NCBI GenBank assembly: GCA_963920595.1
Contig: OY986947.1
Location: 6,510,001 to 6,552,442 of the forward strand
Length of the DNA: 42,442 nucleotides
From: Eimeria praecox
Lineage: Eukaryota
Reading direction: 5' to 3'
A model generated the notes under the pieces. The model was given only the letters and a program-made list of their open reading frames with translations. It was not told where the DNA came from and searched no databases. Of the stretch, positions 1 through 42,442 are shown piece after piece (positions within the stretch are counted from its first letter, which is position 1; every line of letters begins with the position of its first letter). The position numbers and the translations under genes were made by a program.

Positions 1-174
1 GGCAATACTTTGAGGATGCGTTTTGGGGTGGGATCTGCATAGCGTCGGGATTGGATTCCAGGACATTTGATGAGTGGTTGTGCTGCATGGGGTAGCGTTG
101 GTGGGTCTGCGGCGGCGCTTTAGCGTAGGTGACCTGAGTAGGAAGCGCCTGACAGTAGCCTCCAGCGTGTTTGC

Positions 175-187
175 GTGTGTGTGTGTG
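175..187. repeat. Short (GT)n microsatellite in each array A unit, length-variable
   Basis: gcgtgtgtgtgtgtggag; one dinucleotide shorter near 6500 and 8612. Confidence 0.8.
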
Positions 188-207
188 GAGTATTCACTAT
201 TCACCAG

Positions 208-1992
208 GAGGTACGGCTTATATTGGGGTATAGCCCAAGCACGTGTTTATAAGGGATAGTGGGCAGTTTGGGTTTTTGGGTGCGCATGGAGTGGGCTGTG
301 GCGTCACCTTAGGGCTCTCTGTTTCGCAAGATGAGATTCCATTGTGTTGGGGATAAGCGTGCAATTGGAGTGCGATGCAGGTTGCATTGTTGCAGCCCGA
401 GAGGGAGGCGTGATTTGCAATTGAACAGGCTTGTGTGCATCAGAAAGTGCGTTTGTCCCTTAGATTGGGGAGGATGCGTGGTGTTCGTGGTGTGCGTATC
501 GGCATTTAGGATGTTGGGCGTTTCGCAGGGATTAGTTTGTCAGGGACTGTGTTGGGGTTGAGCGCTGTGAACAAGTTAAGCGACGGCGAGGGCTTGGTTG
601 CTGGTTAGCTTCGTGGGCATTTGCGTGAGCCATTGGATTGGGGTGGTTTGTTGCCTATGGACCTGTTTCAGAAAGTAAGGATTCTTGGGTGGGTGGAGTG
701 TGGCAGGTGGACGAGAATGTTCCTTGCGTTGTTTGCAAGGCAGGTCTGGATCTATGGTAGGGTAACCATGACCTGTTGAGGATGTTGACGGACGGCGACT
801 AGGAGGTGTTGGGCGCATGCGTTTCTATACAGCTGGCATGCAGCACACGTTTGGCTGGTTCCGGATGTAATGTTATGCATTAGGGGAGGGATGCGGAGCA
901 CTCGAGAAGCAGTGTTCGTTTGTTCACTCTAGCTCGTGTTGAATCATGATGGGCATGCAGGGTAGCTCGCCACCATGTCAATGCGTCAGAAAGTAGGCGT
1001 CGTGGCCAGCTTGCGCCCATATGCACTGCTGTATAAGTCAGCAGATATGGTCGAAACTTGTTTCGTGTTTTCGGGAATGAGTATGAATGCGTTATAAGGT
1101 GGAAAAGGAGGTGAAGCGTCAGGAGCAAGATATCGATACCGTAGGGCCCGAGTGGTAGTTTCATTGTTGAGGGTTCCGGTTTGCACCTGTGTGGGTTTTG
1201 TGGCAGGTGGATTGTGTGGAGGGGTAGCTGCTGGAGAGAGCATATATGGATGTTCCATGCCGCCGCGGAACAGAAAGTATGGAGAGGGTTGTGGGCATGC
1301 GATGGAACGGAGCGGTGTGTGTGACTGGGTGGCAAGAATCAGTATTTTGTTTATGCAGGGGGTGGTCAAATGAAGTGACTTAATTGTGGATGAGAGGGCG
1401 GGGGGGGTGGGGGGGAGGATTGGGACGTTGGTGGCGCATTTGGCAGCATTGGCTTGTTTCTTTAGTGTGGGGTATGGAGGTGTGAGCAAGGCGTGGGAGA
1501 AGGGGAGCATGGTGGTTCAATGCACCAGGAAGTATGTTTGGTTTTTCGTCTGCGTGGTTATTGGTAGGTGGGGTGGTCAGGTATTTGAGTATCGGGGCTT
1601 GAAGGAGGCGTGTTGCGGAGCACAATGTGTGTGTCTAATCAAGGGCTGCACCTGGTACCACCGAAAAAATGTTAGCTGGTGTTTTGTCGCTGAATTGTGT
1701 TATATGATTGAGGCCCAGGATAGGGTTTATTTGTGTGGCTTATGGAGGGGAGAGCTCGTACACTGTAGTCGTGAATGCGTTTAACATACCAGGAGGTACG
1801 GTCGACCTGCATTTGGCAAAAGAAGGAGTCGGGCGTTGACGCGGTGTAGACATTAGTGCATTTTACAGTTGGTTTGCAGGATTGCTGAAGTGTGGTTTGT
1901 GTGTGAGTGCAGTGAGCGTCAGGGATGATGCGTGTGAGATGGAGGGTACATGTCGTGCAATGTAGTCGTGAATGGGCTTCACTTATCAGGAA
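208..1992 (+). CDS. Eight candidate 3-nt microexons of array A unit 1 (E,K,K,K,K,E,E,E)
   Basis: cag|GAG|gtacgg 208-210; cag|AAA|gtgcgt 444-446; cag|AAA|gtaagg 672-674; cag|AAA|gtaggc 990-992; cag|AAA|gtatgg 1274-1276; cag|GAA|gtatgt 1529-1531; cag|GAG|gtacgg 1793-1795; cag|GAA|gtgcgt 1990-1992. Implied introns are ~195-330 nt. Confidence 0.75.
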
Positions 1993-4900
1993 GTGCGTAG
2001 GAGGTGGCGTGGTGAATGGTTGGAGGGCCTTGGTGGGCGTTATAGGGTAGTGGTGTTTCCAGTTAGGTTGCAAGGGCGGTGAAGGGTGGTTTGAATGGCA
2101 AAGGCGCCAGAGTGGCAATATTTTGAGGATGCGTTGTGGGGTGGGATCTGCATAGCGTCGGGAGTGGATACCAGGACATTTGATGAGTGGTTGTGCTGCA
2201 TGGGGTAGCGTTGGTGGGTCTGCGGCGGCGCTTTAGCGTAGGTGACCTGAGTAGGAAGCGCCTGACAGTAGCCTCCAGCGTGTTTGCGTGTGTGTGTGTG
2301 GAGTATTCACTATTCACCAGGAGGTACGGCTTATACTGGGGTATAGCCCAAGCACGTGTTTATAAGGGATAGTGGGCAGTTTGGGTTTTTGGGTGCGCAT
2401 GGAGTGGGTTGTGGCGTTACCCTAGGGCTCTCCGTTTCGCAAGATGAGATTCCATTGTGTTGGGGATAAGCGTGCAGTTGGAGTGCGATGCAGGTTGCAT
2501 TGTTGCAGCCCGAGAGGGAGGCGTGAGTTGCAATTGAACAGGCTTGTGTGCATCAGAAAGTCCGTTTGTCCCTTGGATTGGGGAGGATGCGTGGTGTGCT
2601 TATCGGCATTTGGGATGCTGGGCGTTTCGCAGGGATTAGTTTGTCAGGGACTGTGTTGGGGTTGCGCGCTGTGAACAAGTTAAGCGACGGCGAAGGCTTG
2701 GTTGCTGGTTAGCTTCGTGGGCATTTGTGTGAGCCATTGGATTGGGGTGGTTTGTTGCCTATGGACCTGTTTCAGAAAGTATGGATTCTTGGGTGGGTGG
2801 AGTGTGGCAGGCGGACGAGAATGTTCCTTGCGTTGTGTGCAAGGCGGGTCTGGATCTATGGTAGGGTAAGCATGGCCTGTTGAAGATGTTGACGGACGGC
2901 GTCTAGGAGGTGTTGGGCGCATGCGTTTCTATACATCTGGCATGCAGCACACTTTTGGCTGGTTCCGGATGTAATGTTATGCATTAGGAGAGGGATGCGG
3001 AGCACTCGAGAAGCAGTGTTCGTTTGTTCACTCTAGCTCGTGTTGAATCATGATGGGCATGCAGGGTAGCTCGCCACCATGTCAATGCGTCAGAAAGTAG
3101 GCGTCGTGGCCAGCTTGCGCCCATATGCACTGCTGTATAAGTCAGCAGATATGGTCCAAACTTGTTTCGTGTTTTCGGGAATGAGTATGAATGCGTTAGA
3201 AGGTGGAAAAGGAGGTGAAGCGTCAGGAGCAAGATATCGATACCGTAGGGCCCGAGTGGTAGTTTCATTGTTGAGGGTTCCGGTTTGCACCTGTGTGGGT
3301 TTTGTGGCAGGTGGATTGTGTGGAGGGGTAGCTGCTGCAGAGAGCATATATGGATGTTCCATGCCGCCGCGGAACAGAAAGTATGCAGAGGGTTGTGGGC
3401 TTGCGATGGAACGGAGCGGTGTGTGTGACTGGGTGGCAAGAATCAGTATTTTGTTTATGCAGGGGGTGGTCAAATGAAGTGACTTAATTGTGGATGAGAG
3501 GGAGGGGGGGGTGGGGGGGAGGATTGGGACGTTGGTGGCGCATTTGGCAGCATTGGCTTGTTTCTTTAGTGTGGGGTATGGAGGTGTGAGCAAGGCGTGG
3601 GAGAAGGGGAGCATGGTGGTTCAATGCACCAGGAAGTATGTTTGGTTTTTCGTCTGCGTGGTTATTGGTAGGTGGGGTGGTCAGGTATTTGAGTATCGGG
3701 GCTTGAAGGAGGCGTGTTGCGGAGCACAATGTGTGTGTCTAATCAAGGGCTGCACCTGGTACCACCGAAAAAATGTTAGCTGGTGTTTTGTCGCTGAATT
3801 GTGTTATATGATTGAGGCCCAGGATAGGGTTTATTTGTGTGGCTTATGGAGGGGAGAGCTCGTACACTGTAGTCGTGAATGCGTTTAACATACCAGGAGG
3901 TACGGTCGACCTGCATTTGGCAAAAGAAGGAGTCGGGCGTTGACGCGGTGTAGACATTAGTGCATTTTACAGTTGGTTTGCAGGATTGCTGAAGTGTGGT
4001 TTGTGTGTGAGTGCAGTGAGCGTCAGGGATGATGCGTGTGAGATGGAGGGTACATGTCGTGCAATGTAGTCGTGAATGGGCTTCACTTATCAGGAAGTGC
4101 GTAGGAGGTGGCGTGGTGAATGGTTGGAGGGCCTTGGTGGGCGTTATAGGGTAGTGGTGTTTCCAATTAGGTTGCAAGGGCGGTGAAGGGTGGTTTGAAT
4201 GGCAAAGGCGCCAGAGTGGCAATATTTTGAGGATGCGTTGTGGGGTGGGATCTGCATAGCGTCGGGAGTGGATACCAGGACATTTGATGAGTGGTTGTGC
4301 TGCATGGGGTAGCGTTGGTGGGTCTGCGGCGGCGCTTTAGCGTAGGTGACCTGAGTAGGAAGCGCCTGACAGTAGCCTCCAGCGTGTTTGCGTGTGTGTG
4401 TGTGGAGTATTCACTATTCACCAGGAGGTACGGCTTATACTGGGGTATAGCCCAAGCACGTGTTTATAAGGGATAGTGGGCAGTTTGGGTTTTTGGGTGC
4501 GCATGGAGTGGGTTGTGGCGTTACCCTAGGGCTCTCCGTTTCGCAAGATGAGATTCCATTGTGTTGGGGATAAGCGTGCAGTTGGAGTGCGATGCAGGTT
4601 GCATTGTTGCAGCCCGAGAGGGAGGCGTGATTTGCAATTGAACAGGCTTGTGTGCATCAGAAAGTGCGTTTGTCCCTTGGATTGGGGAGGATGCGTGGTG
4701 TGCTTATCGGCATTTGGGATGCTGGGCGTTTCGCAGGGATTAGTTTGTCAGGGACTGTGTTGGGGTTGAGCGCTGTGAACAAGTTAAGCGACGGCGAAGG
4801 CTTGGTTGCTGGTTAGCTTCGTGGGCATTTGTGTGAGCCATTGGATTGGGGTGGTTTGTTGCCTATGGACCTGTTTCAGAAAGTATGGATTCTTGGGTGG

Positions 4901-7900
4901 GTGGAGTGTGGCAGGCGGACGAGAATGTTCCTTGCGTTGTGTGCAAGGCGGGTCTGGATCTATGGTAGGGTAAGCATGGCCTGTTGAAGATGTTGACGGA
5001 CGGCGTCTAGGAGGTGTAGGGCGCATGCGTTTCTATACATCTGGCATGCAGCACACTTTTGGCTGGTTCCGGATGTAATGTTATGCATTAGGAGAGGGAT
5101 GCGGAGCACTCGAGAAGCAGTGTTCGTTTGTTCACTCTAGCTCGTGTTGAATCATGATGGGCATGCAGGGTAGCTCGCCACCATGTCAATGCGTCAGAAA
5201 GTAGGCGTCGTGGCCAGCTTGCGCCCATATGCACTGCTGTATAAGTCAGCAGATATGGTCCAAACTTGTTTCGTGTTTTCGGGAATGAGTATGAATGCGT
5301 TAGAAGGTGGAAAAGGAGGTGAAGCGTCAGGAGCAAGATATCGATACCGTAGGGCCCGAGTGGTAGTTTCATTGTTGAGGGTTCCGGTTTGCACCTGTGT
5401 GGGTTTTGTGGCAGGTGGATTGTGTGGAGGGGTAGCTGCTGCAGAGAGCATATATGGATGTTCCATGCCGCCGCGGAACAGAAAGTATGCAGAGGGTCGT
5501 GGGCTTGCGATGGAACGGAGCGGTGTCAGTGACTGGGTGGCAAGAATCAGTATTTTGTTTATGCAGGGGGTGGTCAAATGAAGTGACTTAATTGTGGATG
5601 AGAGGGAGGGGGGGGTGGGGGGGAGGATTGGGACGTTTGTGGTGCATTTGGCAGCATTGGTTTGTTTCTTTAATGTGGGGTATGGAGGTGTGAGCAAGGC
5701 GTGGGGAGAAGGGGAGCATGGTGGTTCAATGCACCAGGAAGTATGTTTGGTTTTTCGTCTGCGTGGTTATTGGTAGGTGGGGTGGTCAGGTATTTGAGTA
5801 GCGGGGCTTGAAGGAGGCGTGTTGTGGAGCACAATGTGTGTGTCTAATCAAGGGCTGCACCTGGTACCACCGAAAAAATGTTAGCTGGTGCTTTGTCGCT
5901 GAATTGTGATATATGATTGAGGCCCAGGAGAGGGTTTATTTGTGTGGCTTATGGAGGGGAGAGCTCGTACACTGTAGTCGTGAATGCGTTTAACATACCA
6001 GGAGGTACGGCCGACTTGCATTTGGCAAAAGAAGGAGGCGGGCGTTGACGTGGTGTAGACATTAGTGCATTTTACAGTTGGTTTGCAGGATTGCTGAAGT
6101 GTGGTTTGTGTGTGAGTGCAGTGAGCGTCAGGGATGATGCGTGTGAGATGGAGGGTACATGTCGTGCAATGTAGTCGTGAATGGGCTTCACTTATCAGGA
6201 AGTGCGTAGGAGGTGGCGTGGTGAATGGTTGGAGGGCCTTGGTGGGCGTTATAGGGTATTGGTGTTTCCAGTTAGTTTGCAAGGGCAGTGAGGGGGAGTT
6301 TGAATGGCAAAGGCGCCAGAGTGGCAATATTTTGAGGATGCGTTTTGGGGTGGGATCTGCATAGCGTCGGGATTGGATACCAGGACATTTGATGAGTGGT
6401 TGTGCTGCATGGGGTAGCGTTGGTGGGTCTGCGGCAGCGCTTTAGCGTAGGTGACCTGAGTAGGAAGCGCCTGACAGTAGCCTCCAGCGTGTTTGCGTGT
6501 GTGTGTGGAGTATTCACTATTCACCAGGAGGTACGGTTTATATTGGGGTATAGCCCAAGCACGTGTTTATAAGGGATAGTGGGCAGTTTGGGTTTTTGGG
6601 TGCGCATGGAGTGGGTTGTGGCGTCACCCTAGGGCTGTCCGCTTCGCAAGATGAGATTCCATTGTGTTGGGGATAAGCGTGCAGTTGGAGTGCGATGCAG
6701 GTTGCATTGTTGCAGCCCGAGAGGGAAGCATGAGTTGCAATTGAACAGGCTTGTGTGCATCAGGAAGTGCGTTTGTCCCTTAGATTGGGGAGGATGCGTG
6801 GTGTTCGTGGTGTGCGTATCGGCATTTGGGATGCTGGGCGTTTCGCAGGGATTAGTTTGTCAGGGACTTTGTTGGGGTTGAGCGCTGTGAACAAGTTAAG
6901 CGACGGCGAGGGCTTGGTTGCTGGTTAGCTTCGTGGGCATTTGCGTGAGCCATTGGATTGGGGTGGTTTGTTGCCTATGGACCTGTTTCAGAAAGTAAGG
7001 ATTCTTGGGTGGGTGGAGTGTGGCAGGTGGACGAGAATGTTCCTTGCGTTGTGTGCAAGGCGGGTCTGGATCTATGGTAGGGTAAGCATGGCCTGTTGAA
7101 GATGTTGACGGACGGCGTCTAGGAGCTGTTGGGCGCATGCGTTTCTATACATCTGGCATGCAGCACACGTTTGGCTGGTTCCGGATGTAATGTTATGCAT
7201 TATGGAAGGGATGCGGAGCACTCGAGAAGCAGTGTTCGTTTGTTCACTCTAGCTCGTGTTGAATCATGATGGGCATGCAGGGTAGCTCGCCACCATGTCA
7301 ATGCGTCAGAAAGTAGGCGTCGTGGCCAGCTTGCGCCCATATGCACTGCTGTATAAGTCAGCAGATATGGTCCAAACTTGTTTCGTGTTTTCGGGAATGA
7401 GTATGAATGCGTTAGAAGGTGGAAAAGGAGGTGAAGCGTCAGGAGCAAGATATCGATACCGTAGGGCCCGAGTGGTAGTTTCATTGTTGAGGGTTCCGGT
7501 TTGCACCTGTGTGGTTTTTGTGGCAGGTGGATTGTGTGGAGGGGTAGCTGCTGCAGAGAGCATATATGGATGTTCCATGCCGCCGCGGAACAGAAAGTAT
7601 GCAGAGGGTCGTGGGCTTGCGATGGAACGGAGCGGTGTCAGTGACTGGGTGGCAAGAATCAGTATTTTGTTTATGCAGGGGGTGGTCAAATGAAGTGACT
7701 TAATTGTGGATGAGAGGGAGGGGGGGGTGGGGGGGAGGATTGGGACGTTTGTGGTGCATTTGGCAGCATTGGTTTGTTTCTTTAATGTGGGGTATGGAGG
7801 TGTGAGCAAGGCGTGGGGAGAAGGGGAGCATGGTGGTTCAATGCACCAGGAAGTATGTTTGGTTTTTCGTCTGCGTGGTTATTGGTAGGTGGGGTGGTCA

Positions 7901-10900
7901 GGTATTTGAGTAGCGGGGCTTGAAGGAGGCGTGTTGTGGAGCACAATGTGTGTGTCTAATCAAGGGCTGCACCTGGTACCACCGAAAAAATGTTAGCTGG
8001 TGCTTTGTCGCTGAATTGTGATATATGATTGAGGCCCAGGAGAGGGTTTATTTGTGTGGCTTATGGAGGGGAGAGCTCGTACACTGTAGTCGTGAATGCG
8101 TTTAACATACCAGGAGGTACGGCCGACTTGCATTTGGCAAAAGAAGGAGGCGGGCGTTGACGTGGTGTAGACATTAGTGCATTTTACAGTTGGTTTGCAG
8201 GATTGCTGAAGTGTGGTTTGTGTGTGAGTGCAGTGAGCGTCAGGGATGATGCGTGTGAGATGGAGGGTACATGTCGTGCAATGTAGTCGTGAATGGGCTT
8301 CACTTATCAGGAAGTGCGTAGGAGGTGGCGTGGTGAATGGTTGGAGGGCCTTGGTGGGCGTTATAGGGTATTGGTGTTTCCAGTTAGTTTGCAAGGGCAG
8401 TGAGGGGGAGTTTGAATGGCAAAGGCGCCAGAGTGGCAATATTTTGAGGATGCGTTTTGGGGTGGGATCTGCATAGCGTCGGGATTGGATACCAGGACAT
8501 TTGATGAGTGGTTGTGCTGCATGGGGTAGCGTTGGTGGGTCTGCGGCAGCGCTTTAGCGTAGGTGACCTGAGTAGGAAGCGCCTGACAGTAGCCTCCAGC
8601 GTGTTTGCGTGTGTGTGTGGAGTATTCACTATTCACCAGGAGGTACGGTTTATATTGGGGTATAGCCCAAGCACGTGTTTATAAGGGATAGTGGGCAGTT
8701 TGGGTTTTTGGGTGCGCATGGAGTGGGTTGTGGCGTCACCCTAGGGCTGTCCGCTTCGCAAGATGAGATTCCATTGTGTTGGGGATAAGCGTGCAGTTGG
8801 AGTGCGATGCAGGTTGCATTGTTGCAGCCCGAGAGGGAAGCATGAGTTGCAATTGAACAGGCTTGTGTGCATCAGGAAGTGCGTTTGTCCCTTAGATTGG
8901 GGAGGATGCGTGGTGTTCGTGGTGTGCGTATCGGCATTTGGGATGCTGGGCGTTTCGCAGGGATTAGTTTGTCAGGGACTTTGTTGGGGTTGAGCGCTGT
9001 GAACAAGTTAAGCGACGGCGAGGGCTTGGTTGCTGGTTAGCTTCGTGGGCATTTGCGTGAGCCATTGGATTGGGGTGGTTTGTTGCCTATGGACCTGTTT
9101 CAGAAAGTAAGGATTCTTGGGTGGGTGGAGTGTGGCAGGTGGACGAGAATGTTCCTTGCGTTGTGTGCAAGGCGGGTCTGGATCTATGGTAGGGTAAGCA
9201 TGGCCTGTTGAAGATGTTGACGGACGGCGTCTAGGAGCTGTTGGGCGCATGCGTTTCTATACATCTGGCATGCAGCACACGTTTGGCTGGTTCCGGATGT
9301 AATGTTATGCATTATGGAAGGGATGCGGAGCACTCGAGAAGCAGTGTTCGTTTGTTCACTCTAGCTCGTGTTGAATCATGATGGGCATGCAGGGTAGCTC
9401 GCCACCATGTCAATGCGTCAGAAAGTAGGCGTCGTGGCCAGCTTGCGCCCATATGCACTGCTGTATAAGTCAGCAGATATGGTCCAAACTTGTTTCGTGT
9501 TTTCGGGAATGAGTATGAATGCGTTAGAAGGTGGAAAAGGAGGTGAAGCGTCAGGAGCAAGATATCGATACCGTAGGGCCCGAGTGGTAGTTTCATTGTT
9601 GAGGGTTCCGGTTTGCACCTGTGTGGTTTTTGTGGCAGGTGGATTGTGTGGAGGGGTAGCTGCTGCAAAGAGCATATATGGATGTACCATGCCGCCGCGG
9701 AACAGAAAGTATGCAGAGGGTCGTGGGCTTGCGATGGAACGGAGCGGTGTCTGTGACTGGGTGGCAAGAATCAGTATTTTGTTTAGGCAGGGGGTGGTCA
9801 AGTGAAGTGACTTAATTGTGGATGAGAGGGAGGGGGGGGTGGGGGGGAGGATTGGGACGTTGGTGGCGCATTTGGCAGCATTGGCTTGTTTCTTTAGTGT
9901 GGGGTATGGAGGTGTGAGCAAGGCGTGGGAGAAGGGGAGCATGGTGGTTCAATGCACCAGGAAGTATGTTTGGTTTTTCGTCTGCGTGGTTATTGGTAGG
10001 TGGGGTGGTCAGGTATTTGAGTAGCGGGGCTTGAAGGAGGCGTGTTGCGGAGCACAATGTGTGTGTCTAATCAAGGGCTGCACCTGGTACCACCGAAAAA
10101 ATGTTAGCTGGTGTTTTGTCGCTGAATTGTGATATATGATTGAGGCCCAGGAGAGGGTTTATTTGTGTGGCTTATGGAGGGGAGAGCTCGTACACTGTAG
10201 TCGTGAATGCGTTTAACATACCAGGAGGTACGGCCGACTTGCATTTGGCAAAAGAAGGAGTCGGGCGTTGACGCGGTGTAGACATTAGTGCATTTTACAG
10301 TTGGTCTGCAGGATTGCTGAAGTGTGGTTTGTGTGTGAGTGCAGTGAGCGTCAGGGATGATGCGTGTGAGATGGAGGGTACATGTCGTGCAATGTAGTCG
10401 TGAATGGGCTTCACTTATCAGGAAGTGCGTAGGAGGTGGCGTGGTGAATGGTTGGAGGGCCTTGGTGGGCGTTATAGGGTAGTGGTGTTTCCAGTTAGGT
10501 TGCAAGGGCGGTGAAGGGTGGTTTGAATGGCAAAGGCGCCAGAGTGGCAATATTTTGAGGATGCGTTGTGGGGTGGGATCTGCATAGCGTCGGGAGTGGA
10601 TACCAGGACATTTGATGAGTGGTTGTGCTGCATGGGGTAGCGTTGGTGGGTCTGCGGCGGCGCTTTAGCGTAGGTGACCTGAGTAGGAAGCGCCTGACAG
10701 TAGCCTCCAGCGTGTTTGCGTGTGTGTGTGTGGAGTATTCACTATTCACCAGGAGGTACGGCTTATACTGGGGTATAGCCCAAGCACGTGTTTATAAGGG
10801 ATAGTGGGCAGTTTGGGTTTTTGGGTGCGCATGGAGTGGGTTGTGGCGTCACCCTAGGGCTGTCCGCTTCGCAAGATGAGATTCCATTGTGTTGGGGATA

Positions 10901-13900
10901 AGCGTGCAGTTGGAGTGCGATGCAGGTTGCATTGTTGCAGCCCGAGAGGGAAGCATGAGTTGCAATTGAACAGGCTTGTGTGCATCAGGAAGTGCGTTTG
11001 TCCCTTAGATTGGGGAGGATGCGTGGTGTTCGTGGTGTGCGTATCGGCATTTGGGATGCTGGGCGTTTCGCAGGGATTAGTTTGTCAGGGACTTTGTTGG
11101 GGTTGAGCGCTGTGAACAAGTTAAGCGACGGCGAGGGCTTGGTTGCTGGTTAGCTTCGTGGGCATTTGCGTGAGCCATTGGATTGGGGTGGTTTGTTGCC
11201 TATGGACCTGTTTCAGAAAGTAAGGATTCTTGGGTGGGTGGAGTGTGGCAGGTGGACGAGAATGTTCCTTGCGTTGTGTGCAAGGCGGGTCTGGATCTAT
11301 GGTAGGGTAAGCATGGCCTGTTGAAGATGTTGACGGACGGCGTCTAGGAGCTGTTGGGCGCATGCGTTTCTATACATCTGGCATGCAGCACACGTTTGGC
11401 TGGTTCCGGATGTAATGTTATGCATTATGGAAGGGATGCGGAGCACTCGAGAAGCAGTGTTCGTTTGTTCACTCTAGCTCGTGTTGAATCATGATGGGCA
11501 TGCAGGGTAGCTCGCCACCATGTCAATGCGTCAGAAAGTAGGCGTCGTGGCCAGCTTGCGCCCATATGCACTGCTGTATAAGTCAGCAGATATGGTCCAA
11601 ACTTGTTTCGTGTTTTCGGGAATGAGTATGAATGCGTTAGAAGGTGGAAAAGGAGGTGAAGCGTCAGGAGCAAGATATCGATACCGTAGGGCCCGAGTGG
11701 TAGTTTCATTGTTGAGGGTTCCGGTTTGCACCTGTGTGGGTTTTGTGGCAGGTGGATTGTGTGGAGGGGTAGCTGCTGCAAAGAGCATATATGGATGTTC
11801 CATGCCGCCGCGGAACAGAAAGTATGCAGAGGGTCGTGGGCTTGCGATGGAACGGAGCGGTGTCTGTGACTGGGTGGCAAGAATCAGTATTTTGTTTAGG
11901 CAGGGGGTGGTCAAGTGAAGTGACTTAATTGTGGATGAGAGGGAGGGGGGGGTGGGGGGGAGGATTGGGACGTTGGTGGCGCATTTGGCAGCATTGGCTT
12001 GTTTCTTTAGTGTGGGGTATGGAGGTGTGAGCAAGGCGTGGGAGAAGGGGAGCATGGTGGTTCAATGCACCAGGAAGTATGTTTGGTTTTTCGTCTGCGT
12101 GGTTATTGGTAGGTGGGGTGGTCAGGTATTTGAGTAGCGGGGCTTGAAGGAGGCGTGTTGCGGAGCACAATGTGTGTGTCTAATCAAGGGCTGCACCTGG
12201 TACCACCGAAAAAATGTTAGCTGGTGTTTTGTCGCTGAATTGTGATATATGATTGAGGCCCAGGAGAGGGTTTATTTGTGTGGCTTATGGAGGGGAGAGC
12301 TCGTACACTGTAGTCGTGAATGCGTTTAACATACCAGGAGGTACGGCCGACTTGCATTTGGCAAAAGAAGGAGTCGGGCGTTGACGCGGTGTAGACATTA
12401 GTGCATTTTACAGTTGGTCTGCAGGATTGCTGAAGTGTGGTTTGTGTGTGAGTGCAGTGAGCGTCAGGGATGATGCGTGTGAGATGGAGGGTACATGTCG
12501 TGCAATGTAGTCGTGAATGGGCTTCACTTATCAGGAAGTGCGTAGGAGGTGGCGTGGTGAATGGTTGGAGGGCCTTGGTGGGCGTTATAGGGTAGTGGTG
12601 TTTCCAGTTAGGTTGCAAGGGCGGTGAAGGGTGGTTTGAATGGCAAAGGCGCCAGAGTGGCAATATTTTGAGGATGCGTTGTGGGGTGGGATCTGCATAG
12701 CGTCGGGAGTGGATACCAGGACATTTGATGAGTGGTTGTGCTGCATGGGGTAGCGTTGGTGGGTCTGCGGCGGCGCTTTAGCGTAGGTGAGCTGAGTAGG
12801 AAGCGCCTGACAGTAGCCTCCAGCGTGTTTGCGTGTGTGTGTGTGGAGTATTCACTATTCACCAGGAGGTACGGCTTATACTGGGGTATAGCCCAAGCAC
12901 GTGTTTATAAGGGATAGTGGGCAGTTTGGGTTTTTGGGTGCGCATGGAGTGGGTTGTGGCGTCACCCTAGGGCTGTCCGCTTCGCAAGATGAGATTCCAT
13001 TGTGTTGGGGATAAGCGTGCAGTTGGAGTGCGATGCAGGTTGCATTGTTGCAGCCCGAGAGGGAAGCATGAGTTGCAATTGAACAGGCTTGTGTGCATCA
13101 GGAAGTGCGTTTGTCCCTTAGATTGGGGAGGATGCGTGGTGTTCGTGGTGTGCGTATCGGCATTTGGGATGCTGGGCGTTTCGCAGGGATTAGTTTGTCA
13201 GGGACTTTGTTGGGGTTGAGCGCTGTGAACAAGTTAAGCGACGGCGAGGGCTTGGTTGCTGGTTAGCTTCGTGGGCATTTGCGTGAGCCATTGGATTGGG
13301 GTGGTTTGTTGCCTATGGACCTGTTTCAGAAAGTAAGGATTCTTGGGTGGGTGGAGTGTGGCAGGTGGACGAGAATGTTCCTTGCGTTGTGTGCAAGGCG
13401 GGTCTGGATCTATGGTAGGGTAAGCATGGCCTGTTGAAGATGTTGACGGACGGCGTCTAGGAGCTGTTGGGCGCATGCGTTTCTATACATCTGGCATGCA
13501 GCACACGTTTGGCTGGTTCCGGATGTAATGTTATGCATTATGGAAGGGATGCGGAGCACTCGAGAAGCAGTGTTCGTTTGTTCACTCTAGCTCGTGTTGA
13601 ATCATGATGGGCATGCAGGGTAGCTCGCCACCATGTCAATGCGTCAGAAAGTAGGCGTCGTGGCCAGCTTGCGCCCATATGCACTGCTGTATAAGTCAGC
13701 AGATATGGTCCAAACTTGTTTCGTGTTTTCGGGAATGAGTATGAATGCGTTAGAAGGTGGAAAAGGAGGTGAAGCGTCAGGAGCAAGATATCGATACCGT
13801 AGGGCCCGAGTGGTAGTTTCATTGTTGAGGGTTCCGGTTTGCACCTGTGTGGTTTTTGTGGCAGGTGGATTGTGTGGAGGGGTAGCTGCTGCAAAGAGCA

Positions 13901-16900
13901 TATATGGATGTTCCATGCCGCCGCGGAACAGAAAGTATGCAGAGGGTCGTGGGCTTGCGATGGAACGGAGCGGTGTCTGTGACTGGGTGGCAAGAATCAG
14001 TATTTTGTTTAGGCAGGGGGTGGTCAAGTGAAGTGACTTAATTGTGGATGAGAGGGAGGGGGGGGTGGGGGGGAGGATTGGGACGTTGGTGGCGCATTTG
14101 GCAGCATTGGCTTGTTTCTTTAGTGTGGGGTATGGAGGTGTGAGCAAGGCGTGGGAGAAGGGGAGCATGGTGGTTCAATGCACCAGGAAGTATGTTTGGT
14201 TTTTCGTCTGCGTGGTTATTGGTAGGTGGGGTGGTCAGGTATTTGAGTAGCGGGGCTTGAAGGAGGCGTGTTGCGGAGCACAATGTGTGTGTCTAATCAA
14301 GGGCTGCACCTGGTACCACCGAAAAAATGTTAGCTGGTGTTTTGTCGCTGAATTGTGATATATGATTGAGGCCCAGGAGAGGGTTTATTTGTGTGGCTTA
14401 TGGAGGGGAGAGCTCGTACACTGTAGTCGTGAATGCGTTTAACATACCAGGAGGTACGGCCGACTTGCATTTGGCAAAAGAAGGAGTCGGGCGTTGACGC
14501 GGTGTAGACATTAGTGCATTTTACAGTTGGTCTGCAGGATTGCTGAAGTGTGGTTTGTGTGTGAGTGCAGTGAGCGTCAGGGATGATGCGTGTGAGATGG
14601 AGGGTACATGTCGTGCAATGTAGTCGTGAATGGGCTTCACTTATCAGGAAGTGCGTAGGAGGTGGCGTGGTGAATGGTTGGAGGGCCTTGGTGGGCGTTA
14701 TAGGGTAGTGGTGTTTCCAGTTAGGTTGCAAGGGCGGTGAAGGGTGGTTTGAATGGCAAAGGCGCCAGAGTGGCAATATTTTGAGGATGCGTTTTGGGGT
14801 GGGATCTGCATAGCGTCGGGAGTGGATACCAGGACATTTAATGAGTGCTTGTGCTGCATGGGGTAGCGTTGGTGGGTCTGCGGCGGCGCTTTAGCGTAGG
14901 TGAGCTGAGTAGGAAGCGCCTGACAGTAGCCTCCAGCGTGTTTGCGTGTGTGTGTGTGGAGTATTCACTATTCACCAGGAGGTACGGCTTATACTGGGGT
15001 ATAGCCCAAGCACGTGTTTATAAGGGATAGTGGGCAGTTTGGGTTTTTGGGTGCGCATGGAGTGGGTTGTGGCGTCACCCTAGGGCTCTCCGTTTCGCAA
15101 GATGAGATTCCATTGTGTTGGGGATAAGCGTGCAGTTGGAGTGCGATGCAGGTTGCATTGTTGCAGCCCGAGAGGGAGGCGTGAGTTGCAATTGAACAGG
15201 CTTGTGTGCATCAGAAAGTGCGTTTGTCCCTTAGATTGGGGAGGATGCGTGGTGTGCTTATCGGCATTTGGGATGCTGGGCGTTTCGCAGGGATTAGTTT
15301 GTCAGGGACTTTGTTGGGGTTGAGCGCTGTGAACAAGTTAAGCGACGGCGAGGGCTTGGTTGCTGGTTAGCTTCGTGGGCATTTGCGTGAGCCATTGGAT
15401 TGGGGTGGTTTGTTGCCTATGAACCTGTTTCAGAAAGTAAGGATTCTTGGGTGGGTGGAGTGTGGCAGGTGGACGAGAATGTTCCTTGCGTTGTGTGCAA
15501 GGCGGGTCTGGATCTATGGTAGGCTAAGCATGGCCTGTTGAGGATGTTGACGGACGGCGTCTAGGAGGTGTTGGGCGCATGCGTTTCTATACAGCTGGCA
15601 TGCAGCACACGTTTGGCTGGTTCCGGATGTAATGTTATGCATTAGGGAAGGGATGCGGAGCACTCGAGAAGCAGTGTTCGTTTGTTCACTCTAGCTCGTG
15701 TTGAATCATGATGGGCATGCAGGGTAGCTCGCCACCATGTCAATGCGTCAGAAAGTAGGCGTCGTGGCCAGCTTGCGCCCATATGCACTGCTGTATAAGC
15801 CAGCAGATATGGTCGAAACTTGTTTCGTGTTTTCGGGAATGAGTATGAATGCGTTATAAGGTGGAAAAGGAGGTGAAGCGTCAGGAGCAAGATATCGATA
15901 CCGTAGGGCCCGAGTGCTAGTTTCATTGTTGAGGGTTCCGGTTTGCACCTGTGTGGGTTTTGTGGCAGGTGGATTGTGTGGAGGGGTAGCTGCTGCAAAG
16001 AGCATATATGGATGTTCCATGCCGCCGCGGAACAGAAAGTATGCAGAGGGTTGTGGGCTTGCGATGGAACAGAGCGGTGTGTGTGACTGGGTGGCAAGAA
16101 TCAGTATTTTGTTTATGCAGGGGGTGGTCAAATGAAGTGACTTAATTGTGGATGAGAGGGAGGGGGGGGTGGGGGGGAGGATTGGGACGTTGGTGGTGCA
16201 TTTGGCAGCATTGGTTTGTTTCTTTAGTGTGGGGTATGGAGGTGTGACCAATGCGTGGGAGAAGGGGAGCATGGTGGTTCAATGCACCAGGAAGTATGTT
16301 TGGTTTTTCGTCTGCGTGGTTATTGGTAGGTGGGGTGGTCAGGTATTTGAGTATCGGGGCTTGAAGGAGGCGTGTTGCGGAGCACAATGTGTGTGTCTAA
16401 TCAAGGGCTGCACCTGGTACCACCGAAAAAATGTTAGCTGGTGTTTTGTCGCTGAATTGTGTTATATGATTGAGGCCCAGGATAGGGTTTATTTGTGTGG
16501 CTTATGGAGGGGAGAGCTCGTACACTGTAGTCGTGAATGCGTTTAACATACCAGGAGGTACGGTCGACCTGCATTTGGCAAAAGAAGGAGTCGGGCGTTG
16601 ACGCGGTGTAGACATTAGTGCATTTTACAGTTGGTTTGCAGGATTGCTGAAGTGTGGTTTGTGTGTGAGTGCAGTGAGCGTCAGGGATGATGCGTGTGAG
16701 ATGGAGGGTACATGTCGTGCAATGTAGTCGTGAATGGGCTTCACTTATCAGGAAGTGCGTAGGAGGTGGCGTGGTGAATGGTTGGAGGGCCTTGGTGGGC
16801 GTTATAGGGTAGTGGTGTTTCCAGTTAGGTTGCAAGGGCGGTGAAGGGTGGTTTGAATGGCAAAGGCGCCAGAGTGGCAATATTTTGAGGATGCGTTGTG

Positions 16901-19900
16901 GGGTGGGATCTGCATAGCGTCGGGAGTGGATACCAGGACATTTGATGAGTGGTTGTGCTGCATGGGGTAGCGTTGGTGGGTCTGCGGCGGCGCTTTAGCG
17001 TAGGTGACCTGAGTAGGAAGCGCCTGACAGTAGCCTCCAGCGTGTTTGCGTGTGTGTGTGTGGAGTATTCACTATTCACCAGGAGGTACGGCTTATACTG
17101 GGGTATAGCCCAAGCACGTGTTTATAAGGGATAGTGGGCAGTTTGGGTTTTTGGGTGCGCATGGAGTGGGTTGTGGCGTTACCCTAGGGCTCTCCGTTTC
17201 GCAAGATGAGATTCCATTGTGTTGGGGATAAGCGTGCAGTTGGAGTGCGATGCAGGTTGCATTGTTGCAGCCCGAGAGGGAGGCGTGATTTGCAATTGAA
17301 CAGGCTTGTGTGCATCAGAAAGTGCGTTTGTCCCTTAGATTGGGGAGGATGCGTGGTGTGCTTATCGGCATTTGGGATGTTGGGCGTTTCGCAGGGATTA
17401 GTTTGTCAGGGACTGTGTTGGGGTTGAGCGCTGTGAACAAGTTAAGCGACGGCGAAGGCTTGGTTGCTGGTTAGCTTCGTGGGCATTTGTGTGAGCCATT
17501 GGATTGGGGTGGTTTGTTGCCTATGGACCTGTTTCAGAAAGTATGGATTCTTGGGTGGGTGGAGTGTGGCAGGTGGACGAGAATGTTCCTTGCGTTGTGT
17601 GCAAGGCGGGTCTGGATCTATGGTAGGCTAAGCATGGCCTGTTGAGGATGTTGACGGACGGCGTCTAGGAGGTGTTGGGCGCATGCGTTTCTATACAGCT
17701 GAGGTGTAGGGCGCATGCGTTTCTATACAGCTGGCATGCAGCACACTTTTTGCTGGTTCCGGATGTAATGTTATGCATTAGGGGAGGGATGCGGAGCACT
17801 CGAGAAGCAGTGTTCGTTGTTCACTCTAGCTCGTGTTGAATCATGATGGGCATGCAGGGTAGCTCGCCACCATGTCAATGCGTCAGAAAGTAGGCGTCGT
17901 GGCCAGCTTGCGCCCATATGCACTGCTGTATAAGTCAGCAGATATGGTCGAAACTTGTTTCGTGTTTTCGGGAATGAGTATGAATGCGTTATAAGGTGGA
18001 AAAGGAGGTGAAGCGTCAGGAGCAAGATATCGATACCGTAGGGCTCGAGTGCTAGTTTCATTGTTGAGGGTTCCGGTTTGCACCTGTGTGGGTTTTGTGG
18101 CAGGTGGATTGTGTGGAGGGGTAGCTGCTGCAGAGAGCATATATGGATGTTCCATGCCGCCGCGGAACAGAAAGTATGCAGAGGGTCGTGGGCTTGCGAT
18201 GGAACGGAGCGGTGTCAGTGACTGGGTGGCAAGAATCAGTATTTTGTTTATGCAGGGGGTGGTCAAATGAAGTGACTTAATTGTGGATGAGAGGGAGGGG
18301 GGGGTGGGGGGGAGGATTGGGACGTTTGTGGTGCATTTGGCAGCATTGGTTTGTTTCTTTAGTGTGGGGTATGGAGGTGTGAGCAAGGCGTGGGAGAAGG
18401 GGAGCATGGTGGTTCAATGCACCAGGAAGTATGTTTGGTTTTTCGTCTGCGTGGTTATTGGTAGGTGGGGTGGTCAGGTATTTGAGTAGCGGGGCTTGAA
18501 GGAGGCGTGTTGCGGAGCACAATGTGTGTGTCTAATCAAGGGCTGCACCTGGTACCACCGAAAAAATGTTAGCTGGTGTTTTGTCGCTGAATTGTGATAT
18601 ATGATTGAGGCCCAGGAGAGGGTTTATTTGTGTGGCTTATGGAGGGGAGAGCTCGTACACTGTAGTCGTGAATGCGTTTAACATACCAGGAGGTACGGTC
18701 GACCTGCATTTGGCAAAAGAAGGAGTCGGGCGTTGACGCGGTGTAGACATTAGTGCATTTTACAGTTGGTCTGCAGGATTGCTGAAGTGTGGTTTGTGTG
18801 TGAGTGCAGTGAGCGTCAGGGATGATGCGTGTGAGATGGAGGGTACATGTCGTGCAATGTAGTCGTGAATGGGCTTCACTTATCAGGAAGTGCGTAGCAG
18901 GTGGCGTGGTGAATGGTTGGAGGGCCTTGGTGGGCGTTATAGGGTAGTGGTGTTTCCAGTTAGGTTGCAAGGGCGGTGAAGGGTGGTTTGAATGGCAAAG
19001 GCGCCAGAGTGGCAATATTTTGAGGATGCGTTTTGGGGTGGGATCTGCATAGCGTCGGGAGTGGCTACCAGGACATTTGATGAGTGGTTGTGCTGCATGG
19101 GGTAGCGTTGGTGGGTCTGCGGCGGCGCTTTAGCGTAGGTGACCTGAGTAGGAAGCGCCTGACAGTAGCCTCCAGCGTGTTTGCGTGTGTGTGTGTGGAG
19201 TATTCACTATTCACCAGGAGGTACGGCTTATACTGGGGTATAGCCCAAGCACGTGTTTATAAGGGATAGTGGGCAGTTTGGGTTTTTGGGTGCGCATGGA
19301 GTGGGTTGTGGCGTCACCCTAGGGCTCTCCGTTTCGCAAGATGAGATTCCGTTGTGTTGGGGATAAGCGTGCAGTTGGAGTGCGATGCAGGTTGCATTGT
19401 TGCAGCCCGAGAGGGAGGCGTGAGTTGCAATTGAACAGGCTTGTGTGCATCAGAAAGTGCGTTTGTCCCTTAGATTGGGGAGGATGCGTGGTGTGCTTAT
19501 CGGCATTTGGGATGCTGGGCGTTTCGCAGGGATTAGTTTGTCAGGGACTTTGTTGGGGTTGAGCGCTGTGAACAAGTTAAGCGACGGCGAGGGCGTGGTT
19601 GCTGGTTAGCTTCGTGGGCATTTGCGTGAGCCATTGGATTGGGGTGGTTTGTTGCCTATGGACCTGTTTCAGAAAGTAAGGATTCTTGGGTGGGTGGAGT
19701 GTGGCAGGTGGACGAGAATGTTCCTTGCGTTGTGTGCAAGGCGGGTCTGGATCTATGGTAGGGTAAGCATGGCCTGTTGAAGATGTTGACGGACAGCGTC
19801 TAGGAGCTGTTGGGCGCATGCGTTTCTATACATCTGGCATGCAGCACACGTTTGGCTGGTTCCGGATGTAATGTTATGCATTATGGAAGGGATGCGGAGC

Positions 19901-22900
19901 ACTCGAGAAGCAGTGTTCGTTTGTTCACTCTAGCTCGTGTTGAATCATGATGGGCATGCAGGGTAGCTCGCCACCATGTCAATGCGTCAGAAAGTAGGCG
20001 TCGTGGCCAGCTTGCGCCCATATGCGCTGCTGTGTAAGCCAGCAGATATGGTCGAAACTTGTTTCGTGTTTTCGGGAATGAGTATGAATGCGTTATAAGG
20101 TGGAAAAGGAGGTGAAGCGTCAGGAGCAAGATATCGATAACGTAGGGCCCGAGTGCTAGTTTCATTGTTGAGGGTTCCGGTTTGCACCTGTGTGGTTTTT
20201 GTGGCAGGTGGATTGTGTGGAGGGGTAGCTGCTGCAAAGAGCATATATGGATGTACCATGCCGCCGCGGAACAGAAAGTATGCAGAGGGTCGTGGGCTTG
20301 CGATGGAACGGAGCGGTGTCTGTGACTGGGTGGCAAGAATCAGTATTTTGTTTATGCAGGGGGTGGTCAAATGAAGTGACTTAATTGTGGTTGAGAGGGC
20401 GGGGGGGTGGGGGGGAGGATTGGGACGTTGGTGGCGCATTTGGCAGCATTGGCTTGTTTCTTTAGTGTGGGGTATGGAGGTGTGAGCAAGGCGTGGGAGA
20501 AGGGGAGCATGGTGGTTCAATGCACCAGGAAGTATGTTTGGTTTTTCGTCTGCGTGGTTATTGGTAGGTGGGGTGGTCAGGTATTTGAGTAGCGGGGCTT
20601 GAAGGAGGCGTGTTGTGGAGCACAATGTGTGTGTCTAATCAAGGGCTGCACCTGGTACCACCGAAAAAATGTTAGCTGGTGTTTTGTCGCTGAATTGTGA
20701 TATATGATTGAGGCCCAGGAGAGGGTTTATTTGTGTGGCTTATGGAGAGGAGAGCTCGTACACTGTAGTCGTGAATGCGTTTAACATACCAGGAGGTACG
20801 GCCGACTTGCATTTGGCAAAAGAAGGAGTCGGCCGTTGACGTGGTGTAGACATTAGTGCATTTTACAGTTGGTCTGCAGGATTGCTGAAGTGTGGTTTGT
20901 GTGTGAGTGCAGTGAGCGTCAGGGATGATGCGTGTGAGATGGAGGGTACATGTCGTGCAATGTAGTCGTGAATGGGCTTCACTTATCAGGACGTGCGTAG
21001 CAGGTGGCGTGGCGAATGGCTGGAGGGCCTTGGTGGGCGTTATAGGGTAGTGGTGTTTCCAGTTAGGCTGTAAGGGCGGTGAAGGGTGGTTTGAATGGCA
21101 AAGGCGCCAGAGTGGCAATATTTTGAGGATGCGTTTTGGGGTGGGATCTGCATAGCGTCTGGAGCGGATTCCAGGACATTTGATGAGTGCTTATGCTGCA
21201 TGTGGATTTGGGTGGGTGTTGGCTACGGATATGTGGGTGGTTGATGAATGTGGCGGAAGCAAACGGAATGTGGACAATACGGCAACATACGGCGGAAGGT
21301 GCCGAGTTTCCAGTTGTACTGGCTGGACGAAGGTTGACTGCATTTGATGTGTGCAAGACATGTGATGTTCGTGGGCGCGCATTATTTCTGAAAGCCGTGA
21401 AGTTTGTATCACCTGTAGCCGCCGTTAGACACTAATTAAAAAAAAAGTCGCAAATAAGCTGGAACTGCGTTTGCCGTACAATCATTATGCCTCGCGGGAA
21501 TAGCAGGTGCCACTCGCGCTTACGTCTGTGCACCGGTAATGCCACGAAACAGCAAGTACGCTTGAATTCCCGACGACTCACGCCTGCTCAAATTCGGACT
21601 GTAGTGGACGGATGGAGGGCTTCTAGTTGGCACGAGTTAATGCCGGCATGAGCCTAGAGTAATAGGTGAGAGGAACGGCAACGGACCAGGCGAAGCTTGC
21701 TTACGTGAGTGCAAACGCGATGCATAGCACGGCTGCGAAGCATGTGGGCATTGTATTTGCGCCGCATGAATCCGACAGCATCGCTGACTTGGAAACGTTC
21801 TTTACACAGCGGTTTTGACGGTCTCTGAGTGCGCAAGGCTGCAGGGCACGAGCTCCTCCAGCATGTGGAAGTAATGCTTACAGCGAATTAGCAAGGCGTT
21901 AGGGTCTATCAAGGTCATGCAGGACGCGCCGCAGCTGGCAGATTGGACATGTTCGGCGAGCTGGCGATTCGTACTAGTTTCGACCAGCCGGCGTTGCTCT
22001 TCGTCGTTGTATGGCGTCCGTGTAATTGGAAAATGGCGTTAGGCAACGAGTTCAGAAAAAACAAGTGGGACCGAAAAGGGGTGCCAAGGACGAGCAACGG
22101 ATTGGGGAATTGGTGCGCGGCGATGCGCCGAAACAGACCAGTTTGAAGAGATTTGAGGCAAGCATTAGTGAGTTGGGGAGTACTTGGCTGTTTGTCGAAA
22201 CGCGCAACTGAGAACCGCATGGCTTCAGGCTTTCGATGAATCAGGGGGTATGTGTTGCCTGCAAAATGACTACAAAAGCGATTGCCTGTCACGCGATGCT
22301 TTAGATTAGGTGTGCTGTTATGCGAAAGCCTGTTTGGTCATGAAGTATGAAAGAAGCCCCCTACGCGTACAGGCGTATTAGGCGCACTTACTTGAAGATT
22401 GTGCTTTTTTGGACACCGCTTCCACCGTCAATCGGGCGGCAGTTTGTGCAAACTAACGACTTTCGGTTAACAAATGAGGGTGCAGTTACTCCGGTCTGGA
22501 GGCGGGATGCGAATCAGGATGCTTTATCGCTCGCAGGCATGCGCATGTATTAGAAGCATCCCATGCACTTCACTGCCGTAATAGTGCTTGCTTGAAACGT
22601 TATATACTTTCAAGAGAGTCTGAAATGGCCCAGGCTGTGCGTTTGATCTCTGGAAATGAATTACACTCGCAGAGTGCAGACTGACAGCAGCCTACCGATA
22701 TGCTTGCACCCTTGTCCCTTAGAGCAATTTGAGCATATCAATACGTTTCTCCGCGCACCTGACACGACGCCTGTTTATTTGTCAAATTCGAAAAATGGCA
22801 CTTGCTTCCTGCGGCCTCCGATCTTCATTCAGTTATTTGATAATGACATGCGTTCAGGTCACAAAGGTATAGTTTAGGAGTGAAGGGCTGGACGAGGTTG

Positions 22901-25900
22901 CGACGGAAATGTATGTCACACAACAGGCGGTAGGTTGATTTACAGATCCAGGACACGAATGGACTGCAAATGAAAGTAAAGCGGGGGCTACAGGGCAGAG
23001 CGGCCTCTAGTACTGGAGAGCGCGTGCCACAAGGTGGCTCTCGCTGTTCAGCAATGGAATATGTTTCGCAGCACCCGGGCACGAGGCTCTTCGGTATGTT
23101 TCGCACTTCACTCGCTGGAGCTGGCGCGATATAGATCATAAAGATGCCTTTGACATACAGAAGACGTTTGACATTCCAGGCAGTACGTCTGCTTTTCGGA
23201 AACTGCAGTACGCTCATAAACCAGCGGAACCAGCGAAGCATCCACCGTACTGTAGCTTGTCGTCTTTGCGCATGATCACATGCCAAGTGTACCGCATGCT
23301 TCTCGAGGCTGCCTCATTGGTAATGCACACCGGCTCCACGTTAGTCAAGCAAATCTCTTTGATGCACATAAGAACTGTTGAAGCCTTCGTAGAGCGCAGG
23401 GGTGTGTGCGAGACGCTAATGAAGAGCAAGAACCGACTTGCCATATGGCAAAACGGGAAAGGGAACAAGTCCAATTTGGGGAAGATTTAACGTGCCCAGG
23501 TTTTGACCTGAAGGTAATGAACCGTTCTACATGTTTCACCAAGTATGCAAGCCCACTAATGCCGAATGAGCGTGCTGTGGCACAGTGTAAGTACGCGTTT
23601 ATGGGCAAGCAATGCCGCTTATTTAAGACTGCTGTGCCTGGGTAAACAGCACATCATTTGGTCGATTTGCCTCCAAGACATGCAAGCCGCTTCTGCAGCG
23701 CGTGCATTTGGCACAAAGGCATGCTACGGTGTGTCAAATGTGAGCAGTAAGAATGCCTTGAGTGCCTTCAGACGAAACCTAGGGACAGCGCATGCCACTC
23801 CGTCTCTCGTTGCTCTGTGCGCACTATTATGCCAGGTTGTAAAAAAGCACAGGGTGGCGTGCAATGTGGCAATGCGTTTCTGTAAAAACACGGAAACGTG
23901 CCATGTGGCGGGCTGCGTAGCTAATAAGCTGTTGTTGACGATTGCGATGAGGGGAGTCTCAGTCGTGGGGTACAGCTGCTAAACGTCAAGCACCGTAGAG
24001 GATGGCATATCGCGTGTTAGCGTAACTGCTCGGCAGCCTACCACGTATGCGGGCGTATGACGCGATTCTTAGACTGGCATGGGCAGAAAGAGCATACCAG
24101 TGCTTGTGTGCCTGCTTTAGCAGTGCGTTTCTAGCATCCCCAAGCAGGACACGCGCAGATTCGCAGTTTAGCTTATATTTGTAAGTCTTTGCGGAATAGT
24201 TTCTCCTCTCATTTTGCATGAAACACTTTGCTTTGGATGCTGGAGGGCTGTAAAATCTGAAGAAAAGCATCGGGAGACGCACTGCTCTACCCGATCCCAC
24301 AGACCTCTGTACTCTACGGTAGAGGGATACGTCTACTGGATGCCTCAGAGACAACGCTGCGTCTCACCTAACATGGAGGGCGAGTCTCTGCTCACCTTAA
24401 CTGCCTGGGCCGACTAAGCACGACGGGTAATCAAGCAAAGCCACGGAGGTTCATCCATGCAGTGGGCTGCTTTTCAGTTTCCCCCAAATTCGCCATTTTG
24501 CTGTCGTGTCAGCCAGTGCGTGTGGCCCGATTCTCGGCTTATATGCTAGAGACGCCCCTTAATTGTGGAAGCAGCGAGACTGGTCTGTAGATCCAAATGC
24601 ACCTCTCTGCCATGCGTTTGAAACGCTGTTTAGCTTTGTGCCTGCGCTATAGCTCGGCTGAGGTCTGTATGGCCCATCATGCAGGTACCACACTAACCCA
24701 TTCTGCCCAACTTCGTGGAAGCAAAATAGGTGCTGCTAAGGAGTGACTGCACACGTCTAATCTCCTTTACGGTCTTTGTGAGAAAAGGCTCAGTAATAAG
24801 ACGTTCTCACCTCCGTTGGTGAGGCTGCTCACTGAGAGCCGGCACGCTCATTAGCGACAGACGCCTTAACGGGCGATTTGTGCAGGCCCCGTATGCGCTA
24901 ATATTGGAAATGTCTGTCTTGACTTGCGGTTGGCCCTTTCGCGGCTAGCGCAGAAAAGTGTAGTGAAATTAGGCTGCGCATTACTGTTGACTGCGGCATC
25001 TGTTTCTTGCTTGCATGCTGCTTAGTGGAGGCACCTGAGGCTACACGGATTAATGCTTACCGGCTTGGAGTAGGAGGCATGGCAGAAGGAGAGCACAGCA
25101 ACTTAAAGCATTGAGCGGGCATGGAGCTACCGTGATATTGATCAAATTAAATTGCAGGAAAGCCGCAGGAAAAAGCGACTGTACGAGACAACTCATTGCA
25201 CTATGCTTGCAATGAAGGGATTCGGTAGTGCGCGCTGCCCTTCTTTGCCACTGGCATCGATGGCAGCAGCCTAGCATTGCTGTGGCATGCATTTACTTTA
25301 CGGCTGTGCTAGCTAGTGCTCGTGACGTGTGTGATTTGTTCGTACGTGATGCCTCCAGCTCAGTGCCGCGATAGCCCCCACTTGGCCACCCGCCGCACGG
25401 TTCAGGCATGCATACTTTGTTGAGAAATACGAAGCACGCGTATGTCTCAGAAGCGTGCACACAGGCTTGTAGTAGGTGCCAGTCACACCGCTGTGGGCCT
25501 TACCATAGGATGGTTATTGATGTGAAGGCTTAAGCAGGAGTGTTGTAGACACCTAGATTGGTTGTTTTGAGGTGGAGAACTTTCGTGGTTACGTTATGCC
25601 CGTTAATATCTCAGCATCGGCCTTACAGTGTGCATGGCATATGCAATGATTAAACCTAAAGTGCCTTTTCGGTAAGCCAAGCTTACTGAACTTGACAGAT
25701 ACCGCTCACACAATAATGCTGGAATTATTGGACGTCTCGTTGAGCTAAACCCACCGTTTTTCATAGGCCGAAAATTCATGATATAGCGTTATGGAGAGCG
25801 TTTCACTATGAATTTGGGTTTCGCGGTTTTCAGGCTGCTTGGAAGAATATACGCATCTTATAAAACTGATATATACAGCGCGCGGCAAAGCAAACGAGCT

Positions 25901-28900
25901 AATATTGATCTCTGCGCGTTTCTTACCTTTGGTAGGAACAGCTTGTATGTCTGTGTAACGTGGCGCCAATCACGCTGCGGGCGGCAAGCCGAAAGCCGCT
26001 GCTGTTTGCATTGTTTATTGGAGTAACCTATGAGAAAGGATACATACTCTCTGCGCATCAGTACAGCGGAAGCACATGAGCCCTGGGAATTTGACGGACA
26101 GAAGCTGGGCCAGCTAGCAGAGCATGTAGAGCGGAGCACTTATTTGAATCAGAAAGTACGACGGATCAGTTCTGTATTTATATGGAAGAACGAATGCAGG
26201 CTTTCTATTCATTTGTTTCGCCGGTAGATGAGCCCAAATACGCCGCGCTGGTGATGCAAACAATACTGGAACTACCCTTGTTGCGGGCATAGGAGCGCTC
26301 TGTAGATATTTTTACTGTGTGTACTTGATGCGTTAGCATGCAAAGCAGACGTTGTAGCATGCACCGGCACCAATTTTACTGCTCCCGCATCGCCACGATA
26401 TCTCGTTGCCTGCTCCACAGAGAGTGCGCGTGGATGCAATGCATCATCATTAATTGTAAAGATATGCTCATATTGGAAAGGCTGCATAAATGGTGCACTT
26501 GCCATTTTCCTTCTATGCTTTTGACCCCGGCATGCGACGTATATAGCTGCAATATCAGAAAGCTTCTGGAGAAGCAACTATTTGCGGTTATTGCCACATG
26601 AGGTACATTTGTAGCCTTGAGCTTCAGGATGCGCCTCGGGCGATAGTTGTTGGATAAGAGAGGTTTGCGTTGTGCGTATAGAGCAGATACTTCGTATATC
26701 AGGTTGACGAGCGGTTGAAACGGGCACTTGGAATTTTAGAATGTGTAAAAAACAGTAACGCTGGATTTGACCCAGGTCTTGGAGATTAAACCGTTGCGCA
26801 CCTGATGTGAAACCGTCACGCTTTGAAAACGCTGCTGTGTGAGGCATGGTTTCTAATGTTTTATGCATTTTTCTTACTCAGTGCTTGCATTCGGTTGTAA
26901 GGCTAATATCACTTGCCGCCTTCAGATTAAGTTAAAGGGGGGAGTGTTCACTTTACACATTCTCCGTTTACGGACGGCTTAATGCTTGGCACAGTCCAGC
27001 GCTTCAAGGCGTAGAGAAAACTCGCCAAATGGCGCAAAGCAATCCTTCCATGGAAATGCGTTTCCTTCCAAAGTCCTATACATTTGATATAAATGGGGAT
27101 ACATGCTTAAGCTTCTTTTGGCTTGAAGCAGTGGACAGGGCAAACGAATCGGCTGCGGCCTTATCCTTTATCAGGCCTCGCACATTCGGAGTAAAGATGC
27201 TATGGGTACGCAGTCAATAAGCAATGGCATCGCGAGTGAGCCACAGAAATGTGCGACTCGCCTCGTGGCATTCGGTGCGTTGAGCGCTTGGACAGGGCTT
27301 TCTGCCCCGCCCGTTGCAATCTAGTGCAAGTGTGGATACACGATGAGCTAGTTCTTTGTTTTGTTACACGTTGATAGCCTCAGCGGGGCTCCTTAGTGGA
27401 ACAAGGTTTATTGAGGCTTGCCAACTAGAAAGACGTTTCCTAAGACCGTCCAAGGATCACCTTTCTTGAAATAGACTGTATGATAATTCTTTACCGGTAG
27501 AGCGGCATTGGCTTCTACATGGCTTCGTGATATTCAGAAACTCGCATGCCGCTTCCACCAGGCTTTATAGGAGGGTCAGATCAGTGCGCACGAAAATAGC
27601 ATAATTTCCATGAGCGTGCATCTTGTACTCCTTTGTACAGCCATCATAAGCGCCAGTCTCCGATGAAGAAAGCATGTGGCTTTTTAAACACAAGACACAC
27701 TCATGTGGTGCCGAAGCCTACCGTCACCGCAGTAGTTCACACATCGCTGCGGTCCCTAAGTTACCTTGAAGCCCGTACGTCGGCTTCTAACGGGCGTGCA
27801 GCACGTTAGAAAATGCCGCTAGCATATGAAAGCCAAGGGGAGGGTGGCCTTAGTCCATACCGAACACTACCCGTGCAGCTGTTACGTTCATTTGCTAACC
27901 GCGCAACAGGGGAAACTGCCACGCGCGCCGCCGCTGAGCGACCCCTTACGCATCCAATGCAGGCAGCGATCGTGCTGCATTTCGCTGGCTAACGTAACGT
28001 GAGGGGCTAGACGTCCGCCTTCGCGTCACGCTACTCAATCCACAAACCGTAATATATACTGCGGCAATTGCCCAAGTTGCTGTTTGCAATTTCTCTGTTA
28101 ATGGAAAGACAATTCATGGAGTAAGACAAAACTGAATTGAGCGTTTTGCCGCTTCCGACCTTCGGTATGTTTAGAGTAGAGGCCTGCATGTACAGAGAAA
28201 GAAGACGTCCTCGTACTCAGGATATGGCTCGGCAGCTGATTTATGTTACAACGCGAGCTTTTGCGCGGGTTTGGCAAGTTCAAGCGGTAGAGGCTGTGTG
28301 TAATGCGTATGGTGCTTGGTCGTGGTCGTCGACAAGAGGACTGAACATGCAGCTTGTCTAGGATTACTCGCTGTACAGTGTTGGGCAGGAAGCGCTGATG
28401 CCCTTGAAAAGCCGTCACGTACGTGTTGCGCATCCGCGAATGTCCTGAGAGATGCAAGGCGTGCCATGTTATGCAGAAATTGTGCACTTCACGAGAAGTG
28501 CGCCTTTTCCCCACACCAGAGTGTACGCTGTTTCTATGTTTTGCACCAGCAGATTGAGTTACAGAAACGTACACTGTGGAGGGGTGAGCGCACGCTCTAT
28601 GGGCGTGCATGCCTACATGCTTGTGGCAAGATCGAATGCGGTACAACACTGTGTTCACCATTTGAAAGTTGTTAATAAGAACGTGTTTATGTTGTCCGTG
28701 AATGTGGTCGGAGTGTGTTTGAGGGCTTGGCCGACGTAGAATGCAATTGCCATCCTTGCTCGCGAGGCTTGGGGAAGGGTACACTTGTGCTGCATTAGGT
28801 TGCAGCGTGGACTGAAATGTTTTAGCTATCGCGTTACTCCATTATTGTCCTACAGCTCGTGCGTGCTGTTCTTGTTGATGGGGTGTGTGCAGACACCTGG

Positions 28901-31900
28901 CGAGCAGTATTTGAGCAGCGGCGTCTTGAAGGAGAAGCCAGCGCATGCCTGTTGTTGGTTCCGTCATGTATTTAGTATCGCCTGCGGGATGCTTGATTCA
29001 CTTATTGCAGCACATTACAGGCATGGTGCATCAGTGGGCGTTGAATGCTGTCCGTGTGGGCAGAGGGGAACTGTACGTCTTTCAGCATAAGTACACTGCT
29101 AGCTGCAACAACCGAATATGCAACTAATGCGTGTGGTGAAGAACGACTAGTGTTGTATTGTGTGCCTGGTGCGGCAGGCATTTGCTTGCGTCGCAGAGTG
29201 TGAAAGGTTAGAAGTGGAATTGTGGTATGCGGCAAGGTGGTTTGCTGCACTTTGCTAAGCTTAGTGTGGCTTTTGCTCGGGAGGTGCACATATGATTTAT
29301 GAAATACTACTACGTAAGATAGTGGCTGTGTGGATCTGGGGCTCTTTGTGTTGTGTTGAAGGCTAGGCGTTCGCGGGCTTGGAGATTTGGCAGGAAGCAG
29401 GCGACACGGTGAACAAAGCTCGTTGGTTTTGACAATCGAGTTGGCCTGGAACACTTGGGGCATGTTGTGCCGTTTGTCTGTGTAATTGGATCTATCCCTT
29501 TGCAGGGGAGCAGTCAGCAGCGAAGGCCAGCATAAACGCACAGTGTGTATTGTGCTCCAGGTCAGGGTTGGTATTGCGTGCAGGACAATACGCGAGTACG
29601 TGTTTCACTGGAGTCCCATCAACAGATGCAAAGTGTACCCCGGTCGTGCGTTCGGCGTGTGTTATTGCAGGGCACACAACAATGCGGCTATTTGAGTCAG
29701 AAGGTACGATGCTAGGCCGCGGGTGCAACGATCTCTGCTTGCAGCTTCCTGCACAGCCGTGACTACAAAGGTTGCGGACGCCTGCTTTATTCACATCGAT
29801 AAGGAGCGCAGGGGCCTCAATAGAATAGATTTCGAGTAGCGGGGCTGTTTGTTGAGCTTGCGCACATACCGGAAGCTCTGCTTCCCACCGCTTAGCAAAG
29901 AGCGACAACGCACGAATTGCCGCACCCCCTCAAAACGAAATGCTGGAACATGCTCTACCACAAAGGGAATTTTTGATGCATTCCCGATACGCGTTGCAAA
30001 CGGCGTTCGCCATCTAGATCGCGGCATCATGCCTTCGAAACAGGCGGCATGGGGGCATTAGTGGCGGGGTGGCAGGCCCTTGCTGCCTCTCGCCCCTGGG
30101 GTATCAACTGTGCAGCAGTGGCATGCGTTCAGGTATAGCGTAGCCAACAAGCTTACTACCGCTTATGCACGCGTTTGGCCTCTCATGATTTTAGTTGAGG
30201 CACCTCACGTGCTAGGATTTGTTTGCGGATGTTCACGGCTAACGTGGCAGGTTCGGGGGTGGAGTAGAGGTTGAAAGTGAGCACACCGCGTACCGTAAAT
30301 GAGACTGTCGGAACTGTGTGGCGTTGCTGTTAGCAGTTTCATGGTAGATGGGAAACGAAGTAATGGAGTAAGGCAGCACTCGGCTAGGCATTTTGTCGCT
30401 TTCCGACCTTCGGTATGTTTAGGGTGGAGGTCTGCATGCACAGAGAAGGGGGACGTCTTGGTATTCAGGATGTGGCTCGGCAGCGGTTCTATGTTTAAGG
30501 GCGAGTCTTTGCGCGGGTTTGGCAAGTTCAAGCGGTAGAGGCCGTGTGCAATGCGTATGGTGCTTGGTCGTGGTCGTCGACAAGAGGACTGAACATGCAG
30601 CTTGTCTAGGATTACTCGCTGTACAGTGTTGGGCAGGAAGCGCTGATGCCCTTGAAAAGCCGTCACGTACGTGTTGCGCATCCGCGAATGTCCTGAGAGA
30701 TGCAAGGCGTGCCATGTTATGCAGAAATTGTGCACTTCATGAGAATGGCGCCTTTTCCCCACACCAGAGTGTACGCTGTTTCTATATTTTGCACCAGCAG
30801 ATTGAGTTACAGAAACGTACACTGTGGAGGGGTGAGCGCACGCTCTATGGGCGTGCATGCCTACATGCTTGTGGCAAGATCGAATGCGGTACAACACTGT
30901 GTTCACCATTTGAAAGTTGTTAATAAGAACATGTTTATGTTGTCCATGAATGTGGTCGGAGTGTGTTTGAGGGCTTGGCCGACGTAAAATGCAATTGCCA
31001 TCCTTGCTCGCGAGGCTTGGGGAAGGGTGCACTTGTGCTGCATTAGGTTGCAGCGTGGACTGGAATGTTTTAGCTATCGCGTTACTCCATTATTGTCCTA
31101 CAGCTCGTGCGTGCTGTTCTTGTTGATGGGGTGTGTGCAGACACCTGGCGAGCAGTATTTGAGCAGCGGCGTCTTGAAGGAGAAGCCAGCGCATGCCTGT
31201 TGTTGGTTCCGTCATGTATTTAGTATCGCCTGCGGGATGCTTGATTCACTTATTGCAGCACATTACAGGCATGGTGCATCAGTGGGCGTTGAATGCTGTC
31301 CGTGTGGGCAGAGGGGAACTGTACGTCTTTCAGCATAAGTACACTGCTAGCTGCAACAACCGAATATGCAACTAATGCGTGTGGTGAAGAACGACTAGTG
31401 TTGTATTGTGTGCCTGGTGCGGCAGGCATTTGCTTGCGTCGCAGAGTGTGAAAGGTTAGAAGTGGAATTGTGGTATGCGGCAAGGTGGTTTGCTGCACTT
31501 TGCTAAGCTTAGTGTGGCTTTTGCTCGGGAGGTGCACATATGATTTATGAAATACTACTACGTAAGATAGTGGCTGTGTGGATCTGGGGCTCTTTGTGTT
31601 GTGTTGAAGGCTAGGCGTTCGCGGGCTTGGAGATTTGGCAGGAAGCAGGCGACACGGTGAACAAAGCTCGTTGGTTTTGACAATCGAGTTGGCCTGGAAC
31701 ACTTGGGGCATGTTATGCCGTTTGTCTGTGTAATTGGATCTATCCCTTTGCAGGGGAGCAGTCAGCAGCGAAGGCCAGCATAAACGCACAGTGTGTATTG
31801 TGTTCCAGGTCAGGGTTGGTATTGCGTGCAGGACAATACGCGAGTACGTGTTTCACTGGAGTCCCATCAACAGATGCAAAGTGTACCCCGGTCGTGCGTT

Positions 31901-34900
31901 CGGCGTGTGTTATTGCAGGGCACGCACAACAATGCGGCTATTTGAGTCAGAAGGTACGATGCTAGGCCGCGGGTGCAACGATCTCTGCTTGCAGCTTCCT
32001 GCACAGCCGTGACTACAAAGGTTGCGGACGCCTGCTTTATTCACATCGATAAGGAGCGCAGGGGCCTCAATAGAATAGATTTCGAGTAGCGGGGCTGTTT
32101 GTTGAGCTTGCGCACATACCGGAAGCTCTGCTTCCCACCGCTTAGCAAAGAGCGACAACGCATGAATTGGCGCACCCCCTCAAAACGAAATGCTGGAACA
32201 TGCTCTACCACAAAGGGAATTTTTGATGCATTCCCGATACGCGTTGCAAACGGCGTTCGCCATCTAGATCGCGGCATCATGCCTTCGAAACAGGCAGCAT
32301 GGGGGCATTAGTGGCGGGGTGGCAGGCCCTTGCTGTCTCTGGCCCCTGGGGTATCAACTGTGCAGCAGTGGTATGCGTTCAGGTATAGCGTAGCCAACAA
32401 GCTTACTACCGCTTATGCACGCGTTTGGCCTCTCATGATTTTAGTTGAGGCACCTCACGTGCTAGGATTTGTTTGCGGATGTTCACGGCTAACGTGGCAG
32501 GTTCGGGGGTGGAGTAGAGGTTGAAAGTGAGCACACCGCGTACCGTAAATGAGACTGTCGGAACTGTGTGGCGTTGCTGTTAGCAGTTTCATGGTAGATG
32601 GGAAACGAAGTAATGGAGTAAGGCAGCACTCGGCTAGGCATTTTGTCGCTTCCGACCTTCGGTATGTTTAGGGTGGAGGTCTGCATGCACAGAGAAGGGG
32701 GACGTCTTGGTATTCAGGATGTGGCTCGGCAGCGGTTCTATGTTTAAGGGCGAGTCTTTGCGCGGGTTTGGCAAGTTCAAGCGGTAGAGGCTGTGTGCAA
32801 TGCGTATGGTGCTTGGTCGTGGTCGTCGACAAGAGGGCTGAACATGCAGCGTGTCTAGGATTACTCGCTGTACAGTGTTGGGCAGGAAGCGCTGATGCCC
32901 TTGAAAAGCCGTCACGTACGTGTTGCGCATCCGCGAATGTCCTGAGAGATGCAAGGCGTGCCATGTTATGCAGAAATTGTGCACTTCACGAGAAGTGCGC
33001 CTTTTCCCCACACCAGAGTGTACGCTGTTTCTATGTTTTGCACCAGCAGATTGAGTTACAGAAACGTACACTGTGGAGGGGTGAGCGCACGCTCTATGGG
33101 CGTGCATGCCTACATGCTTGTGGCAAGATCGAATGCGGTACAACACTGTGTTCACCATTTGAAAGTTGTTAATGAGAACGTGTTTATGTTGTCCGTGAAT
33201 GTGGTCGGAGTGTGTTTGAGGGCTTGGCCGACGTAGAATGCAATTGCCATCCTTGCTCGCGAGGCTTGGGGAAGGGTACACTTGTGCTGCATCAGGTTGT
33301 AGCGTGGACTGGAATGTTTTAGCTATCGCGTTACTCCATTATTGTACTACAGCTCGTGCGTGCCGTTCTTGTTGATGGGGTGTGTGCAGACACCTGGCGA
33401 GCACTATTTGGGCGGCGGCGTCTTGAAGGAGCAGCCAGCGCATGCCTGTTGTTGGTTCCGTCATGTATTTAGTATCGCCTGCGGGATGCTTGATTCACTT
33501 ATTGCAGCACATTACAGGCATGGTGCATCAGTGGGCGTTGAATGCTGTCCGTGTGGGCAGAGGGGAACTGTACGTCTTTCAGCATAAGCACACTGCTGGC
33601 TGCAACAACCGAATATGCAACTAATGCGTGTGGTGAAGAACGACTAGCGTTGCATTGTGCGCTTGATGCGGCAGGCATTTGCTTGCGTCGCAGAGTGTGA
33701 AAGGTTACAAGTGGAATTGTGGTATGCGGCAAGGCGGTTTGCTGCACTTTGCTAAGCTTAGTGTGGCTTTTGCTCGGGAGGTGCACATATGATTTATGAA
33801 ATACTACTACGTAAGATAGTGGCTGTGTGGATCTGGGGCTCTTTGTGTTGTGTTGAAGGCTAGGCGTTCGCGGGCTTGGAGATTTGGCAGGAAGCAGGCG
33901 ACACGGTGAACAAAGCTCGTTGGTTTTGACAATCGAGTTGGCCTGGAACACTTGGGGCATGTTGTGCCGTTTGTCTGTGTAAATGGATCTATCCCTTTGC
34001 AGGGGGGCAGTCAGCAGCGAAGGCCAGCATAAACGCACAGTGTGTATTGTGCTCCAGGTCAGGGTTGGTATTGCGTGCAGGACAATACGCGAGTACGTGT
34101 TTCACTGGAGTCCCATCAACAGATGCAAAGTGTACCCCGGTCGTGCGTTCGGCGTGTGTTATTGCAGGGCACGCACAACAATGCGGCTATTTGAGTCAGA
34201 AGGTACGATGCTAGGCCGCGGGTGCAACGATCTCTGCTTGCAGCTTCCTGCACAGCCGTGACTACAAAGGTTGCGGACGCCTGCTTTATTCACATCGATA
34301 AGGAGCGCAGGGGCCTCAATAGAATAGATTTCGAGTAGCGGGGCTGTTTGTTGAGCTTGCGCACATACCGGAAGCTCTGCTTCCCACCGCTTAGCAAAGA
34401 GCGACAACGCATGAATTGGCGCACCCCCTCAAAACGAAATGCTGGAACATGCTCTACCACAAAGGGAATTTTTGATGCATTCCCGATACGCGTTGCAAAC
34501 GGCGTTCGCCATCTAGATCGCGGCATCATGCCTTCGAAACAGGCAGCATGGGGGCATTAGTGGCGGGGTGGCAGGCCCTTGCTGTCTCTCGCCCCTGGGG
34601 TATCAACTGTGCAGCAGTGGTATGCGTTCAGGTATAGCGTAGCCAACAAGCTTACTACCGCTTATGCACGCGTTTGGCCTCTCATGATTTTAGTTGAGGC
34701 ACCTCACGTGCTAGGATTTGTTTGCGGATGTTCACGGCTAACGTGGCAGGTTCGGGGGTGGAGTAGAGGTTGAAAGTGAGCACACCGCGTACCATAAATG
34801 AGACTGTCGGAACTGTGTGGCGTTGCTGTTAGCAGTTTCATGGTAGATGGGAAACGAAGTAATGGAGTAAGGCAGCACTCGGCTAGGCATTTTGTCGCTT

Positions 34901-37900
34901 CCGACCTTCGGTATGTTTAGGGTGGAGGTCTGCATGCAGAGAGAAGGCGGACGTCTTGGCATTCAGGATGTGGCTCGGCAGCGGTTCTATGTTTAAGGGC
35001 GAGTCTTTGCGCAGGTTTGGCAAGTTCAAGCGGTAGAGGCTGTGTGTAATGCGTATGGTGCTTAGTAGTGGTCGTCGACAAGAGGACTGAACATGTAGCT
35101 TGTCTAGGATTACTCGCTGTACAGTGTTGGGTAGGAAACGCTCATGTCCTTGAAAAGCAGTCATGTAGATGCTGCTGTTGCCCATGCACAAAATGGAACG
35201 CGGTGCCATTTTATGGAGACAATGTGCACTTCATGAGAATGGCGCCTTTTCCCCACACTAGGGTGTACGCTGTTTCTATGTTTTGCTCCAGCAGATTGAT
35301 ATACAGAAACGTACACTGTGGAGGGGTGAGCGCACGCTCTATGGGCGTGCATGTTCGTCGGAAGCGCGAATGCGGAACAGCACTGTGTTCACCACTTTGA
35401 AGTTGCTAACAGGAACGTGTTGGCCATCCTTGCTCGCGAGGCTTGGGGAAGGGTACACTTGTGCTGCATTAGGTTGCAGCGTGGACTGGAATGTTTTAGC
35501 TATCGCGTTACTCCATTATTGTACTACAGCTCGTGCGTGCCGTTCTTGTTGATGGGATGTGTGCAGACATCTGGCGAGCACTATTTGGGCGGCGGCGTCT
35601 TGAAGGAGAAGCCAGCGCATGCCTGTTGTCGGTTCCCTCATGTATTTAGTATCGCCTGCGGGATGCTTGATTCACTTATTGCAGCACATTACAGGCATGG
35701 TGCATCAGTAGGCGTTGAATGTTGCTCCTGTGGGCAGAGGGGAACTGTACGTCTTTCAGCATAAGCACACTGCTGGCTGCAACAACCGAATATGCAACTA
35801 ACGCGTGTGGTGAAGAACGACTAGTGTTGCATTTTGCGCTTGATGCGGCAGGCATTTGCTTGCGTCGCAGAGTGTGAAAGGTTAGAAGTGGAATTGTGGT
35901 ATGCGGCAAGGTGGTTTGCTGCACTTTGCTAAGCTTAGTGTGGCTTTTGCTCGGGAGGTGCACATATGATTTATGAAATACTACTACGTAAGATAGTGGC
36001 TGTGTGGATCTGGGGCTCTTTGTGTTGTGTTGAAGGCTAGGCGTTCGCGGGCTTGGAGATTTGGCAGGAAGCAGGCGACACGGTGAACAAAGCTCGTTGG
36101 TTTTGACAATCGAGTTGGCCTGGAACACTTGGGGCATGTTGTGCCGTTTGTCTGTGTAATTGGATCTATCCCTTTGCAGGGGAGCAGTCAGCAGCGAAGG
36201 CCAGCATAAACGCACAGTGTGTATTGTGTTCCAGGTCAGGGTTGGTATTGCGTGCAGGACAATACGCGAGTACGTGTTTCACTGGAGTCCCATCAACAGA
36301 TGCAAAGTGTACCCCGGTCGTGCGTTCGGCGTGTGTTATTGCAGGGCACGCACAACAATGCGGCTATTTGAGTCAGAAGGTACGATGCTAGGCCGCGGGT
36401 GCAACGATCTCTGCTTGCAGCTTCCTGCACAGCCGTGACTACAAAGGTTGCGGACGCCTGCTTTATTCACATCGATAAGGAGCGCAGGGGCCTCAATAGA
36501 ATAGATTTCGAGTAGCGGGGCTGTTTGTTGAGCTTGCGCACATACCGGAAGCTCTGCTTCCCACCGCTTAGCAAAGAGCGACAACGCATGAATTGGCGCA
36601 CCCCCTCAAAACGAAATGCTGGAACATGCTCTACCACAAAGGGAATTTTTGATGCATTCCCGATACGCGTTGCAAACGGCGTTCGCCATCTAGATCGCGG
36701 CATCATGCCTTCGAAACAGGCAGCATGGGGGCATTAGTGGCGGGGTGGCAGGCCCTTGCTGTCTCTCGCCCCTGGGGTATCAACTGTGCAGCAGTGGTAT
36801 GCGTTCAGATATAGCGTAGCCAACAAGCTTACTACCGCTTATGCACGCGTTTGGCCTCTCATGATTTTAGTTGAGGCACCTCACGTGCTAGGATTTGTTT
36901 GCGGATGTTCACGGCTAACGTGGCAGGTTCGGAGGTGGAGTAGAGGTTGAAAGTGAGCACACCGCGTACCGTAAATGAGACTGTCGGAACTGTGTGGCGT
37001 TGCTGTTAGCAGTTTCATGGTAGATGGGAAACGAAATAATGGAGTAAGGCAGCACTCGGCTAGGCATTTTGTCGCTTCCGACCTTCGGTATGTTTAGGGT
37101 GGAGGTCTGCATGCAGAGAGAAGGCGGACGTCTTGGCATTCAGGATGTGGCTCGGCAGCGGTTCTATGTTTAAGGGCGAGTCTTTGCGCAGGTTTGGCAA
37201 GTTCAAGCGGTAGAGGCTGTGTGTAATGCGTATGGTGCTTAGTAGTGGTCGTCGACAAGAGGACTGAACATGTAGCTTGTCTAGGATTACTCGCTGTACA
37301 GTGTTGGGCAGGAAGCGCTGGTGCCCTTGAAAAGCAGTCATGTAGATGCTGCTGTTGCCCATGCACAAATGGAGCGCGGTGCCATTTTATGGAGACAATG
37401 TGCACTTCATGAGAATGGCGCCTTTTCCCCACACTAGGGTGTACGCTGTTTCTATGGTTTGCATCACCAGATTGATTTACAGAAACGTACACTGTGGAGG
37501 GGTGAGCGCACGCTCTATGGACGTGCATGTTCGTAGGAAGCGCGAATGCGGAACAACACTGTGCTCACCACTTTGAAGTTGCCAACAGGAACGTGTTGGC
37601 CATCCTTGCTCGCGAGGCTTGGGGAAGGATACACTTGTGCTGCATTAGGTTGTAGCGTGGACTGGAATGTTTTAGCTATCGCGTTACTCCATTATTGTAC
37701 TACAGCTCGTGCGTGCTGTTCTTGTTGATGGGGTGTGTGCAGACACCTGGCGAGCACTATTTGGGCGGCGGCGTCTTGAAGGAGCAGCCAGCGCATGCCT
37801 GTTGCCGGTTCCGTCATGTATTTAGTATCGCCTGCGGGATGCTTGATTCACTTATTGCAGCACATTACAGGCATGGTGCATCAGTGGGCGTTGAATGCTG

Positions 37901-40900
37901 TCCCTGTGGGCAGAGGGGAACTGTACGTCTTTCAGCATAAGCACACTGCTAGCTGCAACAACCGAATATGCAACTAATGCGTGCGGCGAAGAACGACTAG
38001 CGTTGCATTGTGCGCCTGGTGCGGCAGGCATTTGCTTGCGTCGCAGAGTGTGAAAGGTTACAAGTGGAATTGCGGTATGCGGCAAGGCGGTTTGCTGCAC
38101 TTTGCTAAGCTTAGTGTGGCTTTTGCTCGGGAGGTGCACATATGATTTATGAAATACTACTACGTAAGATAGTGGCTGTGTGGATCTGGGGCTCTTTGTG
38201 TTGTGTTGAAGGCTAGGCGTTCGCGGGCTTGGAGATTTGGCAGGAAGCAGGCGACACGGTGAACAAAGCTCGTTGGTTTTGACAATCGAGTTGGCCTGGA
38301 ACACTTGGGGCATGTTGTGCCGTTTGTCTGTGTAATTGGATCTATCCCTCTGCGCGGGAGGTATCAGGAGTGAAGGCCAGCATAAACGCGCAGTGTGTAT
38401 TCTGTTCCAGGTCAGGGTTGGTATTGTGTGGAGGACAATACGCGAGTACGTGTTTCGCTGGAGTCCTCGTATATGCGCAGTGTATCATGGTCGTGCCTAC
38501 GGTGGTGCACTGCGTGCAATTGAATGCGGCTATTTGGCTCAGGGGGTGCGATGTTAGGCCGGCTGTCCAGCACGGGTGTTGCCTGCATGCCAGCGTTCAA
38601 CAGAGGCGTCACTCCACAAGTCCTGGAATTCTGCTTTAGCAAGCCGATTAGAACCGCGGAATTGCTGAGACGTTGCATATCGAATAGGGTGATGGGGTAC
38701 CTATTGAATTGCGCACATCTTGCAAGCAATCTTTCACATGGTTTAACCACACGAGCATGCGCATCAGCACAAAACGCCACGCTGGTGCAGAAACATACTT
38801 GTGCCTTTGCTCTACGTTGCTGTCTCAAGCGTTTTATTACGACAATGGTCGCCCCCTTTGGCTGGCCGATGTTCACGGCTAGCCTGTCATTCTCGACGTG
38901 GTATAAAGGTTGAACGTGAGCACACCGCGTACCGTAAATGAGACTATCAGCACTTTGTGGCGTTGCTGCTAGTAGTTTCATGGTAGATGGGAAACGAAAT
39001 AATGGAGTAAGGCAGCACTCGGCTAGGCATTTTGTCGCTTCCGGCCTTCGGTATGTTTAGAGTGGAAGTCTGCATGCACAGAGAAGGGGGACGTCTTGGT
39101 ATTCAGGATGTGGCTCGGCAGCGGTTCTATGTTTAAGGGCGAGTCTTTGCGCGGGTTTGGCAAGTTCAAGCGGTAGAGGCTGTGTGTAATGCGTATGGTG
39201 CTTAGTAGTGGTCGTCGACAAGAGGATTGAACATGCAGCTTGTCTAGGATTACTCGCTGTACAGTGTTGGGTAGGAAACGCTCATGGCCTTGAAACGCAG
39301 TCATGTAGATGCTGCTGTTGCCCATGCACAAAATGGAACGCGGTGCCATTTTATGGAGACAATGTGCACTTCATGAAAATGGCGTCTTTTCCCCACACCA
39401 GAGTGTACGCTGTTTCTATGCTTTTCTCCAGCAGATTGATTTACGGAAACGTACACTGTGGAGGGGTGAGCGCACGCTCTATGGGCGTGCATGCCTACAT
39501 ACTTGTGGCAAGATCGAATGCGGTACAACACTGTGTTCACCATTTGAACGTTGTTAATAAGAACGTGTTTATGTTGTCCATGAATGTGGTCGGAGTGTGT
39601 TTGAGGGCTTGGCCGACGTAGAATGCAATTGCCATCCTTGCTCGCGAGGCTTGGGGAAGGGTGCACTTGTGCTGCATTAGGTTGCAGCGTGGACTGGAAT
39701 GTTTTAGCTATCGCGTTACTCCATTATTGTACTACAGCTCGTGCGTGCCGTTCTTGTTGATGGGATGTGTGCAGACATCTGGCGAGCACTATTTGGGCGG
39801 CGGCGTCTTGAAGGAGAAGCCAGCGCATGCCTGTTGTCGGTTCCCTCATGTATTTAGTATCGCCTGCGGGATGCTTGATTCACTTATTGCAGCACATTAC
39901 AGGCATGGTGCATCAGTAGGCGTTGAATGTTGCTCCTGTGGGCAGAGGGGAACTGTACGTCTTTCAGCATAAGCACACTGCTGGCTGCAACAACCGAATA
40001 TGCAACTAACGCGTGTGGTGAAGAACGACTAGTGTTGCATTTTGCGCTTGATGCGGCAGGCATTTGCTTGCGTCGCAGAGTGTGAAAGGTTAGAAGTGGA
40101 ATTGTGGTATGCGGCAAGGTGGTTTGCTGCACTTTGCTAAGCTTAGTGTGGCTTTTGCTCGGGAGGTGCACATATGATTTATGAAATACTACTACGTAAG
40201 ATAGTGGCTGTGTGGATCTGGGGCTCTTTGTGTTGTGTTGAAGGCTAGGCGTTCGCGGGCTTGGAGATTTGGCAGGAAGCAGGCGACACGGTGAACAAAG
40301 CTCGTTGGTTTTGACAATCGAGTTGGCCTGGAACACTTGGGGCATGTTGTGCCGTTTGTCTGTGTAATTGGATCTATCCCTTTGCAGGGGAGCAGTCAGC
40401 AGCGAAGGCCAGCATAAACGCACAGTGTGTATTGTGTTCCAGGTCAGGGTTGGTATTGCGTGCAGGACAATACGCGAGTACGTGTTTCACTGGAGTCCCA
40501 TCAACAGATGCAAAGTGTACCCCGGTCGTGCGTTCGGCGTGTGTTATTGCAGGGCACGCACAACAATGCGGCTATTTGAGTCAGAAGGTACGATGCTAGG
40601 CCGCGGGTGCAACGATCTCTGCTTGCAGCTTCCTGCACAGCCGTGACTACAAAGGTTGCGGACGCCTGCTTTATTCACATCGATAAGGAGCGCAGGGGCC
40701 TCAATAGAATAGATTTCGAGTAGCGGGGCTGTTTGTTGAGCTTGCGCACATACCGGAAGCTCTGCTTCCCACCGCTTAGCAAAGAGCGACAACGCATGAA
40801 TTGGCGCACCCCCTCAAAACGAAATGCTGGAACATGCTCTACCACAAAGGGAATTTTTGATGCATTCCCGATACGCGTTGCAAACGGCGTTCGCCATCTA

Positions 40901-41916
40901 GATCGCGGCATCATGCCTTCGAAACAGGCGGCATGGGGGCATTAGTGGCGGGGTGGCAGGCCCTTGCTGTCTCTCGCCCCTGGGGTATCAACTGTGCAGC
41001 AGTGGTATGCGTTCAGGTATAGCGTAGCCAACAAGCTTACTACCGCTTATGCACGCGTTTGGCCTCTCATGATTTTAGTTGAGGCACCTCACGTGCTAGG
41101 ATTTGTTTGCGGATGTTCACGGCTAACGTGGCAGGTTCGGGGGTGGAGTAGAGGTTGAAAGTGAGCACACCGCGTACCGTAAAAGAGACTGTCGGAACTG
41201 TGTGGCGTTGCTGTTAGCAGTTTCATGGTAGATGGGAAACGAAGTAATGGAGTAAGGCAGCACTCGGCTAGGCATTTTGTCGCTTCCGACCTTCGGTATG
41301 TTTAGGGTGGAGGTCTGCATGCAGAGAGAAGGCGGACGTCTTGGCATTCAGGATGTGGCTCGGCAGCGGTTCTATGTTTAAGGGCGAGTCTTTGCGCGGG
41401 TTTGGCAAGTTCAAGCGGTAGAGGCTGTGTGTAATGCGTATGGTGCTTAGTAGTGGTCGTCGACAAGAGGACTGAACATGTAGCTTGTCTAGGATTACTC
41501 GCTGTACAGTGTTGGGCAGGAAGCGCTGGTGCCCTTGAAAAGCAGTCATGTAGATGCTGCTGTTGCCCATGCACAAAGGGAGCGCGGTGCCATTTTATGG
41601 AGACAATGTGCACTTCATGAGAATGGCGCCTTTTCCCCACACTAGGGTGTACGCTGTTTCTATGGTTTGCATCACCAGATTGATTTACAGAAACGTACAC
41701 TGTGGAGGGGTGAGCGCACGCTCTATGGACGTGCATGTTCGTAGGAAGCGCGAATGCGGAACAACACTGTGCTCACCACTTTGAAGTTGCCAACAGGAAC
41801 GTGTTGGCCATCCTTGCTCGCGAGGCTTGGGGAAGGATACACTTGTGCTGCATTAGGTTGTAGCGTGGACTGGAATGTTTTAGCTATCGCGTTACTCCAT
41901 TATTGTACTACAGCTC
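208..41916 (+). CDS. Putative spliced gene (internal part; start and stop not in window) made of ~110 consecutive 3-nt microexons; inferred product is a Glu/Lys-rich E4K4-type helical repeat followed by an (S/G)LK repeat
   Basis: YAG|NNN|GTRNG motifs occur on the + strand throughout the window. The concatenated triplets are stop-free in phase 0 and read (EKKKKEEE)n...D QGAAAPLKRT SLKSLKSLKGLKGLGSLKGL. AG and GT are retained in every repeat copy while the triplets vary. No transcript evidence is available. Confidence 0.72.
1396..1424 (+). other. G-tract (GGGCG8TG7AGGATTGGG), present once per array A unit; potential G-quadruplex
   Basis: Long G runs are seen directly in every unit. The structure is only inferred. 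Confidence 0.4.
2321..20992 (+). CDS. 72 further candidate 3-nt microexons in array A units 2-10
   Basis: The same eight sites occur in each unit. The second exon is GAA instead of AAA in units 4-7 (6764, 8876, 10989, 13102). The last exon is GAC (20990-20992). Confidence 0.72.
17669..17732. repeat. 32-bp tandem duplication unique to array A unit 9
   Basis: gaggtgttgggcgcatgcgtttctatacagct (17669-17700) is followed by gaggtgtagggcgcatgcgtttctatacagct (17701-17732). Together with a 1-bp deletion near 17817 this explains the 2135-bp period. Confidence 0.95.
21553..21555 (+). CDS. Candidate 3-nt microexon CAA (Gln)
   Basis: gaaacag|CAA|gtacgc; the flank resembles array A exon 5 (gcggaacag|AAA|gtatg). 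Confidence 0.65.
22245..22247 (+). CDS. Candidate 3-nt microexon GGG (Gly)
   Basis: gaatcag|GGG|gtatgt. Confidence 0.65.
22634..22636 (+). CDS. Candidate 3-nt microexon GCT (Ala)
   Basis: ggcccag|GCT|gtgcgt. Confidence 0.65.
22927..22929 (+). CDS. Candidate 3-nt microexon GCG (Ala)
   Basis: acaacag|GCG|gtaggt. Confidence 0.62.
23180..23182 (+). CDS. Candidate 3-nt microexon GCA (Ala)
   Basis: attccag|GCA|gtacgt. Confidence 0.65.
24513..24515 (+). CDS. Candidate 3-nt microexon CCA (Pro)
   Basis: gtgtcag|CCA|gtgcgt. Confidence 0.58.
25942..25944 (+). CDS. Candidate 3-nt microexon CTT (Leu)
   Basis: ggaacag|CTT|gtatgt. Confidence 0.62.
26153..26155 (+). CDS. Candidate 3-nt microexon AAA (Lys)
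   Basis: tatttgaatcag|AAA|gtacga; 19/21 identical to the array B Lys site tatttgagtcag|AAG|gtacga. Confidence 0.7.
26421..26423 (+). CDS. Candidate 3-nt microexon AGA (Arg)
   Basis: tccacag|AGA|gtgcgc. Confidence 0.63.
27475..27477 (+). CDS. Candidate 3-nt microexon ACT (Thr)
   Basis: cttgaaatag|ACT|gtatga (TAG acceptor). Confidence 0.5.
28520..41916 (+). CDS. Twenty candidate 3-nt microexons in array B (SLK SLK SLK GLK GLG SLK GL)
   Basis: cag|AGT|gtacgc at 28520, 30768, 33017, 39402; tag|GGT|gtacgc at 35262, 37438, 41646; cag|CTC|gtgcgt at 28856, 31104, 33353, 35530, 37706, 39738, 41914; cag|AAG|gtacga at 29701, 31951, 34200, 36377, 40585; cag|GGG|gtgcga at 38543. Confidence 0.68.
38350..38915. 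other. Divergent/replaced segment within array B unit 5
   Basis: The sequence drifts from the unit consensus from ~38350, is hard to align over ~38570-38865, and rejoins at gatgttcacggcta (~38868) and ggttgaacgtgagcacaccgcg (~38908). The unit is 212 bp shorter than the previous one. Confidence 0.9.
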
Positions 41917-42442
41917 GTGCGTGCTGTTCTTGTTGATGGGGTGTGTGCAGACACCTGGCGAGCACTATTTGGGCGGCGGCGTCTTGAAGGAGCAGCCAGC
42001 GCATGCCTGTTGCCGGTTCCGTCATGTATTTAGTATCGCCTGCGGGATGCTTGATTCACTTATTGCAGCACATTACAGGCATGGTGCATCAGTGGGCGTT
42101 GAATGCTGTCCCTGTGGGCAGAGGGGAACTGTACGTCTTTCAGCATAAGCACACTGCTAGCTGCAACAACCGAATATGCAACTAATGCGTGCGGCGAAGA
42201 ACGACTAGCGTTGCATTGTGCGCTTGATGCGGCAGGCATTTGCTTGCGTCGCAGAGTGTGAAAGGTTAGAAGTGGAATTGCGGTATGCGGCAAGGCGGTT
42301 TGCTGCACTTTGCTAAGCTTAATGTGGCTTTTGCTCGGGAGGTGCACATATGATTTATGAAATACTACTACGTAAGATAGTGGCTGTGTGGATCTGGGGC
42401 TCTTTGTGTTGTGTTGAAGGCTAGGCGTTCGCGGGCTTGGAG

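Follow-up and report, generated by a model that had tools for sequence, protein, structure and literature searches.

The + strand of the window, by which we mean the whole 42,442-nt stretch of DNA analysed here, carries a chain of 111 composite sites, YAG-N3-GTRNG, and with a probability of roughly 0.4 we take these to function as splice sites in a single, very long transcript that would be cut down stepwise. At each site the distance from an acceptor-like YAG to a donor-like GTRYG is exactly 3 nt; each interval of 194-1426 nt would be spliced out as an intron, with one exon of 3 nt staying behind per site. The locus would be transcribed on the + strand, and the sites would probably be used successively from 5' to 3', like recursive splice sites; with 3 nt between them, an acceptor and its donor could hardly be occupied simultaneously. 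What is joined in this way may be a by-product or a low-complexity linker rather than a conventional folded protein. Since the spacing is fixed at 3 nt, the reading frame would survive gain, loss or skipping of units, and such frame-neutral units would let both tandem arrays of the window expand within the transcription unit without breaking it.

Spacing, strand and context of the composite sites

The original prediction had placed about 110 YAG-NNN-GTRNG sites on the + strand between 208 and 41916, and our count agrees with it: 111 on + (13 on -), the chain opening with a triplet at 208-210 and closing with one at 41914-41916. We scanned YAG-N(k)-GTRNG on both strands, for k = 0-15 across the whole window and for k = 0-20 in a de-duplicated set made up of one array-A unit, positions 20987-28516 and one array-B unit (11,892 nt in total). 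In both, the anticipated excess of k=3 over other spacings and over the - strand holds. Other k yield 3-56 matches on + and 0-20 on - in the whole window; in the de-duplicated set k=3 yields 24 on + and 3 on -, and other k 2-12 on +. At uniform base composition the pattern is indeed expected once per 4 kb, as had been claimed (1/4096). From the 391 YAG and 174 GTRNG of the de-duplicated set we compute 5.7 expected k=3 sites, and dinucleotide-preserving shuffles of that set (n=1000) gave a mean of 5.43 (sd 2.28, maximum 13). Independent sites number about 21. The donors that mark k=3 are GTACG, GTGCG or GTATG, whereas at other k most matches have GTGTG or GTGGG, supplied by a background rich in G+T. 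Seen from the donor side, a YAG occupies -6 of GT(ACG/GCG/ATG/AAG/AGG) pentamers in 26 of 89 cases on + and in 2 of 52 on -. The AG-to-GT distance is exactly 3 nt in all accepted sites, which makes for multiple-of-3 "exons" on paper only.

The chain keeps to this one strand as it passes from a tandem array of 2.1-kb units (A) via 7 kb of unique DNA into a second array with units of 2.25 kb (B), and it leaves the window at its two ends inside arrays A and B. From one triplet to the next it measures 197-331 nt in array A, 268-1067 nt in array B and 208-1426 nt in unique DNA, close to the ~200-330 and ~270-1070 nt put forward beforehand for the two arrays; two spacings in array A are exceptions, namely 455 nt at a lost site and 349 nt in a unit with a 32-nt duplication.

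Because acceptor-like features are found outside the motif, we regard its reading as a splice signal as well supported by the sequence. The 12 nt upstream of the sites are G-poor and pyrimidine-rich, with a G fraction at -12..-1 of 0.190 versus 0.332 +/- 0.026 at other YAGs (none of 20,000 stratified permutations went that low). A pyrimidine occupies -5 in 23 of the 24 de-duplicated sites, G is absent at -1 in all 24, T is found at -10 in 15 and A at -6 in 11; on the donor side, C or T occupies +4 in 20 of 24 sites and T occupies +6 in 11. In 5 of 21 sites a TYDAY places its A precisely 8 nt upstream of the junction, versus 5 of 367 background YAGs. An A alone stands at this distance in 11 of 24 sites, the remainder lacking a clear branch candidate, and a looser branch-like motif, TTYRAY, is present in part of the sites only. 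In a leave-one-out profile the 21 sites have a median of 14.8 bits, and the best other position reaches 11.6 bits. The whole window has a positive G>C and T>A skew. This is what is expected on the sense strand of a transcription unit, and the skew would thus fit + as the sense strand of a single unit.

The two arrays and the unique segment

Array A (1..21202, + strand) comprises ten head-to-tail units of 2104-2135 nt with 97-100% identity, the last being cut at ~21202, an end set by loose ends at 21202 and by the 213-nt A8/S1 homology. It is G+T-rich on + (GC skew ~0.43), and G runs occur in it, for example at ~1395-1420. As claimed for the 2.1-kb unit, there are eight composite sites in each, 79 of 80 positions being intact. 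The reference unit opens with CAG-GAG-GTACG at 12863..12873 (site 1; other copies at 205, 2318, 4422, 6525, 8637, 10750, 14976, 17080 and 19215), followed by CAG-GAA-GTGCG at 13099..13109 (site 2; triplet GAA in 4/10 units, AAA in 6/10), CAG-AAA-GTAAG at 13327..13337 (site 3; GTATG in 3/10 units), CAG-AAA-GTAGG at 13645..13655 (site 4; branch-like TCAAT with A 8 nt before the junction), CAG-AAA-GTATG at 13929..13939 (site 5), CAG-GAA-GTATG at 14184..14194 (site 6; TTCAAT upstream), CAG-GAG-GTACG at 14448..14458 (site 7; TTTAAC upstream, and a 15-mer common with site 1) and CAG-GAA-GTGCG at 14645..14655 (site 8; TTCAC upstream, and a 14-mer common with site 2). The one lost position is site 2 of unit 2 (2554..2564, +), where the donor is GTCCG; if the sites are used, this loss would fuse two intervals into one of 452 nt and drop one triplet with the frame kept. 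In the last site 8 of the array (20987..20997, +) GAC replaces GAA, and the 560-nt interval behind it exits array A to end in unique DNA. A loose-motif match at 21064..21074 (+), TAG-GCT-GTAAG, has 5.5 bits, owes its existence to changes that only the last A unit carries and is taken as chance.

Relative to the unique part, the summed contig depth of array A lies between ~65x (X1) and ~200x (X2) and that of array B at 5-15x, figures that are not copy numbers. X1-X4 behave as DNA, and X3 is probably a proximity-ligation (Hi-C-like) library judging by GATC at its break points. Array A looks like a high-copy satellite and, if it is one, a transcript through it would be enormous, which speaks against the splicing reading.

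The unique segment (21203..28075, +) is covered by one X1 and one X2 contig without differences, and neither a conserved ORF nor a tRNA nor an Rfam family was found in it. Ten sites had been announced for the single-copy stretch; we find 12 matches there and accept ten, with those at 21064 and 24514 taken as chance. The accepted sites, all on +, are CAG-CAA-GTACG (21550..21560), CAG-GGG-GTATG (22242..22252, TTCGAT upstream), CAG-GCT-GTGCG (22631..22641), CAG-GCG-GTAGG (22924..22934), CAG-GCA-GTACG (23177..23187, TTTGAC upstream), CAG-CCA-GTGCG (24510..24520, which the match at 24514 overlaps), CAG-CTT-GTATG (25939..25949), CAG-AAA-GTACG (26150..26160), CAG-AGA-GTGCG (26418..26428) and TAG-ACT-GTATG (27472..27482).

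Array B (28076..42442, +) holds ~6.5 units of 1964-2249 nt and runs past the window end; its repeat joint steps back 2247 in the X1 and X2 contigs. Each unit has three composite sites, intact at 20 of 20 positions. Site 1 (30765..30775, +) is CAG-AGT-GTACG and in 3/7 units TAG-GGT-GTACG, two changes that keep the motif; site 2 (31101..31111, +) is CAG-CTC-GTGCG in 7/7 units; and site 3 (31948..31958, +) is CAG-AAG-GTACG, changed in the diverged unit at 38540 to CAG-GGG-GTGCG, i.e. at three places in the 11-mer with the motif kept once more. The diverged array-B unit has thus retained the motif through five changes, two in one site and three in another. In the repeat copies of the window itself, 4 of 88 motif columns are variable versus 5.0% overall (permutation P 0.55); from this variation purifying selection on the motif is undetectable, a point against the splicing reading. 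A possible extra site with a GC donor, CAG-GCA-GCATG at 32291..32301 (+), is uncertain; at 11.6 bits it is the top position outside the accepted set.

As for the DNA between the sites, just one of 28 array-A interval pairs is clearly similar (A6/A7, z 9.7; next 4.9 and 4.6). BLAST among 22 intervals returned A6/A7 (51 nt, 78%) and array boundaries only, the A6/A7 similarity consisting in common 3' ends. Rfam gave no match at gathering score anywhere in the window and, for 12800-33100, none at E<=1 either, and folding z of the 14 intervals of <=400 nt, both strands considered, lay between -1.74 and +2.32.

Other readings of the chain

A rather doubtful alternative to stepwise splicing is that the signals bind U1, U2 and their helpers with splicing left mostly incomplete, in which case the repeat RNA might act as a splicing-factor sink or scaffold, or the bound factors might curb premature 3' ends or R-loops on this strongly G-rich transcript or else set off silencing of the satellite by small RNAs. 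Separated by 3 nt, acceptor and donor would probably obstruct each other, which speaks for such a role, and chicken LL2R, whose repeat RNA is described as gathering splicing factors, sets a precedent (10.64898/2026.03.19.712899). Unlike the threefold donor excess of LL2R, however, acceptors and donors here are in balance and form a pair at each site, the intervals have lengths usual for introns, and a sink requires neither the exact 3-nt spacing nor a chain through 7 kb of unique DNA. Among the variants, a link to R-loops is plausible in view of the GC skew of 0.43 and the G runs in array A. Suppression of 3' ends finds a weak hint in AATAAA, which in the de-duplicated set is seen 0 times on + and 5 times on -, yet ATTAAA, with 4 on + and 1 on -, goes against it.

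That the sites are used and their product is also translated, as a protein gene with one codon per exon, strikes us as unlikely. Such a giant gene would draw its message from well over a hundred 3-nt exons, and the 2.1-kb satellite would be an eight-exon module for a Glu/Lys helical spacer: every array-A unit would add eight ER/K-like residues, array B would contribute a period of three residues, and the unique part would form a short linker. ER/K single alpha-helices are alternating blocks of about four acidic and then about four basic residues. In favour of translation, the eight array-A triplets are ordered (GAG, AAA/GAA, AAA, AAA, AAA, GAA, GAG, GAA) and are all Glu or Lys codons; 5 of 10 units have exactly 4 Glu + 4 Lys and four units 5+3, unit 2 lacks a triplet, and in the last unit the final triplet is GAC. 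The chance of an R-A-R triplet is ~0.06 at array-A base composition, and the exact 3-nt spacing preserves the frame.

The joined triplets had been presented as stop-free and as an ordered low-complexity protein. The first is true but uninformative and counts for nothing here, because the array-A triplets hold no T and no accepted triplet begins with T. The second is fair for the triplets, with their four-Glu/four-Lys period in array A, but this order may come partly from shared site ancestry, since sites 1/7 and 2/8 have 14-15-mers in common and the eight triplets are not independent draws. Also against translation, the sole variation seen at Lys positions is from Lys to Glu, and the joined array-A product would hold runs of 12 A, one per unit of the message. 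Runs of this length stall ribosomes in many eukaryotes. No conventional exon, promoter, start, stop or transcript end was found within the window, which speaks against the splicing reading as well. What is supported of the original prediction is the acceptor beside a donor, seen on one strand in three unrelated domains with a G-poor tract, a branch-like A in a subset and narrow GTRYG donors; the coding gene of ~110 one-codon exons, with neither start nor stop nor larger flanking exon in the window, goes beyond this support. Helical rods from tiny-exon arrays do exist, as the 21-nt heptad exons described for chicken BG illustrate (PMC4046983). If translation did take place, satellite amplification would directly lengthen a protein rod, and the locus would point to an overlooked gene architecture of microbial eukaryotes, invisible to annotation and aligners.

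Similarly improbable is the view that the 11-mer is not a splicing signal and represents instead a site for another DNA or RNA factor, a relic of repeat origin or a composition artefact. Array-A sites may, to be sure, descend partly from few ancestors, as the shared 14-15-mers and the A6/A7 3' ends suggest. But all ten accepted sites of the unique segment lie on + where the background is about equal per strand, and a DNA-binding site would have no reason for being one-stranded in unique DNA. Moreover, the motif unites both canonical intron-end signals, the G-poor tract lies outside the search pattern, the 1000 shuffles never reach the observed count, and the intervals are neither a transposon or introner family nor Rfam members nor, for the 14 that were folded, structured RNAs.

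Three further candidates were rejected: a family of introners or intron-generating mobile elements since the intervals are mutually unrelated (BLAST of 22; 1/28 array-A pairs), a host gene of snoRNA or miRNA since the intervals have no Rfam match and the 14 of up to 400 nt fold no better than shuffles, and a zero-nucleotide recursive splice site since k=0, with AG abutting GT, is at background (whole window: 14 versus 111 for k=3; de-duplicated set: 4 versus 24).

Comparison with known systems

Read as a chain of working splice sites, the locus recalls the ratchet points of Drosophila, where juxtaposed acceptors and donors are described as allowing long introns to be removed stepwise (10.1101/006163; PMC8605326). 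Common to both are an acceptor beside a donor in a very long stretch, strand specificity and the 5' to 3' stepwise removal that we propose here. Ratchet points, however, are of 0 nt and leave nothing in the mRNA, whereas with k=3 a triplet would remain, and they are few per intron, whereas here there is one per 0.2-1.4 kb over at least 42 kb.

Repeats within transcription units have parallels as well. Drosophila Y-linked genes are reported to have gigantic satellite-filled introns (PMC6508621, PMC11207136), and chicken LL2R is described as a ~160 kb tandem repeat with one-strand transcription, dense predicted donors and splicing factors on its lampbrush loops, in which donors exceed acceptors threefold and which is thought not to splice (10.64898/2026.03.19.712899). 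Long arrays inside what would be a transcription unit here too, a single strand and an interplay of repeat RNA with splicing unite these cases with ours, but as far as these accounts go neither the Y-gene satellites nor LL2R are described as split by paired acceptor and donor sites, which here pair one to one.

Trichomonas and Giardia introns have a fused branch-site/acceptor motif. Here likewise a branch-like A lies close to the acceptor at a constant spacing (8 nt; 5/21 by the strict motif, 11/24 for the A alone), but in a looser motif (TTYRAY) and in part of the sites, a resemblance that implies nothing about the organism.

Single exons of 3 nt are on record: Coprinopsis cinerea is reported to have 27 of them in 26 genes (PMC12230235), micro-exon 8 of Drosophila hth is one (PMC7392893), and tiny (1-3-nt) exons are described in human MAP4K5 and RPS24 (PMC8632122, PMC12686416). 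The occurrence of isolated 3-nt exons between GT..AG introns means that the spliceosome can handle such exons. Those known are isolated in normal genes, nearly all of them one per gene, whereas up to 111 would be consecutive here, with a larger exon absent from the window; our literature search did not find a description of chains of 3-nt exons.

Also comparable is chicken BG, whose cytoplasmic coiled-coil tail is described as being encoded by numerous repeat exons of 21 nt (PMC4046983). In BG, as would hold for a translated product of our chain, a helical repetitive segment comes from tandem tiny exons with one period per unit, and its length evolves by gain and loss of units. A BG exon, however, holds a heptad (21 nt) and is backed by RNA and protein evidence; in our chain, known from sequence alone, an exon would add a single residue and a 2.1-kb unit would hold eight exons. 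The micro-exon genes (MEGs) of schistosomes and other flatworms have about a dozen exons of 6-36 nt, larger end exons and a signal peptide. In our chain, unlike in MEGs, every exon would be 3 nt long and the gene ends would lie outside the window, but like MEGs it would be a run of symmetrical exons with a variable low-complexity product, in which loss or skipping of an exon is frame-neutral.

Recurrence of 3-nt-spaced splice-like signals

The window is made up of two tandem arrays with unique DNA between them. Array A (1-21202, + strand) holds ten units of 2104-2135 nt that are 97-100% alike, unique DNA extends from 21203 to ~28075, where one contig of sequencing run X1 and one of run X2 span the segment with 0 differences, and array B fills the rest, from ~28076 to the window end, with ~6.5 units of 1964-2249 nt. 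Except at the array boundaries, no similarity among A, B and the unique part was detectable. The + strand is G- and T-rich across the entire window, with a GC skew that is highest in A (~0.43), intermediate in B (~0.18) and lowest in the core of the unique part (0.04-0.11), and CpG (observed/expected 0.80-0.96) is not depleted.

According to the original prediction, the + strand hides a gene of ~110 consecutive one-codon microexons, each seen as a composite site in which an acceptor-like YAG and a donor-like GTRNG flank a 3-nt triplet (YAG-N3-GTRNG). This recurrence is borne out: as a pattern count over the whole window there are 111 occurrences on + vs 13 on -, and other spacings (k, the nucleotides between YAG and GTRNG, from 0 to 15 except 3) give 3-56 on +. 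Because repeats inflate such whole-window counts, we collapsed the window to 11,892 nt (one A unit, 20987-28516 and one B unit). Here the predicted spike at k=3 on + stands out just as it should, with 24 occurrences vs 3 on - and 2-12 at every other k from 0 to 20, and 1000 dinucleotide-preserving shuffles of the collapsed set reached a maximum of 13 (mean 5.43, sd 2.28). Matches at other spacings mostly read GTGTG or GTGGG, as G+T-rich DNA predicts; at k=3 the donor reads GTACG, GTGCG or GTATG. Seen from the donor side, YAG lies at -6 of 26/89 donor-like pentamers on + vs 2/52 on -. Our accepted set has 21 distinct sites, to which array A contributes 8, the unique DNA 10 and array B 3; matches at 21064 and 24514 were left out as due to chance.

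Across repeat copies the motif is intact at 79/80 array-A positions, the sole loss (2554-2564) having a donor that reads GTCCG, and at 20/20 array-B positions. A 32-nt tandem duplication in unit 9 of array A (17669-17733; 2.0 copies, 96% match) explains why that unit measures 2135 nt and spaces its sites 3 and 4 by 349 rather than 318 nt. At 1964 nt the fifth array-B unit (37435-39398) falls short of the others and has clearly diverged further, yet all three of its composite sites are kept.

Resemblance to intron ends and independence of the sites

Judged by their sequence, the composite sites appear to resemble genuine intron ends, and three features that lie outside the search pattern agree in this. 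The 12 bases before YAG have a G fraction of 0.190 vs 0.332 +/- 0.026 for other YAGs of the same three regions, with 0/20,000 permutation draws as low, and position by position there is a pyrimidine at -5 in 23/24 sites, G at -1 in 0/24, T at -10 in 15/24 and A at -6 in 11/24. In 5/21 sites a branch-like TYDAY places its A exactly 8 nt ahead of the junction, and it occurs at no other distance within 4-25 nt; of the background YAGs, 5/367 have it at that 8-nt distance. The strand that carries every accepted site is the one with G>C and T>A skew, as is usual for a sense strand. A leave-one-out profile built from the sites scores them at a median of 14.8 bits, and nowhere else in the collapsed set, on + or -, does a position exceed 11.6 bits. 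The position that reaches this score (32291-32301, CAG-GCA-GCATG) lies outside the accepted set, has an acceptor-like context and recurs in array B, where it is possibly a fourth site per unit with a GC donor.

In the diverged fifth B unit the motif survives two substitutions at one site and three at another; since by arithmetic such changes would keep it with a chance of ~0.42 each, this is modest support. Among the window's own repeat copies, where variation is too small, purifying selection on the motif was not detectable: 4/88 motif columns vary vs 5.0% overall (P 0.55), and 9/272 columns do so at -20..+13 (P 0.16).

The 22 intervals between neighbouring sites range from 194 to 328 nt in A, from 208 to 1426 nt in unique DNA and from 333 to 1063 nt in B. 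BLAST among them returned only a common 51-nt 3' end of array-A intervals A6 and A7 plus two array boundaries, and local alignment of the 28 array-A pairs against shuffles was clear for A6/A7 (z 9.7) and weak for two others (z 4.9 and 4.6). As BLAST and pairwise alignment thus reveal no general kinship, we rule out a family of introners or other mobile introns. Some array-A sites probably do share an origin, given that 14-15-mers with the motif at their centre are common to sites 1/7 and to sites 2/8. For the ten unique-DNA sites and the three array-B sites, every test run points to independence.

Content of the locus and nature of the matching runs

Whatever the sites do, the intervals hold little that is recognisable. 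They are without a family match in Rfam, and the 14 intervals of <=400 nt fold no better than shuffles on both strands (z -1.74 to +2.32), on which grounds we rejected a host of snoRNAs or miRNAs; no tRNA was found in the window. There are 83 stop-to-stop frames of >=100 aa in the window, mostly on the C+A-rich minus strand, and the 61 frames of >=70 aa from 21000-33100 gave 0 Pfam matches at E<=0.01. Stop-free minus-strand frames reach up to 294 aa in both arrays (e.g. 30208-31089 and 19987-20634, the latter outside the Pfam-scanned range) and are best attributed to T and G being scarce there. Searched for exactly, a 24-base piece of array A had 0 matches in genome contigs and 0 in metagenome contigs, and two PCR primers for a known 2.2-kb repeated parasite gene, which we guessed A or B might be, had 0 matches at <=3 mismatches.

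Over 12863-14975, 21203-28070 and 30765-33013, GC dinucleotides occur in excess (1.31-1.47) and TC/GA in deficit. In the same set AATAAA counts 0 on + vs 5 on -, and ATTAAA 4 vs 1; with the two pointing opposite ways, depletion of poly(A) signals on + is too weak to use. Once per unit, array A carries two blocks of 7-8 G that together make a long run (~1395-1420) on a strand with a GC skew of 0.43, and this is a candidate G-quadruplex or R-loop former if + is the transcript.

Four sequencing runs, X1-X4, matched 20500-30499, and none is catalogued as RNA. Run X3 was suspected to be RNA from its uneven depth. We rejected this: X3 contigs that break off in the unique segment have loose ends starting or finishing with GATC (e.g. 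23625, 24296, 25140, 26167, 27579), and low-depth joints connect 20828/20829 and 21148 with many places, up to 9 kb distant. From GATC at the chimeric break points we infer that X3 is a proximity-ligation (Hi-C-like) DNA library cut at GATC. Joints with GT..AG ends number 0 in runs X1-X4, whose contigs are DNA-like, hence this count has no bearing on splicing. Run X4, from a second organism (6.6 million letters of contigs), matches 20500-21202 with array-A sequence at depth ~5 and 8 differences in 510 nt, and it also carries a 175-nt piece of array B (29243-29417) while the unique segment is absent; X4 shows solely the repeated parts of the locus.

What the sites may do, and known systems

The reading we favour, at a probability of about 0.4, is that the composite sites are working splice sites of one very long + transcript, leaving a 3-nt exon at each. 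The window would then be a piece of a single very long transcription unit, from which every interval is taken out as an intron of ordinary size while the 3-nt exon stays. With a mere 3 nt between acceptor and donor, simultaneous binding of the two is hardly feasible, and the sites would therefore presumably be used sequentially, 5' to 3', as at zero-nucleotide ratchet points. A constant spacing of three would preserve any frame through gain or loss of units or sites, which would explain how a transcription unit could accommodate the growth of two arrays; at the site lost in array-A unit 2, two introns would become one and the product would be a triplet shorter.

A rival in which the signals bind splicing factors and splicing is not completed, as suggested for LL2R, a repeat RNA of chicken (10.64898/2026.03.19.712899), seems to us rather unlikely, for in LL2R donors exceed acceptors threefold, whereas in the window the two are paired one to one.

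To our minds it is distinctly unlikely that the sites are used and the joined product is also translated. The joined triplets are indeed free of stops as originally predicted, but this has no force as coding evidence, given that array-A triplets are T-free and no accepted triplet begins with T, as is ordinary right after an acceptor. What speaks for translation is the order of the array-A triplets (GAG, AAA or GAA, AAA, AAA, AAA, GAA, GAG, GAA), which on paper yields four Glu and four Lys in 5/10 units and five plus three in four units; the four-Glu, four-Lys period, the pattern of ER/K single alpha-helices, is striking. Against it, the array-A sites are not all independent, each A unit would place 12 A in a row in the message, and the ends of the gene are not within the window. 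Moreover, the purines may just as well be what allows a 3-nt exon to stay bound through both steps of splicing, an idea that rests on the U-rich loop of U5 snRNA contacting exon ends.

If the sites are used as splice sites, they would form a chain of minimal exons longer than any known and a natural test of how small exons can be and how densely they can be packed. Tandem arrays classed as satellites could then be organised for splicing, either so that a gene withstands the expansion of its repeats or so that a repetitive protein is put together codon after codon. Such genes would go unseen by ORF finders, by repeat maskers and by spliced aligners, and would therefore have gone uncounted in microbial eukaryotes. 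Even if the sites merely bind splicing factors, the locus would offer a clean case of a satellite RNA adapted to interact with the spliceosome.

A full-text literature search found isolated 3-nt exons and did not find a chain of them. The closest known kinds are microexons and recursive splicing; a long chain of 3-nt exons, if RNA confirms it, would be new. That real spliceosomes handle exons of this size follows from Coprinopsis cinerea, which has 27 exons of 3 nt, confirmed by long reads (PMC12230235). The long introns of Drosophila reportedly have zero-nucleotide ratchet points that are used stepwise (10.1101/006163, PMC8605326); here, in contrast, k=0 lies at background and the spike is at k=3.

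Follow-up and report, generated by a model that had tools for sequence, protein, structure and literature searches.

In recursive splicing, a 3' splice signal directly adjoins a 5' splice signal within long non-coding sequence, so that the latter can be removed stepwise. A different kind of regularity is found in the ER/K-type single alpha-helix (SAH), where glutamate and lysine follow each other in blocks of about four; sequences of the E4K4 type form stable single helices. Exons down to 3 nt in length have been described from animals, plants and a dinoflagellate (PMC12584245, PMC8042270), and the micro-exon genes (MEGs) of flatworms (Schistosoma and others) combine exons of 3-81 bp with introns of up to 5 kb (PMC10526429). 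At the level of titles and abstracts, neither a tandem array of one-codon exons nor the repeat discussed below was found described in the literature. Here we consider such a candidate array in a window of Eimeria praecox DNA, i.e. the whole stretch of 42,442 nucleotides that was analyzed. In each unit of its first tandem repeat (array A), eight plus-strand sites of the form CAG-RAR-GT place an intron-end and an intron-start signal exactly three purines apart.

Array A and its eight triplet sites

The window opens inside array A and closes inside a second repeat, array B (Table 1). After a partial unit at 1-199, array A comprises ten full head-to-tail units, which start at 200, 2313, 4417, 6520, 8632, 10745, 12858, 14971, 17075 and 19210 and are 2103-2135 bp long. 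The units are 97.3-99.8% identical, with the last one 94-95% identical to the others. Their tandem order is backed by a contig joint 17074->14971 (runs X1 and X4), so that the ten units and this joint show the head-to-tail arrangement of satellite DNA. When run X1 was matched to one A unit, 11,442 contig pieces were obtained, with word depths that sum to 3.3e5-1.6e6 per bin; of these pieces, 2,306 showed 90-95% similarity and 176 less than 90%. Run X2 yielded 907 contig pieces on the A unit. The uncalibrated depth and the variant pieces in X1 suggest a satellite-like A family that exceeds the ten units by far in both size and divergence.

Table 1. Features of the window (positions are those of the whole stretch; sites are given for unit 1 of array A)
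Feature	Position	Strand	Remarks
Array A, partial unit and ten units	1..21322	+	G 37%, C 15%, GC skew ~+0.43
Site 1: CAG, GAG (208-210), GTA	205..213	+	found in 10/10 units
Site 2: CAG, AAA (444-446), GTG	441..449	+	GAA in units 4-7; donor GTCCGT in unit 2
Site 3: CAG, AAA (672-674), GTA	669..677	+	
Site 4: CAG, AAA (990-992), GTA	987..995	+	
Site 5: CAG, AAA (1274-1276), GTA	1271..1279	+	
Site 6: CAG, GAA (1529-1531), GTA	1526..1534	+	
Site 7: CAG, GAG (1793-1795), GTA	1790..1798	+	14-base core common with site 1
Site 8: CAG, GAA (1990-1992), GTG	1987..1995	+	triplet GAC in unit 10 (20990-20992)
Non-repeated stretch, ten CAG-NNN-GTRNG sites	21323..28097	+	triplets non-RAR except AAA and AGA
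Array B, at least six units of 2032-2249 bp	28098..42442	+	units 87-99.6% alike, unrelated to A

CAG and GT, the borders expected of a spliceosomal microexon, are present at all 80 sites of the ten units, always on the plus strand. The fuller motif CAGRARGTR fits 78 of the 80 sites and has no counterpart on the minus strand; the exceptions are the second site of unit 2, whose donor is GTC, and the last site of the array, whose triplet is GAC. The triplet tallies over ten units are, from site 1 to site 8, GAG 10; AAA 6 and GAA 4; AAA 10; AAA 10; AAA 10; GAA 10; GAG 10; GAA 9 and GAC 1. Hence, the order GAG AAA AAA AAA AAA GAA GAG GAA, which the first-pass annotation ascribed to every unit, is exact in five of the ten (1, 2, 3, 8 and 9) and has to be relaxed at the second triplet, which is GAA in four units, and at the last triplet of the array. 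Each A unit also contains three to five further CAG-NNN-GT sites (with GGG, TTG, CGT, AGG or TTA as the triplet), none of which has a GTRNG donor.

The spacers between the sites measure 194-328 bases, and the eight spacers of one unit are mutually dissimilar, except that spacers 6 and 7 match at 78% over 51 bases at their 3' ends. The spacers being unrelated, the sites are not copies of one sub-repeat. The cores, in turn, fall into types (sites 1 and 7; sites 2 and 8; sites 3, 4 and 5) whose spacers are not alignable. The eight spacers show no excess of RNA structure (fold z-scores from -1.18 to +1.77), and GGG, considered as a possible intronic enhancer, is not enriched (84 occurrences vs 110 expected from composition). 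GCATGC is enriched about twofold, and the CpG observed/expected ratio of 0.80-0.95 speaks against heavy CpG methylation of the genome. Over the 42 kb, neither Rfam at the gathering threshold nor a tRNA search gave a match. A metagenome scan with a 19-base core returned eight loci, all without blastn similarity to the window. The idea that the array is the Toxoplasma B1 repeat was rejected, as two primers of that repeat had no match at up to three mismatches.

Splice-like context inside and outside array A

How far does the surrounding sequence resemble that of real splice sites? In a single A unit, CAGRARGTR occurs 7 times vs 0.14 expected, and none of 300 dinucleotide shuffles had as many. 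The earlier statement that the pattern is hard to obtain by chance is borne out for the number of sites, but much less so for the E4K4 order of the blocks, which has a probability of 8/256 = 0.031 for random Glu and Lys and of 8/70 = 0.114 given four of each; taken by itself, the block order is weak evidence. The eight CAGs are preceded by AG-free gaps of 15-42 bases, the median of the other 156 AG gaps being 9 (Mann-Whitney p = 5e-4), and the share of G in the last 10 bases before CAG is 0.17 vs 0.37 unit-wide. Thus, the A sites possess the AG-free, G-poor stretch that typifies the surroundings of a 3' splice site. On the donor side, GTRNG is found among the CAG-NNN-GT sites of unit 3 only at the eight RAR sites (8/0/0/5, Fisher p = 7.8e-4).

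Conservation follows the same lines. In array A, the AG, the GT and G+5 vary in none of 40 columns vs a background of 8.0% (P = 0.036), and all ten core positions per site taken together vary in 3 of 80 columns (P = 0.11); the test is a weak one because the units are so alike (97-99.8%). The triplet columns vary at the background rate (2/24 vs 8.0%). Among the 40 variant positions listed for the X1 copies, none falls on CAG, the triplet, GT, +3 or +5, where about 1.5 would be expected, a difference that is not significant.

The motif is not confined to array A. The ten CAG-NNN-GTRNG sites of the non-repeated stretch lie at 21550, 22242, 22631, 22924, 23177, 24510, 24514, 25939, 26150 and 26418. 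On the plus strand of 21323-28300, CAGNNNGTR occurs 14 times vs 4.07 expected and CAGNNNGTRYG 9 times vs 0.64 expected, and in neither case was any of 300 shuffles as high. The minus strand of the same interval shows no enrichment (2 vs 3.74 expected), nor are spacers of 0, 1, 2 or 6 bases enriched there. When the distance k in AG-N(k)-GTRYG is varied, there are 12 matches at k = 3 and 0-8 at 30 other values of k.

Each unit of array B has seven YAG-NNN-GT sites, with the AG and GT kept in all six units compared. These AG and GT positions vary in none of 28 columns vs a background of 15.9% (P = 0.0077), whereas the triplet columns, with 4 of 21 variable, do so at the background rate. The changes that are seen preserve the motif: CAG and TAG interchange at two of the seven sites, GTA and GTG at one. 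AG and GT are kept in all units at 7/7 sites with a three-base spacer vs 45/78 sites with other spacers. The array B test covers seven sites, of which four have poor donors (GTGAAA, GTATTG, GTGGCT and GTCTAG). Taking both arrays into account, constraint is seen on the splice signals and not on the triplets. Since AG-NNN-GTRYG is also enriched on the plus strand outside the repeats and turns up again in B, the window reads as one long plus-strand unit with sites that resemble one-codon exons.

Candidate one-codon exons and competing readings

Judging by the AG-exclusion zone, the donor quality, the invariance of AG, GT and G+5 and the presence of the motif in an unrelated flank, we tentatively favor a reading in which the A sites may serve as one-codon exons when a long plus-strand transcript is spliced. 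Array A would then be a higher-order tandem repeat whose 2.1-kb unit carries eight back-to-back 3'/5' splice-site signals, each pair around a purine triplet. The region would be transcribed from the plus strand, and the spacers of 194-328 bases would be removed as introns one after another, because the 3' and 5' signals of a site are too close to be bound simultaneously. With three bases left at each step, the contribution of array A to the RNA would be a tract of purines only. As to the origin of such an arrangement, the grouping of the cores into types while the spacers are not alignable points to an old array of introns plus triplets, the cores of which might have been kept, with the whole later amplified as an eight-site unit.

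What speaks against splicing is that three-base exons are hard to splice and that the A family seems to be as abundant as satellite DNA. Besides, no ordinary flanking exon was recognized in the 42 kb, although such exons may lie outside, as the window ends within the arrays. None of 69 open frames of at least 70 aa (from both strands of one A unit, the unique stretch and the first units of B) matched Pfam. With no conventional exon found, a transcript over the 42 kb would consist of three-base exons only, an arrangement for which no published precedent was found. Contigs of the runs X1, X2, X4 and X6 on unit 8 have no joint at the triplet borders; these runs are not recorded as RNA and are uninformative on splicing.

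An alternative would be a satellite-like repeat whose sites are not used in splicing at all, its cores being kept as a protein-binding box at the DNA level, like that of some centromeric satellites, or inherited from an ancestral monomer and homogenized. The near identity of the 2.1-kb tandem units is in line with such a repeat, as are the very high summed depth with thousands of variant contig pieces in X1 and 907 in X2, the lack of genes, tRNAs and Rfam families in the 42 kb, the types of cores, such as diverged monomers would show, and the fact that the window starts and stops within arrays, as contigs of repeat-rich regions do. We nevertheless regard an unspliced satellite as somewhat unlikely. 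A DNA-level box does not account for an AG-free, G-poor stretch that precedes CAG in a strand-specific manner. Nor does it give a reason why RAR triplets go together with GTRNG donors, why the changes that are tolerated preserve YAG and GTR, or why the motif with its three-base spacing is also present in non-repeated DNA and in a second array unrelated to A. The last point also bears on pure coincidence, i.e. a pattern that arose by chance in G+T-rich repeat DNA and was then copied tenfold with the unit. It is true that the ten units are copies, so that the 80 sites represent no more than eight independent events. However, the excess is already there in a single unit and was matched by none of the shuffles, the enrichment is limited to the three-base spacer, and the motif is enriched in the unrelated unique stretch as well. 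On the shuffles, chance is very unlikely, and we attach next to no probability to it.

The first-pass annotation went a step further than splicing, suggesting that splicing joins the 80 triplets in phase 0 and that their translation gives a charged SAH of the (E4K4) type, a rigid spacer whose length would follow the number of units at 8 residues each. All the splice-site evidence for one-codon exons applies to this proposal too. Moreover, the eight A triplets with good donors are all RAR and code only for Glu or Lys, which the splice signals do not enforce, because the comparable triplets of the unique stretch and of array B are not RAR (apart from AAA and AGA in the stretch). The order of the triplets yields blocks of four, the one frequent variant, GAA in place of AAA in four of the ten units, stays within Glu and Lys, and a conceptual phase-0 joining of the 80 triplets gives E4K4-like blocks with a total of 43 Glu, 36 Lys and 1 Asp. 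Yet the joined tract, being without T, is open in all three phases, so that this phase is not singled out, and the block order has, on its own, the probabilities of 0.031-0.114 given above. It can, furthermore, come from duplication history: none of the eight triplets is more than one transition away from GAA, and the adjacent sites 3-5, to which all but one of the Lys triplets belong, share one core type, so that local duplication could account for the blocks, at least in part. The background-rate variation of the triplet columns in A and B also goes against the helix, as do the absence of a start, a signal sequence, a domain and an ordinary exon from the 42 kb and a read depth that suggests many more units than is plausible for one protein. 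On balance, a translated helix appears improbable. About as improbable, in our estimate, is the corollary that this 2.1-kb satellite-like repeat is the body of a coding sequence, with eight one-codon exons from each unit, in which unequal crossing-over would shift the rigid E4K4 helix by 8 residues (~1.2 nm) per unit. The product would be a protein ruler governed by copy number and put together in at least ~80 successive three-base splicing steps.

If the one-codon exon sites are indeed used, they would be among the longest known runs of such exons, with at least 80 in array A and more in the flank and in B, and would provide a natural test case for how the spliceosome deals with exons shorter than the footprint of its components. 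It would also follow that sequence classed as satellite by repeat finders can be a spliced transcription unit and, should the tract be translated as well, that a stiff helical spacer would be adjusted in length through copy-number changes of a 2.1-kb repeat. Should the sites be idle instead, one would still have to explain why two unrelated repeats and the intervening DNA all keep a strand-specific 11-base motif.

Comparison with known systems

Array A resembles several described systems, each in a different respect. Like higher-order-repeat satellites, it consists of near-identical units built of older, diverged sub-units with a short core, at very high abundance in reads; it differs from them in that its core has the anatomy of a splice junction on one strand and occurs outside the repeat, too. 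With the ratchet points of recursive splicing it shares adjoining 3' and 5' signals within long non-coding sequence. At ratchet points, however, zero bases separate AG from GT and nothing is left behind, whereas the spacer of the A sites is always three bases. The corresponding arrangement, CAGGTR, is not enriched either in the A unit (2 vs 2.56 expected) or in the unique stretch (2 vs 3.22), and identification of the A sites as recursive splice sites was rejected.

The likeness to the ER/K SAHs of myosin VI/X, caldesmon, INCENP and CAF-1 (KER) lies in the conceptual reading, which contains practically only Glu and Lys, in blocks of about four. The known ER/K helices are encoded in ordinary continuous exons and belong to proteins that have been shown to exist; the peptide of array A is a conceptual joining of 80 triplets.

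As regards exon structure, the flatworm MEGs come close in that they string together very short exons, each a multiple of three, with far longer introns between them, as array A would. MEGs, however, have ordinary first and last exons, encode secreted proteins, are spliced in a documented manner and have exons mostly longer than one codon; unlike array A, they are not near-identical 2.1-kb tandem units. In array A, as read from the sequence alone, the candidate exons are all exactly three bases long and no ordinary exon was found. The 3-nt exons reported elsewhere are isolated within ordinary genes, whereas those of array A, if used, would form runs 80 long in a tandem repeat.

Layout and abundance of the arrays

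Array A, a tandem repeat, and array B, a second tandem repeat unrelated to it, flank a non-repeated (unique) stretch; since the window begins within A and finishes within B, both arrays probably extend beyond it. In pairwise comparison the ten A units are 97.3-99.8% alike, the last unit being 94-95% alike to the rest, and unit 9 reaches 2135 bp owing to a 32-base tandem duplication. The + strand of A is G+T rich (G 37%, C 15%, GC skew about +0.43), and the CpG observed/expected ratio is 0.80-0.95 across the whole window. Besides G runs with G-quadruplex-type spacing (overall, GGG is no more frequent than composition predicts), A contains the hexamer ATGCGT seven times per unit, as compared to 0.9 expected, often as GGATGCGT, an excess that may be the trace of an older sub-repeat. 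The single XhoI site per A unit, together with zero BamHI sites in the whole window, would be handy for Southern blotting or for estimating copy number from digests.

Coordinates of features in the window
Feature	Position	Strand	Remarks
Array A	1 to ~21322		ten full units, 2103-2135 bp
Duplication in unit 9	17669-17733		TRF, 2.0 copies, 96% matches
G run, G-quadruplex-type	1397-1420, e.g. 3500-3528		once per A unit
Second G-quadruplex-type motif	~2366-2393		in A
ATGCGT	e.g. 2313-4416		
XhoI sites	901, 3005, ... 19902		one per A unit
Non-repeated stretch	21323-28097		
Sites of CAG-NNN-GTRYG type	21323-28300	+	triplets CAA, GGG, GCT, GCG, GCA, CCA, TGC, CTT, AAA, AGA
Array B	28098-42442 (window end)		units 2032-2249 bp, 87-99.6% alike; most with one TTTAGGG and two HindIII sites

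The A family appears to be much larger than ten units, judging from the comparison of one unit (unit 8) with the contigs of two public sequence runs, X1 and X2. In X1, 11,442 contig pieces fell on this unit, with a summed word depth, uncalibrated as copy number, of 3.3e5-1.6e6 per bin; X2 yielded 907 pieces. Among the X1 pieces, 2,306 were 90-95% alike and 176 less than 90% alike. Such divergence exceeds that of every pair among the first nine units of the window. One X2 contig (loose end 16964, unit 8) leaves the array for the unique flank already seen in the window, and one X1 contig (loose end 15122, unit 8) leaves it for a different flank, which may reflect a second locus or the opposite end of the array; together, these ends indicate at least one further repeat junction in that genome.

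Triplet sites and their resemblance to splice junctions

Each A unit carries, on the + strand, eight sites of the form CAG-RAR-GT, in which a purine triplet is enclosed between an acceptor-like and a donor-like side. The longer motif CAGRARGTR is matched by 78 of the 80 sites and is absent from the - strand; one unit contains seven copies as compared to 0.14 expected, a count reached by none of 300 dinucleotide shuffles. Thus, the sites are statistically solid, and chance alone can in practice be set aside as their source. Nor are they simply eight copies of one sub-repeat, since the eight spacers between successive sites (194-328 bases) are mutually unalike, save that spacers 6 and 7 resemble each other over 51 bases at their 3' ends.

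The resemblance of the A sites to splice junctions is, at the level of sequence anatomy, well supported. An AG-free run of 15-42 bases lies ahead of each CAG; the other 156 gaps between consecutive AGs in the unit have a median of 9 (p = 5e-4). G content drops from 0.37 to 0.17 over the last ten bases before the CAG. Three to five further CAG-NNN-GT sites occur per unit (triplets GGG, TTG, CGT, AGG and TTA); the GTRNG donor is limited to the eight RAR sites (unit 3: 8/0/0/5, Fisher p = 7.8e-4). The AG, GT and G+5 columns of A show no variation between copies (0/40, background 8.0%, P = 0.036). In array B, whose units have diverged further, AG and GT are likewise invariant (0/28, background 15.9%, P = 0.0077), and the substitutions at the sites preserve the signals (CAG to TAG, GTA to GTG).

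The same motif recurs outside A. On the + strand of the unique stretch (to 28300), CAGNNNGTR occurs 14 times (4.07 expected) and CAGNNNGTRYG nine times (0.64 expected), neither count being reached in 300 shuffles, whereas the - strand shows no enrichment of CAGNNNGTR (2 vs 3.74 expected). The three-base spacer alone stands out: AG-N3-GTRYG occurs 12 times, as compared to 0-8 for each of the remaining spacer lengths up to 30 bases, zero included. Array B has seven YAG-NNN-GT sites per unit; AG and GT are intact in all six units at 7/7 of these sites, as compared to 45/78 sites with other spacers. Across 20 sites drawn from both arrays and the unique stretch, the acceptor side is more ordered than plain CAG (C or T at -5 in 19, G at -4 in 12, A at -2 in 12, G at -1 in none), and on the donor side C is found at +4 in 13. 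The 42 kb appear to read as one + strand unit, punctuated by three-base segments that each have an intron-end signal before them and an intron-start signal after them.

Triplet letters, origin and alternatives

The first-pass annotation regarded the triplets as an E4K4 single alpha-helix pattern, hard to get by chance. Over the ten units, sites 1-8 read GAG (10), AAA (6) or GAA (4), AAA (10), AAA (10), AAA (10), GAA (10), GAG (10) and GAA (9) or GAC (1), which in a conceptual phase-0 reading gives 43 Glu, 36 Lys and 1 Asp. The proposed order is exact in five units; in the others the second triplet is GAA (four units) or the last is GAC (one). The order is far less improbable than the sites: of the 256 random Glu/Lys octets, 8 form two blocks of four when read cyclically, as do 8 of the 70 that contain four of each, so that the order on its own is much weaker evidence than the site count.

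The letters themselves appear free of visible constraint: 2/24 triplet columns vary in A and 4/21 in B, the background rate in each, and in phase 0 all changes alter the residue (Lys to Glu, Glu to Asp, Lys to Gly, Ser to Gly, Leu to Arg). GAA is at most one transition from every one of the eight A triplets, and core types are shared (14 bases common to sites 1 and 7, 13/14 to sites 2 and 8, and CAGAAAGTA to sites 3, 4 and 5); hence a single intron-plus-AAA unit, duplicated locally, can account for the run of Lys codons in place of selection for salt bridges. No ordinary exon was found in the 42 kb, none of 69 open frames of at least 70 aa (a single unit of A, the unique stretch and the opening units of B, on both strands) matched Pfam, and Rfam and tRNA scans of the window gave no matches.

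We tentatively favor, at somewhat under even chances, a scenario in which A is a higher-order repeat descended from an old tandem array of an intron plus one triplet. The intron bodies would have diverged while the splice cores were retained, and the eight-site block would have been amplified recently. From a long + strand transcript the introns would be removed one at a time, because the factors for the two adjacent splice sites do not fit on a three-base exon together; three bases would remain after each step, yielding a purine-only tract that is a candidate for coding. The main rival, a rather unlikely one, is an unspliced satellite whose cores are held for a DNA-level reason or through homogenization. 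A very large family would be more in keeping with satellite DNA than with the coding part of a gene. An unspliced satellite leaves unexplained the AG-free zones, the coupling of RAR sites to the GTRNG donor, and the motif in unrelated DNA. The E4K4 helix would be a special case of the sequential-splicing scenario, with the purine tract entered in phase 0 and translated; this protein reading is possible, unsupported and somewhat disfavored, and we consider it improbable.

Comparison with known systems

The likeness to ER/K single alpha-helices concerns only the conceptual translation of the A triplets. The portions of the literature covered by our search held no description of a tandem repeat built from dozens of one-codon exons. 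Unlike recursive splice sites, which have no spacer of their own, the A sites have a three-base spacer, and the recursive-type motif CAGGTR is not enriched here. Single three-base exons are already known (PMC12584245; PMC8042270), and flatworm micro-exon genes contain strings of 3-81 bp exons (PMC10526429).

Follow-up and report, generated by a model that had tools for sequence, protein, structure and literature searches.

A chain of three-base islands with splice-like signals in Eimeria praecox: likely one-codon exons of a single gene

Introduction

Can a gene be divided so finely that every codon of a long protein lies in an exon of its own? This question is raised by a 42,442-nt stretch of the Eimeria praecox genome (contig OY986947.1; hereafter the window), which carries, throughout its 42 kb and on the + strand only, 110 islands of three bases flanked by YAG and GTRYG-type signals. 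An earlier sequence-only reading had singled out ten of these islands, in a single-copy segment, as microexon sites that fix the reading phase. Here, the chain is followed across the window and weighed against other readings. On balance, the 110 islands are likely to be exons of one codon each, belonging to one protein-coding gene with spliceosomal introns. Its predicted product in phase 0 would combine a long rod of the Glu4-Lys4 single-alpha-helix type, a linker of ten residues and a short Ser/Gly-Leu-Lys repeat.

Architecture of the island chain

Successive islands are spaced 197-1429 nt apart, with a median of 268 nt. Three triplets, AAA (37), GAA (23) and GAG (20), account for 80 of the 110, and the donors are of the GTRYG type, with GTGAG at none of the islands. 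Two tandem arrays enclose a single-copy segment, as laid out below (signals as acceptor / donor; scores are leave-one-out acceptor scores).

1..21205, + strand: left tandem array; ~2.11-kb unit, 10 units, 8 islands per unit, 80 islands
20990..20992, + strand: final left-array island, GAC (GAA in the other 9 units)
21206..28075, + strand: single-copy segment; ten islands, intron-like spacers of 208-1426 nt
21553..21555, + strand: candidate exon CAA (Gln in phase 0); CAG / GTACG; score 17.7
22245..22247, + strand: candidate exon GGG (Gly in phase 0); CAG / GTATG; score 20.6
22634..22636, + strand: candidate exon GCT (Ala in phase 0); CAG / GTGCG; score 12.4
22927..22929, + strand: candidate exon GCG (Ala in phase 0); CAG / GTAGG (at 22930); score 13.9
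23180..23182, + strand: candidate exon GCA (Ala in phase 0); CAG / GTACG; score 15.8
24513..24515, + strand: candidate exon CCA (Pro in phase 0); CAG / GTGCG; score 11.1
24517-24519, + strand: weaker alternative TGC, overlapping the donor of CCA; score 7.4
25942..25944, + strand: candidate exon CTT (Leu in phase 0); CAG / GTATG; score 10.2
26153..26155, + strand: candidate exon AAA (Lys in phase 0); CAG / GTACG; score 17.5
26421..26423, + strand: candidate exon AGA (Arg in phase 0); CAG / GTGCG; score 8.5, lowest of the ten
27475..27477, + strand: candidate exon ACT (Thr in phase 0); TAG / GTATG; score 10.9
28076..42442, + strand: right tandem array; ~2.2-kb unit, 3 islands per unit, 20 islands
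38526..38563, + strand: diverged copy of the third right-array island; flanks ~50-60% alike

Each unit of the left array presents GAG, AAA or GAA, AAA, AAA, AAA, GAA, GAG and GAA in this order. Right-array units present AGT or GGT, CTC, and AAG or GGG, the first of these islands lying at 28520, 28856 and 29701. The left array extends past the left edge of the window and the right array past the right edge. G exceeds C and T exceeds A on the + strand across most of the window, a skew consistent with transcription in that direction. At the DNA level, codon-sized islands with splice-like signals thus follow one another in tens, as judged by enrichment and a held-out signal profile, and within the window very small, symmetrical candidate exons make up most of the putative coding region.

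Excess over chance

All ten triplets of the single-copy segment lie where the sequence-only reading had placed them, each between YAG and GTRYG save for the GTAGG donor at 22930. Its count of nine strict YAG-NNN-GTRYG matches becomes ten with the TGC at 24517, which overlaps the CCA donor, and its estimate of less than one match by chance was slightly low: 1000 dinucleotide shuffles gave a mean of 1.08 and a maximum of 7. When conditioned on the actual donor count, the expectation is 1.5 (binomial P 2e-6). The minus strand of the segment holds 1 match at 3-nt spacing. Elsewhere in the 0-30 nt range, the remaining 30 spacings give at most 5 matches each, a number attained at 5 nt (P 0.009, uncorrected for the 31 tests). 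Within the arrays, one left unit contains 7 strict matches, against 0.96 in shuffles and none on the minus strand; in one right unit the count is only 3, against 0.70 in shuffles and 1 on the minus strand. A single 7106-nt contig of sequencing run X1 spans 21134-28238 with 0 mismatches and 1 gap, possibly from the same data as the assembly.

These counts bear on a reading in which the pattern is chance or a DNA motif that has nothing to do with splicing, such as a protein-binding site or stacked mobile-element ends with 3-bp target duplications. In its favour, short-period satellites yield the same triple pattern in many metagenome contigs, and adjacent triplets resemble each other to some degree (Hamming sum 16 vs 19.4, P 0.07). 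Nonetheless, 0/1000 shuffles reach the observed count, the signal occupies a single strand, only the 3-nt spacing stands out, no satellite is found in the single-copy segment, and the held-out upstream acceptor profile holds. We regard this reading as highly improbable.

Splice-signal profile

The acceptor profile covers positions -14 to -4 and was trained on 11 array sites only. The ten acceptors of the single-copy segment outscore 210 other YAGs under this profile (Mann-Whitney P 3.5e-4, permutation P 1.2e-4), and the reverse test gives P 1e-4. As acceptors, the 21 distinct + strand sites score 5 to 14 in-sample, whereas the minus strand's 8 chance matches, which represent 2 distinct sites, fall at -3 to -6. 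Among the distinct sites, G stands at +5 in 21/21, a pyrimidine at -8 in 20/21 and G at -4 in 0/21. The literature search found no paper on a GTRYG-type donor.

Changes between copies stay within the consensus at the signals (CAG to TAG, GTACG to GTGCG, GTAAG/GTATG), and the triplets vary; one copy, with its island at 2557, has a GTCCG donor. Among the ten recent left units, variable columns number 2/64 at splice positions and 101/2010 in intron interiors, with no measurable extra conservation. Likewise, comparison of X1 with one left unit yields 32 variant positions, of which 0 fall in 88 exon and core splice positions (~1.3 expected, P ~0.27), in a table that missed the known AAA/GAA variant. 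The diverged right-array copy at 38526..38563 retains its CAG acceptor, while its donor has gone from GTACG to GTGCG and its triplet from AAG to GGG; identity there is 0.76 and 0.68 in two 25-nt bins against 0.48 and 0.53 adjoining, a modest peak, and farther upstream it reaches 0.92-0.96. Two runs of one sample, of unrecorded kind, contained no GT-AG joints when compared with the window, and X2 had only two weak TG-ended skips, a result that is uninformative on splicing.

Spacers and duplication history

The spacers of the single-copy segment share no mutual similarity and contain stops in all three frames. Tandem Repeats Finder reported only one 32-nt doublet. With Introners, a single element is copied into many introns and frequently has terminal inverted repeats. 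An origin from Introners or stacked MITEs was rejected: the single-copy spacers are not copies of one element and have no terminal inverted repeats (2-8/20 terminal matches). Enrichment, the held-out profile and the mutually unrelated introns together support the earlier proposal that the single-copy sites are one-codon exons independent of repeat amplification.

Duplication of an intron together with its codon is seen at three scales: a single cassette, a 3-exon unit and an 8-exon unit. Two adjoining modules of the left array have the final 110 nt of their introns in common and differ in triplet, GAG against GAA, a difference that is silent in phase 0. Database searches of 19000-31000 returned no Rfam match and no Pfam match among 16 long open frames, the ends of the putative gene lying outside the window. 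No orthologue emerged from blastn of 19001-30400 against 113 loci with the pattern (nothing at E<1e-3), and an exact 22-nt left-array probe had 0 matches in metagenome contigs. Similar chains were recovered from two other metagenome assemblies by a single pattern scan.

The islands could also be splice units of a non-coding RNA, an untranslated region or a decaying gene, or stepping-stones for removal of a very long intron. For this reading, the 42 kb show neither a start nor an end nor any long exon, copies tolerate non-silent changes, and one donor is GTCCG. Against this, a strict length of 3 nt has no evident reason unless the islands are translated, and the splice signals have outlasted the loss of all mutual similarity between introns. 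Ratchet-type recursive splicing does not fit: GT begins none of the triplets, and zero-length sites, with acceptor and donor directly abutting (AG|GT), are about as frequent as expected (1 against 0.86). Taken together, we consider an untranslated role very unlikely.

Candidate exons in the long gaps

Four of the gaps measure 1042-1426 nt, compared with the median spacing of 268 nt, and it was proposed that three of them, whose coordinates (23183-24512, 24516-25941 and 26424-27474) are correct, may hide further exons. If the one-codon chain were real but interrupted here by exons of other sizes or weak sites, the linker and possibly the downstream frame would be altered. A 5-nt candidate at 23586-23590 scores 16.2, within the range of true sites, and would shift the frame if used; a 2-nt candidate at 24121 scores 11.6, and AAG-CCC-GTACGT at 27772 has a top donor. 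Yet candidates of other lengths in the single-copy part occur at chance level (1 vs 1.03 for 0-12 nt, 6 vs 5.95 for 13-90 nt), the right array also has spacers of 842 and 1064 nt, and a 12-nt candidate of that array has lost its CAG in the diverged copy. The hidden exons were therefore sought and found only at the level of shuffled sequence, and we judge such additions quite unlikely.

Several individual candidates were discarded on low model scores: GCT at 21067 (3.3; confined to the last left unit), TGC at 24517 (7.4), CCC at 27772 after AAG (-2.2), and 9-nt and 12-nt exons of the right array (3.8 and 2.8). TTCG recurs before GT at four donors with no consistent acceptor and was likewise set aside.

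Reading frame and predicted product

Joined across the window, the 110 codons are free of stops in phase 0. The left array then reads as Glu4-Lys4 or Glu5-Lys3 blocks, with the Glu5-Lys3 variant in 4 of the 10 units, and the right array as a short Ser/Gly-Leu-Lys repeat. The +1 frame is also open across all 110 triplets; in it the left array would give pure Lys/Arg and the right a Val-Ser-Arg repeat. The claim that the ten sites fix the phase is therefore not proven: only the +2 frame is shut, by TAA across CTT|AAA. A point against the proposed gene is that the joined mRNA would carry a run of 11-12 A in each left unit; iterated AAA codons reduce protein output, according to the excerpted text of PMC4363877.

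Phase 0 is favoured over +1, mainly because it gives the Glu4-Lys4 helix consensus where +1 gives a pure Lys/Arg run. Read one base on, with codons split over two exons, the same spliced chain would encode a very basic, possibly nucleic-acid-binding protein. Five exon positions have changed among recent copies, all five non-silently in phase 0, and the three first-position changes (AAA/GAA, AGT/GGT and AAG/GGG) alter the residue in phase 0 and are silent in +1. Plant microexon clusters, too, are often not in phase 0 (16, 21 and 8 in phases 0, 1 and 2 in the portion of PMC8831610 consulted). However, only five changes are available for the choice of frame, and A-to-G at exon position 1 would improve the acceptor context and so can be favoured in any frame. 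In addition, third-position differences, which are silent only in phase 0, distinguish the members of the GCT/GCG/GCA run and of the GAG/GAA pair found in old duplicate modules. Within the window, the +1 product would run through no fewer than 79 Lys/Arg residues in succession, and overall probably several hundred; a run of this kind would be expected to stall ribosomes. We thus hold the +1 frame to be unlikely.

Comparison with known systems

The closest systems already known are the tens of 3-bp mini-exons in Tuber nank genes and the micro-exon genes (MEGs) of schistosomes. Excerpts of papers citing Iotti et al. 2012 describe tens of alternatively spliced 3-bp mini-exons in the nank (NACHT-ankyrin NLR) genes of Tuber melanosporum, where they diversify the NLR recognition domain by alternative splicing (PMC4986451, PMC9815663, PMC3689799, PMC10197012). 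Common to both, here as candidates at the DNA level, are many codon-sized exons in a row in one gene. In contrast to Tuber, the chain here has at least 110 islands with no longer exon detected in 42 kb, its codons are few, its array positions are nearly invariant between copies rather than varied, and the Pfam search above revealed no NLR domain.

Exons of MEGs come in several sizes, and animal donors are typically GTRAG; every island here measures 3 nt, and the donors are GTRYG. MEGs, apparently confined to flatworms, have coding regions built mainly from tiny symmetrical exons whose omission leaves the frame intact, and their products are described as secreted or membrane-anchored and as bearing signal peptides (PMC4350168, in excerpt). 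Exons of 3 nt are spliced elsewhere as well, such as the one-lysine exon of Drosophila troponin T, and the introns flanking plant and animal microexons of 1-15 nt are removed consecutively (excerpts of PMC8831610 and PMC8042270). Such microexons sit singly among ordinary exons, whereas no ordinary exon was detected within the window.

At the level of the predicted protein, the left array in phase 0 matches the di-block consensus of single alpha-helices (SAHs), four Glu then four Lys, a likeness that depends on the phase; natural SAHs are 25-200 residues long in the part of the preprint available (bioRxiv 10.1101/2022.09.28.509894). Here, the repeat is near-perfect, contributes 80 residues within the window and possibly several hundred in total, and may exceed that range. 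Unlike known SAHs, each residue of the putative helix would come from its own candidate exon.

A proposed model and its implications

In the proposed gene, the ten single-copy sites would form the non-repetitive middle of the 110-island chain, with start and end outside the window. Each intron would be recognised across the intron by purely intronic signals, and introns would be removed consecutively, one by one, because three exon bases leave no room for two spliceosomes at once. A tandem duplication whose two breakpoints both fall in introns would add whole codons and never shift the frame, so that the protein could lengthen by unequal crossing-over. The single-copy part would be the most ancient: its introns no longer resemble one another, yet they have retained their splice signals. 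More tentatively, the locus may extend over at least 100 kb, <1% of it coding, and specify a structural protein stretch of several hundred residues in which every codon has its own exon and ordinary exons are absent; the cell could then tune the length and charge pattern of the Glu/Lys rod residue by residue via exon skipping and changes in unit number.

If spliced in this way, the transcript would undergo more than 100 consecutive joins, each involving three exon bases and introns of 200-1400 nt, an extreme test of the spliceosome in which recognition would have to depend on signals within the introns and on their strictly ordered removal. Gene finders and read aligners would miss a gene of this design, and it would be masked as satellite DNA, so that others may be overlooked. 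Finally, this architecture would offer low-complexity protein rods a route to lengthen in steps of one residue or one block, with the frame preserved throughout.

Three-base islands in the single-copy segment

Self-comparison delimits a single-copy segment at 21206-28075, with a left array of ~2.11-kb units on one side and a right array of ~2.2-kb units on the other. A sequence-only reading had reported ten triplets here, each preceded by YAG and followed by GTRYG (GTAGG in one case), and all ten are present at the positions that it gave. Its nine strict matches are also found, although the total becomes 10 once the TGC at 24517, which overlaps the donor of CCA, is counted. Its chance rate of less than one per ~7 kb was too low: 1000 dinucleotide shuffles of 21200-28100 gave a mean of 1.08, and none reached 10. 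The minus strand of the same interval holds one strict match. Across 31 spacings (0-30 nt), the excess was confined to 3 nt; the 5-nt spacing gave five matches (P = 0.009, uncorrected for the 31 spacings). A contig from a matching sequencing run covers 21134-28238 with no mismatches and one gap, and may be the assembly's own source data. The ten-site observation is confirmed and is stronger than first stated.

Shared features of the putative splice sites

The islands have features in common beyond the pattern that found them. Among 21 distinct sites (8 left, 10 single-copy, 3 right), a pyrimidine occupies position -8 in 20, G position -7 in 13, A position -5 in 13 and A position -9 in 10; G is never found at -4, and every site has G at donor +5. 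The T-n-A-Y near -11 to -8 could represent a branch point that lies almost the same distance from the AG each time. When an acceptor profile over positions -14 to -4 was built from just the 11 array sites, it placed the ten held-out acceptors of the single-copy segment higher than 210 other YAGs there (Mann-Whitney P = 3.5e-4; permutation P = 1.2e-4), though three of the ten reached no more than the 52nd-61st percentile. Exchanging the training and test sets gave P = 1e-4, and minus-strand chance matches scored as poor acceptors. Of all the evidence, this speaks most strongly for the islands being functional splice units.

An island chain across the window

If GTAGG, GTAAG and a single GTCCG are also accepted as donors, and the weak candidates at 24517 and 21067 are removed (112 to 110), the chain comprises 110 islands: 80 left, 10 single-copy and 20 right. 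They lie 197-1429 nt apart (median 268), and the putative exons add up to 330 bases of the 42 kb. Candidates for exons longer or shorter than 3 nt are no commoner in the single-copy part than chance predicts (1 versus 1.03 for 0-12 nt; 6 versus 5.95 for 13-90 nt). Within 19000-31000, none of the 16 long open frames matched Pfam, and no Rfam match was found. A 99-nt left-unit contig has a depth of 22558 versus 505.5 for the single-copy contig, a rough hint of at least 45 left units in the genome; depth is not copy number, and copies may lie outside this array.

We infer splicing, translation and phase of the chain from DNA. In plants, the two introns flanking a microexon are described as likely removed consecutively (PMC8831610), and we assume that the chain would be processed in this way.

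Several side observations concern the same DNA. The last left unit alone has TAG-GCT-GTAAG at 21067-21069 (score 3.3), where other copies have GTT-GCAAG; this could be an additional exon in the making, or every unit may have an exon with a GC donor here. One 1330-nt gap holds two candidates, 5 nt at 23586-23590 (score 16.2; use of a GTAAG donor would shorten it to 1 nt) and 2 nt at 24121-24122 (score 11.6), both of kinds that occur at chance frequency. No spacer length among the 11 within 20993-28519 is a multiple of three; the remainder is 2 for the first four and 1 for the next seven, a pattern absent from the array spacers and probably due to chance. The plus strand of the left array (1-21000) has a very strong G-over-C skew (0.36-0.51) and a T-over-A skew; skew fades to ~0 in the single-copy part.

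Growth and conservation of the arrays

Two adjacent left-array modules, with triplets GAG and GAA, have the last 110 nt of the intron up to the exon in common, which argues that duplication began with single cassettes of intron plus codon and later took in units of 8 and 3 exons. Pairwise comparison of the single-copy spacers gave no convincing match (best z 4.3); only short 14-23-nt repeats turned up, and no terminal inverted repeats.

One diverged right-array copy retains the acceptor CAG, with its donor changed from GTACG to GTGCG and its triplet from AAG to GGG; three right-array copies have TAG-GGT in place of CAG-AGT. On the contrary side, splice positions are not extra conserved among 10 recent left units (2 of 64 versus 101 of 2010 columns), and one donor, in the left array, is GTCCG. 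The sequencing run's variant table for the left unit was uninformative on splice-site conservation. Separately, at 38400-38900 the usual segment of a right-array unit is replaced by a shorter and strongly diverged one (~50-60% alike), which suggests exchange with an older copy.

Similar layouts elsewhere

A generic three-island search yielded 115 stretches at 113 loci, drawn from 5 of the 64 parts of a metagenome collection, and 13 of the 113 were examined site by site. Most of those inspected are short-period repeats; no pattern locus resembles the window in sequence.

Metagenome loci with chains of three-base islands
L078, 130-3810, plus strand: island chain with GTACGT donors and two alternating intron types ~67% alike
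L086, whole, minus strand: island chain with GTACGT donors and two alternating intron types ~67% alike
L009, whole, minus strand: 11 strict 3-nt islands versus 0.07 expected, with pyrimidine-rich spacers and varied triplets

L078 and L086 come from one assembly and are ~67% alike. Both have islands every 230-280 nt with highly varied triplets, and they are a candidate long-intron, variable-codon array of another eukaryote, in which no host gene was seen. Strict matches exceed shuffles (13 versus 0.29 and 5 versus 0.10), an excess that, like that of L009, comes from loci chosen for containing three islands. L009, with islands 54-128 nt apart and spacers near 62-73 nt, resembles fungal intron-plus-codon arrays in look. 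A 64-65-nt repeat family (L089, L090, L081, L025, L030, L015 and others) has CAG-NNN-GTACGG in each unit, with triplets mostly GCY/ACY, and may represent either an ordinary satellite or an array of intron plus codon. The metagenome loci are a recurrence of the layout, not a demonstration of splicing.

Among described genes, the nank genes of Tuber melanosporum have tens of alternatively spliced 3-bp mini-exons (PMC10197012, PMC4986451, PMC9815663, PMC3689799), schistosome MEGs are made of very small symmetrical exons (PMC4350168), and lone 3-nt exons are reported in mouse Ncam and Drosophila troponin T (PMC8042270). A literature search, mostly outside subscription journals, found no chain this long with long unrelated introns and none coding for a Glu/Lys helix.

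Reading frame and putative product

When the islands are joined in order, the +2 frame meets a stop at the CTT/AAA junction, as the earlier reading said; its view that the sites fix the reading phase is only partly supported, since +1 is open as well as phase 0. Phase 0 gives Glu4-Lys4 blocks on the left (five Glu and three Lys in 4 of 10 units), then the predicted ten-residue linker QGAAAPLKRT and Ser/Gly-Leu-Lys repeats. The +1 frame gives only Lys/Arg in the left array and Val-Ser-Arg repeats in the right. Three first-position changes among copies are silent in +1; in phase 0 every change alters a residue. Phase 0 is favoured over +1 by the run of Ala codons and by the GAG/GAA pair, and is probably correct if the chain is coding. 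In either frame, the predicted mRNA carries 11-12 consecutive A per left unit, and A runs of this kind are reported to reduce output in other systems (PMC4363877).

Single alpha-helices, described as semiflexible rods of 25-200 residues between domains, have four Glu followed by four Lys as their published consensus (bioRxiv 10.1101/2022.09.28.509894). The window most likely contains a real gene region written as one codon per exon; that such a region is also read in phase 0 and would code for a charged helical rod is, taken jointly, slightly favoured on balance.
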